Of a DNA stretch of 64,000 bases, positions 1-64,000 are shown in pieces. The DNA lies in assembly GCA_964404745.1 (NCBI GenBank), contig CAYOLG010000006.1, positions 4,532 to 68,531 on the forward strand. Reading direction: 5' to 3'. The translations under genes were made by a program, and so were the position numbers. Source of the stretch: an uncultured Opitutaceae bacterium. Lineage in GTDB: Bacteria; Verrucomicrobiota; Verrucomicrobiia; Opitutales; Opitutaceae. A model generated the notes under the pieces. The model had not been told where the DNA came from and did not search any database. It saw only the letters and a program-made list of their open reading frames with translations. The stretch's first letter is position 1, and every line of letters begins with the position of its first letter.

Positions 1-42
1 ACCCAGCAATCCAAGATTGGCTCAATCACACCCTATCGATAA

Positions 43-744
43 ATGAAATTTCATAGCGCCATCATTCTTTGTTTCTTAACAGTTATGATCACCGGATGCA
101 GTCCTAAAGGCTCCCACCTTTTCATCCTTTCTGGCCAATCCAACATGGCCGGATTGGACCCAGAGCTTTCCTTCATACCGAAAATCCATAAACGGTACGG
201 GGCTGAAAACGCCATCGTCGTGAAAGACGCTCAGGGTGGGCAGCCGATACGGAGATGGTACAAGGACTGGAAACCGGCTCAAGGCAGCGAACCAGAAGCG
301 ACGGGCGATCTCTACGATCAACTCATGGAGAAAGTCTATGCCGCCATCGATGGCAGGCGAATCCAGACGATCAATTTCCTTTGGATGCAGGGAGAAAGAG
401 ATGCCCGGGAAGAGCATGGCGATGTCTACCAAGAAAGCCTCGAAGGCCTGGTAGCCCAGTTGGAAAACGATCTCGGGCGCTCTGCGATAAATGTCGTGAT
501 TGGGCGGCTTAGCGATTTCGATATGGCGAACGAAACCTATCCTCATTGGACGCGAGTGCGCGACGCTCAAATCGCCTTCGCGGAATCGCGACCCAACACA
601 GCTTGGGTGAACACAGACGATCTGAATGACGGCGTAAACGGCAAAGGCGAACCGATAAAGAACGATCTCCATTATTCAGTTTCCGGATACAGCATATTCG
701 GAGAACGGTTGGCTCAAGAGGCTATTGAACTAACAGGCAATTAG
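43..744 (+). CDS. SGNH/SASA-family carbohydrate acetylesterase (sialate O-acetylesterase/CE6-like), lipoprotein
   Basis: GQSNM nucleophile motif, WMQGE block, DLH at the C-terminus; lipobox ITGC after a hydrophobic leader. Confidence 0.85.
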   Translation: MKFHSAIILCFLTVMITGCSPKGSHLFILSGQSNMAGLDPELSFIPKIHKRYGAENAIVVKDAQGGQPIRRWYKDWKPAQGSEPEATGDLYDQLMEKVYAAIDGRRIQTINFLWMQGERDAREEHGDVYQESLEGLVAQLENDLGRSAINVVIGRLSDFDMANETYPHWTRVRDAQIAFAESRPNTAWVNTDDLNDGVNGKGEPIKNDLHYSVSGYSIFGERLAQEAIELTGN

Positions 745-777
745 CTTTTGTTTTTCCGGTTGCCTGAATCGAATCCC

Positions 778-1284
778 ATGTTCAACGACAACACATTCAA
801 CGCCCCATGGGGACGTTCCCTGAAGCTCGCGACCGGGCTATGCCTAGCCATCGTCTTTTGCGTTTTTCTGGCTGGCCTTCTGTTTGAACCCGAAAATGTG
901 GCTTATTGGCGAATCGGGATGCTGTGGATTCCGACCGGCTTGCTCGTCGTCTCCTACTTCTTTTCCATTCGCTCATACGAAATTCTAGAATCCGTAATCC
1001 TGATACATCGTGTCGGCTGGAAATACACGATTGATCTAATGGATCTGGAATCCGTTCAAGTCGACCCTGCCGCCATGAGCAAGTCCATCCGCCTATTTGG
1101 CAACGGCGGGCTCTTTTGCTTCGCGGGCATATTCCGCAACCACAAGCTCGGTCGCTATCGAGCATTCGCAACCAGTCCCAAACACTCCGTTATCTTGCGA
1201 TTTCCCGATCGAACGGTTGTCGTCACGCCCGAGGATCCCGACGGTTTCGCTGAGGTGATAAAAAATCGGCATTCCTTATTTTAG
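778..1284 (+). CDS. Membrane protein with bacterial PH domain (bPH_5-like)
   Basis: Two N-terminal TM helices, then SIRLFGNGGLF and VVVTP motifs; ATG 778 preferred over TTG 748. Confidence 0.7.
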   Translation: MFNDNTFNAPWGRSLKLATGLCLAIVFCVFLAGLLFEPENVAYWRIGMLWIPTGLLVVSYFFSIRSYEILESVILIHRVGWKYTIDLMDLESVQVDPAAMSKSIRLFGNGGLFCFAGIFRNHKLGRYRAFATSPKHSVILRFPDRTVVVTPEDPDGFAEVIKNRHSLF

Positions 1285-1301
1285 GCCGTTGGGGCCTCCC
1301 G

Positions 1302-1709
1302 ATGGAACAGATCGACCAATACGAACGCCTTCTTATCTATGTTGGGATCAGTAGCATCGCGCTATTCCTCGGATCCGTCATATTAATACCGCTGATTATC
1401 GCCTACCTTCCCCACGATTATTTCGTTAGGGCCATCAAGCCATTCAAGCGATTGCATCCACTACATATGGCTGTTCGCATCCTCATGAATACGATAGGCA
1501 GCATCTTTCTACTAGCCGGATTCATTATGCTATTCATTCCCGGTCAAGGCATTCTGACAATATTGCTCGGATTGAGCCTCATAAATTTCCCCGGTAAACG
1601 TCGCCTCGAAACCCGCATGCTCAATATGCCGAAAGCAAAACGATTGATACGCTGGTGCCGCAAGAAATCGGGACGGGAGCCACTTATAATTCCGGAAGAG
1701 TTGGAGTAG
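1302..1709 (+). CDS. PGPGW-family small transmembrane protein
   Basis: Hydrophobic helices with IPGQGILTILLGL and NFPGKR motifs. Confidence 0.7.
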   Translation: MEQIDQYERLLIYVGISSIALFLGSVILIPLIIAYLPHDYFVRAIKPFKRLHPLHMAVRILMNTIGSIFLLAGFIMLFIPGQGILTILLGLSLINFPGKRRLETRMLNMPKAKRLIRWCRKKSGREPLIIPEELE

Positions 1710-1787
1710 CTAGCTAGCTCCCTTCAGCGCTGAAAAATTGGGCCAATCTAATGTTTAGCTCTCCGATTCTATTCCATGGGTAAACTC

Positions 1788-1860
1788 AAACGAGCTCGGA
1801 GATCGCGTTCCACGATTGAATACCTTGTCAAAAGGTGGAGCTCGATCTCCGAGCGAGCTC
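1788..1860. repeat. REPIN family B (inverted GTGG-footed REP pair, feet inward)
   Basis: gagctcggagatcgcgttccac, 19-nt spacer, then ggtggagctcgatctccgagcgagctc. Confidence 0.8.
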
Positions 1861-1959
1861 ATTTCGATTAAATTGACGCGAATACGCTGCCTCAGGGGTT
1901 AATCAACCGACCACCTTTTCGCTCGCAAGGCAGGCGAACTCGGTTTTGGGATGTTGAGT

Positions 1960-2982
1960 ATGAAAACCGTTCAACTGGAGACGCCTGGCAAATTTCGAGT
2001 TATCGAAGAGCCGGAGCCTCAGCGAAAGCCCGGCGAAGCCCTCGTTCACGTCCGAAGCATAGGCGTGTGTGGAACCGATATCCACGCCTATCATGGTCGA
2101 CAGCCCTTCTTTGAATATCCCCGCATTCTGGGTCACGAACTCGGAGTCGAAATTCTGGAGATCGAAGACAATGCACTTGGACTGGAGGCCGGAGACAAAT
2201 GCTCGGTAGAACCCTATTTGAACAACCCCGCGACTCCAGCCTCCAGGCTTGGCAAGAGCAACTGCTGCGAAGAACTTGAAGTCCTCGGCGTCCATACAGA
2301 CGGGGGCATGCGTCCCTTGCTATCCCTGCCTATCCACAAGCTCCACAAGGCCAACGATCTTAGTTTTGATCAGCTCGCTCTGATCGAAACGATTTGCATC
2401 GGGGCCCATGGAATCGAACGCTCCCAGCTCACCCCTGACGAAACGATACTGATCTTTGGAAGCGGCCCTATCGGACTGGGAGCCATTCAGTCGGCTCAAT
2501 CGTTAGCAGCTCAGGTCATCGTGGCTGATATCAATCCAGACCGGCTCGATTTCTGCCGTCACACCATAAACGTGCCTCATACCTTGCGAGCGGATGAAGC
2601 CGACTTCGAGGATCAACTACGGTCCCTTTGCAACGGAAACCTTCCTCAAGTCGTCTTGGACGCTACCGGGAATCGCCAATCCATGCAACGGACCTTTTCT
2701 TTGACGGCCCATGGCGGACGGATTGTTTTCCTCGGCCTTTTAATGGGCGACATCGCTTTCGACGACCCCAATTTTCATCGCCGGGAATTGACGCTACTAG
2801 CTAGCCGTAACGCCACTCCGGATACCTTTAAATCGGTTATCAATGCCGTATCCGATGGCTCCATTGATACGAATCCCTGGGTTACCCACCATATGGAGCT
2901 GCTCGAAGTTCCAGAAAAGTTCGAGGATACGATAAGCGAGCCAGGGCTCATCAAAGCCGTGATTCAGGTAAGGGAGGAATAG
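1960..2982 (+). CDS. Zn-dependent alcohol/sugar-acid dehydrogenase (MDR; L-galactonate/L-gulonate oxidoreductase-like)
   Basis: GVCGTDIH, GHELG, GxGPIG Rossmann motif, ASRNAT. Confidence 0.9.
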   Translation: MKTVQLETPGKFRVIEEPEPQRKPGEALVHVRSIGVCGTDIHAYHGRQPFFEYPRILGHELGVEILEIEDNALGLEAGDKCSVEPYLNNPATPASRLGKSNCCEELEVLGVHTDGGMRPLLSLPIHKLHKANDLSFDQLALIETICIGAHGIERSQLTPDETILIFGSGPIGLGAIQSAQSLAAQVIVADINPDRLDFCRHTINVPHTLRADEADFEDQLRSLCNGNLPQVVLDATGNRQSMQRTFSLTAHGGRIVFLGLLMGDIAFDDPNFHRRELTLLASRNATPDTFKSVINAVSDGSIDTNPWVTHHMELLEVPEKFEDTISEPGLIKAVIQVREE

Positions 2983-3088
2983 GTACGGGGCATGTAGGAG
3001 AGGGCCTAATCAATCCGGGTTACATCATTCCTAATGCAGGGCCTTCAGTTGCGAAGCGCCGCGTCGGTCAAAAAATCGCGTTATATTC

Positions 3089-3200
3089 GCGGCATAGCGC
3101 AAGCGCCAGCCCTACCGATACTTGTTTTCCGAGTTGCCCCTCTTATACGACCTATATGTCTTATTCTCGAGCGGCCGCTCGGAGATCGGCCGCTAACTTA
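3089..3200. repeat. Solitary REP-like palindromes between convergent genes
   Basis: Reverse complement ggtagggctggcgcttgcgctatgccgc at 3089-3116; agcggccgctcggagatcggccgct near 3172-3196 resembles family B. Confidence 0.55.
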
Positions 3201-3205
3201 CCTCC

Positions 3206-3883
3206 CTACCGGCTCCCCAACGCCTTGACGTTATCGAAAAGGATGTCCCGCCCCGTGGTAGTGAACCCGAACTGCGTTTTCGTAGGATGAGCGATTCCCT
3301 TCGATATCAATTCGCCCGCTAAAACGCCGTTGAGAAACACCCTCATCGCCTCCCCCGCGATGACAATGCGGGCATGGTACCAGGTCCCATCGACGAACTT
3401 CATTTCAACGCTATGCTTCTTGGTCTCCAGCAGGGCCTCGATTCTATCCTTATGAGCTGGATCATCACGCAATCCGCGAATCTCCAGATTCATCACTCCG
3501 GTTCGGTCATCCTGAATCGTGAATCCGTCCTTTCGAAAGGATACCCGGCAAATATGCCCTGCGTGGACCTCTTTGCAGCGCTTGTCGTCGACAACAAAAT
3601 TGAATCGTTCGCCACCATCATACTTGAAATTGAAATCGATAGCGGCGTCGCGAAAATCCAGTTGGGCTCTGGTCACCGCCCCATGGTCCGCATCCGGCAA
3701 TTGGGAGGCGACCAGAACGCCGTCTCTAATGAAGAATGAGTTGGCGTGACTCGTCCACGCACTGCCAATGCGGTCCCGTTCGAAACGATCCCTGAAAACG
3801 TTTGGGGCCGCCAAAACAAGGGATTGGCAAAGCGATGCAAAGATAGCCAGACTTGCTACCAACCGAATCCTACCTATGAGCAC
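3206..3883 (-). CDS. Secreted concanavalin-like beta-sandwich protein (DUF1080/3-keto-disaccharide hydrolase-like)
   Basis: Signal peptide; FRDRFE start, WYHARI, VFLNG and FDNVK strands typical of this fold; GTG start. Confidence 0.55.
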   Translation of the reverse strand: MLIGRIRLVASLAIFASLCQSLVLAAPNVFRDRFERDRIGSAWTSHANSFFIRDGVLVASQLPDADHGAVTRAQLDFRDAAIDFNFKYDGGERFNFVVDDKRCKEVHAGHICRVSFRKDGFTIQDDRTGVMNLEIRGLRDDPAHKDRIEALLETKKHSVEMKFVDGTWYHARIVIAGEAMRVFLNGVLAGELISKGIAHPTKTQFGFTTTGRDILFDNVKALGSR

Positions 3884-4009
3884 GTATCCATGTTGGTACG
3901 GAAGAACTGATTAGCAAATAGCAAATTCACATTTACAGAGGTTCCCTTCTCCTAAATCATTCAATTTCTCTCAGCCCCACGTTTCCACCCTTCCACCTTT
4001 TAAAACTCA

Positions 4010-4441
4010 ATGCTCATCGGAATCTCTCCCCTAATTAGTCCTGAACTTCTCGATACGCTTTACCGCATGGGCCACGGCGACGAGATCGTCCTAGCCGATG
4101 CCCACTTTCCCGGCGAAAGCCTCGGCAGACGGGCCGTCCGAGCGGATGGCTTGGAGATCGCTGCCCTTCTTGGCGGCATCGCTCCCCTCTTTGTTCTCGA
4201 TCAGTATGTCGAAAACCCCACCGCGATGATGGCTCCGGTCGAAGGCGACACGCTCGATCCGGACGTCGAAGCTCGATATTTAAGGGCGTTGCGGGCTAGC
4301 TGGCCAGATACGCAATCTCCTGAGCGCATGGAGCGCTTCCCTTTCTATGAGAGAGCCAAGGAAGCTTTCGCCGTTGTCATGACCGGCGAGACCGCCAAAT
4401 ACGGAAATATCATTCTAAAAAAAGGCGTTACGCCTTGCTGA
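4010..4441 (+). CDS. fucU: L-fucose mutarotase (RbsD/FucU family)
   Basis: [15 protein letters not shown], RFxFYERAK and [10 protein letters not shown] signatures. Confidence 0.92.
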
Positions 4442-4453
4442 AAACGAGCGCGC

Positions 4454-4759
4454 CTAAGTACCCGCCGCGCATTCGTCACCTTGGCAGCTCTTATCGATCT
4501 CCGCCAATTCAGCGCTGGAAATCGCGGTACGCAAAACGACTCCTGCATTGACCGCAGCTGATAGATCGACGGTCGCTTTCAAGGTATAGTAAGAAATTCC
4601 CGACTTTAGAGCTTCGTCCATGCGGCGACTGGTGCACTGATGGCATCCTCGGGTGAGGGTCACCGCCAACCCGATCAGATGTTTCTCTCGGTCGGTTAAG
4701 TCAGGCGAATCGCCGGTCTCCTTCAGTGCCGAGCTTACCTTGAATTCTGTGGCGTCCAT
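4454..4759 (-). CDS. Carboxymuconolactone decarboxylase/AhpD-like protein with CxxC
   Basis: LTDREKHLIGLAV followed by GCHQC; 101 aa. Confidence 0.8.
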   Translation of the reverse strand: MDATEFKVSSALKETGDSPDLTDREKHLIGLAVTLTRGCHQCTSRRMDEALKSGISYYTLKATVDLSAAVNAGVVLRTAISSAELAEIDKSCQGDECAAGT

Positions 4760-4817
4760 GGCTTTCCTTAGATTTATGGCTGAGGTTTTAGCGGGCCAAG
4801 GCGACTCGCTACGATTT

Positions 4818-7481
4818 CTACAAGCTTTTCAGGTAGGCAACCAGATGAGAGACGTGTTCAGGGCTGATATCCAGGCTGGCTGCCGAAGGCATGAAAGATT
4901 CATGCAGATTTTCCCGTTTGGCAATCTGCTCCTGGTCAATTGCGATGTCGGCCCCGCCAAATACTCGCAAGACAAGGGGATCGCCCTCTGAGATTACAAA
5001 CCCTTCGATGGTTTTATTATTCTTCGTGGTTACCCGTACGCTCTCGAAGCCGTGGGAAATGTCCGCCGAGGGATCGATAATCGCCTTGATGAGAATTTCG
5101 CTCGGGTTTCCTTTAGCGTAGGCCGTCAAATCAGGCCCGAACTCGATGCCTTGATTGCCTATCTTGTGGCACATGTAGCATTGGGAAAGAGCCCGTTTGC
5201 CACGGCCCACATCCGGTTCGTAGGAAAGCACATCCTCCACAGTGTGTTCCCGCGAGGCTTTAGGAAAGGATGGCACGATGGCGTCGACGAGACCGACAGT
5301 TCGCCCGCCGAATTCCTCCATCAAATTGAACTGCCGCCAGTAAGACTTGTCGCGATTCTCGATGAACCAGCGCGCCCGCGTCGTTACTTCAGCCCCCTCG
5401 GCATTCTTGGCGATATCAACCATTGCTCGAGCCCCTTTCTCCGACTGCACATAAGCGATGGCCGTTAGCATATTGACGCGAGAATCGATCGGCTTGGACG
5501 TATTCATCGCGTAGGCCTTCATATCGACCACCGCCGACTCAGGATGCAGGCGCCACGCGATACTCGCGAATTTATTGTCCCAATCAGCGGGATCCCCACC
5601 GCGCTTGCTTTTCAAATATGCGTATGCCTGAGACTCCTCCAGAGCGACCGAAGTGCCGATGGCTTCGAGATACCAACGATCTTCTCCGTCATAACCATCA
5701 ACGATATCCAATAAGGTTTCCCGCATTTCCCCTAAGGGGACATCGCGAAGAGCCAAGGCCACCTCTCGGCGAACTGCCGGCGACGCGTCTCGGGCCAATT
5801 TGGTAGCGTGAGACATGTAGTTGCTGCCCGTGGACCGCAGGGCTCTGAAAGCCGCTATCCGCATTTGAGGATCGGAATGCGTCAAACGTTCTTCTACCAA
5901 TTCGACGCCCCTCGGGCCCAGATGAGGCAACAAAAATACCGCTCGGGCTTGAAAGTAGGGATTGTCGTCTTCCAACAGCTTGGCAACCGGATTGACAGCT
6001 GACCCTCCTTTTCCCTTCAACCCGTAAAACGCCGCTCCACGCACATTGTGAGAAGGATTCTTGAAGGCTTCCATCAAACCTTTGGTAGTCGAGTAATCGA
6101 TTTTCGGAGCCTTCATCGACGATCCCTTGCGCGTGATACGATAGATCGAGCCAACTCCTTTTTCGTCGTAGGCGCCGTGCCCGCCAACGCGGGTGTCAAA
6201 CCAATCCGCTACGTAGATAGCTCCGTCCGTGCCGATGGCTATATCAGAGGGTCGGAACTGAAAACGGGCTTCACGATTACGGGCGTCCGTTTGGGAAAAA
6301 TCGGCTCCATAAAACTTGCCGGTCGGATTAGACCCGAAGAAATCGAAACGCTCCAAAGCGAATCCAGCGTCCTGAGGCTGGGGTTTGTATCCAAAAACGA
6401 CATTTCGGGTAGGTTCGCAGCTGAGCAGCATGCCGTTGTACTCTTCTCCCAGGGCCGTGCCTTCGTAATACGTAATCCCCGTGGGGGCTCCGCCACCGTA
6501 GACGTCGCCGGCAGGAATGGTGCCCGGATCTCCCTGACGCCACTCCGCTTCAGCTGTGCTCTGGTCCGGCCTACGCTCCGTTCTCCATGAGCGCAACCCG
6601 TCTGCCGAAGTAAAGCCGAGGTTTCCGTATTCCATCAGCCAGGTGGTCCGAGCGGCTGGCGGATCGTCGTTGTCGTTCTGGAAAACATCTCCGAAGGAGG
6701 TGATCGCCTGTTCGTAGGAATTGCGGAAATTATGTCCGATCACCGCCAATCCCGTTCCATCCGGATTCATTCGCATGGCCACTCCTCCCACGTATTGATG
6801 CCCATCGCTGCTCACTTTAGCCCGATCCGTGCGGTCGAGATACCAGGTTCCCGTGAAGAGATGCAAATCCGGGCTTTCCACGTCGGCATTCCCAGCATTT
6901 CCTGTATTGAAATAATACTGACCATTGGGTCCCACAGTCACGGCGTGAAGGCTATGATCGTGATCCAATCCCTCGAATCCGGTTAGCAGGATTTCTTTGG
7001 TGTCTTCATCATCGAACTTGTCGTTTCGATTGACATCGGTAATGGCGATCAAGCTCGGCGGCTGGGATATGAGTATTTTATTGTCGATGACCGCAATTCC
7101 CAGAGGAGCGACCAAACTGGAATCCTGCCAAAACACCTTGGAATCGTCAGCCTGGCCGTCGCCATCCGTGTCTTCCAATATCATAATCCGATCCCCCACC
7201 GGATGCGTCCGACTAGTCTTGTTGCGAAACTTCCGATAGTTCACCCCTTCCGCTACCCAAATCCGACCCTTGTGGTCTACGTCGATATTCGTGGGGTTGA
7301 AGAAAAGTGGCGAAGTCGCCCAGAGGCTCACCTCTAGATCGTCGGGCAAATCGAATGCCTCTACCGGCACGCGGTCTTGTCCCTGGACTCCTAGCGAACC
7401 TAGAGCCAGCCCCAGAGTGAAAATCCCGCCTCGCAGGATAGTGAGAGTTCGTTTAGCCAAAGCGTTTTTCAATGAATTCAT
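4818..7481 (-). CDS. PVC-type membrane-bound dehydrogenase: beta-propeller + HEAT repeats + heme c domain
   Basis: NPTNIDVDHKGRIWVAEG propeller start, HEAT-like repeats, CYMCH and GPDLT heme domain; start 7481 or 7511. Confidence 0.88.
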   Translation of the reverse strand: MNSLKNALAKRTLTILRGGIFTLGLALGSLGVQGQDRVPVEAFDLPDDLEVSLWATSPLFFNPTNIDVDHKGRIWVAEGVNYRKFRNKTSRTHPVGDRIMILEDTDGDGQADDSKVFWQDSSLVAPLGIAVIDNKILISQPPSLIAITDVNRNDKFDDEDTKEILLTGFEGLDHDHSLHAVTVGPNGQYYFNTGNAGNADVESPDLHLFTGTWYLDRTDRAKVSSDGHQYVGGVAMRMNPDGTGLAVIGHNFRNSYEQAITSFGDVFQNDNDDPPAARTTWLMEYGNLGFTSADGLRSWRTERRPDQSTAEAEWRQGDPGTIPAGDVYGGGAPTGITYYEGTALGEEYNGMLLSCEPTRNVVFGYKPQPQDAGFALERFDFFGSNPTGKFYGADFSQTDARNREARFQFRPSDIAIGTDGAIYVADWFDTRVGGHGAYDEKGVGSIYRITRKGSSMKAPKIDYSTTKGLMEAFKNPSHNVRGAAFYGLKGKGGSAVNPVAKLLEDDNPYFQARAVFLLPHLGPRGVELVEERLTHSDPQMRIAAFRALRSTGSNYMSHATKLARDASPAVRREVALALRDVPLGEMRETLLDIVDGYDGEDRWYLEAIGTSVALEESQAYAYLKSKRGGDPADWDNKFASIAWRLHPESAVVDMKAYAMNTSKPIDSRVNMLTAIAYVQSEKGARAMVDIAKNAEGAEVTTRARWFIENRDKSYWRQFNLMEEFGGRTVGLVDAIVPSFPKASREHTVEDVLSYEPDVGRGKRALSQCYMCHKIGNQGIEFGPDLTAYAKGNPSEILIKAIIDPSADISHGFESVRVTTKNNKTIEGFVISEGDPLVLRVFGGADIAIDQEQIAKRENLHESFMPSAASLDISPEHVSHLVAYLKSL

Positions 7482-7613
7482 CGGGAAATCGATCGATCTA
7501 AATGGGTACAACTAAGGACTGGCATCAAGAAGGCCGCCTTTACGATATCAAGTTATTTCAAAAACGAGAGCCTTGGACAGCCTTTTTTACATTTCCGCCA
7601 ATAGTTTGACTAT

Positions 7614-7994
7614 TCATAATGGCTCGGAGCGGTGGCAAAGCTGAAGTGCCATACCGAAAGGATCGCGCATCATGATCAACTTTGTTCCCTCGGACGGCTG
7701 GACGGACTCTTCGAATCGGGCCCCGGCTTCTTGCAGTCGCTGCCTCTCCGCCTCCGGATCATCAACGGCGAAGGCCAAGTGATATTCCAACGAATCCATG
7801 TTGGGAAAGTCAGGCATCTCCACAGCTCGATTGGAGTAGACCTCCAGGACCACGCGTCCCGTCGAGTCGGCCAGAAAACGCGTATGGGGCTCAACCTCGA
7901 TCGCTTTAACGATCTTCATACGACAGTGCTTCGCGTACCAATCGGCAACTGCGACCGAATCGGGAACATTGAGAGCGTAGTGTTCGAATTTCAT
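7614..7994 (-). CDS. VOC/glyoxalase family protein
   Basis: FEHYALNV, HLAFAVDD and DPFG motifs. Confidence 0.88.
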   Translation of the reverse strand: MKFEHYALNVPDSVAVADWYAKHCRMKIVKAIEVEPHTRFLADSTGRVVLEVYSNRAVEMPDFPNMDSLEYHLAFAVDDPEAERQRLQEAGARFEESVQPSEGTKLIMMRDPFGMALQLCHRSEPL

Positions 7995-8031
7995 ATCACG
8001 ACTTAATTAAGCGCCTGCTTTCGGCGCAATC

Positions 8032-11000
8032 CTACTCGTGTTCCGTCTCGGACTTCTTCCCTCTCTTTCCCTTCAAGCTCCCCAAATAGGCAACCAAATC
8101 TCGAACTTCTCCGGGATTGAGCAACAATCCCATCGGCGGCATCCCCGAAATAGGCGGCTGCTTGGAAGCTATGGCTTCATTGTCGATCGTTTGGATCGTT
8201 CCGTCGGGCATCTTCAACTCAACCCAGTCGGAGTTTTCGCTCATCAGGAGGCCACTTATCGTTTGGCCATTCTTCTGCGTTAGCACCATGGTCCCATAGC
8301 CAGGGGCTACGGCCGCTCCCGGATCGACGATTGCCTCCAAGAGGTAGGCGCTGTCGCGAATTTGGCCAATCGTTGTCAGCTCTGGGCCCACTTCAGCTCC
8401 ATAGCCATCGACAATATGGCAGCGGACGCATTGGGCCGCCCCGTGATTCATAAATATATCGCGGCCACGATCAACACTGCCACCGCTTAAACTCGCGGCA
8501 TACTTCTCCGTTGGCGTAGCAATCATGATCGATTGATCATAAGCGGCTACAAGATCCTGGATACCATTCTCTTGTCGATTTCGAGAGGCCTCAATCACAT
8601 CTAGCATCGTGTTGGCAGCGCCTTCCCCATCGAGGATTGCCCTGAGGCCGCTTTCCAGAAACTCCGCTGATGGGGCATCCGACTGTTTTCCAAGGAGGGC
8701 AATTGCTCGCTGCTTAACAAGCAAAGGCCCATTTTCTACGGCGGCAACCGCCTTTTGAACGCCCTCCTGAACATCGGCAACCAGCAGTCCTTCCAAGGCG
8801 CTCGCCCACAAGGCGGGATCCGCATCCCCGATGAATTGCTTGGCTAAATCGGCTAGGGCAGGATCCTTCCGTTTTGCGAGCGTATCCAAAGCCGACACTC
8901 TCACTTCCGACTCCATCGCTTCGTCTTTCAGTTGGGCAATGAGAACTTCGCGATCGACATCGAAGCCATAGAGCTGAGCGACTCTAGTGGATTGCACCAG
9001 AACATCGCTCTCAGCCGTTTCCAGCACGGCGGCAATCTCCGATCTAACTACCGCATCAATTGGTTCGCGAACAGCGGGATTTTCTCGGGACAATCCTGTC
9101 GTCGTGTCGATCGGATTTTGATCGTTCCACCCTTCGATCGCGGCCAGGGCTTCTTGACGCAATCGAGCCGGCAAATCCGGATTGGACGCATAGCGAAGCA
9201 ACGAACGGGCGTTACCCGCTTTTGCCCCGTAGTAATTGGCATTGATGATCCGGTGATGCATGAAAGCGCCGATTTCCGAATCCGGCATTTCCCCGGTTCT
9301 GCCCGGCAAATAATCCTCGATCAGCTCCGCTAGCTCCGATTGAACCGAAAGCAACGGCAAATCATTTATCGCCCGGATGGCCTCGTAGGACAAGGCTGTT
9401 TCCTCGTCCCTGAGGAAGCGAGCAATCTCCGGGTCACTAAGTTTCCGCAAGGCCAGCAATGCGCCCATGCGAACGTATTTGGATTCATGCGACATAGCAT
9501 GCCTCCAAGCGTCTTTTTCGATACCCGCCAATCCCATGACGGCTCCGTGCCGCAACCAGAGATCCTGATCGGCATTTCGCTCCAGCAGAGCAAGCAGTTC
9601 GGAAACAGCTGCCTGATAACCGATTCGCCCCAAGCCAATTCCAGCATACATAGCCGTTCTCGGATGCCTGTCTCTCAGCGCTGTTACCAGTAGGTCCGCC
9701 GCTTTGGCCACTCGATGATCTCCAAGAACCCGAGCTGATTGAATGCGTACTTGATCGTTGTCGTCTGAAAGCAATTCGAGAAGGGGATCTAAGACCGATT
9801 TTCCTTCGCTAGCGGCCATTTGCCCCAATCCCCATATTCCGTGGATACGCGAGAAAGTAGAGTCTTTTTCGTTTGTAGCCGTTCGCGTAAACGCCCCGAC
9901 TCCCGCAAGGCCCCGCTTAGCCAGCTCAAACTGACTCTTCTGCCGGATATGCTGGTGGTCTCGATCCAATAGCCGGGTGAGCTCAGCGATAGATTTTCTG
10001 GAAAAATCGGAAAGCAGCAGCGATTCATTTTCCGCAACCTCCTCGTCGTCGATCTCCCCAGGCACTTCCAATGTATAGATATTGCCTACATCCTGATTTA
10101 GCCAACCGCCATAATTGTAGTCAGAAAAATACAGTTTTCCATCCGGACCGAAATCGATATCGACGCAATTGGACCCACGGAAAAACGTTTCGTTGTTCAC
10201 CATTTTGTAGCTGGCCCCATCCTCTTCCACATTGAACATGGATATGTAAGACTGGGTTAGCGATCCCTTGTAGATGATAACGAAGAATTTGTCGTCGTAC
10301 TTCTCCCCCATGCTACTTGAAGGATTGAATACGAAGCCAGAAGGCCCCCCGATTATCTGTCCAATTCCGGGCAAAATGAATGCGGCCTGCCGGTCATCCC
10401 GGACCTTCCATGCGTATTCAGTTATCCATGCTAAGGGCAATTGGGCATCGCCCGTGTATTTGAAAGAACGCAGGTCGAGATCCTTGGTGAAGGACATGAT
10501 GGACTGGTGCCCCGCATGCCATCCAGAATCCCCACCTTCGACCAGGTAGTTGATACGCTCCAAGTCAACACCGTCCGCATCGTTGTCAGCCGTGAAGAGA
10601 TTTCCATAATCATCCCAGGCCAATTCTTGCGGATTCCTAAGCCCATCGTAGAAAAGCTCTACATTGGATCCGTCAGGATCGCAGCGAAAGACAGCCCCCT
10701 TATTGGGGCCATAAAAATGCTTACCCTCTTTGGTGTGAACATTATAACCCCGGTCGCCAATCGACCAATACAGCTTCCCATCAGGACCCCAGGTTAAGCC
10801 ATGCATATCATGACCCGAGAAACTCATGCGTATCCCGAATCCATCCTGCAAAGAAGTTCGCTTGTCGGAAATGCCGTCGCCATCAAGATCTTCTAGCATC
10901 CAAAGATGAGGTATATTGGTGTAGTAGATTTTTCCGTCGCGTTCGATCAACCCAATCCCCGGCCCGTCCAGGGGGTCATTGAATCCATCAGCGAAAATCC

Positions 11001-11424
11001 GGGAACGATCCGCTCGATCGTCACCATCCGTATCCTCAAGGATGCTAATCTGGTCAGACTTATTGGTATAGTGCTCGAGGGGATAAAGATCGAAATGGTT
11101 TTCGAACATCTTCATGCGATCGGCATTGGAAGTAATGCTGATGTCCTCGACGAGCATCATGCGTCGCTCCCGAATATCATCTACTCCAAATCGCCAACGA
11201 TTGATCTCGGCAACATACAGTCTGCCCTGCGAGTCGAAGGTGATTGCCGAAGGATTCTGGATTTGCGACTCGTCGGCCCAAAGATTGATCCTGATGTCGT
11301 TGGGCATCTCAAAATTGAGCATGCGAATGCGAGCCTTTTCGTCGTAGTATTCGCGTATAGCAGGATCGGACTCGGCCCCGAATGCAGGGATCGCCAAAAG
11401 GACCAAAAACAAGATTCTTTTCAT
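8032..11424 (-). CDS. PVC-type dehydrogenase with HEAT repeats and heme c domain
   Basis: Signal peptide MKRILF at 11424; GHDMHGLTWGPDG, GLRNPQE, CVRCH, VGPELT, MPPMG. Confidence 0.88.
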   Translation of the reverse strand: MKRILFLVLLAIPAFGAESDPAIREYYDEKARIRMLNFEMPNDIRINLWADESQIQNPSAITFDSQGRLYVAEINRWRFGVDDIRERRMMLVEDISITSNADRMKMFENHFDLYPLEHYTNKSDQISILEDTDGDDRADRSRIFADGFNDPLDGPGIGLIERDGKIYYTNIPHLWMLEDLDGDGISDKRTSLQDGFGIRMSFSGHDMHGLTWGPDGKLYWSIGDRGYNVHTKEGKHFYGPNKGAVFRCDPDGSNVELFYDGLRNPQELAWDDYGNLFTADNDADGVDLERINYLVEGGDSGWHAGHQSIMSFTKDLDLRSFKYTGDAQLPLAWITEYAWKVRDDRQAAFILPGIGQIIGGPSGFVFNPSSSMGEKYDDKFFVIIYKGSLTQSYISMFNVEEDGASYKMVNNETFFRGSNCVDIDFGPDGKLYFSDYNYGGWLNQDVGNIYTLEVPGEIDDEEVAENESLLLSDFSRKSIAELTRLLDRDHQHIRQKSQFELAKRGLAGVGAFTRTATNEKDSTFSRIHGIWGLGQMAASEGKSVLDPLLELLSDDNDQVRIQSARVLGDHRVAKAADLLVTALRDRHPRTAMYAGIGLGRIGYQAAVSELLALLERNADQDLWLRHGAVMGLAGIEKDAWRHAMSHESKYVRMGALLALRKLSDPEIARFLRDEETALSYEAIRAINDLPLLSVQSELAELIEDYLPGRTGEMPDSEIGAFMHHRIINANYYGAKAGNARSLLRYASNPDLPARLRQEALAAIEGWNDQNPIDTTTGLSRENPAVREPIDAVVRSEIAAVLETAESDVLVQSTRVAQLYGFDVDREVLIAQLKDEAMESEVRVSALDTLAKRKDPALADLAKQFIGDADPALWASALEGLLVADVQEGVQKAVAAVENGPLLVKQRAIALLGKQSDAPSAEFLESGLRAILDGEGAANTMLDVIEASRNRQENGIQDLVAAYDQSIMIATPTEKYAASLSGGSVDRGRDIFMNHGAAQCVRCHIVDGYGAEVGPELTTIGQIRDSAYLLEAIVDPGAAVAPGYGTMVLTQKNGQTISGLLMSENSDWVELKMPDGTIQTIDNEAIASKQPPISGMPPMGLLLNPGEVRDLVAYLGSLKGKRGKKSETEHE

Positions 11425-11459
11425 AATTTGTGTATCGTAATTAATAAGCGGAAATGAAC

Positions 11460-12536
11460 TCACGTGGAAACGAGGCGAACGCATGTACAAGCAGGGATTC
11501 CCTCCACGGTTTCCAGGGCCGTTAGCTTCCCTGACTCGCTATCGACAGCGAAGTAGACAATGTTGTTCGAGTCTCGGTTGGCTACGGCCAGCAAATCGCC
11601 TTTTGGGCTGATTGTGAAGTTGCGTGGGTGCCCCCCACCAGACCCGACTCGCTGGGCAGGCGTTAGGGATCCATCGCTTTCGCCAATTCTAAATACCGCT
11701 ATACTGTCGTGTCCACGGTTCGAGGCGTATAGAAAGCGGTTCGTTGGATGGACAAGAACCTCAGCGGAGATATTCAACTCGCTAAAATCCTCCGGCAAGG
11801 TCGAAGTGACTCCGCCCAGTTCTAGGACACCGTCTTCAGCATCCCATTCATAGTGGCCAATCGTCCCATTCAATTCATTTAGCCCATAAACCCAGCGACC
11901 ATCGCCATGAAAGGCCAAGTGCCTAGGGCCAGCCCCAGCCGCAGTCTCTACAAAGGGCCGTTCTGCTGCCTCGAGTCGCCCTGTTTCAGCATCAAAGCGA
12001 TAGAGCCAAATACGATCCATGCCTAGATCGCAAACAAAGGCATATCGATTGGTCGGGTCCGTGTAAATCGAATGGGCATGTGGGGCTTCTTGGCGATCGG
12101 GAAGGACCATTGAACCCTCTCCCTCCAGTTTAATCGACTGGACCAAAGGCTGGAGCTCGCCTGCTTCATTCAAGGGGAAAACGGATATCATGGCATCGCC
12201 ATAGCTGGTCCCCAGGAGCCAGCGTTCCGTTCGATCCAAATTGATGTGACACATGCCCTGCCCCGCAGCTTCCTGGCAATTAATCGGCTCCAAGTCGCTT
12301 CCTTTCCCTGGACGCTTGAAAGCTTTGGCCAATCCGCGCCCATCCGCTCCTGTGGCGATTGAGTAAAGGATCGATCGATCCGCATTGAGGCGGAGAAACC
12401 CCGCCTTCGCTTCTACCGTGAGCAATTCTGGTTCACTCAAACTGAACGGATTTCGGGCGATACGCTGGCGGTAGATCCCATCCTCGGCTCCTTGGGCACT
12501 GGTTCCATAGTAGGCAATCAGGTCTCCTTTGCTCAT
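11460..12536 (-). CDS. Lactonase, 7-bladed beta-propeller (6-phosphogluconolactonase YbhE/Pgl family)
   Basis: PHAHSI, DLGMD, GAGPRHLAFH, LYASNRGHDSI and PRNF motifs; start uncertain. Confidence 0.92.
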   Translation of the reverse strand: MSKGDLIAYYGTSAQGAEDGIYRQRIARNPFSLSEPELLTVEAKAGFLRLNADRSILYSIATGADGRGLAKAFKRPGKGSDLEPINCQEAAGQGMCHINLDRTERWLLGTSYGDAMISVFPLNEAGELQPLVQSIKLEGEGSMVLPDRQEAPHAHSIYTDPTNRYAFVCDLGMDRIWLYRFDAETGRLEAAERPFVETAAGAGPRHLAFHGDGRWVYGLNELNGTIGHYEWDAEDGVLELGGVTSTLPEDFSELNISAEVLVHPTNRFLYASNRGHDSIAVFRIGESDGSLTPAQRVGSGGGHPRNFTISPKGDLLAVANRDSNNIVYFAVDSESGKLTALETVEGIPACTCVRLVST

Positions 12537-12652
12537 CGCCGCCCAAGCAAAGCGTAAACGCGGAAATTGCAAGGAACGACTCGGCAATCATTCATATTTT
12601 GATGTTCCCGAGCCCGAAGACGCGATTGTTTCACTGGAATTGTCCCACGTTG

Positions 12653-12677
12653 GTTCCTTCGCAAGCGAGCTTCCTAC
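12653..12677 (-). repeat. Solitary GTAGGA-type REP-like hairpin
   Basis: Reverse complement gtaggaagctcgcttgcgaaggaac resembles the elements at 34451 and 46103. Confidence 0.4.
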
Positions 12678-12770
12678 ACCGACAAACGACTTTAGGTGAC
12701 GCATATGCTCGACGTTCGCCACTCAAAGTATTGCTGGACCCCGTCCTAGCAATGGCGCTATAGGACGTAC

Positions 12771-13802
12771 GTGTTAACGAGAAATTCCAGGAACGGGTTG
12801 TCGATCGCCGCCATCGCTTCCATAGGCGTTTTCGTTGCGTTCGCTTCCAGTGATCGCCCCTCCTCAAGAACGGCTACTGCCGAGGGCTACCGCATCACCG
12901 TACAGCGCCTGCCAGACAACCCAATCATCTCTTATGCTTCTTCGGATACGCTGGGCGCGAAAATAAATGGCCCCTCCCTGATTCGCGTGCCGGATTGGAT
13001 CGAAAACCCGCTGGGCAAGTACTACCTCTATTTCGCCCACCACGATGGAAAATTCATTCGCCTTGCTTACGCAGACCGGGTGGACGGGCCTTGGGTAGTC
13101 CATGAGCCCGGAACCTTGAGACTCGAGCAGACTAGCGCTTTCGTTGGCCACATCGCCTCTCCTGATGTCCACGTGGACGACGCGAACCGCCAAATTCTAA
13201 TGTACTTCCATGGATCGCGGGAAGACGAAAATCAGAAAACCGCCCTGGCGATTTCTAGCGATGGGCTGGCATTCACAGCAGGAAACGAGATCCTCGGATC
13301 CGCTTACTTCCGCGTTTTTCAATATGAAGATTTCTACTACGCCATCGATGCTCACGGATTTCTAAATCGTTCCCGGCATCCCGATCGCGAATGGACTCGC
13401 TCGGAGCGAGAATTGGTCGAGCCTATTGCCATAGAGGATGAATTCGGCAAACGAGACGATCTGCGTATCCGTCACTCAGCTACATGGATCCGAGACGGAA
13501 ACCTGTTTCTATTTTACAGCCGCAAATCCGACGCTCCCGAACGCATCATGCTTAGCATCGTTCCTCTCAGCCGCAACTGGGCTTCTTGGAAAGCGAGCCG
13601 GCCAGTGGAGATCCTTCGCCCCGAAACAGCCTACGAAGGGATCAAGTTTCCCATCAAGCCATCCAAAAAGGGCGGCGGCATCAACCGGCAGGAATTGCGC
13701 GACCCCTATATTTTCCACGACGAAGGACGAGCCTATCTGATCTATTCCATAGCCGGAGAAATGGGTCTAGCTATCGCCGAACTTTGGATCGAGAAAGTTT
13801 AG
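12771..13802 (+). CDS. Secreted five-bladed beta-propeller, glycoside-hydrolase-like protein of unknown family
   Basis: Hydrophobic leader; YYLYFAHH, IASPDV and ELRDPYIF repeats resemble GH43/32/130-clan blades. Confidence 0.55.
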   Translation: MLTRNSRNGLSIAAIASIGVFVAFASSDRPSSRTATAEGYRITVQRLPDNPIISYASSDTLGAKINGPSLIRVPDWIENPLGKYYLYFAHHDGKFIRLAYADRVDGPWVVHEPGTLRLEQTSAFVGHIASPDVHVDDANRQILMYFHGSREDENQKTALAISSDGLAFTAGNEILGSAYFRVFQYEDFYYAIDAHGFLNRSRHPDREWTRSERELVEPIAIEDEFGKRDDLRIRHSATWIRDGNLFLFYSRKSDAPERIMLSIVPLSRNWASWKASRPVEILRPETAYEGIKFPIKPSKKGGGINRQELRDPYIFHDEGRAYLIYSIAGEMGLAIAELWIEKV

Positions 13803-13811
13803 CTGGGTTTT

Positions 13812-13883
13812 GGTTGGAGGACTGAGCCAGTCCTCCCAACCTAAACGCGCAACTGGCAGGGTAGATCGGCTCGGTCCTCCGAT
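13812..13883. repeat. Degenerate REP family A copies
   Basis: ggttggaggactgagccagtcctcccaacc and gatcggctcggtcctcc resemble family A. Confidence 0.6.
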
Positions 13884-13894
13884 TAGCCTGTTTC

Positions 13895-13926
13895 AAAAAA
13901 AGCGGCGACCCGCAGGTTGCCGCTTT
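13895..13926 (-). terminator. Rho-independent terminator of the Gfo/Idh/MocA gene
   Basis: Minus strand: GCGGCAACC-TGCG-GGTCGCCGC followed by T7. Confidence 0.8.
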
Positions 13927-13950
13927 GGAAACATCAATTTATTGGATACT

Positions 13951-15234
13951 TTAGGTGCGCCGTCTGATTTCCGCTCCATTGCCTGGGATCGGCACCACGT
14001 TTTCTTCCGGCATTGCAACCGAACCCTTTTCGAAATCCTCGGCCTGAACGCTTACCTTCAAGTCGTAATACTTTGACTCCGTATTCTCCATCAAATCGCG
14101 AAAGCGGATAAAGTCGCCGGTATAGGCAGCGTAGCGTCCCATGATGGCTACCGCGGTCGATTCGGCGATCTGACGGGCCTCGTTAATGGGCTCTCCTTTG
14201 CGGGCGCTCTTGATCCAGTTGATCAATTCCTGAACGTTGCCATCCTTGTCCATGACATCGAATTTGGGGATGGATACGTCTTTTCCGACTAGTTTGCCCC
14301 CGCCATTCACTTCGCCCTTGGAACCTCGGAAAAATTCGCCAACCCGAGAATAGGCTCCGCTGATTTGCCGGCACTGGCTGTGGATATGCACGCCATCGCC
14401 ATAGTCCAAGTCCAAGCTGAAGAAGTCGTAATTATTACCCGTTTCACGACGGGCTCGACCGCCGAAGCCAACAACCGAAACAGGCGTCCGGCCAAGGAAC
14501 CAATTAGCCACGTCGATGTTGTGGACGTGCTGCTCGCCCAAGTGGTCGCCCGACATTTCCGACCAATTCAACCAATTCCTGGCCAAATAGTCAGCATCGC
14601 TCCACCCCTTTTGTCGCTCCCAGATCCAAGGCACCGAACCATTCCAGCTTACGGTTCCGCCAAGAATTTCTCCGATGGCTCCGTTTTGGATCTTGGCCGC
14701 ATTCTCCATGTAGCCAATCGTATGGCGTCGCTGCGTGCCTGCCAAGATAGCCAATCCCTTTTTCTTAGCTCGCTCACCGGCCGCGATAACGCGACGGCAG
14801 CCAGGAGCATCAACCGCGACCGGCTTCTGCATCAACACATGCTTGCCTGCGTCGACCAATGTATCCAAATGCAAGGGACGGAAGGAAGGCGGCGTAATCA
14901 GCATGACGAATTCGGCATCGCTCTCAGCCACCTTCTGATAGGCATCCCAACCAACGATGCATTTGTCGCGGCTAACTCCATACTTGTCCGCCTGCTCGAA
15001 AGCCTTGTCTTCGAAGGCGTCCGCCAAAGCTACGAATTCGGCTTCCAGGCCAAGCATTTCGCAGGCTTTGATAAAATTAGGGATGTCCCTGTTTGAACGC
15101 CCTCCGCAACCGATAGTCGCGACTTTAACCTTGCGATTCTTGACTGCAGCCGCTCCAGCTGTCGACATTAGCGTTCCAGCAGCGGCAAACGATGTCGCTG
15201 CGGTCTTTACGAATTTCCGTCTAGTGAACTCCAT
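13951..15234 (-). CDS. Tat-exported Gfo/Idh/MocA oxidoreductase
   Basis: TRRKF Tat motif, IGCGGR, QKPVA, GTQRRH, EQHVHNID. Confidence 0.9.
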   Translation of the reverse strand: MEFTRRKFVKTAATSFAAAGTLMSTAGAAAVKNRKVKVATIGCGGRSNRDIPNFIKACEMLGLEAEFVALADAFEDKAFEQADKYGVSRDKCIVGWDAYQKVAESDAEFVMLITPPSFRPLHLDTLVDAGKHVLMQKPVAVDAPGCRRVIAAGERAKKKGLAILAGTQRRHTIGYMENAAKIQNGAIGEILGGTVSWNGSVPWIWERQKGWSDADYLARNWLNWSEMSGDHLGEQHVHNIDVANWFLGRTPVSVVGFGGRARRETGNNYDFFSLDLDYGDGVHIHSQCRQISGAYSRVGEFFRGSKGEVNGGGKLVGKDVSIPKFDVMDKDGNVQELINWIKSARKGEPINEARQIAESTAVAIMGRYAAYTGDFIRFRDLMENTESKYYDLKVSVQAEDFEKGSVAMPEENVVPIPGNGAEIRRRT

Positions 15235-15543
15235 ATGATTTCCTAATTTGAGGGGTGAACGATTCTGGTCTTCCGCACGGCAGCATCTATGCCGCTGCGC
15301 TTCCCAATATGTTAAATTCAAGAAAGACTATCCTCGGCGAATGTCGAGAAAAGCCTTCCGGGGGCCGAGAAACGAAGCATTAAATCGTTTTCGAGCGATT
15401 CAAACCCTTCAATCTATCGCGGTTTGCCCCAGCAAAGTACCAATTTTACCTCATCGTAACTCAACCGTCTCTTTCCTGATTGAAATCGCCCTCCTTGAGG
15501 CGCGTTCTTCTTGGATTATCGTTACAACGATGCAACGAACGAC

Positions 15544-16725
15544 GTGAATATCTCCCTCGTAACCGAAACCTATACTCCTGAGGTCAATGGCGTCGCGATG
15601 ACGCTAAGCCAACTCGTCAACCATCTCCGAAGCCGCGGGCATAAAGTACAAGTGGTTCGACCACGCCAGAAACAAGAAAGTCCCGGCCTACAGGATAACG
15701 AAAAAACGGTAAGCGTTCGGGGAGCTCCCATTCCTCGTTACCCCGATCTCAGATTCGGCCTGCCATGCGGAAATCGCCTCCGGAGCTCTTGGAGACAATT
15801 TCAGCCAGATATAATTCACGTAGCCACGGAGGGCCCTCTGGGACTTTCGGCGATTCGAGCGGCCAAACGGCTTTCCATTCCATGCACCTCAACGTTTCAC
15901 ACCAATTTCCATGAGTACTCCAAGCACTACAATGCTCCCTTGCTCATGAAGGGCGTTCTCGCCTATCTTAGGTGGATTCACAATCAAACCTGCTGCACCA
16001 TGCATCCAACCCAGGAGCTAGCCGATGCTCTGGAAAAGAGCGGTTTCTTGAACAACCAGGTTTTCGGCCGAGGCGTTGATCTCGCCGCCTTTCACCCTGG
16101 CGCCCGCGACGAGTCGCTCAGATCCAAATGGGGAGCAGGATCCGAAGACACCATAGTCCTGCATGTAAGCCGTTTTGCTGCCGAAAAGAACTACGAATTG
16201 CTTTTCAAGAGCTATCGCAAAATACTGAATACGCTCCCCCATGCGAGATTCGTTGTCGTTGGAGACGGACCAGTGAGAGCGAAATGGGAGCGGGCCTTTC
16301 CGGAGGCGATCTATACTGGCGTGATTTCCTTAGAGAATCGGGCCGAGCTCGGCCAAATCTATGCATCGTCCGACGTCTTTCTTTATCCCAGCAATACGGA
16401 AACTTACGGAAACGTTCTAACGGAAGCCATGGCCAGCGGCAATGCTTGCCTCGCCTTCAATTACGCCGCCGCCGCGATTCATATTGAGGATGGCGTTAAT
16501 GGACTAACCGTTCCAATGGGCGATGAGGAACAATTTCTCGAGAGAAGCTTGGACCTCGTGAAGAATGTCGCTCTGCAAAAACGGCTGGGACAAAGCGCGG
16601 CCGACTACGCAGTCGAGCATCTCGACTGGGTTCCTGTGGTGGACCAATTTGAGTCACTGCTTTTTCAATACGCGGACAAGCCTACAGACAAGAGCCCCAA
16701 CGCCCAAAACCGAACGAATCAATAG
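15544..16725 (+). CDS. Glycosyltransferase family 4
   Basis: TETYTPEVNGVA, HVATEGPLG, FHTNF and ETYGNVLTEAMASG (E-x7-E) motifs; GTG start preferred. Confidence 0.9.
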   Translation: MNISLVTETYTPEVNGVAMTLSQLVNHLRSRGHKVQVVRPRQKQESPGLQDNEKTVSVRGAPIPRYPDLRFGLPCGNRLRSSWRQFQPDIIHVATEGPLGLSAIRAAKRLSIPCTSTFHTNFHEYSKHYNAPLLMKGVLAYLRWIHNQTCCTMHPTQELADALEKSGFLNNQVFGRGVDLAAFHPGARDESLRSKWGAGSEDTIVLHVSRFAAEKNYELLFKSYRKILNTLPHARFVVVGDGPVRAKWERAFPEAIYTGVISLENRAELGQIYASSDVFLYPSNTETYGNVLTEAMASGNACLAFNYAAAAIHIEDGVNGLTVPMGDEEQFLERSLDLVKNVALQKRLGQSAADYAVEHLDWVPVVDQFESLLFQYADKPTDKSPNAQNRTNQ

Positions 16726-16740
16726 CTGTATTCGCTCGAC

Positions 16741-19700
16741 CTACTTTCCGCCTAGCGTGGCTAAGTAGGCCACTACGTCTCTCAGCTCCCGCTTGGTTAA
16801 TACGAAACCCATCGCAGGCATAGTCGATATAGGTTCGGTCCGTGAGACGATATTGGTCTTCGGAATGCGCTGGGCATCTTCTCTATCGACGGAAAGTATG
16901 TCTATCGAATCGCTGTCCTCCTCGCCAGCGATACCGCTAACCGTCGATCCATCTTTCAAGGTAATCGACACCACTCCATAGCCAGGAGCAATATCAGCTT
17001 GGGGATCGATCAGCGAGCGGAGCAGATAAGTCCGATCTTTACTGGAGCCTATCGATTTTAGGTCAGGGCCCATCTTGCTGCCCGACTCGGACGAGAATCG
17101 ATGGCAACGTACGCACTGGCCGCCCAAATGCGTGTTGATCACCTTTTCGCCGGCATCTGGATCGCCTCCTTCTAAAGATTCCATGTAGGGCCCGTTGGGA
17201 TCGCCTACCGGACGATTGGCCTCGAAAGTGGCGATAGCATCATCGAAGCCGGCCGCCTTCGCTGCCTCGATCACATCCAAAAGCAAAGGGGCCGGCACAG
17301 AAGCCGAATCCAGCTTTCCGGCCCATTGGCCAATCGCTGAATGCGCCTCAGGCGAGTCGATCGAAGCCAAGGCCATGAGGGCGTTCTGCTTTTCCTGAAC
17401 CAATTCCGAGTTGTCCAGGATACCTGCTAATACCTTAGTTGCTCGTTGCGGATCCTTGGCAATTAGTAGCGATGCCGCCGTTGCCCTCAGGAGCGAGCTC
17501 CGGGCGTTCAACGCGTATTCAAGCGCCTCGCTCGTACCAAGCGACTCCAATGCGCGAGACCGGAGCGACTCAGGCGCCTCGGCATTGCGAAGCAAATCGT
17601 CTAAAGCGACCTGGGAAAGGCTAACGCCTAGATGCGAAGCGGTTTCCACAACCTTTTGCAAAAACACGCTATCAGGCGTTAAAAGCAAGGAGTTCAATAC
17701 CGGCTCAACCACGTCCACGACGGCTTGACGCGAACGGGGGCCCAATGGACGGGCCCTTCCGTCTACCCGATCCAAAACCGGCGTATCAACCCAGGCATAC
17801 AAGGCATCCAAGGCTGCGTTTCTCAGTTGGGAATCAACGCTTTCACGAGACGCCAAAGCGACTACTCGGTCGACGTCTTCCAATCTTCCTAGCCGGAGAT
17901 TCGCGTTGATCACCCGATTGGCCAAGGCTAGATCGCCAAAGTCAAGATCCCCACCGATCAAAGAAGCCAGAGCGGGCATAGCTTCGGGTATGGAAAGATC
18001 GTCATGAATAGCTAAGGCGGCTTCTCTGACAACAGCGGGCGAGCTGTCTTTCAAAAAGCTGACCACTGCCGGACTCCTCGTTTTTCTCAAAGCGACCACT
18101 GCCGAAATTCTCGCCTCCTCGCTGCGGTGGGAAGACAAGCGTTCCGCTCCTCCAATCCCCTTTAGGGCCATAATTCCAGAGTGCCTTAAGTATTGGTCTT
18201 CAACTCCATTCGCCTCGATCATTTCAACCACCGAGCCGAAGGCCTCCTCTACGCCATGGTTTCCGACCGCTAAGCCAGCTTGGAAGCGGACGCGCGGATC
18301 GCTTGAGGCGAGGAAAGGAATGAGCTTCTCTCCGTTAAAGGATCCAGGATCCAGGTCCGCTAATGCTTTGATCACTTGCGCTTGGATCTCAGAATCGTCG
18401 TCGTCGAGCAAATACAACAATTGCTCGATTGCCAAGCTATCCCCTCGGCGGGCCAATTGGCTCAAACCCCAAACGGCATGAATGCGTTTAATGCGCTCGC
18501 GACCATTCGACTCCTTTGTCAATGTCTCTCTCTCGGTTCGGGCAACCAGTTCGAACTGGGCCTTCAGGCGGATTCTTTGATCCTCGTGCCCAAGCAAGTT
18601 CCGGACCTCCCTAGTCCCCTTAGTCGTAAGCCCTTCTGCCAGCAACTGGGCCACGGCTTCGCGTTGCTTACGGTCAGCTCCCGATTTGTCATCGATCTTC
18701 CAGATCGCCCCCCGCTGATTGAGCGGATAGCCGCCGCCCCAATCGACGGAGTACAAGGCTCCATCAGGACCTACCGTCATTCCTATCAGAGGAATTCCCG
18801 CCCCGATTTGGTGGGAGTTGATCATGCGAAATGACGCTCCAGCTTGCTCGACTTGAAATGCGTACTGAGCTCCATTCAAAGTGCTGTTGACGAAAAAGTA
18901 GTCCTTGTATTGGGGATTCAATGCCGTGCCGGGATTAAAAACAAATCCAGCTGGACCGTCTACGTAATTGCTGATCGGCGGAACGATATAAGCTGGCTGG
19001 CCCTGAAACCAAGGCTTCCACAAGCCTTCCGCCATCCAGGGATTATAGCCATCGCCCCGGTATTGATAGTTGCACCGCCATCCAGCATCCATGCCTTCTA
19101 CGATGTGGACGAATCGCTCGGACTCCCCTTTCTGATCAGAGTCGTTATCAACTCCAAACCAGTTACCATAAGCGTCGAAGGCGAACTCTTGAACGTTTCT
19201 TAAACCATGAGCAAATACTTCGAAATCGCTTCCATCCGGATTGCAACGCATGACGCCGCCTTGATTTGGAAAATAGAATCGCCGACCATCCTTGGAACGG
19301 GTATTTATTCCTTTGTCACCGATCGACCAATACAATTTCCCATCCGGCCCCATAATTAGGCCATGCATATCGTGTCCCGCGTAGGCGATATGAATTCCAT
19401 AGCCTGTCGAGATAATCTCGCGATCGTCGGCGATCCCGTCGCCGTTCGAATCTTTCAGCCTCCAAACATCCGGAGCGATGGTGGCATAGAGATCCCCCCG
19501 ATCCCAGAGCACGCCAGCCGCAATTCCCGTCACCTCAGAATTGAATCCTTCCGCGAATAGGCGAATATCGTCCGCTGTTCCATCGCTGTCTCGATCCGTA
19601 ACTCGATAGATCCGTTCACTAGACACCATCAGGTCCCGATAGTCGTGCACACCATCTCCATTGTGATCCGCTACCCGCTCAGCGTTCGCCTCCGAGGTAG

Positions 19701-20028
19701 CCGCATCAAGCCGCGAACGAAACAGTAATCGCTTCGCTTCCACGCTATCGAGAGCCACGTCGTCGGGAATCCAATCCCGGTTTTGCCGAATATCCAAGTC
19801 CTGCGATTTTCGCCTCTGCGTCTGGGTCACATAAGCGGTTCCTTGATCATCAAAGGTAATCGATACGGGGTCCGGAACGTTAACCTCCCCCGACCACTTG
19901 CTGTAATCCAGCGTATGAGAATGATTATCCGCTAAGCTGACTGCAGCCCCCGCGATAAAAAACGCCAATGAAAGCCCCGTTTTCGGGAGTCGCTCTGGCC
20001 AAAATCCTCTAAAATTGTTCGCCCTCAT
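16741..20028 (-). CDS. PVC-type dehydrogenase with HEAT repeats and heme c domain (paralog of 8032-11424)
   Basis: Signal peptide; GHDMHGLIMGPDG, GLRNVQE, CVRCH, MGPDL, STMPAMG. Confidence 0.88.
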   Translation of the reverse strand: MRANNFRGFWPERLPKTGLSLAFFIAGAAVSLADNHSHTLDYSKWSGEVNVPDPVSITFDDQGTAYVTQTQRRKSQDLDIRQNRDWIPDDVALDSVEAKRLLFRSRLDAATSEANAERVADHNGDGVHDYRDLMVSSERIYRVTDRDSDGTADDIRLFAEGFNSEVTGIAAGVLWDRGDLYATIAPDVWRLKDSNGDGIADDREIISTGYGIHIAYAGHDMHGLIMGPDGKLYWSIGDKGINTRSKDGRRFYFPNQGGVMRCNPDGSDFEVFAHGLRNVQEFAFDAYGNWFGVDNDSDQKGESERFVHIVEGMDAGWRCNYQYRGDGYNPWMAEGLWKPWFQGQPAYIVPPISNYVDGPAGFVFNPGTALNPQYKDYFFVNSTLNGAQYAFQVEQAGASFRMINSHQIGAGIPLIGMTVGPDGALYSVDWGGGYPLNQRGAIWKIDDKSGADRKQREAVAQLLAEGLTTKGTREVRNLLGHEDQRIRLKAQFELVARTERETLTKESNGRERIKRIHAVWGLSQLARRGDSLAIEQLLYLLDDDDSEIQAQVIKALADLDPGSFNGEKLIPFLASSDPRVRFQAGLAVGNHGVEEAFGSVVEMIEANGVEDQYLRHSGIMALKGIGGAERLSSHRSEEARISAVVALRKTRSPAVVSFLKDSSPAVVREAALAIHDDLSIPEAMPALASLIGGDLDFGDLALANRVINANLRLGRLEDVDRVVALASRESVDSQLRNAALDALYAWVDTPVLDRVDGRARPLGPRSRQAVVDVVEPVLNSLLLTPDSVFLQKVVETASHLGVSLSQVALDDLLRNAEAPESLRSRALESLGTSEALEYALNARSSLLRATAASLLIAKDPQRATKVLAGILDNSELVQEKQNALMALASIDSPEAHSAIGQWAGKLDSASVPAPLLLDVIEAAKAAGFDDAIATFEANRPVGDPNGPYMESLEGGDPDAGEKVINTHLGGQCVRCHRFSSESGSKMGPDLKSIGSSKDRTYLLRSLIDPQADIAPGYGVVSITLKDGSTVSGIAGEEDSDSIDILSVDREDAQRIPKTNIVSRTEPISTMPAMGFVLTKRELRDVVAYLATLGGK

Positions 20029-20182
20029 GTACTAAAAGTGGCCTATCCCATGATTCAACATTGGCGGGGATGCGAGGGAAATTTGCCCAGCCAACTACTG
20101 ATAGATGAGCTCACGCATTTCTCCTCTTGCATTGACTCGATTGCCTGACTACGGCATTCAGGCTATCGAATAACGCTACTCC

Positions 20183-21091
20183 ATGAACCCTTCCCTATCC
20201 CGTCGCCATTTCCTGAAGACGTCCGCCGCCCTCGCTTCCGGAGCATTATTAGCTAACAATCTGCGGGCGGCTCATCACGGTTCCTATCCGCTGAAAGGGC
20301 GCCTGTACAAGACTCTAAAGATCAATATGATCAAGATTGACGGGTCTCTTACAGAGCGATTTCGAGCCGCTAAAAGAGCAGGATTCATGGGAGTGGAAAT
20401 GAACTCCCCCGGAATGAACGTGGAGGAGACCCGTCAAGCAATTGCTGCCAGCGGCCTGCCGGTCGACGGAACGGTATGCAGCACCCATTGGAAGATTCGC
20501 CACTCTAGTCCAGATGCTTCCATGCGTGCCCAAGCCCTAGTTGATCTCAAGACAGCGCTGCGCGATACGCACGCCGTGGGAGGCCACACCGTGCTACTGG
20601 TCGTTGGCAAAGGCGAAGACGGGCCCGAATCGGAAATTTGGCCGCGATCCATAGAGAACATTCGCCAGGCGATCCCGCTTGCGGCCGAACTCGGCGTTTC
20701 CATCGTGATTGAAAATGTTTGGAATCAATTTCTCTACGACCACGAGGGCGGGTCCGATCAAACGGCTGAACGCTTTGTCCGCTACGTCGACGAGTTCCAA
20801 TCTCCTTGGGTTGGGATGCAGTTCGATATCGGCAATCACTGGAAATACGGATCCATGGGGGATTGGATACGGATGCTGGGCAAGCGCGTCATCAAACTCG
20901 ACGTGAAAGGATTCTCGCGGGCGGAAAACAAGTTCATGCAAATCGGCGAGGGCGACATCGATTTTCTCGACGTTAGAAAAGCCCTCCATGAAATCAATTA
21001 CCACGGTTGGGTTGCCGCTGAAGTTAAGGGAGGCGATTTCGCCGAGCTGAAGCAGATCTCTGGCCAAATGGATCGCGTTTTCGGGCTCTAA
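20183..21091 (+). CDS. Tat-exported sugar phosphate isomerase/epimerase (AP_endonuc_2 TIM barrel)
   Basis: SRRHFLK Tat motif; IENVWN, FDIGNH, KLDVKG and AEV metal ligands. Confidence 0.88.
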   Translation: MNPSLSRRHFLKTSAALASGALLANNLRAAHHGSYPLKGRLYKTLKINMIKIDGSLTERFRAAKRAGFMGVEMNSPGMNVEETRQAIAASGLPVDGTVCSTHWKIRHSSPDASMRAQALVDLKTALRDTHAVGGHTVLLVVGKGEDGPESEIWPRSIENIRQAIPLAAELGVSIVIENVWNQFLYDHEGGSDQTAERFVRYVDEFQSPWVGMQFDIGNHWKYGSMGDWIRMLGKRVIKLDVKGFSRAENKFMQIGEGDIDFLDVRKALHEINYHGWVAAEVKGGDFAELKQISGQMDRVFGL

Positions 21092-21480
21092 AAATCCAAC
21101 GCAAATTGCCTTTCAGCTTCCTCGACTATCGCTTGCCGCAATTCTTCTCGGCTGGATTCCTCCAGAATAGGCATATCGCTCTCGAAGGAAATGAACGCCG
21201 TTTCGCCCGACGCATTTTTCACGGTGACGCCGAATCCCGATACCGTGGCGACGAAATCAAAGTGCAAGCGACGGCGAATACGTGTATTCACGAGCTCTAG
21301 TTCCTCAGTCTCTTCGACCAGATTCTTTACCCGATTGTAATCCCCCAAGATCCCGAATTCCTGGCCGACGTCAACAGTTCCAAAGTACAGTTGCGAAAGG
21401 AACAGTAAGCCCAGCGATACGATCATCGCTAAGGAAACGCGTACGCTTCGCCGGACTGTTTCTTTGGATAAGGAAAACAC
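21088..21480 (-). CDS. Hypothetical membrane-anchored protein
   Basis: 130-aa ORF with one N-terminal TM helix filling the gap; 4-bp stop overlap with the convergent gene. Confidence 0.55.
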   Translation of the reverse strand: MFSLSKETVRRSVRVSLAMIVSLGLLFLSQLYFGTVDVGQEFGILGDYNRVKNLVEETEELELVNTRIRRRLHFDFVATVSGFGVTVKNASGETAFISFESDMPILEESSREELRQAIVEEAERQFALDF

Positions 21481-21608
21481 TATGTTCGGGCATATCTGTA
21501 ATTGCGCGGCTTTCGCAAGTCAGAATTCAATAAGGATCTCCAGGCGATCCAAGCGTTGTACCATCCGTCACATTTGCTCATTATTTTTGGGGATGGTATT
21601 ATTCAATA

Positions 21609-21673
21609 GATCGGGAGGGCCGGCTCGGTCCTCCGATTTCCGAAGGTAGAGGACCGAGCCGATCCTCCCTGCC
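21609..21673. repeat. REPIN family A, degenerate 65-bp copy
   Basis: 26-nt arm + 13-nt spacer gatttccgaaggt + 26-nt inverted arm. Confidence 0.8.
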
Positions 21674-21832
21674 AAAAATGCCGAAGCAAGCTACGAGGTC
21701 GTGACATGAGGAAATAGAACGAAACCGCTTGATCGACGATCACGCATCCTGCTCTTGCGATCGCGGGGACAAGCTTTCAATTGCTCAGAATAAGGCTTTC
21801 GCCGAGCAATGCTTCCAAATAGAAAACTCAAT

Positions 21833-22786
21833 ATGATACGAGCGGCAGCCATCCAGTTTCAGCACCAGCCCAGCGACAAAGCAGCCAACTTGGCAACAAT
21901 CTGCAGGTTTTGCCAAGAGGCGGCCGACAAGGGCTGCCAGATTGTCTGCTTCCCAGAAATGTGTATTACCGGCTATTGGCATGTTCGCAACCTAGGTCGG
22001 GAAGAGATCGACTCTCTCGCTGAAGCGGTTCCCAATGGACCCACTACCCAGGCAATCGCCGAGCTAGCGAAGGAGTTCAATTTAATCGTCGGCGCTGGGC
22101 TGATTGAAAAGTCAGATACCGGCCACTACTACAATACCTACGTCGTGGCCCAACCGAATGGCCAAATCGACAAGCACCGGAAGCTGCACTGCTTCATCAG
22201 CGAGCACATGTCTAGCGGCGACAGCTATACCGTTATTGAGACAGACCTTGGTATCAAACTAGGCGTGTTGATTTGCTATGACAATAACCTCATCGAGAAC
22301 GTTCGCCTGACTGCCCTGAAGGGCGCCGACATTCTCCTCGCCCCCCACCAAACAGGCGGATGCGATTCGAGAAGTCCGGGGGCCATGAGCCCCATTGATC
22401 CCGCGCTTTGGCGAAACCGAAAAGCCGATCCTGAAGCTATCGAAACGGAATTCAAAAGCGTCAAGGGCCGTGAATGGCTGATGCGATGGCTGCCATCGCG
22501 GGCCCACGACAATGGGCTCTTCATCGTCTTCAGCAATGGCGTCGGCGAGGACGACGGCGAAGTTCGCACCGGAAATTCCATGATCATCGACTGCTACGGC
22601 CGCATTATTGAGGAAACCTGGCAGGCGGATGAGGCAATGGTCGTCGCCGACATGGATTTGGAATTGCTGGGGCGTTGTACGGGCAGGCGCTGGATTCGGG
22701 GAAGACGGCCCGAACTGTATTCAGAATTGTCCCGCCCGCAAGGAAATGAGCTCAATCCAAGGGAAGCTCGATTCAACGATGAGTAA
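21833..22786 (+). CDS. Carbon-nitrogen hydrolase (nitrilase/amidase superfamily)
   Basis: E-K-C triad in FPEM, HRKLH and LICYD. Confidence 0.9.
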   Translation: MIRAAAIQFQHQPSDKAANLATICRFCQEAADKGCQIVCFPEMCITGYWHVRNLGREEIDSLAEAVPNGPTTQAIAELAKEFNLIVGAGLIEKSDTGHYYNTYVVAQPNGQIDKHRKLHCFISEHMSSGDSYTVIETDLGIKLGVLICYDNNLIENVRLTALKGADILLAPHQTGGCDSRSPGAMSPIDPALWRNRKADPEAIETEFKSVKGREWLMRWLPSRAHDNGLFIVFSNGVGEDDGEVRTGNSMIIDCYGRIIEETWQADEAMVVADMDLELLGRCTGRRWIRGRRPELYSELSRPQGNELNPREARFNDE

Positions 22787-22853
22787 ATTCGCAACCTCAT
22801 AATTAGTGTAGTCTGAACTGGCCAATATCCCTTTTCTTCTTTACCCTTATCTT

Positions 22854-24464
22854 ATGGCGGAAGCGCTAATCACCGGATTCGGCGGTCTTGGCCTGTTTCT
22901 ATTCGGCATGGCTGTCATGACCTCGGGCTTGAAAAAGCTCGCAGGGGAAAAAATGCATCGTTGGTTAGGGCAAGCGACGAAGACTCCCGTTTCTGGAGCC
23001 ATGACCGGAGCGGCGGTAACCGCGATCATCCAGTCGTCGAGCGCCACTACCGTAGCTGCCGTTGGATTTGTTGGGGCTGGCCTCATGACATTCGCCCAAT
23101 CTTTGGGTATCCTGTTCGGAGCTAACATTGGCACAACGATTACTGGCTGGGCTGTGGCTCTGCTTGGCTTCAAACTTCAGCTAGGCGAAGTTTCTCTGCC
23201 GCTACTATTTGTAGCCGCTCTGCTTTATTTGAACAAGAACCACCGCAAACTGAGAGGGTCGGGTAAAGCCTTGGCTGGGTTCGCTTTGATCTTTCTCGGT
23301 ATCGACTTTCTCCAGACAGGGATGGGCGCCTCCCAGGATTGGATCGATCTGGGCGAAGTTCGCGCCAGCGCGTTCACGGGGCGAGTTGCGCTGGTTCTTA
23401 TTGGCATAGGCATCACACTGATAACTCAATCTTCCAGCGCTACTGTCGCTGCATCCCTAACCGCCCTCAACGCAGGCGAAATTAATCTCCCACAGGCTGC
23501 AGCCATCATCATTGGGGCCGACATTGGCACCACTGCTAAAGCCATCATCGCAACCATCGGAAACAACGCAGCATCGCGGCGAACCGGAGTCGCCCACTTG
23601 GTATACAATCTACTAACAGGGACTGGGGCATTTTTCCTGCTACCTCTCTATCTCGGAACGTGGACAATCGTCAGCCCCATAAAGATGACCGAATCCCCTG
23701 AAGTCGTAGCCGTAGCTTTCCACTCCACATTCAACATTCTTGGCGTCATCCTTGTTCTCCCTTTCACAAAACAATTCGCTAGGCTCATCGAGCGCATGAT
23801 TCCTATCCGCGGGCCCGCCCTGACAATCGCGCTCGACTCCACCCTCCTAGGAGATCCTGCCGCATGCTCCCAAGCCCTGGAATCTAGCCTACGCAAATTG
23901 GCCGAGACGGCTTTGGGCCACACTTCGTTTCTACTAAAGGCTGGTCGATTCGAGAAACCCGCCGTGACATTGAAAGAAATCGCCAGCGGCATCGACGAGA
24001 CGCGAACGTTCGCCGTTAAAACCGGTGAAATAACAGATGAAAGCGATCTCGATACGTCTAGACTATTCGATTCTCTACACGCGATCGACCATCTTGAGCG
24101 CCTGACGAACCGATTGCTTCGCAACAAAGACCTCTTCGCCACTCTGAAAGAGGACTCCGGCTTGAGCCAAACTATTGGTCGACTTTTGGAAAATCTCGGC
24201 TCCGCAGCCGGCGACATCTCAGCTAGACAAGCGATCGGTTCTGTCAATGATCTAAAGCAAATCGCAGATGATCTAGAACTAGACAAGCCTAGGGCTCGAA
24301 GCGACTTAATTGCAGCCGCGGCTCGAGGAAAGCTCTCTAGCGACCAACTCGACGACCGACTGGACGCTTGCAGGCTTCTTCGACGGATCGCCTATCATTG
24401 CTGGAGAACTTGCTACTACATCAATCAGTTTGAGCTAAGTGAAACCCTCAAGGGAAAAAGATAA
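22854..24464 (+). CDS. Na+/Pi cotransporter family protein with PhoU-like C-terminus
   Basis: Repeated QSSSATT / QSSSATV and GANIGTT / GADIGTT motifs; helical C-terminal tail. Confidence 0.88.
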   Translation: MAEALITGFGGLGLFLFGMAVMTSGLKKLAGEKMHRWLGQATKTPVSGAMTGAAVTAIIQSSSATTVAAVGFVGAGLMTFAQSLGILFGANIGTTITGWAVALLGFKLQLGEVSLPLLFVAALLYLNKNHRKLRGSGKALAGFALIFLGIDFLQTGMGASQDWIDLGEVRASAFTGRVALVLIGIGITLITQSSSATVAASLTALNAGEINLPQAAAIIIGADIGTTAKAIIATIGNNAASRRTGVAHLVYNLLTGTGAFFLLPLYLGTWTIVSPIKMTESPEVVAVAFHSTFNILGVILVLPFTKQFARLIERMIPIRGPALTIALDSTLLGDPAACSQALESSLRKLAETALGHTSFLLKAGRFEKPAVTLKEIASGIDETRTFAVKTGEITDESDLDTSRLFDSLHAIDHLERLTNRLLRNKDLFATLKEDSGLSQTIGRLLENLGSAAGDISARQAIGSVNDLKQIADDLELDKPRARSDLIAAAARGKLSSDQLDDRLDACRLLRRIAYHCWRTCYYINQFELSETLKGKR

Positions 24465-24508
24465 CGCTTTGACCGAGACGAAGCCTCCGCTCCGTTAAAG
24501 TTTCCTTC

Positions 24509-24807
24509 ATGATCGTACAACCCGGAGAAAAATTGCACATCATTCATCGTCAGAGGACCGTTGAATAGGTCGAGGGAAGCTTGATCGATTGAAAGGATAT
24601 CTATTCTCTCTCGACGTGGCGACTAATCAGTTCACTCGCCACAACGTCCGGCACACTCGGATTCTTTCCCTGGAAACCGAATCGATTATTACCAACGTGC
24701 TGCCAGAATCCGCGAACATCGAAAGCATTCGCTACGAATACGTTTCCGCCGGTCACATACACGTGACCGATGGAGTTGACTGGCACCTAGACATATCTCG
24801 CTTGTAG
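24509..24807 (+). pseudogene. Disrupted small hypothetical gene
   Basis: MIVQPGEKLHIIHRQ from ATG 24509 hits TAG and then shifts frame into LKGYLFSLD...NVLPESANIESIRYE; family recognised from memory only. Confidence 0.5.
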
Positions 24808-24819
24808 ACCTTTTCTTGC

Positions 24820-25239
24820 ATGCTCGCCATCGTCGAACTCGCAGAGAAAATAGCCACCGAAACCCACGCAGGGCAATTCCGGCGAGGAGCAGCTATCCCC
24901 TACATCGAGCACCCGCGAGCTGTGGCTTCACGAGTCGTCGACGATCTAGACGCCCAAGTGTTGGCCAACCTGCACGATGTCATTGAAGATTGCGATGTAT
25001 CGGCAGAAACCTTACAGAAAGGAGGCATTCCGGAAAAACATGTGTCAACAGTGCTCCGCTTGAAAAAGTCAGAGGGCCTTGACTACGCCAGCTATCTGGA
25101 TCGGGCCGCCCGATATCCATTGGTCACTAAAGTGAAGATCGCCGACATGATTTCCAACCTAGCCGACACCCCCAATCCTCGTCAAATTCGAAAATACGCC
25201 GTCGGGCTGGAACGCCTGACCCGGGAAAGGGTTAAGTAG
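24820..25239 (+). CDS. Stand-alone HD-domain hydrolase, RelA/SpoT HD_4 (Mesh1/small alarmone hydrolase-like)
   Basis: HAGQFRR, PYIEHP, LHDVIED and KIAD..SN motifs. Confidence 0.8.
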   Translation: MLAIVELAEKIATETHAGQFRRGAAIPYIEHPRAVASRVVDDLDAQVLANLHDVIEDCDVSAETLQKGGIPEKHVSTVLRLKKSEGLDYASYLDRAARYPLVTKVKIADMISNLADTPNPRQIRKYAVGLERLTRERVK

Positions 25240-25452
25240 CGCAGTGCTTCTTCCCGTGTCAGTCTGGCTTCCATTTTAAAGGCTGGGGAGGTTCGACGAA
25301 TGTACTCCCAACTGCATCGAAGGCTCTGTCTACCCTTCTCAAAACCAATTTAGCATTGGCAGACAAACATTCCCTACCCAAGGTCTGATTCCTCCCCATT
25401 CTAAACTACACTCGTTTTTCACTCTTCCAAACTCACTCTTCACTATTCCTAA

Positions 25453-27168
25453 ATGGGTACGTTTCTTTCCTTTCTCTTCTTCACCGGCTTGGTCGGCCTG
25501 ATCACCTATCTCCGCACCCGACGCGACAATCTCCACTCTTCCAAGGGCTACTTCTTGGCCAGCAATAGTCTCAATGGCTGGGTGATCGCCGGCTCGCTGA
25601 TGCTGACCAATCTCAGCGCCGCCAATTTCACCGGCATGACAGGCAATGTCTACAAGGGGAACCTATCTCCCATCGCCTGGACCGCCACCGTCATCCCGGT
25701 ACTGGTCTATTTCTGCGCCTATCTTCTGCCAACCTTCCTGAAAGGCGGCTTCACCACTATCCCCGAGTTTCTGGAGAATCGCTTCAGCCCGACGACACGA
25801 CGAATAGTGGCCATCATGTTCCTATTCTCCTACATCCTTAGCGGCATGCCAGTCGCTCTCTACGGGGGCTCAATTGCCATTAACCAACTATTTGGCGTTC
25901 CGGAAGCCTTCGGCATAACCCCAGAAATCTCTATTTGGATTGTCGTTTGGGGCTTAGGGATCATCGGCAGTATCTACGCCCTTTTTGGTGGATTGAAAGG
26001 GGTAGCCGTTTCCGATACGCTCAATGGAATCGGTCTCCTCATCGGCGGGGCCTTGGTATTTATCATCGGCGTCTACCAAGTGGGCGACCAGAATTTCGTT
26101 GCCGGGGCCAAAACCATTCTAACCAAGAATACTGAAATCCTGGACGCCATCGGCGACGTAGCCGACGGGATTCCGTTCTCAGTCCTTTTCACCGGCATGC
26201 TCCTGCACAACCTGTTCTTCTGGAGCACCAACCAGTTCATCATTCAACGCACCCTGGGAGCGCGGAGCCTCGAGGAAGGCCAAAAAGGCGTCATGATCGC
26301 CTCCTTTTTCAAGATCCTGAACATCTTCTATATCGCCATGCCAGGAGTGATTGCCCTCCACTTGTACGGTCCTGGCCACTTCGATAACCCGGACTGGGTT
26401 TATCCCACGTTGATCGGCGACATCATGCCCACCTTCATGGTTGGCTTCTTCGCCGCAGTGATATTCGGTACCGTCCTCAGCACGTTTAACTCGGTTCTCA
26501 ATAGCAGCGTCACCATCTTCGCCCTCGATATCTACAAACCAATATTCGGAAAGGATCTCGATGACGATACCATCATTCAACGTAGCAAGAAAATCGGTGT
26601 CGCCATGGCGGTCATAACGATGACGATCGCCCCTTTCATCATGTACTTTCCGGAAGGGATTTTCACATTCATGGTCAAAGTGGATAGTCTATTCGGAGCG
26701 CCTATTCTCATGGTAATGCTACTCGGGTACTTCTCCCGCAAGACGCCGCCTTTCGCCGCCAACATTTGCCTTGGCCTTTTCCTCGCCGTCTATGGAGCTT
26801 TCATGTTCTACATACCTGTTGACATGCACTACCTTCACTACATGGCCATCCTCTTCGTCGTATTTATTTCTTTGGCATTGCTGATAGGACGCATCAAACC
26901 AGAAACGAAACCCAACTTCCGGGATGCCGGCACTGAAGGTGTCGACATGACCCCCTGGAAGCATTTCAAAACCGTATCCATCGTAGCCACCCTCGTCATG
27001 ATCGGGGCTTACATTCTCCTCTCCCCCATGGGCCTCGTCGATGCCGAACGCGAAAAGACCATAGAATATGGATACATCGCTATCGGCATCGTCATCGCCT
27101 TCCTGGTTTTAATTCTGCCGATTTTGCGACAACGGTCCCCAAGAGTATCCAATCGAACCGCATCATAG
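25453..27168 (+). CDS. Solute:sodium symporter (SSS; YidK-like sugar symporter)
   Basis: GSLMLTNLS, FTTIPEFLENRF, NQFIIQRTLGA; many TM helices. Confidence 0.9.
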   Translation: MGTFLSFLFFTGLVGLITYLRTRRDNLHSSKGYFLASNSLNGWVIAGSLMLTNLSAANFTGMTGNVYKGNLSPIAWTATVIPVLVYFCAYLLPTFLKGGFTTIPEFLENRFSPTTRRIVAIMFLFSYILSGMPVALYGGSIAINQLFGVPEAFGITPEISIWIVVWGLGIIGSIYALFGGLKGVAVSDTLNGIGLLIGGALVFIIGVYQVGDQNFVAGAKTILTKNTEILDAIGDVADGIPFSVLFTGMLLHNLFFWSTNQFIIQRTLGARSLEEGQKGVMIASFFKILNIFYIAMPGVIALHLYGPGHFDNPDWVYPTLIGDIMPTFMVGFFAAVIFGTVLSTFNSVLNSSVTIFALDIYKPIFGKDLDDDTIIQRSKKIGVAMAVITMTIAPFIMYFPEGIFTFMVKVDSLFGAPILMVMLLGYFSRKTPPFAANICLGLFLAVYGAFMFYIPVDMHYLHYMAILFVVFISLALLIGRIKPETKPNFRDAGTEGVDMTPWKHFKTVSIVATLVMIGAYILLSPMGLVDAEREKTIEYGYIAIGIVIAFLVLILPILRQRSPRVSNRTAS

Positions 27169-27258
27169 ACAGAGAAAGGTGTAAAACTCTAGGAACTGCC
27201 CAAGAATACGTTTCAGAAAAACTCGCTTTTACCAGAATCAATCCTATGGGTGGAAAAT

Positions 27259-28176
27259 ATGAAAGAGAGTAGCTCAATCAATCGCCGCGAAATGCTTAAG
27301 CGAGGAGCCGCAGGAATCGTGGCCGGAGCCGCAGCAGGCACGGGATTGAATGCCCAAAGCGCGGGTGGCGGAACGACTTCCAAAGTTGTTGCCAATGGAC
27401 GCATTCGCCAATCGATCATGGGCTGGTGCTTCCGGGACCATATGGATGCCGTGACCTTGGCCGGCCATTGCAAAGAGATCGGACTAGTAGCAATGGAGGG
27501 AATTTCCGCCGAGCACTATCCGGCCATCATGGAGTTGGGCTTGGAGGTATCACTAGTTTCCGGGAATCACGGATTCGCTCGGGGTCCCTGCAATCCGGAA
27601 TACCACGATCTGGTCATCAAAGGGCTCATTGAAGGAATCGACTTAGCCAAAGAGGTCGGCTGCCAAAATGTGATCACTTTTACGGGGATGCGGTACGATG
27701 GCATGGACGACGAAAAAGCCGCCCAACGCTGCATCGATACCTGGAAAGAAGTGCTGCCGCATGCGGAAAAGCAAGGCGTCACCCTAGTCCTCGAGCATCT
27801 AAACTCCCGCGACGATACCCACCCAATGAAAGGGCACCCAGGCTACTTCGGCGACGACCTAGACTTCTGCGTCGATCTGATCAAGCGAGTCGGTTCCGAC
27901 AATTTTAAACTGCTCTTCGACATCTATCACGTGTCGGTGATGAATGGCGACATCATCCGCCGCATTCGCCAGTATCACCAATATATCGCCCACTACCACA
28001 CTGCCGGAAATCCCGGTCGTGGCGAACTCGACGACACCCAGGAAATCAATTATCCGCCGATTCTTGAAGAAATTCTGAAAACTGGATACACAGGATACGT
28101 GGCTCAAGAATTTATCCCTACTTGGGACGACCCAATCGCTGGATTGCGACACGCCGCCGAGCTTTGCGATGTGTAA
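27259..28176 (+). CDS. Tat-exported hydroxypyruvate isomerase-like TIM-barrel protein
   Basis: NRREML Tat motif; LEHLN, LLFDIYH, HYHTAGNPGR and QEF motifs. Confidence 0.88.
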   Translation: MKESSSINRREMLKRGAAGIVAGAAAGTGLNAQSAGGGTTSKVVANGRIRQSIMGWCFRDHMDAVTLAGHCKEIGLVAMEGISAEHYPAIMELGLEVSLVSGNHGFARGPCNPEYHDLVIKGLIEGIDLAKEVGCQNVITFTGMRYDGMDDEKAAQRCIDTWKEVLPHAEKQGVTLVLEHLNSRDDTHPMKGHPGYFGDDLDFCVDLIKRVGSDNFKLLFDIYHVSVMNGDIIRRIRQYHQYIAHYHTAGNPGRGELDDTQEINYPPILEEILKTGYTGYVAQEFIPTWDDPIAGLRHAAELCDV

Positions 28177-28269
28177 GTGATTGCTTTGCAATTTCGCGGT
28201 CCCGCTAAGCGTGGATCGCTCCTACAATTTCGTCCTTACGCCTTCATCTTTCAACCTTAACGATTCACC

Positions 28270-28902
28270 ATTTCCGCTTCCCTGACCATTCCTGAGCGCT
28301 GCGGCGCGATTCTGCTGCCCAAGGCGACGCTTTTTCCGCAGGGCGTTTTGCCGCTGCACATTTTCGAGCCACGGTATAGGCAAATGCTCGACGACGCCCT
28401 GGAATCGCACTGCATGATGTGTGTGGGCACGTTGACTCAAAACGAAACCGACGATCCTGCTGATTGTACGGCAAAAACGGGCACGATCGGCTTGATCCGT
28501 GTTTCTAAGGAGCAGGAGGACGGGCGTTCTAACCTAATTCTGCATGGCATCCTCCGCGTCGATTTCACCAATTGGCTGGATGAAAATGAATATCCTTATG
28601 CGGAGATCGAACCGAGCCCGTCCGTCCCGATTCCTGATGATGAGATCGATCAAGTTAAGGCTGCACTACAAGACGCACTATATTCGGCTTTGAAGCATTT
28701 CCCCGATGCGATTGTGGACCGCATCAAGAAGTCGCTCGCCCAGGTCGACTCTAGCTCTTCTGCGCTAGCGGATGTGGTGGCCCAGCAATTCGTGGTCGAT
28801 CCTGACAAGCGGAGAGCCCTGCTGGAGGAACCGGATGTTAAGAAGCGATTCGAGATGCTGACTCGGGAGATTGGACACGCCGATTGGGGAAGCAGTAACT
28901 AG
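28270..28902 (+). CDS. Lon protease N-terminal substrate-binding domain protein (LON_N/PUA-like, stand-alone)
   Basis: LFPQGVLPLHIFEPRYRQM signature; homology extends upstream of TTG 28348, so the start is uncertain (ATT 28270 proposed). Confidence 0.8.
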   Translation: MSASLTIPERCGAILLPKATLFPQGVLPLHIFEPRYRQMLDDALESHCMMCVGTLTQNETDDPADCTAKTGTIGLIRVSKEQEDGRSNLILHGILRVDFTNWLDENEYPYAEIEPSPSVPIPDDEIDQVKAALQDALYSALKHFPDAIVDRIKKSLAQVDSSSSALADVVAQQFVVDPDKRRALLEEPDVKKRFEMLTREIGHADWGSSN

Positions 28903-28970
28903 GGATTGGGTTGTTGGGATTTAACAACGCCACAATCGATCTAGTCAAAGGTAGGGCTGATCCCGCAGTC

Positions 28971-29460
28971 GCGTATCGGCGTCAAATTAAGCTCGCCCGG
29001 CTTGCGCCGCCGTAGAATCGCGTAGGCGTGAGGTCGAGTTCCACCTTTCTGCGTCGAGTTCAGGGTGGAACCCGACCTCCTGGCGGGTTTTAGAAGCGGA
29101 TATTTGTCGAGTTTACACGCTTATAGATTGGTGGGGCTAAACCCGACAATATTGGGGCTCCTACCTTTCTGTTCTTTGAGGGATGAATGGAGGGGCCGGA
29201 TTCCACGATCAGCGATCGCGACTACAATTCGGTGATTTACGAAACGTCCCAAACCTTTGCGAACCGGAGCGTTTAAGGTAGCGGGCGGTCTCCGAGCGCC
29301 CACATACGGTAGAACCAGCTTCTAGCCTGATAGCTCAATCTCTATAATAATGGCAGGAGGCCCGTGCTGCTTTTCAAATGGCCGCCCGGAGGTCTGCCAC
29401 CACCATTAAGTCTCTAAAGATTCCTTAGGCTACGGGACGAATACCAATCCTCACTACCCT
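28971..29460. repeat. BIME-like mosaic of REP elements, including REPIN family B (28991-29089)
   Basis: 20-mer flank, family B pair with 18-nt spacer, further palindromes near 29130-29166, 29277-29302 and 29352-29404. Confidence 0.7.
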
Positions 29461-29603
29461 TAGGAATGTAACCTGCCAGCCGGAACTGCAAAATTTGAGA
29501 GTGTAATTGCGCAGTTTGGCCAAATCTGCTAGCGGTATAATTCTCGGTGCATCAGACAGATGCCGTTTTGTCCGAATTAACCTGAAACCTCGGAATATTT
29601 ATC

Positions 29604-30917
29604 ATGATTAACGACCCCCTAAATAGACGAAACTTCATTAAAACTACCGGAGCTGCCAGCGTGGCATCGCTTCTAGTCGGCGCTCAGAATCTCCACGCGG
29701 GTGGGGGCAATGATAAAGTAAAAATCGGCCTTATTGGCCTAGGCGGCCGTGGCTGCGGTGCCGGTATCATCGACTGCGCGGAGGCGGATTCCAACATCGA
29801 ACTAGTCGCTATGGGCGACCTTTTTCCTGATCACTTGGAACAGGCGAAAGAGCGCATTAAAGCCAACATGGCTCGCCGCAACCTGCCGTTCAAAGACATC
29901 TACAAAGTCACCCCAGACACCATGTTCTCGGGCTTCGACGCCTATAAGAAGGTCATCGCTTGCGATGTCGATCTGATCATTTTGACCACGCCCCCAGTTT
30001 TCCGGCCTCTACATTTCCGAGCCGCTGTTGAAGCCGGCAAACATGTCTTCATCGAAAAGCCAGTGGCCGTGGATCCTATCGGTGTGCGGCACATCATCGA
30101 GACATCGGAGATGGCGGAAAAGAAAGGACTGACCGTGGTAGCGGGTACGCAAATGCGTCGGGCTCGCCATATCATGGCTGGCATTGAGGAAATTCACAGT
30201 GGGGCCATGGGCGACCTGCTTTCAGGGCAATCAACTCGGATTGGAGGAGCTCTCTCGAACTGGCGTTCAACGGAGGCTATTCGCGACAGCAGCTGGTCTG
30301 ACATGGAATGGCAACTGCGGCGTTGGCTGTTCACTACCTGGGGCTCCGGCGATTTCATCGTCGAACAACACGTTCACAATCTCGACCTGGTTGATTGGGT
30401 AATGGGATCCCACCCCATCAAAGCGATTGGCACCGGTGGCCGCAGTAGCCGTACCGATTCCATCTACCCAAATGTTTGGGACCACATTTCCGTCGAATAC
30501 GAATATCCCAATGGAGCTCGGGTAACCCATATTGGCTCGCAAATGGATGGGGTCAGCTCGCGCAACGACATGCGCATCGACGGCACCAAAGGGCGATTAT
30601 TCCTCAGCTTCGCCAAGGTTACCATCGAAGGGAAAAAGCCTTTTTCCTACGAAGGTCCTCGCCCCAACCCCGCTGTAGTTGAGTATAAGGATACGCTCGA
30701 TGCCATCCGATCCGGCAATACCATCAACGAAGGCAAGCGCATCGCCCAAAGCACCATGACCGCTCTCCTCGGCAGGATGGCTGCCTACACTGGCCGGACA
30801 CTGAGCTGGGACTGGGCGATGAAAGCATCCAAGCTCGATCTGACTCCCAAGGAATGGAAATTCGGCGACCTAGCCATCGATCCGGTGGCCGTCCCAGGAC
30901 AGACGGATTTGGTGTAG
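29604..30917 (+). CDS. Tat-exported Gfo/Idh/MocA oxidoreductase
   Basis: NRRNFIK Tat motif, IGLGGRG, EKPVA, GTQMR, EQHVHNLD. Confidence 0.9.
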   Translation: MINDPLNRRNFIKTTGAASVASLLVGAQNLHAGGGNDKVKIGLIGLGGRGCGAGIIDCAEADSNIELVAMGDLFPDHLEQAKERIKANMARRNLPFKDIYKVTPDTMFSGFDAYKKVIACDVDLIILTTPPVFRPLHFRAAVEAGKHVFIEKPVAVDPIGVRHIIETSEMAEKKGLTVVAGTQMRRARHIMAGIEEIHSGAMGDLLSGQSTRIGGALSNWRSTEAIRDSSWSDMEWQLRRWLFTTWGSGDFIVEQHVHNLDLVDWVMGSHPIKAIGTGGRSSRTDSIYPNVWDHISVEYEYPNGARVTHIGSQMDGVSSRNDMRIDGTKGRLFLSFAKVTIEGKKPFSYEGPRPNPAVVEYKDTLDAIRSGNTINEGKRIAQSTMTALLGRMAAYTGRTLSWDWAMKASKLDLTPKEWKFGDLAIDPVAVPGQTDLV

Positions 30918-31059
30918 GAACGCGTCGCCGTTTCCGCGAAGCGTAGCGCAGACATCCGGACTGTTGCAAACACAGGCTCTAAGACCATGCTGCTCTAATA
31001 GCAATTAACGGCCTGCCAAATCGCGGGACGAGCGAATGAAAGTTACTGGTAGATGACAT

Positions 31060-31103
31060 GAAGTTGCCGAGCCCAGCGCGTCAGCAGCAAACTCGGCAAC
31101 TAC
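31060..31103 (-). repeat. GTAG-footed hairpin
   Basis: Inverted arms gttgccgag / ctcggcaac; reverse complement starts GTAG. Confidence 0.5.
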
Positions 31104-31121
31104 TTGTCATCTACCATTTTT

Positions 31122-31230
31122 AAAGCGAAGAAGAGGATTCAAAATCGGGCTTCATGAAGGTCCGCATTATCGAGCCTGCCGAGCAGGATCTCCTCGATGG
31201 ATATCTTTTCTACGAGAGCGAGGCCAATCC
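31122..31230 (+). pseudogene. Remnant of a type II toxin-antitoxin operon (antitoxin tail + RelE/ParE-type toxin head)
   Basis: KAKKRIQNRAS* overlaps (ATGA 31154-31157) with MKVRIIEPAEQDLLDGYLFYESE, which then loses homology. Confidence 0.6.
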
Positions 31231-31250
31231 ATGGCTATATCTTTCACATC

Positions 31251-31619
31251 ATGAAAATAAGCGTACAGAAACTGGACCACGTGGCCATTGACGTTGTGGA
31301 CGTCGAGAAGGCTAAAACATTCTACAGCGATCTGCTGGGCCTCAAAGAAATTCCACGCCCAGAGAGCTTTACCTTCCCAGGAGCCTGGTACGACTTAGGG
31401 AATATCGTTCTACACATTGTGGGTCCTCGGAAGCCTGCCCTCGGCAAGCACCACATTGCCTTCTGGGTGGATGACGTTCATAAGTGCGCGGAAGAAATTC
31501 TGAAAGCTGGATTCGACGTGAAATGGGATTCGTTTAAGATTCCAGGGGTGGATCGCTTTTTCACCTCGGACCCAGAAGGGAATCGTATCGAGATTCAAGG
31601 AACTGAACGTATTCAGTAA
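31251..31619 (+). CDS. VOC/glyoxalase family protein
   Basis: LDHVAI, GAWY, HHIAF and DPEGNRIE motifs. Confidence 0.9.
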   Translation: MKISVQKLDHVAIDVVDVEKAKTFYSDLLGLKEIPRPESFTFPGAWYDLGNIVLHIVGPRKPALGKHHIAFWVDDVHKCAEEILKAGFDVKWDSFKIPGVDRFFTSDPEGNRIEIQGTERIQ

Positions 31620-31737
31620 TCGGATAAGTAGGTATAGAGTTCACGAACCTCGAATTCATCCAAGCATATCAATTTCGATCGCTTGGTGAAGTCGTTTAGC
31701 TCATGAGCGTCAATTCAACTGATATTGCTCCCTTAAT

Positions 31738-31807
31738 CCCGCCCGGAGGTCGGGTTCCACCCTTGAATTCGATGCTAAAAGGTGGAGCCCGATCTCCGGG
31801 CGGGCTT
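31738..31807. repeat. REPIN family B
   Basis: cccgcccggaggtcgggttccacc, 19-nt spacer, then ggtggagcccgatctccgggcgggctt. Confidence 0.85.
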
Positions 31808-32050
31808 GGGTTTAGATACGCGCGCTCAGCGGGAGAACCGTCCTTATTGTGCCGCTCATCGGAACATCCCGGCGAAGCACAAGCGATGACAAGTATTGTC
31901 AGCGTCCCGCTGCGCGAGCCTAGGAATCTCTGCCTGCGACAGAGCCAATAGGATTCGCTTCGCGAATATAGGTTCGGAAGCGAAATCAGCATTCTTGGCT
32001 TTACGCATTATCTCAAAATGGTCCTGCTAGTTTCTCGTTCAATAAGCCGA

Positions 32051-32923
32051 ATGGCAAAATCCCTATTTGACAGTCAACTGAGAGCCTTTGCTTTTGCTAC
32101 CATATTCGTTTCTGTTTGCTTTCAACTAGCGGTAGCGGATACCTGGACGGTGGAGGTGCTCATTTACGATCTGGAGACGCCTGAAGGTCCAGTTTGGGAT
32201 GCTGAGAATGATCGACTCTTCTTTACGGAAATATTCGCTCACAAAGTTCACGAATACGACCCAGCCAATGGAGCATTCGGCGTCATCCGAAGCGACTCCG
32301 GTGGCGCCAATGGAATGGCCTTCGATGGCCAGAACAGGCTGCTCATGTGCGAGATGCTTGGACGTCGAGTGAGCCGGCTGGAAACGGACGGATCGATCAC
32401 TACTCTTTGGGAAGCGGAACAGCCCGGCAGAGGCGGACCCAATGACATCACGATCAGCTCTATCGGAAACGCCTATTTCACCATGCCACGGCACGGGACT
32501 ATTTACCGCATAACTCCTGACGACAAGGTCAGCCCGTTTATCGATAATCTTCCCGGAATCAACGGTGTCCTCCTTTCTAACGACGAACAAACGCTGTTCG
32601 TAACCGAGTATAGAGCCCGCAAAGTTCACGCCTTCCCTATTGATGACAAACGAGGCACCGTAGCTGAAGGAAAACCCTTCGCGGAGATCAAAACAGAAGG
32701 CGAGGAGCACGGAGCCGACGGTATGGCGATCGACTCTCATGATCAACTATACGTAGCCTGCCTCGGCGGTGTTTGGATATTTGATACGCGTGCAGGAACA
32801 CAAACAGGCATGATCTCGATGCCCGATGAGAAAGTGACCAATTGCACGTTCGCGGGAAGCGACAACACGCTGTACATCACGTCGCAGAAAGGGCTTTTTG
32901 TCGCCCGCCGCAGTTTGCGGTAA
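32051..32923 (+). CDS. SMP-30/gluconolactonase/LRE family protein, secreted
   Basis: PEGPVW, ANGM, GPND, NGV and ADGMAID blades; hydrophobic leader. Confidence 0.9.
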   Translation: MAKSLFDSQLRAFAFATIFVSVCFQLAVADTWTVEVLIYDLETPEGPVWDAENDRLFFTEIFAHKVHEYDPANGAFGVIRSDSGGANGMAFDGQNRLLMCEMLGRRVSRLETDGSITTLWEAEQPGRGGPNDITISSIGNAYFTMPRHGTIYRITPDDKVSPFIDNLPGINGVLLSNDEQTLFVTEYRARKVHAFPIDDKRGTVAEGKPFAEIKTEGEEHGADGMAIDSHDQLYVACLGGVWIFDTRAGTQTGMISMPDEKVTNCTFAGSDNTLYITSQKGLFVARRSLR

Positions 32924-33171
32924 GGTCCCCGATTTTTCTCTACAAACAATTAACCTGCGAATAGGCCTATGACTTAACCGCAATGGACGCTAAGAACGCT
33001 AAGCGAGGGAATTCAATCCCATCGCGATCTTGGCGTCCTTTGCGGTTTTGAAAAGAGCTAGGTCTGTAAAACAATAGGTTTCGGTTGGGGCCCATCCCAG
33101 CAATCTCATGAGCAAGCCCAGAACCGAATTTGCCTGACAAAGCTGGGCTTCGTCTGCCTTAACAGTGAGCA

Positions 33172-34431
33172 ATGCCCTCTCCTACCCAATCCAGCAAACT
33201 ATCAAAGCTTTTCTCGCTAATTGGTCCGGGGATTCTAGTAGCGGCCACGGGCGTGGGCGCTGGGGATCTTGCCACTGCTGGCTTTGCGGGAAGCCAGCTG
33301 GGAGTGGCCGTTCTCTGGGCAATTCTGGTGGGAGCATTCTTCAAGTTCGTCTTAACCGAGGGACTGATGCGCTGGCAGCTAGCGACCGGCAAGACGCTAC
33401 TCGAGGGAGTCGCTCGCTACCTGGGACCCATTCCTGGCTGGTTGTTTCTAGCCTACTTCATCCTATGGTCCTATTTTGTCGGCACCGCCCTCATTTCGGC
33501 CAATGGCGTGGCCCTTCTAGCCTTGGTTCCGATTTTCGACGATCCGACTACCGGCAAAATCGCGTTTGGGGTTGGGGCCAGTTTTCTCGGGCTTATTCTC
33601 GCCCGCAAAGGCGGATTTAAACTCTTTGAGAAAGTAATGGGCGTATGCATACTGATGATGTTCATTACCGTTTCCATCTCTGCTATAATTGTCGCCCCTC
33701 CCTTTATCGAGATCGCCAAGGGACTGGCTATACCCACGATTCCCAAGCCCGATGAAGGCGGCATCGGATGGACCCTCGCCTTGATGGGAGGGGTCGGCGG
33801 AACCGTGACGGTTCTATGCTATGGCTATTGGATCGCCGAGGAAGGAAGGAGAGGTCCTGAGCATCTAGCATTCTGCCGGATCGATCTCGGTATTGGTTAT
33901 CTGGTTACGGCTATTTTTGGGATCGCCATGACCGTAATTGGCTCAACAGTGATAGTCAGTGGCAGCGGGGCGGGTCTGATCGTGAATACCTCCGACGCCT
34001 TGGCTGAATCGGTTGGGGCCATAGCTCGCTGGACCTTTCTAGTTGGAGCTCTGGGGGCGGTTTTCAGTAGCCTGTTAGGGGTATGGCAATCCACGCCCTA
34101 TCTTTTTGCCGATCTATGGCGTCTATTTGTTCAGAAGGCCAACATTGAGGCGAATTCACCTGCCAATACAAACTCTAAACCTTATCGGTTATTTCAATAC
34201 GCGTTAGCTTTTATCCCCATGCTAGGGCTATTGGTGGAGTTTAAAGAGGTGCAGAAAATCTATGGAATCGCAGGGGCTCTGTTCTTGCCCATGCTTACCG
34301 TTGCCTTGCTGATCCTCAATGGCCGTAAGCAATGGGCGGGTAAATTAAAGAACCAACCCTTAACGATCGCGACTCTAGTATCGATTCTGGCATTCTTCAG
34401 TTGGATGGCCTGGCGGAGCGGGTTCGGTTGA
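33172..34431 (+). CDS. NRAMP-family (YcsG-like) transporter
   Basis: GPGILVAATGVGAGD N-terminal motif; about 11 TM helices. Confidence 0.8.
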   Translation: MPSPTQSSKLSKLFSLIGPGILVAATGVGAGDLATAGFAGSQLGVAVLWAILVGAFFKFVLTEGLMRWQLATGKTLLEGVARYLGPIPGWLFLAYFILWSYFVGTALISANGVALLALVPIFDDPTTGKIAFGVGASFLGLILARKGGFKLFEKVMGVCILMMFITVSISAIIVAPPFIEIAKGLAIPTIPKPDEGGIGWTLALMGGVGGTVTVLCYGYWIAEEGRRGPEHLAFCRIDLGIGYLVTAIFGIAMTVIGSTVIVSGSGAGLIVNTSDALAESVGAIARWTFLVGALGAVFSSLLGVWQSTPYLFADLWRLFVQKANIEANSPANTNSKPYRLFQYALAFIPMLGLLVEFKEVQKIYGIAGALFLPMLTVALLILNGRKQWAGKLKNQPLTIATLVSILAFFSWMAWRSGFG

Positions 34432-34450
34432 TTCCGACAATCCGCGTAGC

Positions 34451-34591
34451 GTAGGAGCGAGTCTTTCCCGCGATTTACGCGGCTGATCGCGGCCTGAGGA
34501 CGGTGCTACGCCAATGAGGACTGAGACAGTCCTCCCTACCTGACTCTTGAATCGCCTAGTCGATGGTAGGGCCGGTTGTCCCAACCGGCCG
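34451..34591. repeat. BIME-like cluster of three REP types between convergent genes
   Basis: gtaggagcg...gtgctac (34451-34509), family A arm (34516-34540), ggtagggccggttgtcccaaccggccg (34565-34591). Confidence 0.7.
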
Positions 34592-34624
34592 AAACCGTTT
34601 CCACAACCCAGCCCACCGCGGCTG

Positions 34625-36109
34625 CTACTTTTGATCCCAGAGCTTGAAGGGGTCGTTCAGGCGTTTCATTTCAGCCTGCAAGGCCTCCTCAAGTTCTCGT
34701 CGCTTTTTGGCATAGCGTGGATCTTCGGCAAGGTCGGTTTCCCATCGGTTTTTCCGATTGTGTTCGGCGATATACTCGCGCGGGTTTTTGGCTAAATTGA
34801 AGAGCTGGGTCTCACGTACGGTTCCATCCAAGACGTCGAACTTAACTAGCTTCCAATCGCCAATACGGATACTCCGCATGCCCGGCTTGGAACCGCCGCA
34901 ATAAACGCCATACAGCGTATCTCTTAACGGTTTGCGGCTTCCTTTGAGAATGGGCAAAAAGCTTTTGCCCTCAACAGTGCGAGGTATATCGATTCCGGCC
35001 ATTTCGCACAATGTAGGAAGCGTATCCATCAGGTAAATATTTCCTTGAGTTCGATAGCCTTTTTTGACGCCCGGCCCCATGACTATATAGGGCACTCTCC
35101 AGGTATGCTCATATAGATTTTGCTTCCCCTGTAACCCATGGCGCCCGATAGCCATGCCGTGATCGGCTGTATAAATAACATAAGTATTGTCTAGTTCGTC
35201 CATGGCTTCCAACTTTTCCAGGACTCGGCCGATCTGAATATCGATATTTTCGCTACAGGCGAATTGGCGGCCGATCTCATTGCGTATCGTCCTTTCGTCT
35301 CGGCGCTCCCAGACACCACTAACCGCTACCTCGTCCCGCAAATTATTATGCCCATGATGAAAAGGATGTTCCGGCAAGTAATTTGGGGGAAGCTCGGGCT
35401 GGTTCGGATGGACTGGCGGCAGCGAATCCTTATCCGCGTGATTCGTCGCTCCGTACTTGGCTAGCAACTCGGGAGTTCCGTCGCGTACATCGTGAGGATG
35501 GGAAAATCCGAAATAGATCAAGAAGGGATCCTTATCGTTACGACGGTCGCGATCCTCCAGAAAATCCACGACCCGATCGCCATGCCATTCGCTCCCCGTT
35601 TCCGCTGTGCCGCCCCGCTTCGTGGCGTCATGGCGAACGGTGAATAGCTCGTTGGCCGCTTCATAGCTATTGCCTCGCTTACACGTGCGCATGGTGTCGT
35701 ATCCTGCCCTGTTGAATACGGCCGGCATGGTATATTTTGCCAAATCGGGAGGCACCAACTGCGAATTGGTTACGTGAGGGTTCACCGTACGGCCCGGTTT
35801 ATCAGGAATATGCCAAACCGTACGGCCGCTCATGATCATATGTCTCGATGGGGTGCATACGCCGCCTACCCAGGCGCCCATGTGATAGGCTCCGTCTATA
35901 ATCATGCCTTCCCGAGCCAAGCGGTCGATATGCGGCGTTTCCAGATCCGAGTCCGGATTATAAGCCTTCAGGTCGAACGGCGATTGGTCATCGGCTAGGA
36001 TGAAGAGAATGTTCGGTTTCGACTTGCTCACCACAGGCGGTAGAACGTCTGCGCCGCAGGGAAGCAACAAGCAAAGGGCCAAGATGCAAATGACTCGATT
36101 TGTATTCAT
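34625..36109 (-). CDS. Sulfatase (S1, Cys-type)
   Basis: PNILFILADD, VCTPSR, TADHG, GKQNLYE; start MNTNRV at 36109. Confidence 0.92.
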   Translation of the reverse strand: MNTNRVICILALCLLLPCGADVLPPVVSKSKPNILFILADDQSPFDLKAYNPDSDLETPHIDRLAREGMIIDGAYHMGAWVGGVCTPSRHMIMSGRTVWHIPDKPGRTVNPHVTNSQLVPPDLAKYTMPAVFNRAGYDTMRTCKRGNSYEAANELFTVRHDATKRGGTAETGSEWHGDRVVDFLEDRDRRNDKDPFLIYFGFSHPHDVRDGTPELLAKYGATNHADKDSLPPVHPNQPELPPNYLPEHPFHHGHNNLRDEVAVSGVWERRDERTIRNEIGRQFACSENIDIQIGRVLEKLEAMDELDNTYVIYTADHGMAIGRHGLQGKQNLYEHTWRVPYIVMGPGVKKGYRTQGNIYLMDTLPTLCEMAGIDIPRTVEGKSFLPILKGSRKPLRDTLYGVYCGGSKPGMRSIRIGDWKLVKFDVLDGTVRETQLFNLAKNPREYIAEHNRKNRWETDLAEDPRYAKKRRELEEALQAEMKRLNDPFKLWDQK

Positions 36110-36128
36110 ATTAATAATTCGCGCGATT

Positions 36129-36992
36129 CTATTTATCCGCCCGCTTGATCTTCCAGGTGGAGACTTTCTGGTCAGCCGAAGGAACGGGCATATCCAGCGA
36201 CCAAAATACGCTATTAAGAAGCATTCGCGTGAAGGCCTCTTCTCCGAAATCCGTTGGATCGCCAAATGACGTACCGAATACTTTGCCTCCCCATTCATTT
36301 TCCCAGGCCCAGGCAACGATATCCGCTTCGCTCGTATTTACCTGTACAGGCCCGATATCCCGTTCCAGCAACCGCATGCGTCCTTCACCTGTTCCGATCA
36401 CCAGAGGGATACAGCCCGGCTCTAAGCGGGTTAAGTAGAGCGAGCCTTGGGATATCCAATTCGACTTGGCAACGTTGGCTAAAATCGGATGCTGGCGACG
36501 CTTTTCAATAACGGATATTTCTGTCGCGCCCTGCTGGTGAACAACGTAGGGAGTCCCCATGGCTCGGCGTCCGAAACCGTCATTCCACTCAAATCGCGGA
36601 TGTTCTTTTCCATACCTAAACGAGTGAGTCGCTGTTCTCAGCCCGATCACTGGTTTCCCAGCTTTCAGATAGCGTTCTATTGGAGCCCACTCCTCATCTG
36701 GTAGCTTTAAGAAGCGCATGAGGAAGATCGCCGTATCCGCATCGTCGAGCGCTTCGATTCCCGGCAACACGTTGGTTGTTTGCTTCTCCGGGTCCCCCCG
36801 GCCAATAACGACTGTTGTACCGAATCCAAAACGTTCTAGCTCCTCGGCAAATGCCGGAAGCGTCAACTCGGGCGAATAATGCAAGGTGCCTGCAACCAGG
36901 ACAACATGCGGTTTAGCCTGAGCGAATGGGACAATAGCAAAGAGGCAAACGATAGCCAGAAACCGGGATCTCAGGAGGGGTGTTGAGGGCAT
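36129..36992 (-). CDS. ThuA-like domain protein, secreted
   Basis: GKPVIGLRTATHSF, VAW, VFGTSFG; signal peptide; 20 bp upstream of the sulfatase. Confidence 0.8.
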   Translation of the reverse strand: MPSTPLLRSRFLAIVCLFAIVPFAQAKPHVVLVAGTLHYSPELTLPAFAEELERFGFGTTVVIGRGDPEKQTTNVLPGIEALDDADTAIFLMRFLKLPDEEWAPIERYLKAGKPVIGLRTATHSFRYGKEHPRFEWNDGFGRRAMGTPYVVHQQGATEISVIEKRRQHPILANVAKSNWISQGSLYLTRLEPGCIPLVIGTGEGRMRLLERDIGPVQVNTSEADIVAWAWENEWGGKVFGTSFGDPTDFGEEAFTRMLLNSVFWSLDMPVPSADQKVSTWKIKRADK

Positions 36993-37111
36993 AGGCCGTA
37001 TAGCCAAGCAGGTGCATCGAGAAAGACAACTTATTGTTTCGCATCTCTAGATCGATCCGCCCAATTGACGGCCAAGCCGCCATCCATTCGCTGACACCTA
37101 ACATCCAATTT

Positions 37112-37168
37112 GCGGTCGCTCGGCTTGCGCCGCTGTAGCCGCGCAGAGGCGTGAGATCGACCGCTACC
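37112..37168 (-). repeat. REP family B (GTAG variant) with 30-nt insert
   Basis: Minus strand: ggtagcggtcgatct|cacgcctctgcgcggctacagcggcgcaag|ccgagcgacc. Confidence 0.75.
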
Positions 37169-37235
37169 ATTTGCTTTGCAAAAGGACCTTCGTGGTGTTC
37201 ATTTAAACAACGCAAATCCCGCAATGGTAATCCCA

Positions 37236-39338
37236 ATGAAGACTTTCTCAGCTTTTCTTTCCCTTTTCTGTTGTGCCTGTTCCCTTGGGATCGAAATAGA
37301 TCGATCGGGATTTGAATCCGGGGGAACCTTCGCTTTCGGTGAAACCGAAAATGGTTTTCGCCTGCAATGGGCGACGAAGCGAGAAACGGCTCACATTGAA
37401 TTCCAGTTTATACCCCGACGGGGAAACAATCCAGCCGGGCCGCTTATTCGGGAAGTTGGAATAGATGGGAAACCCATTATGACCGATCTCGATCCGAATT
37501 ACCTATTTTGGATCGGCGAGCGCGATCTGGAAAAACGATCTGGCTGGTCCATTTTTTTCGATCGCGTGCCTACTCGGCCCTATTCCGTCGAAAAAGGCTA
37601 TCTAACGCCAACCACCGCACACATCGAATCTAAAGGTAATCGGACCACCATCGAGATCGATGGATTAAAGAGCGTCCATTTTTCCGGCTCGTTAGCTTTC
37701 ACATTCTACGAAGGCAGTCCGTTTTTCAATATGGAAGCCCGCGTGTCCACCGAACGGGAAGCAACTGCCTTCCTCTACCACGTCGGCCTGGCCAAATTGG
37801 ATACCGACGGCCTTCAGCTACATTGGGTCAATCCCCTAGGCCGGCCACAGACTTCAGAAATCGTCAAAGAAACTGCCAAGGTATATGAAACCCGATACCG
37901 CTCGCTGGCCCTATCCTCTTCAGCCGGATCCATCGCCATCTCGCCCTTTCCCCATCAATATTTGTATCCCCTCGATTTTGCGGAAAACTATGGCTACAAT
38001 TGGGCCGGTCACGAATATCTGGATATGATCGACGGCTTCGCCTTCGGCATTCGCCAGCCCAGCATTGGTGATCGTCGCTACGTGCCCTGGGTCAACGCGC
38101 CCCCTGGATCCCTGCAAAAACTGGGAGGGCTGATATTCATTTCCAAAGGCCACGGTCATGGAAATTTGGCTACTGTTACTCGCTATACGCGAGGTGACCG
38201 ATTTAAAAAATTGCCCGGCTACAAGACCTTCACCAGCCACTACCATATAGAGCATTCACTGGACTACATCGAGAAGCAGCAAGAACAGGGTAATGATGGA
38301 ATTCCTAGAGGACTGCAGCGCCCTGAATTCGTCGACGTATTCAAAAAAATGGGCGTGGATATCGTCCACCTAGCCGAATTCCATAAAGGCGTTACACCGC
38401 AACTGGAAACCGAGGAGCGTTTGACCCAGCTCAAGGTTATGCACGAGGAGTGCGAGCGGCTTTCCGATCGCGGCTTCCTCCTCCTTCCCGGAGAGGAGCC
38501 AAACGTGCATCTGGGCGGCCATTGGATCAGCTTCTTTCCCAAGCCCGTCAATTGGGTCCTCAACCGAAACGAGGGCCAGCCATTCGTTCAAGAGCTTGAT
38601 GGCTTTGGCACCGTCTATCACGTCGGCAGCCCAGAAGATATCTACGAGTTGTTGAAACGGGAGAACGGACTCGCTTGGACCGCCCACGCGCGGATCAAAG
38701 GCTCCACCCGATTTCCCGATGCCTACAAAAATACCGATTGGTTCCAAAGCGAGCAATTCTTGGGAGCCGCCTGGAAAGCTATGCCCGCCGACTATTCTCG
38801 CGATTCACTTGGCTGGCGCGTAATCGATCTGCAAGACGATATGGCCAATTGGGGCCACGAGAAATACACGATCGGCGAGGTCGATATCTTCAAGATCTTC
38901 AAAGGGTACGAGCTGTTCGGAACCATGAACATCAACTATCTGAAGCTCGATTCGGTACCCGAATATAAAGATGGCTGGCAACCGATACTGGATGTCCTGA
39001 GCCAGGGAAAATTCTTTGTTACGACTGGCGAAATTCTCATCACTGATTTCTCGATCGGCGGCAAGGAGAGCGGCGATAGCTTATCTAAGAGACAAGCGAG
39101 CGGCGTCGCTAAACTTAAGGCTTCCCTCGAATGGACCTACCCGCTCGATCGGCTAGAAGTTGTATCAGGCGACGGAAAACGCGTCTATCGAGAGCGTGTT
39201 AGCCTGATTGATACAAAGGAATTCGGCAAGCGCGACCTAGCTCTGGACGTCGACTTGTCCGAACGAAAATGGGCTCGTATCGAAGTTTGGGATATAGCCA
39301 AGAATGGGGCTTTTACTCAGCCTGTGTGGATCGAGTAG
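37236..39338 (+). CDS. Large secreted hypothetical protein with probable PHP-like metallohydrolase C-terminal domain
   Basis: Signal peptide; HYHIEH, EFH, GEEPNVHLGGHW and AHARIKG resemble PHP/CehA-McbA metal ligands. Confidence 0.5.
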   Translation: MKTFSAFLSLFCCACSLGIEIDRSGFESGGTFAFGETENGFRLQWATKRETAHIEFQFIPRRGNNPAGPLIREVGIDGKPIMTDLDPNYLFWIGERDLEKRSGWSIFFDRVPTRPYSVEKGYLTPTTAHIESKGNRTTIEIDGLKSVHFSGSLAFTFYEGSPFFNMEARVSTEREATAFLYHVGLAKLDTDGLQLHWVNPLGRPQTSEIVKETAKVYETRYRSLALSSSAGSIAISPFPHQYLYPLDFAENYGYNWAGHEYLDMIDGFAFGIRQPSIGDRRYVPWVNAPPGSLQKLGGLIFISKGHGHGNLATVTRYTRGDRFKKLPGYKTFTSHYHIEHSLDYIEKQQEQGNDGIPRGLQRPEFVDVFKKMGVDIVHLAEFHKGVTPQLETEERLTQLKVMHEECERLSDRGFLLLPGEEPNVHLGGHWISFFPKPVNWVLNRNEGQPFVQELDGFGTVYHVGSPEDIYELLKRENGLAWTAHARIKGSTRFPDAYKNTDWFQSEQFLGAAWKAMPADYSRDSLGWRVIDLQDDMANWGHEKYTIGEVDIFKIFKGYELFGTMNINYLKLDSVPEYKDGWQPILDVLSQGKFFVTTGEILITDFSIGGKESGDSLSKRQASGVAKLKASLEWTYPLDRLEVVSGDGKRVYRERVSLIDTKEFGKRDLALDVDLSERKWARIEVWDIAKNGAFTQPVWIE

Positions 39339-39411
39339 AGGAATTTCTGATAACTTAATGGGTCAGATGAACTACGCTTCCTGTGTTGGCATTAACCAAA
39401 TCCGAAAGCGT

Positions 39412-39440
39412 TTGCAGGAACGGGTTTACCCCGCTATAAT
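39412..39440 (+). promoter_or_regulatory. Near-consensus sigma70 promoter with no sense gene downstream
   Basis: TTGCAG (39412-39417), 17 nt, TATAAT (39435-39440). Confidence 0.45.
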
Positions 39441-39507
39441 GACGATGTAGACTGATCCGCAAGCGGGCGACAAAGATCCCCGCAGCAAACCACAGAGCAT
39501 TCTAAAA

Positions 39508-39572
39508 GGTAGGGAGGATCGGCTCGATCCTCCGATTTACTCAGATGAAGGACCAAGCCGGTCCTCCCTACC
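39508..39572. repeat. REPIN family A (65 bp)
   Basis: ggtagggaggatcggctcgatcctcc + gatttactcagat + inverted arm ending ccctacc. Confidence 0.9.
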
Positions 39573-39584
39573 TGATTAGGAGGA

Positions 39585-41327
39585 CTACTTTCCCAAATAT
39601 TCGACCCAAACGTAATAGGCGCCTCGTTCTTGCTGGGTTTCGGCATCCATGAACCAGGTTTGCAACAAGGTTTCCCCCTTGGGAAGCTCCATCTCGAAAT
39701 TGACGAAAGCATCCTTCGGCTGGAGATTCTTTTCTTCTGCGTATTCGCCTATGCGGATACGGGCTTTGTTAGCCCCTATTGGTTTCTCAGCATCTTTGGG
39801 ATAGCGCGACAAGCGGATTCTATAGCGACCCGCCTGTTGGGCATCCAGTGCCCAGAATCCGTTGACGAAGAGCGAGTCGTTCTCCACCAACTCCATTTTC
39901 CATATCACCCCGCCTTTCGTGTGGTGCCAATCTCGAGTTGTAAACCGAGTGGGATTCTCCTCCGACGAGCCTATGAAGAATGGCGTATACTTTCCACCGT
40001 GGCTGGTGACATCTCTAAAATGTTGTCCGTAGGCCTGATCAAGATTTTCGACCACTTCCGGGAATTGTTTGGCCACGTTAGTTCGCTGTCCAGGATCTTG
40101 GACAATGTCATAGAGCTCCGAGTTAACCAATCGCCAGCGCTTGGTGAGCACAGCTCGACTTGGATATTTCGCTTTTAGATCGGCTCCCGGATGCCACTTT
40201 TCGAGCTGATCAGCTTGCCGATCAACGAATAGTATCCGATCCCTCCCATTGTTTGCCTCGCCCCTCAAAAGACCGGCGATGTTTTCACCATCGAAATTCA
40301 AGTCTACAGGCATTTTCAAATCGCAGAGTTCGACAAAGGTCGGTAGCCAATCCAAATGAGCGGTAAGCGTTTCCACGCTTTTCCCTCCTTCGAACTTCCC
40401 TGGCCAGCGGATAAAGCAAGCCACGCGATGTCCTCCCTCATAGGTGGAACCCTTTTTGTCGCGCATGCCCGCATTGTATCCCTGCCCCGTCTTCGGATCG
40501 TATCCACCACCCGTCCCATTGTCACCCATGAAGACGATAATCGTATTTTCATCGATTCCCCATTCCTTCAGTGACTCCAGCAGGCGCCCCAGATTTTCGT
40601 CGAAGTTTTGAACCATCCCCAAGAACTTCGAGAGCGACTCATGCAAACCTTTGGCGAGAAACGGATCGGAGTAGCTGGGGTCCACCGTTAGAGGCCCATG
40701 CATCGCATTCAATGGCAGGTAGATAAAAAAGGGTTGCTCAAAATCGCTAGCCCTTCCCTCCTCGATAAAGCGGAGGGTTTCGTCGAAGAATACGTCCGTA
40801 CAATAGCCTTCGAATTTTTCAGCAACGCCATCGCGGTTATAGGTGTCATCGAAATAGTCATTGCCCACTGGATTGCCAATTTCGTCGACTCCTCCTGCCA
40901 AGTGGTGAACAGTGTCCTGAAACCCTCGATACCGCGGCGCGTAGGGATAGGCATCGCCCAAATGCCACTTGCCAAACATGCCTGTTCGGTAGCCTGAAGC
41001 GGCGAACACCTCGGCCATAGTGGTTTCATCAGGATTCAAAAGCTGCCGCCCTTCCGTCACCGCCCAAGCTCCAACGCGAACGCTGTAACGGCCAGTCATC
41101 AAGGCTGCTCGAGTCGGCGTGCAGTAAGGATCTACGTGGTAGTCATCTAGGCTGATGCCTTCGTTATGCAATCGATCCAAGTTTGGCGTATCCAGCCAAG
41201 GATTTCCATGAACCGACATGTCGCCGTATCCTTGGTCATCCGTTACAATGAGAATTACGTTCGGCTGGGAGGCGATCGCTGACGAGAATACGGCAAGAAA
41301 GAGAGAGAACAAAGAAATGGATTTCAT
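39585..41327 (-). CDS. Arylsulfatase-like sulfatase (S1, Cys-type) with C-terminal beta domain
   Basis: Signal peptide; TDDQGYGD, CTPTR, GKWHLG, GDNG. Confidence 0.93.
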   Translation of the reverse strand: MKSISLFSLFLAVFSSAIASQPNVILIVTDDQGYGDMSVHGNPWLDTPNLDRLHNEGISLDDYHVDPYCTPTRAALMTGRYSVRVGAWAVTEGRQLLNPDETTMAEVFAASGYRTGMFGKWHLGDAYPYAPRYRGFQDTVHHLAGGVDEIGNPVGNDYFDDTYNRDGVAEKFEGYCTDVFFDETLRFIEEGRASDFEQPFFIYLPLNAMHGPLTVDPSYSDPFLAKGLHESLSKFLGMVQNFDENLGRLLESLKEWGIDENTIIVFMGDNGTGGGYDPKTGQGYNAGMRDKKGSTYEGGHRVACFIRWPGKFEGGKSVETLTAHLDWLPTFVELCDLKMPVDLNFDGENIAGLLRGEANNGRDRILFVDRQADQLEKWHPGADLKAKYPSRAVLTKRWRLVNSELYDIVQDPGQRTNVAKQFPEVVENLDQAYGQHFRDVTSHGGKYTPFFIGSSEENPTRFTTRDWHHTKGGVIWKMELVENDSLFVNGFWALDAQQAGRYRIRLSRYPKDAEKPIGANKARIRIGEYAEEKNLQPKDAFVNFEMELPKGETLLQTWFMDAETQQERGAYYVWVEYLGK

Positions 41328-41669
41328 TTAGGGATACTAAAGGCTAATCAGAAAAACCTATATTAACAGTGATTTCGTCGCCAAAATCAAATCCCGCTTT
41401 GCTGGAGCAGGATCACGCTGCGCGTGAACAAGATCCAATCTTGCAACAATGATAATTTCAATTCCTGTTCGCGAAGCGAATTTTGCTACGCTCCGCGTCA
41501 TTTTGGGAAGCAATTGTTGATAGGTTACAGCCTTTTGTGTCGAACGCTGTATTCACCGTTCTAAACAACTAAAGGCAAAATGGCAGGACCGACTGTTCTT
41601 GGTTGGCCGCGTTAGTCTGATATAACCGCGTATCGGCTGCTTGAGGACAAGCAGCCCTACCTTATTAAC

Positions 41670-43094
41670 TTACGCAATCAATTCAGGAATTACCTGTCCA
41701 CCGAACTGCGAGAGCTGCTTGTAGCGACCACCATGCAAATAGGTAAGCTTGTTATCGTCGAGTCCGAGTAGATGAAGCAGCGTCACATGCAAATCGCGAA
41801 TCGGGTGAACGACTTCTACAGCGCTCTTGCCCAGCTCATCGGTCGCCCCAACGATCGTTCCCTTTTTCACGCCGCCGCCAGCCAACAACATGGTCATCGC
41901 TTCCGCGTTGTGGTCACGTCCAAGCGAATACACGCCACCACGCTTGTTGTTGTCTGGCGTGCGTCCGAACTCGCCTGTCCAAATGACCAGCGTTTCGTCC
42001 AGCATTCCCCGTTGCTTCAAATCCTTGATCAGGGCCGCCATACCGCGATCGACACTCTTGATACGAGACGTGTGTCCCTTCTCCAAGTAGTCATGGCTAT
42101 CCCATCCACCGGAGAAGATTTGCACGAAGCGAACACCTTCTTCTACAAGCTTGCGGGCCATCAAGCATTGCTTTCCGAATACAGCAGTGTCTTCGTCATT
42201 CATGCCATAAATCTCGCGGATGTACTCCGGCTCGTTTTTGATATCGATCACATCTGGCACTTCCATCTGCATTCGATAAGCCAGCTCATAGCTTTCCATA
42301 CGGGCGGATAGATCCGCGTGTTCCGGATGTTGAGCGGCGTGTTTCTGATTCAGGAAAGCCAACTCGTCTAATGCCTTTCGTTGATGCTCGCGCGTCTTGT
42401 TCGACTGCGACTTCAGGTCTAGAATCGGCGAACCCGTAGGCCGCAGACGAGTACCCTGATAGTGAGCCGGCAGAAACCCATTCGACCAATTGCCAGAGCC
42501 CCCTTGTGGCATGGCCAATTCGGTCATAACCACGTAGCCAGGCAGATTCTGATTCATGGAACCGAGCCCATAGGTCGTCCAAGCTCCGATCGCCGGATCG
42601 CTTCCTAAACGGCTACCAGTATTCATGTGGAACAAGGCCTCAGGATGATTAACCGATTCCGCTTGGCAGCCTCGATAATTACAGAGCTCGTCCGCGATTT
42701 CCGGATCCGCCATGTAGCGCCATTGATCGCACATTTCGATACCTGACTGACCTACCTTGCGTGAGCTAAAAGGACTGCCGACGAAGAATTTGAATGGATC
42801 GCCTTCCTTGGCCAAAGTGGACTCTGCCTTATGCAGACGTTGCAACTCCGGCTTGGGATCGAATGTATCCATATGGCCAGGACCTCCTTCCATGAAGAGC
42901 ATGATTACTGCCTTGGCTTTGGCCGGAGCTATTGGGGCCTTGGGAGCCAATGGCCCTCTAGAAATTGCTGCCGGCAGATCCTTGGCGAACATATCGGTCA
43001 TCGCCAGCGACCCGAGAGAGGCAGTCAGACCGCATAGAAAGTCGCGTCGAGTGACAGGGGTGGAAACTGGTCGTGAACAGATGGGTGATTTCAT
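41670..43094 (-). CDS. DUF1501 domain protein, Tat-exported
   Basis: TRRDFL; MEGGPGHMDTFDPKP, GVRFVQ, GEFGRTP and GRDH motifs. Confidence 0.92.
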   Translation of the reverse strand: MKSPICSRPVSTPVTRRDFLCGLTASLGSLAMTDMFAKDLPAAISRGPLAPKAPIAPAKAKAVIMLFMEGGPGHMDTFDPKPELQRLHKAESTLAKEGDPFKFFVGSPFSSRKVGQSGIEMCDQWRYMADPEIADELCNYRGCQAESVNHPEALFHMNTGSRLGSDPAIGAWTTYGLGSMNQNLPGYVVMTELAMPQGGSGNWSNGFLPAHYQGTRLRPTGSPILDLKSQSNKTREHQRKALDELAFLNQKHAAQHPEHADLSARMESYELAYRMQMEVPDVIDIKNEPEYIREIYGMNDEDTAVFGKQCLMARKLVEEGVRFVQIFSGGWDSHDYLEKGHTSRIKSVDRGMAALIKDLKQRGMLDETLVIWTGEFGRTPDNNKRGGVYSLGRDHNAEAMTMLLAGGGVKKGTIVGATDELGKSAVEVVHPIRDLHVTLLHLLGLDDNKLTYLHGGRYKQLSQFGGQVIPELIA

Positions 43095-43128
43095 TACTTT
43101 AAAAGCGATTGGCGGTTAGCTATTCCTC

Positions 43129-45984
43129 TTAATATACGTGAACGAATTCGTTGCTATTGAATAGGACCAAGCAGAGGTCGGCAAGGGCTCTGGTGTCCGT
43201 GTCGACATCTGTAGCTTTCTTGTCCGGCGTGTAATCTTCGAATACGGGCAGGATCTCTTCGAACTCGAAGGGCAATCCGGAAAACTCTTCTACTAGCGAT
43301 CGAGTCACACTTGTCGGATAGGTCACCGGATCCGGATCATTCTTTTTGTGATACGTTCGCATTTCTTCGACGTAGGCTAGCGAACGGGTCTTTTCTTCGT
43401 CGTCAGGCTTGCGCCCCAAGGCTAGCTCAAACGCCCGAACGACTCGCTCTTCGAAGGTGTCCTTGTCGCTCATTAGCCGATCCGCGAACGCTATTGAGCG
43501 ATCGGTAATCAAATCACTGTTGAGCATGGTGAACGCCTGCGGCGAAACGGATGGGGCGTCCCGCATTTCGCAAGAGTCATTCGGATTGGGCTGGTTGAAG
43601 ATCTCCAGGAAGGGATCCGCTTGGCCGCGTACCCGGTAGGCGTAGATGCTACGCCTGTTCCGTTGCTCCGGACTCGGCGAGGGCTGATAGGCCGGAGCAA
43701 TTGAGAACTGGATCATCCGTGGCTGCAGAGCCACTTCCATGTTGATTTCAGGCTGTATAAACATGCCGCCCATTTCCGGATTCAACTCCCCCGTAATTTT
43801 CAGCATGCCGTCCCGCAATTCCTCGGCTGTCAATCGACGCGGCGTATGGAATGCGAGCAGCTCATTATTCGGATCCACCGTAGCCAGCTTTTCCCTTTCC
43901 GGATGCAGAGTCGCCTGACGATAGGAATCCGAAAGCATGATCATGCGATGCAGGCGTTTAATTTTCCACCCGCCTTCAACAAATTCGGCCGCCAGCCAAT
44001 CAAGCAATTCTGGATGCGTAGGCTTGCCTCCTTTGGCCCCGAAGTTATTCGGGTTCCCGGCGATTGGCTTTCCGAAGTGGTGCTGCCAAACTCGATTGAC
44101 GAACGAGCGGGTGGTAAGCGAGTTACGTGGATCGGCGATCCATCGAGCGACAGCCGTGCGCCTACCATCGATATCGTCGCCAGGAATCACATACGGATCT
44201 TCGATTCCGTCACCCAGGGGCACGCCAACCGCGCTCAAGACGCCTGCCTGCACTTTTTCGCCTAGAGCAGTCAACGCCCCTCCTGTTAGAATATGATTCT
44301 CCAAGGAGTCTTCCAGTTTTTCCGGACCCACTATCCGCAGCTTGCGAGCGTTAAAACTCTTGGGACTCGGCCCATTGTAGACGCTCTGCACCATGGGTTG
44401 GTAGCGTTCCTTGCGACGTTCCCAAACCCAGTCATCCTGCTCACGAACTTTGAGGCGACCTTGTTCGATGTAGCCCAACCCCACATGCCGAGGCGGTTTC
44501 ACATCGTCAGGCATATCCTTACGGGTGGCATGGTCGACATATTCGCGATTGTTCTCCTTGTACCACTTGCGAGCGGCGGTTTCCCGCTTGTCGTACAATT
44601 CCTCTTTCTTCTGCACGGCGAAGCTGTGCAGGCGTTCTACCATAGCCGCGCCCTCTTCCAGGCCGTTCAGGTTTTCTTTCGGGTGGAAAGCCGTTGGACG
44701 TTCGGCCAATTGGGTACCTGCGAAGGCCGCATACATGCGGTAGTAATCCTTGGTCGGGATGGGATCGAACTTGTGGTCGTGGCACTTAACGCACCGCATA
44801 GTTGTGGCCAAAAAGGTCTGTCCCACGGAATTCACGACATCGTCGATAAAGATCTGTCGAGCCTCATCCTTTGGAATCATGGCTGAATCCCACGGTCCCA
44901 TGCGCAGGAAGCTAGAAGCGATCATCCACTCTATTTCCTGCTCATTGTATTCGCCTGAGTCGTGAATAGAGCGAACAGCCTCCACGTCATTGTTCAAGCG
45001 CTCGCGAACCGACGCGTCAGCGAGCTCGTCACCGGCGACTTGCTCGACAATAAACTGATTGTAAGGCTTATCCTCGTTGAAAGAGCGAATCACGTAATCC
45101 CGATAGCGCCAGGCATTGGAACGTTCGTAATCGTTCGAGAGGCCACCGGTATCCGCATAGCGAGCGACGTCCAGCCAGTGCTGGCCCCAGCGCTCCCCGT
45201 AGTGCGGGCTATCCAAAAGCCGATCGATGAGCTCCGCCCACGCTTGGTCGAAATCTCGCTCGGCGGCAGCGACGAAGGCTTCGACTTCCTCAGGAGTCGG
45301 CGGTAGTCCAATCAGACCGAACGTGGCCCGGCGTATCAACTTTTTGGCGTCGGCCATGGGGGCGGGCTCGAAACCGGCTGTTTCCAACTTAGCGCCTACA
45401 AAAGCATCAACAGGGTTGATTATCCCTTCGCTGTTCGGAACATCTGGCTTCTCAACAGGCATAAAACCCCACATGTCTTCCGGTTGGTAGCGGCGATACG
45501 TCCATTCGTCGATCAAGCCGCCCGAGGTCTTGAAGAGCATTCCTTCCTCGTTAATCTCTACGTCTCGCTCAGCCACTCGAATAGCTTTCTGCGCAGCGTC
45601 GTCCGGCCAAGGAGCCCCGGCATTGATCCAGGTTTCTAGATCGGCGATTTGCTGCTCGGAGAGACGATCATTCTCCTTTGGAGGCATTTCATAGTCGGGA
45701 TCCTCCCAGCGCACCGCTTGCATGATAAAACTGTGATCCGCGTTACCAGGAATCAGCACATCATCGAAAGATTCTCCACCGCGAATAAACGCTTCTCTGG
45801 TCGTGACCAGGAAGTCGCCTTTGACCTTTTTCGCTGGGTCCCCATGGCAACCTAAACACTTTTCCATTAGCATGGGCTTCACCTTGAGAGTGAATAGGCG
45901 ATCCAGGTTTACGGCTTCGTCTGTACCGAAGGCAAAACTGGAGACGGTAAGAGCCGCCAAAGTCGTTGCTGCGCGCTTTCTCAA
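43129..45984 (-). CDS. PSD1/planctomycete cytochrome c protein (PSCyt1 + DUF1549 + DUF1553)
   Basis: CLGCH and CVKCH, YGERWGQHWLDVARYADT, VNRVWQHHFG, PTHPELLDWLA; TTG 45984 gives a signal peptide, though the ORF is open to 46179. Confidence 0.9.
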   Translation of the reverse strand: MRKRAATTLAALTVSSFAFGTDEAVNLDRLFTLKVKPMLMEKCLGCHGDPAKKVKGDFLVTTREAFIRGGESFDDVLIPGNADHSFIMQAVRWEDPDYEMPPKENDRLSEQQIADLETWINAGAPWPDDAAQKAIRVAERDVEINEEGMLFKTSGGLIDEWTYRRYQPEDMWGFMPVEKPDVPNSEGIINPVDAFVGAKLETAGFEPAPMADAKKLIRRATFGLIGLPPTPEEVEAFVAAAERDFDQAWAELIDRLLDSPHYGERWGQHWLDVARYADTGGLSNDYERSNAWRYRDYVIRSFNEDKPYNQFIVEQVAGDELADASVRERLNNDVEAVRSIHDSGEYNEQEIEWMIASSFLRMGPWDSAMIPKDEARQIFIDDVVNSVGQTFLATTMRCVKCHDHKFDPIPTKDYYRMYAAFAGTQLAERPTAFHPKENLNGLEEGAAMVERLHSFAVQKKEELYDKRETAARKWYKENNREYVDHATRKDMPDDVKPPRHVGLGYIEQGRLKVREQDDWVWERRKERYQPMVQSVYNGPSPKSFNARKLRIVGPEKLEDSLENHILTGGALTALGEKVQAGVLSAVGVPLGDGIEDPYVIPGDDIDGRRTAVARWIADPRNSLTTRSFVNRVWQHHFGKPIAGNPNNFGAKGGKPTHPELLDWLAAEFVEGGWKIKRLHRMIMLSDSYRQATLHPEREKLATVDPNNELLAFHTPRRLTAEELRDGMLKITGELNPEMGGMFIQPEINMEVALQPRMIQFSIAPAYQPSPSPEQRNRRSIYAYRVRGQADPFLEIFNQPNPNDSCEMRDAPSVSPQAFTMLNSDLITDRSIAFADRLMSDKDTFEERVVRAFELALGRKPDDEEKTRSLAYVEEMRTYHKKNDPDPVTYPTSVTRSLVEEFSGLPFEFEEILPVFEDYTPDKKATDVDTDTRALADLCLVLFNSNEFVHVY

Positions 45985-46021
45985 CGAGAACCTCTGAAGC
46001 AAATCATGAGGCAATTGTGAA

Positions 46022-46128
46022 GGTAGGGAGGATCGGCTCGATCCTCCGAAGTTTGTAACTGGAGGACCGAACCGGTCCTCCTTACCAGATTCCTCTGCGA
46101 AGGAATCGCTGGATGAACCCGCTCCTAC
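46022..46128. repeat. REPIN family A (46022-46086) plus GTAGGAGCG REP (46103-46128)
   Basis: 65-bp copy with spacer gaagtttgtaact; reverse complement gtaggagcgggttcatccagcgattc. Confidence 0.88.
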
Positions 46129-46186
46129 AACTTTTTCTCTAAATACTGATTCCATCATCACTTGCGAATTCGTATACAAATTTTAT

Positions 46187-47761
46187 TTACGGCCGGCCTT
46201 TCTCATAGAGTTCCGCAATTTCCTCGCTGCTCAAAGCGTCCGCGAAAATGGCGAACTCGTCGATGGCCCCATTCAAATTTCTCAAAGCGAAAGTGGAATC
46301 GTTGCGTGTCGGCTCGTTCCAGTTTCCAATTGAAGCCGCTCCGATACGCACCGTGTCCACTAAAAACTCATCGCTGATAAAATCCCGGCCGATCGCTTTT
46401 CCGTTAACGTAGTGAGTGGTCGTTTGAGCCTCCACATTGTAGACCGTGGCGATCTGAAACCATTTACCACTCATGGAGGGATCCCAAAAACTTGGGGAAT
46501 AGGTGATATGCTTGTCCGGACGCTCAGGCCAGCTTTCCCGCTTCTTTACGGAGAAGAATAAACGGCCATCACTCATAATTTGCCAGTGGGGCTCGTGTAG
46601 CTCATGACCATCCGTTAGAAAGAGCGAGTTGTACATGCGATCCAAACTATCGATACGGGCCCAGCAATAGAAGGTCATGGACCGGTGTTCACCCGGGATG
46701 GATACCCGCACCCGACTTCCAGCTGGGCTGAAGTTCAGGGCGCTGCTCGACTCGTCCCAGCGATCCGCATCCTTGCGAGCGCTGACGATCGTTCCATGAA
46801 AACCGGAACCCGAGCCATCGGCCAGTTGACGCCGACCTAATTCCTCTGAATTCATGGGAAAATAGGCTAGTACTCTCGGATCGCTCGCAACCTCCGCGCT
46901 CGCAACCTCCCAGGCTTCTCGTCGAGCTTGTCGCTGTCCCAGGAACCTCCGTTCGAAATCTTCAAGCCGAGGAAAGTCGGACGAAGCAAACCCCGATGAT
47001 GAGAATTCCCCGTCCACGGTCCAGTGAAGCGACTGGCCATCGGTCAGACTGCGAACATTGCTCGCGTTTGGGTGCCACTCGATCTCCCCCTCGATAACAT
47101 GCATCTCTGATCCTTCCGGTGTCACATCCAAGGAAAATTCAGTCCCCAAGTCCACCACCTCCCCGGTAGCAGTGTTCACCTTGAATCCTTTAGCTGCCGG
47201 AGGAACTAAGGCCCGTATCCGGCCTTTCGCTACGGTCATTTCCATTGGCGAATGAACTTCAAAGGCGGATTCCCCTTCTAAAATCACGGTAACGCCGCTG
47301 AACAACTCCAGCTGAGCCACGCCCGATCTCAATTTCAAGGGGCCCTGAGGAAGCAAATCGCCTCGATTCAAACGGACACCGTCTTCCCATGCCGCATCCG
47401 AATACTCTGATAGCACTGCGAAGCCCGCGGCCCTTGGCTCAACGCTTAGAGGCGCTTCCTGAGCAGCCTGCCGACCCACGTTCCATCCTGAAAGCCCGAT
47501 GATTAGGAGCAATGCTATTGAAGCGCCTGCTCCCAGCGCAATGGCATGCTTTCTCCAAAATGGAATCGCAAGCTCCGAAGACGAACCACCCAAGCGCTCG
47601 GACTCGATCCTCAGGCCATTTTCCAACTTGAGACGAGCATAGTACCTTTGGCGCAATGTCGGATCGACTCGCAGTTGGGCTTCCAGCCTCAAGAAATCCG
47701 CCTCGGAAATCGAGCCGTCAAGGAGATCGTCTATGAGGTTTCCCCACTGAACCTGACTCAT
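46187..47761 (-). CDS. Anti-sigma factor: FecR domain + LamG-like jellyroll
   Basis: Anti-sigma helix, TM segment, VVDLGTEF FecR motif, LamG-type GAIDEFAIF; ATGA overlap with the sigma gene. Confidence 0.88.
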   Translation of the reverse strand: MSQVQWGNLIDDLLDGSISEADFLRLEAQLRVDPTLRQRYYARLKLENGLRIESERLGGSSSELAIPFWRKHAIALGAGASIALLLIIGLSGWNVGRQAAQEAPLSVEPRAAGFAVLSEYSDAAWEDGVRLNRGDLLPQGPLKLRSGVAQLELFSGVTVILEGESAFEVHSPMEMTVAKGRIRALVPPAAKGFKVNTATGEVVDLGTEFSLDVTPEGSEMHVIEGEIEWHPNASNVRSLTDGQSLHWTVDGEFSSSGFASSDFPRLEDFERRFLGQRQARREAWEVASAEVASDPRVLAYFPMNSEELGRRQLADGSGSGFHGTIVSARKDADRWDESSSALNFSPAGSRVRVSIPGEHRSMTFYCWARIDSLDRMYNSLFLTDGHELHEPHWQIMSDGRLFFSVKKRESWPERPDKHITYSPSFWDPSMSGKWFQIATVYNVEAQTTTHYVNGKAIGRDFISDEFLVDTVRIGAASIGNWNEPTRNDSTFALRNLNGAIDEFAIFADALSSEEIAELYEKGRP

Positions 47762-48294
47762 GCTCTCAATCCTTTCTGCAATGCTAGACGCTTTTCGATG
47801 CAAACCTGCAAGCGATTACGAACGCGGTGGAGAGTCACTTTGAGCCCTCCAACGCTTCTGCCAATCTTCTGCCCGTATTCGCTAAGCGGCGACTTTTTAA
47901 AATAGCGATGGTAGATCAATTCGCGATCGGCGGGTTTCAGTTTTTGCAAGCATTCCTGGAGAGCCATGTGATGATCGGAGATTCCTTCCAAAGTATCAGC
48001 CATCTCTTCGGCAATGACTTCCTCTAGTTCCTCGCAAAATACGAGGCGCGATTCCGTAGCTTGCTTGTACCGATATTTTCGAACTTGGAAACGGGCTATG
48101 GCAAAGGCCCAAGCCTTGAAATTCGTGCCCAATTTAAAATCGCCCCGCTTCTCCCAAATAATAGCATTGGTTTCCTGAGCCACGTCCTCCGCGGCCCGAT
48201 CGCCTGGAAGCAAAGATTCTACATACAAGTGAATCGCTGGCTGATGCTGGGTCAGCAGAGAAACTATGGTGGCATCTGTGTCCTTTGAATCCAT
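47758..48294 (-). CDS. ECF sigma-70 factor (Rhodopirellula/Verrucomicrobium type)
   Basis: AEDVAQE, GTNFKAWAFAIARF, C-terminal HTH LHRVRNRL. Confidence 0.92.
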   Translation of the reverse strand: MDSKDTDATIVSLLTQHQPAIHLYVESLLPGDRAAEDVAQETNAIIWEKRGDFKLGTNFKAWAFAIARFQVRKYRYKQATESRLVFCEELEEVIAEEMADTLEGISDHHMALQECLQKLKPADRELIYHRYFKKSPLSEYGQKIGRSVGGLKVTLHRVRNRLQVCIEKRLALQKGLRA

Positions 48295-48316
48295 GGGGAA
48301 CGGTGGTAACTAGAAG

Positions 48317-48330
48317 CAAATCCGGATTTG
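48317..48330. promoter_or_regulatory. Perfect 14-bp palindrome upstream of the ECF sigma gene
   Basis: CAAATCCGGATTTG, 23 bp upstream of the ATG at 48294. Confidence 0.35.
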
Positions 48331-48514
48331 ACCCGAAAGGTTAACAAAAAAGATCCAGAATTATTTTTGGAGCTGAAATTCCCATGGAGGATAGCTAGGG
48401 GAGCGTCTGAAAGGCCCGAATTTGTACGGTCGCCGCTTGCGGCGACCGCGTATTAGATTTTCGCCCTCTTCTGCGATCGCCGCAAGCGGCGACCCTACTG
48501 AGAACAGTAAATTC

Positions 48515-49936
48515 TCATCTATCCGGCCATTTTTCGGCGATGAGTTGACGGAGGCCCTGACGAGTTTTCGCGTGGGCTTCCGAATCGCCCAAGTTAATCA
48601 TTTCTTTCGGATCCGATTGGTGATCGTACAATTCGATTCCCTGCTCTGCTTCATCTCCCCATTCCGTATACCTCCAACGATCGGTGCGGACACTGTAGCC
48701 AGGCGCTCCGAGGAATAGCGTCTGCGTATAGGCTGGGCGATTCCACTCGCTTTGGGGATTCTTCAAGAGCGGCATCAGGCTAATGCCACTCAACCCCTCT
48801 GGTATGCCAATGCCCGCCAGATCAGCCAGCGTCGGGTAAATATCGACGAATTCTACTAGGCGGTGGCAATCCGACTGGTTCGGCTCCATTCCCGGCGCGC
48901 GGAAAATGAGCGGGGCTCGGGCCGACTCTTCATAGAGACTGTTCTTTCGCCATAGCCCATGCTCTCCCAAGTGATAACCATGATCGCCCCATAGGACGAC
49001 AATCGTGTTGTCGCGCAAACTCAGTCGATCTATGGCGGCAAGGACTCTTCCCACTTGAGTATCGACAAATGATACGCAAGCCTCGTAAGCGAGAATGCAC
49101 TCCCCAGCCTGTTCTTCAGTCGTGTAGAAATTGGGCCAATCAGGAGTCGAACTTAGGGCTGCGGCCGGAACAGTCTCGCGATAATCTTCCGGCAGGCGGG
49201 GCAACCTCGTATCCTCCAAATCGTATAAATCAAAATAATTCTTTGGAGCGATGTAAGGAATATGCGGCCGGTAAAATCCCACGGCCAGAAAGAAGGGATC
49301 AGCCCCTCTCTCTTCCAATAGCCTGATCGATTCACTAGCCACTTTGCCGTCGGTTTGCTCGATGTCCTCCCCATCCGCTTTTAGGTATCCCATGGTATCA
49401 GCGATTCCCAATTGGGGCGTGTAGATAGTCAACAGATCCTCATCAGCACGATCCCGGCCAATTGGATTAACCACCTCGTCCCAAGAACCCGGATCGTCGG
49501 ATCCGCTGGTGCCGATATCGAGGGGAACCCTCTGGTGAAAGATCTTTCCGACACGAGCTACGTAGTATCCATTTGCCCGGAATAACTGCGGCAAGGTCAC
49601 CGCATCCGGCGCCAAGTCTCGAAAAGACATGCGATTGTGCAGCATCCCGGTTTCGCTGGGCCGCAATCCCGTTAGTACCGAGGTACGACTCGGCCCGCAC
49701 GACGGAAATTGGCAATAGGCTCGATCGAAGCGGACGCCCTCGCTGGCCAGACGATCAATGTTCGGAGAGCGCACGTGTTCGAAGCCGTAGCAACCCAACC
49801 GCGTGTTTAGATCGTCGATTGCGATGAAGAGGACATTGGGCCGGTTTTCGGCCAATACTCCAGTGGAAACTATCCAGAGAATTCCCAGGTTAAGGGCGAC
49901 GATTCTACCCCAACCATTCCAGCCATGTGCAAACAT
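48515..49936 (-). CDS. Sulfatase (iduronate-2-sulfatase/choline-sulfatase-like, Cys-type)
   Basis: PNVLFIAIDD, CGPSR, GKIFH, RPHIP, GDHGYHLGEHG; start placed downstream of the REPIN. Confidence 0.93.
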   Translation of the reverse strand: MFAHGWNGWGRIVALNLGILWIVSTGVLAENRPNVLFIAIDDLNTRLGCYGFEHVRSPNIDRLASEGVRFDRAYCQFPSCGPSRTSVLTGLRPSETGMLHNRMSFRDLAPDAVTLPQLFRANGYYVARVGKIFHQRVPLDIGTSGSDDPGSWDEVVNPIGRDRADEDLLTIYTPQLGIADTMGYLKADGEDIEQTDGKVASESIRLLEERGADPFFLAVGFYRPHIPYIAPKNYFDLYDLEDTRLPRLPEDYRETVPAAALSSTPDWPNFYTTEEQAGECILAYEACVSFVDTQVGRVLAAIDRLSLRDNTIVVLWGDHGYHLGEHGLWRKNSLYEESARAPLIFRAPGMEPNQSDCHRLVEFVDIYPTLADLAGIGIPEGLSGISLMPLLKNPQSEWNRPAYTQTLFLGAPGYSVRTDRWRYTEWGDEAEQGIELYDHQSDPKEMINLGDSEAHAKTRQGLRQLIAEKWPDR

Positions 49937-49997
49937 TCGAATAATGTGATGCTTTCCGTCTCTCTTGGCAACCTGCGATCCTCGTCGCGATATTAAA

Positions 49998-50062
49998 GGT
50001 AGGGAGGATCGTCTCGATCCTCCAAAATATGAACTTGGAGAACCGAGACGGTCCTCCCTACC
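49998..50062. repeat. REPIN family A (65 bp)
   Basis: Arms around the 13-nt spacer aaaatatgaactt; lies between divergent genes. Confidence 0.9.
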
Positions 50063-50120
50063 CAAAAGCCCATGGCAAATAGAATTGATCGCCACTTCGG
50101 GACGCATAGCTTGGTGGCCT

Positions 50121-51815
50121 ATGTTGAAGAGATTATTCCGCTCCGCATCCCTAATCATCACTGTATTCTCGCTGGCCCATACCAGCTTTTCCCAATTCAT
50201 CGTTTCCCGAGATAACGGCAGCATCCAACTGCCCGAAGGTTTCCAGGCCCTGGTCGTTGCCGACAATGTCGGGGAAGCGCGGCAAATCGCCGTTCGGGAA
50301 AATGGCGACATTTACGCTGCCTTGATGAACCCCATAGATCTCGGTTACGTGGTCGCTATGCGGGACACTAATGGCGACGGGGTAATGGATGTCGTCAAAT
50401 ACTTTGGCGAACTCGACAGCCAATGCAAATCGCTCCGCCTATACAAGGACTACCTCTACGTCGGATCGACAACTCAAATTGTCCGCTTTCCGCTCGACAA
50501 GCGCCAACTACTCCCCACCGGACCCTTCGAAACAGTTGTATCGGGATTTCCAACACCTAAAAACCATCGCAGCAAGAATATCACTTTCGATGACTCCGGC
50601 AACCTCTATGTGAGCGCCGGTTCGCCCGGGGACAGCTGCCAGGAAGTCGATCGCACCAAAGGTTCGCCCGGCAAGGACCCTTGCGACGAGCTCGAACGCT
50701 ATGCCGGTGTTTGGATGTTCGACGCGGATACGCTCGGGCAAAAGCAAATGGAAGATGGCTTCCACTACGCAACCGGTATTCGCAACAACGTGGCCTTCCA
50801 ATGGGACCCCATTAAGAAGGCGTTGTACGGCGTGCAGAATGGACGAGACAATCTCATGCAAAACTGGGGCGAACTCTACAACGAACGCGAAAGCGCCGAA
50901 CTCCCATCAGAGGAGTTTCAGCTCATTAAGCCTGGCTCCAATTTCGGCTGGCCCTACACCTACTACGATCACGAGCAAGGTTCCCGCATCATCAATCCCG
51001 AATACGGTGGCGATAAAAAGAAGCGTCCAGAATCCGGCTTGTACGACGATCCCATCCTGACCTTCCCCGGCCACTGGGCTCCCGTTGGGCTGCAATTTTA
51101 TAACGCTACCCAGTTTCCGGAAAAGTACCGCGGCGGGGCCTTTGTCGCTTTTCACGGATCTTGGAACCGCGCTCCCCTGCCCCAGCAGGGCTACAATGTT
51201 GTTTTCGTTCCTTTCGATGGTCGGGCGCCTTCGGGTGGCTACGAATCGTTCGCCGAGGGATTCAAAGGCGCGGAAGCGCTCCTCACTCCCAACTCCGCGA
51301 CTTACCGGCCAACCGGCTTAGCAGTCGGACCGGACGGATCTCTCTATGTGGCTGAAGACCAAGTCGGGCGGATTTGGAAAATCATGTACACGGGTGGACG
51401 CGGCGTATTCTCCAACACGATCAAGCGAACGGAACCGTCAGAATCTGGAGCCAGCCCAGTAACGAGCGCCCAGCAGTGGGACATCGATCCCCAAGGCCAA
51501 GCTTTGTATAATCAATACTGCCTGGCTTGTCACCAAATCGATGGCAGCGGCGTGCCTAATATGCAGCCCTCTCTTATCGGGTCCGAACGCCTGGCCAGCC
51601 ACGACAAGGACTTTCTCATACGACTGCTCCTGCAAGGCAGCGAGTGGATCGAAGATCGCCAATACAACAACCTCATGGCCAGCTTCGCCTTTCTGAGCGA
51701 CAAAGAGATCGCCCAGGCCTTGAACTACACGAGAGCCCGTTTCGCCAACTCAGAGCCAACGATCACTGCCGAGGAGGTTGGCCGCCTAAGATCTCGGTAC
51801 ATTAGATCGAATTGA
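50121..51815 (+). CDS. Glucose/sorbosone (PQQ-type) dehydrogenase beta-propeller fused to cytochrome c
   Basis: Signal peptide MLKRLF; GIRN, NFGWP, HWAPVG, RPTGLAVGPDG; CLACH. Confidence 0.88.
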   Translation: MLKRLFRSASLIITVFSLAHTSFSQFIVSRDNGSIQLPEGFQALVVADNVGEARQIAVRENGDIYAALMNPIDLGYVVAMRDTNGDGVMDVVKYFGELDSQCKSLRLYKDYLYVGSTTQIVRFPLDKRQLLPTGPFETVVSGFPTPKNHRSKNITFDDSGNLYVSAGSPGDSCQEVDRTKGSPGKDPCDELERYAGVWMFDADTLGQKQMEDGFHYATGIRNNVAFQWDPIKKALYGVQNGRDNLMQNWGELYNERESAELPSEEFQLIKPGSNFGWPYTYYDHEQGSRIINPEYGGDKKKRPESGLYDDPILTFPGHWAPVGLQFYNATQFPEKYRGGAFVAFHGSWNRAPLPQQGYNVVFVPFDGRAPSGGYESFAEGFKGAEALLTPNSATYRPTGLAVGPDGSLYVAEDQVGRIWKIMYTGGRGVFSNTIKRTEPSESGASPVTSAQQWDIDPQGQALYNQYCLACHQIDGSGVPNMQPSLIGSERLASHDKDFLIRLLLQGSEWIEDRQYNNLMASFAFLSDKEIAQALNYTRARFANSEPTITAEEVGRLRSRYIRSN

Positions 51816-51904
51816 GTATCTCAAAGCTAGCGAGGCATCTTAGTTCTCCATCCCGCCAGAGCCAGGGCGCATAGGCGTCAACTTAACTAACATTCAAATA
51901 GATT

Positions 51905-51977
51905 AAACGCGCCGGGACGTCGCGTTCCACCCACAAAACCGTCGCAAAAAGGTGGAGCTCGACCTCCGGGCGGGCTT
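51905..51977. repeat. REPIN family B
   Basis: ...gcgttccacc, 19-nt spacer, then ggtggagctcgacctccgggcgggctt. Confidence 0.85.
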
Positions 51978-52294
51978 AAATTGTCGACAATCCGCGCTGG
52001 CGGGAGCGCGGAAAGATAGCCCTCCTGCTACCCAATTCCCGCCAAATCCGCATGGGCCCCGATGACCCAAAATTATCCGATAACCCCGAAATATCGATTT
52101 TTGGGCATCATGTGTAAAATACCCGCGCATATAAGCTGGACATAAACCATTCCCGTGATTGCCTCTGTGACTTAACGATTAACCGTTTTTCTGCTCCCAC
52201 TTCCCCGTCACGGCCCAAATGGCTTTCTTGCGTTTGAAGCCAAGACCTAGCAGGAAAACACACAATTAACCCTTATGAGAGGTTCTTCCTAAAT

Positions 52295-53857
52295 ATGAGC
52301 GAAATACATCGATCAAGACTACTATGGGCTGGCTTCATGGCGATTCTCGCCGCTGGAGTTGGTTTCGCCGTTCGTGGCGGCATATTCGATAATTGGGCCG
52401 GCGAGTACGGTTTCACCGGCGCACAACTCGGCGCTATTGGTGGAGCGGGCTTTTCCGGATTCTGTTTCGGCATCATCATCGGCGGCGTCATTGTCGACAA
52501 GATCGGTTACGGAAAACTCGTCCTCCTGGCTCTCGTTTGCCACGTGCTTTCCGCCTTCGTCACTTTCGCCCCCAGCGCTGATGCCGCGACGGGCACCGCC
52601 TATAACTATTTATTCTGGGGCATGTTCATTTTCGCCTATGCGAACGGGACGCTCGAAGCGGTAGCCAATCCTCTGGTCTCGACGCTTTATCCGGAAAATC
52701 GGACGCACTATCTGAACATTCTGCACGCATCGTGGCCTGCCGGAATGATCGTTGGCGCGGTTGTTGGATGGGTGCTGGATGACCAAATCGGAATCCACTG
52801 GAAGTGGCAGTTGGCCATCTATCTCGTCCCAACCGTAGCCTATGGACTCATGTTCATGGGACAAAAATATCCGAAATCGGAAGCCCACGAGAAAGGTCTC
52901 GGGCTGGGTGACATGATGAAGGACGTCGGTATCCTCGGCGGGTTGGTAATTTGCTACCTTCTCTCTCTCTTCATGAGCGCATCGCTCGGGTTCTCCCAAA
53001 CGCTTAGCTACGTCGTCGCCTTTGTTTTGCTTTTGGCTATCGGCTTTATCACCAAGTTCTCGATGGGAGCGGTCCTGCTGTTCATACTTTTCGTAGCCCA
53101 TGCTCTTGTCGGAGCCGTTGAGTTGGGTACCGATGGCTGGGTCCAAAATATTACCGGAAATATTCTTTCTTCATCAGAAGGTAAGATCCTCTTTGTATGG
53201 ACATCGACTATCATGTTCCTCCTGCGTTTCTGCGCTGAATTCATCGAGAAACGCTTGGGATTGTCTCCGGTGGGACTTCTGCTGGTTTGCTCCATCCTCG
53301 CTTTAGTAGGTCTGCAGCTGGCCGCAGGAATGACCGGTTTCATCGGAGCCATGATCGCTCTGGGCATCTACGCCGTCGGTAAAACGTTCTTCTGGCCGAC
53401 CATGCTTGCGGTCGCCGGTGACCGTTATCCTCAAACAGGAGCCGTTGCCATGAGCATCATGGGAGGCATCGGCATGCTTTCCGCAGGACTACTCGGTTCG
53501 CCGGGTCTCGGATTCGCCAAGGACCACTATGCAGGTCAGGCGCTTCAGGATAAGAATCCAGCTATTTACGAGGTGGTAAAAGCGGATGCTCCCAGTTCCT
53601 TCCTTTTCTTGAGCGCAACCGGATTGGATGGCACCAAATTGAGCGAGGCCCAAGGACGCGTTGGCGATGGCAATCCTCGACCGGGGGACCAGGATATAGC
53701 CGAAGCTAGTATCACGGGTGACCGTAAAACGCTAAAAGCGGACTCCTTTATTCCCATGACCATGGCTCTCATTTATCTCGGCATCCTGCTCTACTTCAAA
53801 TCGATCGGTGGATACAAACCGGTATCGATCGAAACTGGAGAATCCAAAGACGAATAG
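52295..53857 (+). CDS. MFS transporter (sugar-type)
   Basis: About 12 TM helices; DKIGYG loop, [12 protein letters not shown] and FFWPTML motifs. Confidence 0.88.
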
Positions 53858-53881
53858 AGCTCTCCAGAGATTCACTTTTTC

Positions 53882-53913
53882 AAGGCGCTATCAATCGATA
53901 GCGCCTTTTTTTT
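53882..53913 (+). terminator. Rho-independent terminator after the MFS gene
   Basis: GGCGCTATC-AATC-GATAGCGCC followed by T8. Confidence 0.85.
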
Positions 53914-53937
53914 GTCTAGCGGTATTGCCGATCATAA

Positions 53938-53998
53938 AAACCGCCCGGAGATCAGGTTCCACCCTCGAAGACGATTCATAAAGGTGGGGCTCGACCCC
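53938..53998. repeat. REPIN family B with truncated right arm
   Basis: ccgcccggagatcaggttccacc, 19-nt spacer, then ggtggggctcgacc. Confidence 0.75.
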
Positions 53999-54075
53999 AA
54001 TGCACATCCTCGGGATCCAGTAGCGAGATCGCCCGCTACCTTTTCGACGCCGAAACCTTCTTTGAATGTCCGCCT

Positions 54076-55779
54076 CTACAAATCCGTTCGCTCGACAATG
54101 ACATCGAAGTCCTTGGGTAGCGGATTTCCCGAGGCGTCTTCGAGCCAGACATCGAACATGCCTTTTCCGGGATCGAGCTCAATCTCAATAAAACGGATAC
54201 TGGCGATACTCTGACGACGCTCTACTCGACCTTTCCAGCTAACGACGAGGGTTCTTCCTTCGGGCTTGAGTTCACGCGAGTCGCGGATCGTGACCCGGTA
54301 GAAGCCAGGTTCTTCGACGAAAACGGGCCAGCCAACCGGCTCCAGATCAGTCCCATACTGGCGATGACCATCCTGATAGCGGCAAAGCAGAACGGGGTTC
54401 TCGTTTCGCGACCCTAATTGGATCATTCCCGGTTCGAAGCCGCGGGTAGCCTCCATTGCTCTGAACCAACTCTCATAAGCCTTCCGAAATCGTCCCAACA
54501 CCTCTGGGTTGGACCCGGAGATGTCCTCCGATTCATCCTCGTCAGCAATCAAATCGTACAGGGCGATATCCAGATTTGCATAATCGGGCTGAAAGTTGGC
54601 ATCATTGGCAGTATTCGGATAGGCAATCAGCTTATATCGCTGGGAGATTACGGTGGCGTTTTGGTAAGGAGCTTGAGCGATGGACTTGATGTGCTGAGTA
54701 ACTAGAATCCGGTCTGGCCAATTATTGGCAGCCGAGCGCTCCGACCAAAGCGGCCACAGGCTTTTTCCATCAATCTTCAGCCCGTTAGGAGGAGTAACAC
54801 CGGCCACTTCCAATAATGTGGGCAAGACATCGATATGGGCCGCGATTCGATCGACCGATCGTCCAGACTCAATTCGACTGGGCCATCTCACGTAGAACGG
54901 CACGCGAATGCCACCTTCATAAACGCTTCCCTTAGCGCCTCTCAATCCAGCGTTGTACCGCCCTCTCGTAGGTCCGTTGTCGGTCATAAAAATGACCAAA
55001 GTATTTTCGGAGAGTCCCTCGTCTCCTAGGGTCCCCAGAAGGGATCCAAAATTGTCATCCAGATTTTTCAGCATGCCGTAGATGGCTGCCGTCTTGGGAT
55101 CCAATCCCCTATCTAGAAATGGCTGGCTGTAGGTTTGAGCGACATCCAACGGCGTGTGGGGAACGTTGGGGGCAATATAGATGAAGAAAGGACTCTCGGA
55201 AGGAGTTTTAACAAATCGAATAGCGGCGTCGAAGAAGAGGTCTGTGCAATAGCCGTTGGCTTTAACCTGTTCGCCATTGCCCCAAAGAATCGGATTGAAA
55301 TAGTTGGCGTCGGTATCTGGAGTTTGTCCAATTCCTCCCGATTTATGAATCAGCGTTTCCTCAAACCCTTGGTCCTGCGGGCGCATGGGATAATTTTCCC
55401 CTAGGTGCCACTTGCCAAATAGGCCCGTCCGATAACCGGCATCCCTGAGCAGCTCGGCAATTGTGACCTCGTCCCCATGCATTTTCGCAGCTCCTCGAGA
55501 TGTATGAAGAATTCCAGTACGCAGATAATAGCGCCCTGTCATTAGGCTAGCTCGAGTGGGCGCGCACAATGGATTGACATAGAATCGCTCCATTCCCAGC
55601 GATTCCTCAGCAAAACTATCCAGATTCGGCGTGTCAATCTGCTCATTTCCATGGACGCCCAGATCGCCGTAGCCCTGGTCATCGGTCATGACCAATATGA
55701 TGTTGGGCTGGTTGGCGATAGCCGCAACCGCTATGCTAGCAGCGAGGGCAAACAAAAACAGTATCCGCGAAATACGCAT
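54076..55779 (-). CDS. Arylsulfatase-like sulfatase (S1, Cys-type)
   Basis: Signal peptide MRISRI; TDDQGYGD, CAPTR, GKWHLG, TDNG. Confidence 0.93.
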   Translation of the reverse strand: MRISRILFLFALAASIAVAAIANQPNIILVMTDDQGYGDLGVHGNEQIDTPNLDSFAEESLGMERFYVNPLCAPTRASLMTGRYYLRTGILHTSRGAAKMHGDEVTIAELLRDAGYRTGLFGKWHLGENYPMRPQDQGFEETLIHKSGGIGQTPDTDANYFNPILWGNGEQVKANGYCTDLFFDAAIRFVKTPSESPFFIYIAPNVPHTPLDVAQTYSQPFLDRGLDPKTAAIYGMLKNLDDNFGSLLGTLGDEGLSENTLVIFMTDNGPTRGRYNAGLRGAKGSVYEGGIRVPFYVRWPSRIESGRSVDRIAAHIDVLPTLLEVAGVTPPNGLKIDGKSLWPLWSERSAANNWPDRILVTQHIKSIAQAPYQNATVISQRYKLIAYPNTANDANFQPDYANLDIALYDLIADEDESEDISGSNPEVLGRFRKAYESWFRAMEATRGFEPGMIQLGSRNENPVLLCRYQDGHRQYGTDLEPVGWPVFVEEPGFYRVTIRDSRELKPEGRTLVVSWKGRVERRQSIASIRFIEIELDPGKGMFDVWLEDASGNPLPKDFDVIVERTDL

Positions 55780-55881
55780 GCTTCCATGTTCCTTTCTACC
55801 TGCTCCGATGCAAAGCATTTCAATCAAATTCAGCCGTTGCTATCGCCTGCAAACTCGCAACTTACTTGTGGTGTCACCAAC

Positions 55882-56958
55882 ATGATCGTCACCTTCTTCA
55901 TCGCCGTCCAATTATCTATCGGCTACTACCTGTACACCACAGTGGTCGATGGCATCGGTCGGCATTCCTGGCTCTTGGCTAGCAGCATATTCCTATGCGT
56001 CGCTTGCCTTGTCGCCGCTTTACTCATGGAACGGACGCGCTGGTTTGCCCATTCCCTGGTAGCCTCGAAAATCGGCTATGGATGGATGGGGGTCAGCTTC
56101 ATTTTCTTTTCTGTCGCTCTAATGCTGGACGCTACGCAATGGTTCCTTCCTGCCCTGAACGATAAAGCAGCCCTCTACTTTCTCCTGGGGCTAGGCCTTA
56201 CGATTTCAATTTACGGACATGTTTCCGCTCGGCGGATTAATATACGAAAGGTCCAGCTTAGTTCTCCAAAAATCTCGAACACCATTCGCATAGCCCAAAT
56301 TTCCGATTTGCATTTGGGAGATTCCAGCTCGCTAGAAAATGTCCGTCGTATCGTAACGGCCATCAATGATCTCGATGCCGATCTCATCGTCTCCACCGGC
56401 GATCTCTTCGACGGCTATTTGCCGCTCATACAACCCTATGTGAAACAGTTGAGAGAGATCCACAATACGGCTCTGGGCAAGTTCGCGGTTTGCGGGAATC
56501 ACGAGTACTACGCCGATCTCGATGCCTGTCTCGAACTTACCCGGGAAGCGGGATTCCAGGTGTTGCGCAACGAATCGGTTAGCTTGAAGGACGAAGTGAC
56601 GCTCATTGGAATGGACGACCCTACCGCTCGCGTGAGCAGGCTAAGGGAGGCAGTCGACCAGATTACTTTCGAGAACGTCGATTCTTCCCAATTTCGGATC
56701 TTTCTGTATCACCGTCCCAGTATACGTTCCGAGCGTTTTGAGAAATTCGACCTGCAACTGTCTGGGCATACCCATGGAGGCCAGATCTTCCCGTTTCATT
56801 TTCTCAATAAGCTATTCTATCGGGCCAAGCCCGGCCTGACGCAACTGGATAGGGATACCCATCTATACTTGAGTCGGGGCACGGGTTCCTGGGGCCCGCA
56901 ATTTCGGGTTTTCGCTCCGCCTGAAATCACCCACATTACCATTACCCCAGAAAAATGA
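55882..56958 (+). CDS. Membrane-anchored metallophosphoesterase (YkuE/YaeI-like)
   Basis: N-terminal TM helices; DLH, GDLFD, GNHE and GHTHGGQ calcineurin-like motifs. Confidence 0.9.
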   Translation: MIVTFFIAVQLSIGYYLYTTVVDGIGRHSWLLASSIFLCVACLVAALLMERTRWFAHSLVASKIGYGWMGVSFIFFSVALMLDATQWFLPALNDKAALYFLLGLGLTISIYGHVSARRINIRKVQLSSPKISNTIRIAQISDLHLGDSSSLENVRRIVTAINDLDADLIVSTGDLFDGYLPLIQPYVKQLREIHNTALGKFAVCGNHEYYADLDACLELTREAGFQVLRNESVSLKDEVTLIGMDDPTARVSRLREAVDQITFENVDSSQFRIFLYHRPSIRSERFEKFDLQLSGHTHGGQIFPFHFLNKLFYRAKPGLTQLDRDTHLYLSRGTGSWGPQFRVFAPPEITHITITPEK

Positions 56959-57626
56959 AAATCTCCTTCTCAAAAGCGAAATACTCGCGATGGCTCGCGT
57001 CGGCGATACCTGCATCCATCTTTTTGATATCGGGTTGCTCAAAGGAAGCGGCTTTGACTGAAGAAGAATTCGCCAAAGCGGAGACTGTCTTCAACGACTC
57101 CTGCCTCATTTGCCATAGCTCTCAGGAAATGCAGCGAGGACCCATCGTCGATGGGCTTCCTGCCTGGTATAGCCAAGCCCAACTCAAGAAATTCAGAGAT
57201 GGCATACGGGGCCAGAATCCCGAAAATCGCTCCGAGCTGCTAATGGGATCCACTCGGGATCTTTTCGATGACGATGAATCCATCCGCCTCCTCAGCCAAT
57301 ACATCTCCCAGCTGACGCCCAAACCGCACATTAAAGTCGTGCGAGGAAACGCGGAGCGAGGGCACCTTATCTATGGCACCTGCCTCCTTTGTCACGGAGC
57401 CTACGGACAAGGCAATGAACGCCTGCGTTCGCCACCGCTGAACATGCTAGAAGATTGGTACCTGCTAGATCAGCTCCGGAAATTCGCTTCCGGAAAGCGA
57501 GGCTACCATCCCGAGGATCCCTATGGCATCCAAATGGCGTATTCGCTCAAAGGATTCAGCGACCAGGATTTGAAGGACGTTGTTGCCTACATTCAGGGAT
57601 TCTCCAAACCGCCGGAAAGCGAGTAG
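56955..57626 (+). CDS. Diheme cytochrome c4-like lipoprotein
   Basis: Lipobox ISGC; CLICH and CLLCH; YxxxQLxKF in both domains; distal Met ligands. Confidence 0.85.
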   Translation: MKISFSKAKYSRWLASAIPASIFLISGCSKEAALTEEEFAKAETVFNDSCLICHSSQEMQRGPIVDGLPAWYSQAQLKKFRDGIRGQNPENRSELLMGSTRDLFDDDESIRLLSQYISQLTPKPHIKVVRGNAERGHLIYGTCLLCHGAYGQGNERLRSPPLNMLEDWYLLDQLRKFASGKRGYHPEDPYGIQMAYSLKGFSDQDLKDVVAYIQGFSKPPESE

Positions 57627-57627
57627 A

Positions 57628-57692
57628 GGTAGGGAGGACCGTCTCGGTCCTCCAAAACTAGAAAATGGAGGACCGAGACGGTCCTCCCTACC
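57628..57692. repeat. REPIN family A (65 bp, perfect inverted arms)
   Basis: ggtagggaggaccgtctcggtcctcc + aaaactagaaaat + ggaggaccgagacggtcctccctacc. Confidence 0.92.
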
Positions 57693-57771
57693 CAATGCAG
57701 TGGTGTTCACCGCTAATGGGCGACAAATTCTTGCAATGCCGATATCATCAACAAGCCCTTCCCGTCTGTCT

Positions 57772-58593
57772 CTACTGCGCCACGAACTCCTGCACGGCTG
57801 ACTTTAATTGCGGGTAAGCGAAAGCGAATACGGCGACCAAGGGGAGCATGCCCAGTGACGACCCCGCCATCAAGACGGCCTGAGGGGAATTCAGACTGCT
57901 TCCGTAAAGAGCAGCCAGGCTAATCGGCAATGTCCGCGTCTCTTCGCTGTTCAAAATCAGCATAGGTATGATGTGGGCGTGCCAGGACAGCACGAAATGG
58001 GCGAATCCAAAGGCCAGTAGAAAGGGTCTGACCAAAGAAAGCGTCAGCAAAAACACTCGAAACTCGGAAGCCCCTTCCATTCTGGCCACGTCTAGCAGGT
58101 CGCCAGGAACCTGACGGTAAACGCGGGCGAAGAATATCAGGCCTAAGCCGCTAACCATTCCCGGTAGAGCCACTCCAAGAAGACTGTCGAATAAGCCCAA
58201 TGAATTCACCCACATGAACAAGGGAAGAGCGACCATCTGGGCTGGTATGAGGACCACCAGAATGCCTAAAACCAGAAATCCATTGCGAGCCCGAAATCGA
58301 TTGGTCCCGATCACGAAACCCGCCATCGCGGCCAGCAAAGTGGCCCCTGCTCCCTGACTCAAGGAAACGAATACTGAATTCGCCAAAGTTCGGAGGAATG
58401 GAAAATAGTCATTGGAAAACAGCGTCCGGTAATATTGTCCACTCCATTCTTTCGGCCAAAAAATTCGTGTGTTGAAAATCTCGGCGTTCGATTTGAATGA
58501 ACCAAGAATCATCCAGAAAAGTGGATACAAAAAGACCAGTGTCGCCAGGGCCACAAGACCGCCCAATACAATGGCAATGAGCTTTCGGCTCAT
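57772..58593 (-). CDS. Carbohydrate ABC transporter permease (MalG-like)
   Basis: ARMEGAS EAA loop; NSVFVS and W..IPM motifs. Confidence 0.9.
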   Translation of the reverse strand: MSRKLIAIVLGGLVALATLVFLYPLFWMILGSFKSNAEIFNTRIFWPKEWSGQYYRTLFSNDYFPFLRTLANSVFVSLSQGAGATLLAAMAGFVIGTNRFRARNGFLVLGILVVLIPAQMVALPLFMWVNSLGLFDSLLGVALPGMVSGLGLIFFARVYRQVPGDLLDVARMEGASEFRVFLLTLSLVRPFLLAFGFAHFVLSWHAHIIPMLILNSEETRTLPISLAALYGSSLNSPQAVLMAGSSLGMLPLVAVFAFAYPQLKSAVQEFVAQ

Positions 58594-59498
58594 CGAGTCG
58601 CGCCCTCCTTCCAGATGAATCTAGGAATCATGGCCACTAGTACAAGCGCGCCTCCTAGCCAAGGAACGATGGAGAGGCTCACCGCTGCCCCGCTGCCGAA
58701 CCCGCCTCCGATAAAGGCTTTTTGATAGGCATAGGTCACCAAAAGCAAACCCGCATCATTCGTCCCTCCCGATCCGCCGAAAAGGACATAGGATCCGGCG
58801 AATTGAGCGAAGCAATCGATGATCAGGTAAATCAGGCAGAACGTCAGGGTCGGGGCGATGAGGGGCAAAGTAATGTGGACAAAACGGTTCCAAATACCGG
58901 CTCCATCCATTTTGGCCGCATCGAGAATTTCCTGAGGACGAGCGTTTAGGGCGCAGAGGAGGAAAAAAGCCATGAAACCGGTCCAGCGCCAAATCGCTTG
59001 AATCACTACAGCTGCCAAAATAAAGTCCGGATCTGAAAGCCAATTGATCGTTTCAAACCCAAGAGGTTGCAATATCCATCGATTCAGAAGCCCTTCCTGG
59101 CCATGGAAGACGAGAAGGAACAGCAAGGCCAAAACCGTAGGGGGACAAAGACCGGGGATCATTAGCCCGAATGCCAAGGGCCCTTGTATTCGGCGGTTGC
59201 ACAGACGTAAGGCATGGGCAAAGACAAGAGCCAGCGCGATGGTAATAGTGACCGTCGCCAAGGTAAAAACAGCCGTGTTTAGAACCGCTCGCCAATAGCG
59301 CGAATCAAACAAGAGATCCCGATAATGCTGCAGACCAACGAAGGTCGACTCTCCAAACAGGGTATCGGATTCTAGGCTTAGCAAAAGCCCCTTCCCCAGG
59401 GGCGTGAGCCAGAACAGGGAAAGAAATACAAAAAACGGAGCCAGAAGCCAAACCCGACCCCAGCTTGGCCAAAACCTGTCGCTGAGCGAAGGCTGCAT
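58590..59498 (-). CDS. Carbohydrate ABC transporter permease (MalF-like)
   Basis: AAKMDGA EAA loop, WRWTG, HITLPL. Confidence 0.9.
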   Translation of the reverse strand: MQPSLSDRFWPSWGRVWLLAPFFVFLSLFWLTPLGKGLLLSLESDTLFGESTFVGLQHYRDLLFDSRYWRAVLNTAVFTLATVTITIALALVFAHALRLCNRRIQGPLAFGLMIPGLCPPTVLALLFLLVFHGQEGLLNRWILQPLGFETINWLSDPDFILAAVVIQAIWRWTGFMAFFLLCALNARPQEILDAAKMDGAGIWNRFVHITLPLIAPTLTFCLIYLIIDCFAQFAGSYVLFGGSGGTNDAGLLLVTYAYQKAFIGGGFGSGAAVSLSIVPWLGGALVLVAMIPRFIWKEGATR

Positions 59499-59510
59499 CG
59501 AGGAGGGTCT

Positions 59511-60827
59511 CTAGTTGGCCCCTGGAGGTGGACCGCCGCCACCTTCGAGCTGCTCCTTGAATCGGGTCAGAGCGGTCCGAGCATCCCCTTCGCCATACAT
59601 GACCGAGCTCAGCATGCCCTCTCGGATCATGAAGACAGCCATCGGACGCTTGGGATTCATCATGACTCTCGGCACTTCCGGGGCGAGATCCACCAAAATT
59701 TGGCCCATTGAATCGTATCCAAAAAATGGCTGCGGTTGCAACAGACGGATGTCCTCGAAGGCGGGTTTGTAGGCGGGGAAACTATTGCCCTGCAAGAAAC
59801 GCTGCGCATTCGCCTCCCGATTGGTCATGACGAATTTCATGAATTCCCATGACTCGTCTATCAAATCGCTCCCTTTATAGATGACCAATCCTTGCCCTGC
59901 GAAAGTCGACGTCCGGACCGAATTCGGATTACCGTCTTCATCGGTCCAAACGGGCAGCGGCATAATGCCCCACTCTCCTTCAAGCTCGGATGAAAACTGC
60001 TGGATCATATCCAGACCGTACCAATCGGCACCCATAATGGCGAGAATCTCGTTATTGGCCACATCGCCACCGAAAAACACGGGGTCGAAAATGGTGCTCC
60101 GATCCGGCATTAGACCAATTCGCTTTTGAGCCAGCTCGCCAAGAAACTCCAAGGTATCCACCGCCAGCTCGAAATCGGGCAGCACTTCGCCTGATTCCGA
60201 AAAAAGATGCCCGCCTCGCTGCCGCAATAGCATACCGAAATAGCTGGGATCCAAAGCGAGCAAGGGCTGATTCTGACCCGCCAGCTCCTCGCCGATAGCC
60301 ACAAAGTCGTCCCAAGTCTTGAATTCGCTCGGGGACAGGCTGAACTGCTTAAAGAGGTCCCTCCTATAGTAGATCACCACTGCGCTCAGCGACTGAGGGA
60401 GCCCCAGTACTCGCTCTCCAACACTGAAGAGCTCCAGGCGCTGAGGCATAATGGACTCGTCTAGCCCTGCCGCCTTAACGCGATCGGTTAGATCCACAAA
60501 CGGAGCCTCCCCTTGGAGATACATCCCGAAAAACACTTCATCGAGCTGCACAATGTCTGGAGTGTTGGTCTGCGTTTTGAAGGCGATGGCCAGCTTGTCC
60601 GGCATTTCCCTAAATCCGAATGCCTGCACTTCAGCCTGAAAATCGGCATCCACCTCCTGCTGGTAAAGCCGCACCATATTATCGTAGTAAATTTTGTCCT
60701 GCTGTGAACTGATCCAAATCTTTACCGGATCGGCCAATAAGACTTTCGCTGCGGAGCTTGCCATCAGAGTGGCCGCCAGAAAGCTCAGCCCCTTAGCGAT
60801 TTTTGAAAAATTGAGAAACGCATTCAT
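59511..60827 (-). CDS. Carbohydrate ABC transporter substrate-binding protein
   Basis: Signal peptide; PDIVQLD, VIYYRRDLF, PKTWDDF-like motif, WGIMPLP. Confidence 0.88.
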   Translation of the reverse strand: MNAFLNFSKIAKGLSFLAATLMASSAAKVLLADPVKIWISSQQDKIYYDNMVRLYQQEVDADFQAEVQAFGFREMPDKLAIAFKTQTNTPDIVQLDEVFFGMYLQGEAPFVDLTDRVKAAGLDESIMPQRLELFSVGERVLGLPQSLSAVVIYYRRDLFKQFSLSPSEFKTWDDFVAIGEELAGQNQPLLALDPSYFGMLLRQRGGHLFSESGEVLPDFELAVDTLEFLGELAQKRIGLMPDRSTIFDPVFFGGDVANNEILAIMGADWYGLDMIQQFSSELEGEWGIMPLPVWTDEDGNPNSVRTSTFAGQGLVIYKGSDLIDESWEFMKFVMTNREANAQRFLQGNSFPAYKPAFEDIRLLQPQPFFGYDSMGQILVDLAPEVPRVMMNPKRPMAVFMIREGMLSSVMYGEGDARTALTRFKEQLEGGGGPPPGAN

Positions 60828-61137
60828 ATTGGTATGATTTTCCGTTGTTAAAAGCTATTCGGGATTACGTCGAGGGAGAAGATGGAGGACAAAGACGACT
60901 GTGCCGAAGTTCCTATGCAGGATTCGTATCTGCGGGCACTCTCACGCCTCTGCATGGCTACGGCGGCGCAAGCCGATCGTTCTTTCATCGAATTTCTTGC
61001 CATAAACTGAGATCAGCGCGGCTGGCTGGCTGGATTGGTCGTATCGAGATGCGCTCAAGCCAAACGCAATCCTCGAATGGAATTCCGTTCGATACGGGCG
61101 TGACAGTACCCTCAATCCTCAACTACGGTGCCCTTCT

Positions 61138-61989
61138 ATGCCGCAAATCGGTCAACGGAATCGTCTCGAAATCGTTCGGGACTCGCCTCAAGGGCCTTAC
61201 ATAGATGGTGAAAACCTTGGAGAAATATTGCTACCCGCATTTCAAAAGCCCGAATGGGCCAAGGTCGGGGATGTGCTGGACATCTTCTTGTATCGCGATT
61301 CTGAAGACCGATTGATTGCGACAACTCGGTCCCCTCGAGCGATGGTTGGAGAATTCGCCTGCCTCGAGGTAACTGACGTGAACCCCAAAGTCGGGGCCTT
61401 TCTCGACTGGGGTTTGGAAAAGGACATTCTCCTACCTTTTCGCGAACAAAAGAAACGAGTCCAGGTGGGGGAGAAAGTTATCGTCTATATCAAAGTGGAC
61501 CCGGATACGGATCGCCTGATCGCCACAGCTCGCTTTCATCGCTATCTCGATCAAACCAAGCGCCACTACCGTAAAGGCGATCCCGTCAAGCTGCTGGTAA
61601 TGGAAGAAACGCCCATTGGCTACCGGGCAATCATCGAGAATGCTCACACGGGCCTGCTATATAAAACCGAGTTGTCAGGGCCCCTTGAACACGGGGAGTC
61701 TTTCACGGGATTTATTAGAGATGTTCGAGAGGACGAGAAAATCGATCTGCGGCGCGATCCATCCGGCTATGGCCGAGCCCTGCCGCTTGCCGAGGATATC
61801 TATGATCGACTGATTGAATCCGGAGGCTATCTCCCATTCAACGACAAGTCCCCTCCCGAATTGATTCGCTATACCTTTTCCACAAGCAAGAAAGCCTTCA
61901 AACAAGCTTTAGGCATGCTCTACAAGCAGCAGCGCATCGAGTTCAAAGGCGACGGCATCGCGGTTGTCAGCGCGGAAGCAGAGAGATAG
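61138..61989 (+). CDS. cvfB: S1 RNA-binding domain protein CvfB/YitL
   Basis: GAFLDWGLEKDILLP, GLLY, SKKAFKQALGMLYK winged-helix tail. Confidence 0.9.
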   Translation: MPQIGQRNRLEIVRDSPQGPYIDGENLGEILLPAFQKPEWAKVGDVLDIFLYRDSEDRLIATTRSPRAMVGEFACLEVTDVNPKVGAFLDWGLEKDILLPFREQKKRVQVGEKVIVYIKVDPDTDRLIATARFHRYLDQTKRHYRKGDPVKLLVMEETPIGYRAIIENAHTGLLYKTELSGPLEHGESFTGFIRDVREDEKIDLRRDPSGYGRALPLAEDIYDRLIESGGYLPFNDKSPPELIRYTFSTSKKAFKQALGMLYKQQRIEFKGDGIAVVSAEAER

Positions 61990-62022
61990 AACGCAGCTCG
62001 CCGTATGGAACGGCAGCTCAAA

Positions 62023-62050
62023 CTAGCGCGGGCCGAAGCGCCGCGCTACC
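62023..62050 (-). repeat. Solitary GTAG REP hairpin between convergent genes
   Basis: Reverse complement ggtagcgcggcgcttcggcccgcgctag. Confidence 0.6.
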
Positions 62051-62062
62051 TCATTCAACTAA

Positions 62063-62548
62063 CTACAGTCCCTTGAAGTAGCTATCCAGCAACGAGGGGG
62101 TTTTCTTTTTCCGCTTGGGAGCCCGCGAAGTCGTTTCCTCTGTCGACCGGGAATCGTCCTCAACCGCCCCCTTCTCAGGCAACTGCCCCGACCGGGTTTT
62201 CGCAAGGACCCGCTTCGGCTGAGTGAGAGGAATGACATCGAAATCGATTTGCGGAAAGAGATCCTCAGCTACGCCGTAATCATTCGTCCCCGTTCCCATT
62301 TTCGCGAGCAGCTGCTCGTCGATCGATCTTTCAGGAGCCACCGGTTCATGAGCGGATTCCAGTTGATTCATTTCCTGCTCCTGAGTGGACAGTTCCGAAT
62401 CGCCCGCCAATCCCCGCAAAGGCTCATCGGTTTGCTCGTTCGAATCCAACAAACCTCGCTCCTTCGCTAATCGTTGCAGCTCCGAGCTGCGACGGCGACG
62501 GCGGGCAACCGCATCGAAAATCGACTTATCCTGATCGTCAGAAGGCAT
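62063..62548 (-). CDS. Hypothetical charged, low-complexity protein
   Basis: About 160-aa ORF filling the gap; acidic with basic patches; start 62548 or 62554. Confidence 0.65.
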   Translation of the reverse strand: MPSDDQDKSIFDAVARRRRRSSELQRLAKERGLLDSNEQTDEPLRGLAGDSELSTQEQEMNQLESAHEPVAPERSIDEQLLAKMGTGTNDYGVAEDLFPQIDFDVIPLTQPKRVLAKTRSGQLPEKGAVEDDSRSTEETTSRAPKRKKKTPSLLDSYFKGL

Positions 62549-62721
62549 TTGCAACTCTCCAGTACCTTAGATTTTCGAGGCGATTTGTAAATAGCGCGAT
62601 GAGAAAAGCGGTTTAAAGAAATGTTAAATGCTCACATTCCCACTTCATCCCAGCCAGGCAATTGCAGGAGATATCAGGAAGCGCCGAGTAGAGAAACGGG
62701 GGAAGCGAATCGAATAGGCGT

Positions 62722-63654
62722 ATGGCGACGAAAATCAGTTTTTTCAATTTAAAGGGTGGCGTGGGCAAAACCTCCCTGCTGGTGAATGTCGCATCCTGTC
62801 TGGCCTATCTGGGAAAAAAGGTTCTCGTCGTTGATTTCGATGCTCAAAGTAACTCCAGCATTTGGCTCATGAGACTGGATCGCTGGAACGCCCTCAATCG
62901 AGATCCCAGCAATTTTATCCTCAGTCTATTCAAGGAACCGGGTCGCTCGCTTGGGTCCTGCATCCAGAAGGATGTCGTTCGCGACGCCAACGGCGAAATC
63001 GCCCTCAAAGGCTTGGACCTAGTTCCAGCCAGCTTCAACCTGATGGATCTCGAGCACGAGGTGCCCAACCCTTGGGAAAAGCCCTTCTACGCCCACTTCT
63101 TCCAGGAGCTTCGATCTGTGGAGAAGGACTACGACTACATTTTCTTCGATTGTCCACCCAGCTTCTCCCGCGCCCCCCAATGCGCCGTATTCAGCAGCGA
63201 ACATATAGTCGTTCCCGCCAATCCCGATGCCTTGAGCATCATTGGATTCCACTTGCTCATCGAAAAGCTAGACTACTTTCGCAAGCAAAGCCTTCGCTGG
63301 AGGAAGGAGCTCTCAGCCCCCTTTCCTCACGTTCTCGGCATATCCATCAACGCCGTGAAGCCTGGTACCAATATCGACGTGCCACTAGAGCGATTCAAGG
63401 CCCAAATCGAACGCTTTGCAGCCCAGAAAAAAGTTCCCGAATCAGCCCGTATCTTTCCCGAGCAAATCCGGCACTCAGTCACCGTAGGACGGGCCGTTAT
63501 CCAAGGCTTGCCGATGGTTCTCATGAGCAAGCGAGAGGCGTCAATCAAGGTGGCTGAGGATTACATCCGCACTACCCAACGCATCCTGGAGCTCATCAAA
63601 GAAAAGTCGTCTCCGGAAGAAGCCAGCTTACTCGACAGCTTCGGACAGAACTAG
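62722..63654 (+). CDS. ParA/Soj-family ATPase (orphan)
   Basis: Deviant Walker A KGGVGKT, DFDAQSN, FFDCPP. Confidence 0.9.
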   Translation: MATKISFFNLKGGVGKTSLLVNVASCLAYLGKKVLVVDFDAQSNSSIWLMRLDRWNALNRDPSNFILSLFKEPGRSLGSCIQKDVVRDANGEIALKGLDLVPASFNLMDLEHEVPNPWEKPFYAHFFQELRSVEKDYDYIFFDCPPSFSRAPQCAVFSSEHIVVPANPDALSIIGFHLLIEKLDYFRKQSLRWRKELSAPFPHVLGISINAVKPGTNIDVPLERFKAQIERFAAQKKVPESARIFPEQIRHSVTVGRAVIQGLPMVLMSKREASIKVAEDYIRTTQRILELIKEKSSPEEASLLDSFGQN

Positions 63655-63697
63655 CTTCGTATTATTGGCCCTGTTATCTTTTGTACCGCAAGTGAAT

Positions 63698-63752
63698 GTT
63701 AGCTTCTGATCTCGCGCCTTCGCTAAAGCTACGGCGGAGCGAGCCGAGCAGC
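63698..63752 (+). repeat. REP family B variant with 31-nt insert
   Basis: gttagcttctgatct|cgcgccttcgctaaagctacggcggagcgag|ccgagcagc. Confidence 0.7.
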
Positions 63753-64000
63753 CGTAGTTCCTCCGAAGTATTAGCGGTAGGTGAATCGAGTGTCCGCGAC
63801 CTCAGGCGTTCGAGAAACGAGGATTCCTTCCCTATTCATGCCTTTAGAGAGTGGCCGAGCGTGTGGACGCCCTATCGAGCAACTAATTTCGGTAACGTTA
63901 CCGAAAAGAGTTTCCATACCCTTCCTGCTACACTATTTGCTTCCCAAGCTCCCCCCTAAAAGCCCATTGCCGAATTGTGGAGCCTATTCATACTTGTATT

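Follow-up and report, generated by a model that had tools for sequence, protein, structure and literature searches.

A 30-31-nt non-coding module present or absent in the loops of REP hairpins of a marine Opitutae bacterium

The window analysed here, a stretch of 64,000 nt of a marine member of the Opitutae near Ca. Pelagisphaera, carries four copies of a 30-31-nt module together with eight sister REPs without it. Each of the four copies is found at the tip of a GTAG-tagged REP hairpin, with ...(A/G)YCT on one side and CCG... on the other. An earlier note on this DNA had described three of them, with coordinates, strands and flanks that we confirmed, and had missed the fourth; the module pattern gave three exact matches in the window compared to 0.00 in 100 shuffles. 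Copy 1 (CACGCCTACGCGATTCTACGGCGGCGCAAG, 30 nt, 29001..29030, minus strand), identical in the independent contigs L115, L116 and L118, is flanked by GGTGGAACTCGACCT and CCGGGCGAGCT in a REP-B arm of the GTGG-tag subtype (GGTGG-AACTCG-ACCT[module]CCGGG-CGAGCT, 28987..29045, minus). This is the left arm of an inverted doublet whose partner arm is empty (GGTGG-AACCCG-ACCT^CCTGG-CGGGTT, 29064..29092, plus; the caret marks the junction). Copy 2 (CACGCCTCTGCGCGGCTACAGCGGCGCAAG, 30 nt, 37124..37153, minus) stands between GGTAGCGGTCGATCT and CCGAGCGACCGC in a REP-B arm of the GTAG-tag subtype (GGTAG-CGGTCG-ATCT[module]CCGAG-CGACCG, 37110..37168, minus). Copy 3 (CGCGCCTTCGCTAAAGCTACGGCGGAGCGAG, 31 nt, 63713..63743, plus), of the GGAGCGAG type, is bordered by GTTAGCTTCTGATCT and CCGAGCAGCCGTAG in a REP-B arm with a decayed 5' arm (GTTAG-CTTCTG-ATCT[module]CCGAG-CAGCCG, 63698..63757, plus). 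Copy 4 (CACGCCTCTGCATGGCTACGGCGGCGCAAG, 30 nt, 60943..60972, plus), also found in L139, L161 and L163, occupies a decayed REP-B host (GCGGGCACTCT[module]CCGATCGTTC, 60928..60982, plus).

The uninterrupted REPs previously placed at 1834, 31781, 51951 and about 3174 are real, and others were found at 29064, 29277, 29376, 31733 and 53935. On the plus strand, the empty REP-B arms are GGTGG-AGCTCG-ATCT^CCGAG-CGAGCT (1834..1862, with a degenerate inverted partner at about 1791-1813, minus), GGTAG-CGGGCG-GTCT^CCGAG-CGCCC (29277..29305, where contig L115 reads GATCT) and GGTGG-AGCTCG-ACCT^CCGGG-CGGGCT (51951..51979, with a degenerate partner at about 51908-51932, minus). Those on the minus strand are GTTAG-CGGCCG-ATCT^CCGAG-CGGCCG (3169..3197), GGTGG-TGGCAG-ACCT^CCGGG-CGGCCA (29376..29404) and GGTGG-AACCTG-ATCT^CCGGG-CGGTT (53935..53963). 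A further empty REP-B inverted doublet, REPIN-like, spans 31733..31809 (arms 31733-31761, minus, and 31781-31809, plus) and folds as DNA at -29.4 kcal/mol (z = -7.0). The same sequences were recovered from independent JGI, ENA and Logan assemblies at 99.5-100% identity, and no empty allele within the population was seen among the independent assemblies compared. Two of the window copies are on the plus strand and two on the minus strand while GC skew is uniformly negative in the window, hence there is no strand bias. The middle part of the module is strongly divergent among the copies of this genome, with no sign of a recent burst.

The core consensus is CGCCTTCGC-N-AAGCTACGGCGG(A/C)GC(A/G)AG, in which conserved ends, C(R)CGCCT and CTACGGCGG(C/A)GC(R)AG, enclose a variable middle of 7-9 nt. 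The junction is fixed: in all PVC-type copies the module occupies one loop position, directly after CT, in one orientation relative to the GTAG tag of the host, and target-site duplication is absent. The boundary itself is ambiguous by one base (CT^CA...AG^CC or CTC^AC...AGC^CG). The CTAC that the earlier note had ascribed to the insert is invariant among the copies, but the search patterns required it. The small stem ascribed to the insert was not supported by the 36 distinct copies, in which the candidate pairing averaged 3.25 of 5 pairs compared to 3.18 after shuffling of partners (p = 0.18). Filled REPs likewise fold as DNA no better than shuffles, with the exception of the 37124 copy. Read on its opposite strand, the module is ...CCGCC-GTAG-(short, often imperfect palindrome)-GGCG. 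Rfam gave no family for it at gathering or permissive thresholds, and we found no match in the published literature.

The comparison with related species provided the filled and empty alleles that the earlier note had suggested looking for. For two of the window copies (37124 and 63713), related species have the orthologous REP but not the module, the difference being exactly 30 or 31 nt, and the indels are clean in the aligned orthologous spacers. Downstream of a ParA-like gene, the window reads GTTAGCTTCTGATCT[31 nt]CCGAGCAGCCGTAG at the 63713 site, and the empty orthologues read GGTAGCGGCTGATCT joined directly to CCGAGCAGCCATAG in L174-L176 and GGTAGCGGTTTATCT joined to ACGAACAGCCATAG in L177/L180. 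At the 37124 site, between a ThuA-like gene and a 720-aa gene, the window reads GGTAGCGGTCGATCT[30 nt]CCGAGCGACC and the orthologues in L182, L183, L185 and L186 carry the same REP minus the 30 nt. Locus-specific arms, e.g. CAGCC(G/A)TAG, are kept at both sites, so that any conversion tract would have to stop inside loop flanks of 5-6 nt. What is gained or lost at orthologous sites is the module as a unit. In a quartet analysis, the grouping of the window with L177 against L174 with L178 was backed by 124 informative sites, compared to 67 and 62, and recovered in 1000 of 1000 bootstraps. A rooted CvfB tree also placed the window and L177 together with L174 outside (support 74.5% and 82.5%). 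These placements make one gain at 63713 more parsimonious than two precise losses and favour a gain in the window lineage, a polarity that would follow from this one site and from parsimony. Another species, at position 6692 of L174, carries a filled REP of its own at a locus where the window lacks one. Larger units also vary: related species lack, in their SBP-CvfB spacer, a segment of about 110-170 nt around 60928..60982, and at 60943 and 29001 the whole REP and module are present or absent as one block.

The hosts of the module are polyphyletic. Filled REPs do not form the single clade that the earlier note would have read as a long REP subfamily: at least seven stem subtypes, over two REP families, are known both filled and empty, and seven of these comprise five from REP-B and two from a second family on Sargasso Sea contigs (GGGAGG-GTCCAG/GCCCGG-CT^CCGT). 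In Sargasso inverted doublets the module can sit in either arm, the partner arm being empty. Nor are the copies mostly free or at random sites, given the one position and orientation of the PVC-type copies. The module also occurs in the loops of unrelated hairpins in several phyla, namely Bacteroidota, CPR, Acidobacteriota, Sumerlaeota and other Verrucomicrobiota, among them Chthoniobacterales, where conservation of the core is partly an ascertainment effect, the search patterns having fixed 20-22 positions. Base pairing between the flanks of the core is better than at positions drawn at random from the same loci (Mann-Whitney p = 1.4e-4). That the core is not REP-specific goes beyond what the earlier note had described. 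Copy 3 of the window and the Levyibacteriota rRNA-spacer copy (L105) are identical at 28 of 29 positions, and in L099 one module is nested within another.

The earlier note had proposed a site-specific element of REP loops, or spread between REP subfamilies by conversion, and the empty orthologues, the seven or more subtypes and the fixed position support this. The reading that we prefer, and in which we place about half of our confidence, takes the module for a non-coding loop cassette whose insertion is site-specific and probably proceeds through single-stranded DNA, with a Y1/HUH-type enzyme provided in trans. The module is a discrete piece of DNA, gained and lost independently of its carrier hairpin, and in the Opitutae lineage it has a single seat, ...YCT^CCG..., in the tip of the GTAG-tagged REP hairpins. 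We infer the ssDNA route and the enzyme class: while a hairpin is extruded or being replicated, the module may enter at its unpaired loop, and a RAYT, an IS200/IS605-like TnpA or a comparable ssDNA-specific nuclease-ligase could read its conserved ends and leave the middle free to vary. Because its opposite strand has the anatomy of a miniature REP, the module is best seen as a REP-like mini-element that a larger REP carries, inverted, in its loop. Its behaviour is that of selfish DNA, with no cellular function implied. RAYTs cut ssDNA at CT or CA dinucleotides, guided by GTAG (PMC8266576, PMC3333891). The C^T cut of E. coli TnpA_REP fits neither permitted junction, CT^CA or CTC^AC, and CT is missing altogether from the right junction, AAG^CC, which counts against this reading; so does the size of a 30-nt element with at most one weak hairpin, far below that of any demonstrated IS200/IS605 derivative. 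The HUH/Y1 (RAYT) transposases that the earlier note had suggested seeking did not appear: regex and Pfam searches of the window and about 180 fetched loci gave no RAYT, IS200-like or GIY-YIG ORF. No cd10448-like GIY-YIG ORF lay near any fetched module copy, and no gene was found linked to the module. Our own tally set, for ssDNA insertion, the empty orthologous sites, polarity, retained arms, filled and empty subtypes, L174 position 6692, unrelated hairpins, CT junction and L099, and, against it, the lack of an enzyme ORF, of strand bias, of a recent burst and of an empty population allele, the basis of the polarity, and ascertainment.

The main rival of ssDNA insertion is microhomology template switching or gene conversion, which we regard as possible if rather doubtful. 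While a REP hairpin is being replicated or repaired, the nascent strand would jump to another, filled REP via conserved sequence of loop flanks and stem (GATCT and CCGAGCG), copy the module and return without a dedicated enzyme, so that the module spreads or is erased only among hairpins with common loop flanks. In all REP-B copies GA(T/C)CT and CCG(A/G)GCG do flank the junction, giving 5-8 nt of homology exactly there; the fixed orientation, the absence of target duplication and the near-identical doublets holding both filled and empty arms agree with such copying, and a need for matching flanks would fit the finding that none of the 13 REP-A arms of the window is filled. However, 5-6 nt is a very short homology for precise events to recur on, the 63713 module differs in type from the three other window copies, and the same core in the unrelated stems and flanks of other phyla or of the Sargasso family (GCT^CCGT) is left unexplained. 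L155, in which the module joins a 5' arm of type a to a 3' arm of type b, is a possible chimera of this process, but may be an assembly chimera at a 30-nt repeat. Mis-joining at short repeats by metagenome assemblers is also the one argument for chance similarity or artefact, an explanation that is scarcely credible and effectively refuted by the shuffles, by identical loci in independent JGI, ENA, Logan and Sanger (GOS) assemblies and by the clean indels.

We hold it unlikely that the long-loop REP is ancestral, with the module as a protein-recognition loop conserved among drifting stems of a REP superfamily, short REPs arising by precise deletion and both forms spreading by their own RAYT. 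REP families do include short- and long-loop members, with loops up to 27 bp (Bradyrhizobium GTAG-14) and both lengths in the enterobacterial GTAG-3 family (PMC3733652). Filled Sargasso arms are near-identical over more than 100 nt, as if the composite were copied as a unit, stems around the core are related between Bacteroidota genomes (L018, L083, L084), and the block behaviour at 60943 and 29001 points the same way. Yet both nearest lineages are empty at 63713, which would demand two independent precise deletions; deletion would have to recur at the same junction in at least seven subtypes with only 1 nt of microhomology, and the locus-specific arms are unaltered between filled and empty orthologues. 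Quite improbable, in our view, is a cis-acting function, in which a widely conserved factor would use the core as a binding site or RNA motif, selection would keep it in hairpin loops and its spread would be secondary. Strongly conserved ends around a variable middle across phyla and two copies in rRNA-operon spacers just upstream of 23S rRNA (L105, L078) would suit it, as would the precedent of NTS/SRM repeats, about 28 nt, kept across phyla via the GIY-YIG ssDNA nuclease Ssn (PMC11893778). Against it stand the silence of Rfam, the absence of a covariation-supported structure, heterogeneous gene contexts and orientations (divergent, tandem and convergent neighbours), a presence that differs between close species at orthologous sites with gene content unchanged, and searches of E. 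coli genomes and, separately, of plasmids that gave no match.

Several known systems resemble the module in part. Work on REPINs and RAYTs includes that of Bertels & Rainey 2011, Ton-Hoang 2012 and Corneloup 2021. GTAG-tagged REPs and REPINs with RAYT (TnpA_REP), including GTAG-17, -19 and -20 of Opitutus terrae (Di Nocera et al. 2013, PMC3733652), share with the window hosts the 5' GTAG tag, often GTGG as in O. terrae GTAG-20, GC-rich stems of 6-8 bp with complementary variants, intergenic location, inverted doublets and within-family variation in loop length; GTAG and a short palindrome recur on the opposite strand of the module. They differ in the C^T cut of E. coli TnpA_REP, which the junctions of the module do not match, and in having a RAYT, none of which was located in the window or the fetched loci. 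The REP literature that we found holds no family in which orthologous REPs differ by a discrete 30-nt insert in the loop, and none that shares such an insert with other REP families or other phyla. REPs are also the target of insertion sequences, namely IS1397/ISKpn1 (in the loops) and the IS110-family elements ISPpu9, ISPpu10 and ISPa11 (Tobes & Pareja 2006, PMC1525189). These have a similarly site-specific seat within REP hairpins, but are 1-1.5 kb long and encode a transposase. IS200/IS605 elements and their miniature derivatives, which move by single-strand Y1/HUH transposition, resemble the module in having no terminal inverted repeats or target duplication; they insert in fixed orientation, immediately 3' of a short constant motif (CT in the case of the module), into DNA that should be single-stranded. 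Such elements depend on a pair of subterminal hairpins that carry guide sequences, and their derivatives measure at least 100 nt. The module differs in its 30 nt and in having no supported hairpin, strand bias or detected transposase. NTS/SRM repeats, the recognition sites of Ssn nucleases (Chenal et al. 2025, PMC11893778), have a hairpin consensus, CGTCATTCCCGCGMAVGCGGGAATCYRG, unrelated in sequence to the module, but are likewise oriented and intergenic, and show that a motif of this kind can be kept constant by a family of ssDNA nucleases acting in trans. Classical and nested MITEs are several-fold larger, with terminal inverted repeats and target-site duplications that the module lacks, but are similarly small, non-autonomous, multi-copy and intergenic.

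Four copies of the 30-31-nt module were found in the window. Three had been described in the earlier note, and reading the sites confirmed their coordinates, strands and flanks: 29001-29030 on the minus strand (CACGCCTACGCGATTCTACGGCGGCGCAAG), 37124-37153 on the minus strand (CACGCCTCTGCGCGGCTACAGCGGCGCAAG) and 63713-63743 on the plus strand (CGCGCCTTCGCTAAAGCTACGGCGGAGCGAG). A pattern scan yielded a further copy that the note had missed, at 60943-60972 on the plus strand, within a decayed REP host (GCGGGCACTCT^..^CCGATCGTTC, ^ marking the junctions here and below). All copies are intergenic, the chance expectation for the motif in the window being 0.00, and all the sites were recovered gap-free at 99.5-100% identity from independent JGI, ENA and Logan assemblies of the same population. 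No empty allele was found within this population, either in same-species contigs or in the Logan contigs of 8 runs, contigs being blind to rare variants. The module boundary is ambiguous by one base (CT^CA..AG^CC or CTC^AC..AGC^CG). The earlier note had also credited the module with a small stem of its own, which the data do not support: across 36 different copies, 3.25 pairs of the candidate 5-bp stem formed, compared to 3.18 in controls (p = 0.18), and filled arms folded no better than shuffled sequences, except at 37124. On the opposite strand GTAG was invariant among module copies, but the search patterns required it; the palindrome next to GTAG was perfect in a few copies (loci L078, L064 and L059 from other genomes) and no better than control over the 36. 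Two copies lie on each strand (n = 4), their orientation being set by the host REP, and GC skew is uniformly negative. It stays at about -0.05 to -0.10 throughout positions 1-64000, and the whole window therefore lies on one replichore, with a C-rich plus strand.

The host hairpins are classical GTAG-tagged REPs. At the three sites first reported, the REP-B family is built of 5'-G(G/T)T(A/G)G, a 6-nt stem, (A/G)(T/C)CT, the insert, CCG(A/G)G and the complementary stem. There are 13 REP-B arms in the 64 kb, every one intergenic; their DNA folds have z = -1.8 to -3.5, GGTAG, GGTGG or GTTAG stands 5' of all 12 regular arms, and the stems occur in complementary variants (AGCTCG/CGAGCT, CGGCCG/CGGCCG, CGGTCG/CGACCG, AGCCCG/CGGGCT). 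Nine arms are empty (1834, 3169, 29064, 29277, 29376, 31733, 31781, 51951 and 53935), which bears out the uninterrupted versions noted previously at 1834, 31781, 51951 and about 3174 (the arm at 3169). Several arms form inverted, REPIN-like doublets, at 1786-1860, 28987-29092, 31733-31809 and 51903-51979; that at 31733-31809 folds at -29.4 kcal/mol (z = -7), and that at 28987-29092 carries the insert in one arm only. In the loop of the empty REP at 29277, the window has GGTCT (29287) and L115, a contig of the same population, has GATCT (9684), a polymorphism that directly adjoins the insertion point. Several GTAG families are known in Opitutus terrae, among them GTAG-20, in which GTGG mostly replaces GTAG, as in the GGTGG tags of our REP-B arms; complementary stem variants and loop-length variation inside REP families have likewise been described (Di Nocera et al., PMC3733652). 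The REP-B loop strings are absent from the supplements of Di Nocera 2013, the GTAG-20 consensus being given in a figure. A second family, REP-A, contributes 13 arms of the form GGTAG-GGAGGAYCG-KCT-CGRTCCTCC, mostly as inverted doublets about 34 nt apart (13816-13880, 21609-21676, 34515-34543, 39508-39575, 46022-46089, 49998-50065 and 57628-57695). None of these 13 arms carries the module, though CT is present in their 3-nt loop too. Gene content (sulfatases, ThuA, GFO/IDH/MocA and DUF7133) and protein homologues place the source among the marine Opitutae (Verrucomicrobiota), the nearest named relative being Ca. Pelagisphaera phototrophica, with 89% amino-acid identity for one enzyme.

Syntenic regions of related species were obtained via homologues of the flanking genes, and the empty and filled alleles that the earlier note had proposed to look for were found at two sites, 63713 and 37124. 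At 63713, downstream of a ParA-like gene, the window reads GTTAGCTTCTGATCT, the 31-nt module and CCGAGCAGCCGTAG. The site is empty in the relatives L174, L175 and L176 (GGTAGCGGCTGATCT^CCGAGCAGCCATAG; about 79% nucleotide identity in neighbouring genes) and in L177 and L180 (GGTAGCGGTTTATCT^ACGAACAGCCATAG; about 82%). Judged by alignment, the REP is orthologous across the window, L174-L176 and L177/L180, since its locus-specific 3' arm, CAGCC(G/A)TAG, and its flanks align, and the 31-nt module is the sole length difference. At 37124, between a ThuA-like gene and a gene for a 720-aa protein, the window reads GGTAGCGGTCGATCT, the 30-nt module and CCGAGCGACC, and the related contigs L182, L183, L185 and L186 have the same REP minus the 30 nt. 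The indels are exactly 31 and 30 nt, with no target duplication at either filled/empty pair. The module is thus a discrete unit of gain or loss, with an exact junction, at orthologous hairpins.

The direction of change can be read at 63713 only, the relatives compared at 37124 forming one lineage, 97.6% identical to each other. Over 3942 aligned coding positions, the quartet grouping the window with L177 and L174 with the TARA scaffold L178 was supported by 124 informative sites, against 67 and 62 for the two other arrangements, and won 1000 of 1000 bootstraps. An outgroup-rooted CvfB tree also joined the window and L177, with L174 outside (support 74.5% and 82.5%). As L177 and L174 are both empty, these phylogenies favour a single gain in the window lineage; the alternative would take two losses, both precise and identical. 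The two other sites say nothing on the module alone: the whole REP-bearing segment of 60943 is absent from relatives, and Ca. Pelagisphaera phototrophica lacks the entire REP cluster around 29001. In the converse case, L174 has a filled REP (6692, minus strand) with an empty partner arm (6586, plus strand), where the window locus has a REP of the other family. At the orthologous position of L178 (about 2330-2400), the same loop position holds a diverged 30-nt insert, CAAGTCGTAGCGCCGCCTCGGCGCTGCAAG, part of which (GCGCCGCC) is similar to the module in reversed orientation. Orthologues of the 720-aa protein next to 37124 are called as 749-751 aa, with the called start upstream of the REP (window 37176-37240; L183 4001-4090). 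The true start seems to be the conserved ATGAAGACTTTC, which the window has at about 37236, and the REP therefore probably falls within the 5' leader of the gene.

Scanning metagenomes for the module by itself gave 43 loci. Five REP-B stem subtypes occurred both filled and empty (CGGCCG, CGGGCG, CGGTCG, A(A/G)CTCG and CGGCTG), and a distinct REP family from the Sargasso Sea, present in contigs and one MAG, carries the module as well. Its hairpins read GGGAGG-GTCCAG-CT^CCGT-CTGGAC, with a second subtype GCCCGG/CCGGGC, and form doublets of about 90-120 nt, in which the module lies at CT^CCGT in either arm while the partner arm is empty; no doublet with both arms filled was seen among those sampled from this family. 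In every PVC-type copy, the orientation relative to the 5' tag of the host is identical and CT stands directly 5' of the module. The site-specific occupation of REP loops put forward in the earlier note is thereby supported: filled REPs do not form one clade, the hosts being polyphyletic, and module copies are not mostly free at random sites. One contig, L155 (Ga0102940_1116772, about 950-1000), has a filled REP whose 5' arm and upstream flank are of Sargasso subtype a and whose 3' arm and spacer are of subtype b, the result either of recombination at the module or of chimeric assembly across the 30-nt repeat.

Filled/empty pairs come from the PVC group only, and other phyla are known from a related core in hairpin loops. 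The pattern CGCCTN{6,9}CTACRGCGGMGCRAG gave at least 114 matches in a genome collection, mostly noise that included GC-rich chance matches. About 45 of the 114 matches listed were set aside as one conserved Sphingomonas/Brevundimonas gene, unrelated to the module. L001, L005, L006 and about 45 further loci share an identical 26-nt match, CGCCTCGAAGGCTACAGCGGCGCGAG, with identical flanks, in many Alphaproteobacteria (Sphingomonas, Brevundimonas) and a few unrelated genera, e.g. Arthrobacter, and this looks like a widely transferred or contaminating conserved gene. Among the matches listed, a cross-phylum core family, CGCCTTCGC-N-AAGCTACGGCGGAGC(A/G)AG, was present in Bacteroidota (L002, L014, L018, L020, L083, L084, L091, L099, L100 and L112), CPR (L054 and L105), Chthoniobacterales (L078), Acidobacteriota (L064), Sumerlaeota (L071) and Opitutales with the REP type of the window itself (L062, L073, L080 and L102). 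A profile built from these cores recovered further copies that the pattern had missed. The window copy at 63713 and the Levyibacteriota copy agree at 28 of 29 positions, an apparent cross-phylum identity inflated by patterns that fixed 20-22 positions; the unconstrained middle (TCGC.AAG) still matches, and this shows that the cores are homologous. Core flanks pair with each other above random positions of the same loci (p = 1.4e-4), and the stems are unrelated between lineages (CAGCTTTCT/AGAAAGCTG, CCCTCCC/GGGAGGG, GGCCTGCCTG/CAGGGAGGCC).

In a Bacteroidota MAG (L099, JBMOLL010000053.1, 5540-5650), one hairpin contains a truncated module followed by a complete one, and a diverged module-like sequence of 31 nt interrupts the latter between CTACGG and CGGAGCAAG; nesting or duplication of modules inside one another is therefore possible. 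Copies in L105 (Levyibacteriota, 1032-1062) and L078 (352-381) lie in rRNA-operon spacers, just upstream of the 23S rRNA. In L105 the module is directly 3' of a duplicated 5' fragment of the neighbouring tRNA-Ala gene. Derivation from a tRNA, an idea raised by this locus, was rejected: ARAGORN finds the intact tRNA only, and the similarity stops at CGCCT.

The module gave no Rfam match at the gathering threshold in the window and 18 loci, with generic hairpin noise at E <= 10, and literature searches with sequence strings returned irrelevant primer matches only. The core was not found in a plasmid collection or an E. coli genome collection, which speaks against descent from an RNA gene that is universally conserved. 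Viral contigs held one plausible copy and five chance matches, so there is essentially no phage link. A cognate RAYT (Y1 transposase, PF01797) is usually single-copy and usually flanked by REPs. Regex scans detected no RAYT-like or GIY-YIG-like ORF in the window or any fetched locus, Pfam no nuclease or transposase among 20 window ORFs, and an all-against-all ORF comparison of 38 module-bearing loci no protein family recurring across phyla. Like miniature IS200/IS605 elements, the module lacks a target-site duplication and lies 3' of a fixed short motif (CT), but those elements have subterminal hairpins at both ends, whereas the module has one weak hairpin at most. It also differs from a classical MITE, which has terminal inverted repeats and a target-site duplication; the module has neither, its ends CACGCC... 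and ...GCGCAAG not being inverted repeats. NTS/SRM repeats, oriented motifs of about 28 nt kept constant across phyla through the trans-acting ssDNA nuclease Ssn (PMC11893778), offer a precedent for a motif held by such an enzyme; their consensus hairpin, CGTCATTCCCGCGMAVGCGGGAATCYRG, is unrelated in sequence to the module, and no ORF with a GIY-YIG motif of the ssnA type (cd10448) was present in any fetched locus.

We favour, with confidence that is evenly balanced, a mechanism in which a Y1/HUH-type enzyme, acting in trans, inserts the module as ssDNA. This reading draws on four points: the hairpin apex would be the one single-stranded place in an extruded or replicating palindrome, the left junction always lies 3' of CT, the opposite strand may be read as REP-like, CCGCC-GTAG-(short palindrome), and RAYTs, which recognise hairpins with a GTAG tag, cleave ssDNA at CT or CA dinucleotides (PMC3333891, PMC8266576). 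Against it, the C^T cut of E. coli TnpA_REP coincides with neither permitted junction, the right junction has no CT, the module lacks two hairpins, its four copies are split evenly between the strands, and no candidate enzyme was found in the window or the fetched loci. Microhomology template switching between REPs through shared loop flanks, the main rival, accounts for spread inside one REP family but fails for the core in unrelated hairpins and for the Sargasso family with its different loop flanks, and we regard it as rather unlikely. Repeated precise deletions from an ancestral long loop are improbable in view of the direction of change at 63713 and of how many subtypes would be affected, and a selected cis-acting function, which none of the findings supports, seems more doubtful still.

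Taking insertion by a Y1/HUH-type enzyme further, we tentatively suggest, with less than even confidence, that the module may be smaller than any mobile DNA element seen so far: about 30 nt, non-coding, without terminal repeats, homing to the single-stranded apex of hairpins and moved in trans by a putative widespread ssDNA nuclease-ligase, a hyper-parasite of REPs and REPINs that crosses phyla. The hairpins would then, just as tentatively, be REPs within the Verrucomicrobiota and hairpins of other kinds within Bacteroidota, CPR and Acidobacteriota. Few bacterial repeats are as abundant as REPs and REPINs, whose diversification is poorly understood. REPs, their loop-length variation and insertion sequences that target REP loops are already known; our literature search brought up no account of a non-coding cassette of 30 nt that orthologous REP loops gain, that different REP families share and that is related to the loop cores of distant phyla. 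We file the module under REP-type non-autonomous DNA.

What the clean filled/empty orthologous pairs offer is a separable cassette of 30 nt, gained by or lost from the REP loop at a single exact bond. This provides a substrate for assays, a hairpin whose loop contains CT^CCG together with the 30-mer, with which the responsible ssDNA enzyme could be sought. If the module can move independently, the size limit known for transposable DNA becomes lower, and one repeat family would be seen to parasitise another. By analogy with the NTS repeat, which led to the Ssn nucleases, the near-identical cores of Bacteroidota and CPR suggest a conserved, putative trans-acting factor. In practice, the module causes assembly breaks and spurious small ORFs in metagenome-assembled genomes. 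In Mesorhizobium sp. CA14 (L042, 6360-6420), a pattern match falls within an NTS/SRM-like hairpin (CGTCATTCTACGG ... CCATAGAATC) with CGGAGCAAGGAGCGAAGCG in its long loop; SRM repeats and the GGAGCAAG motif may be connected here, or the overlap may be coincidental.
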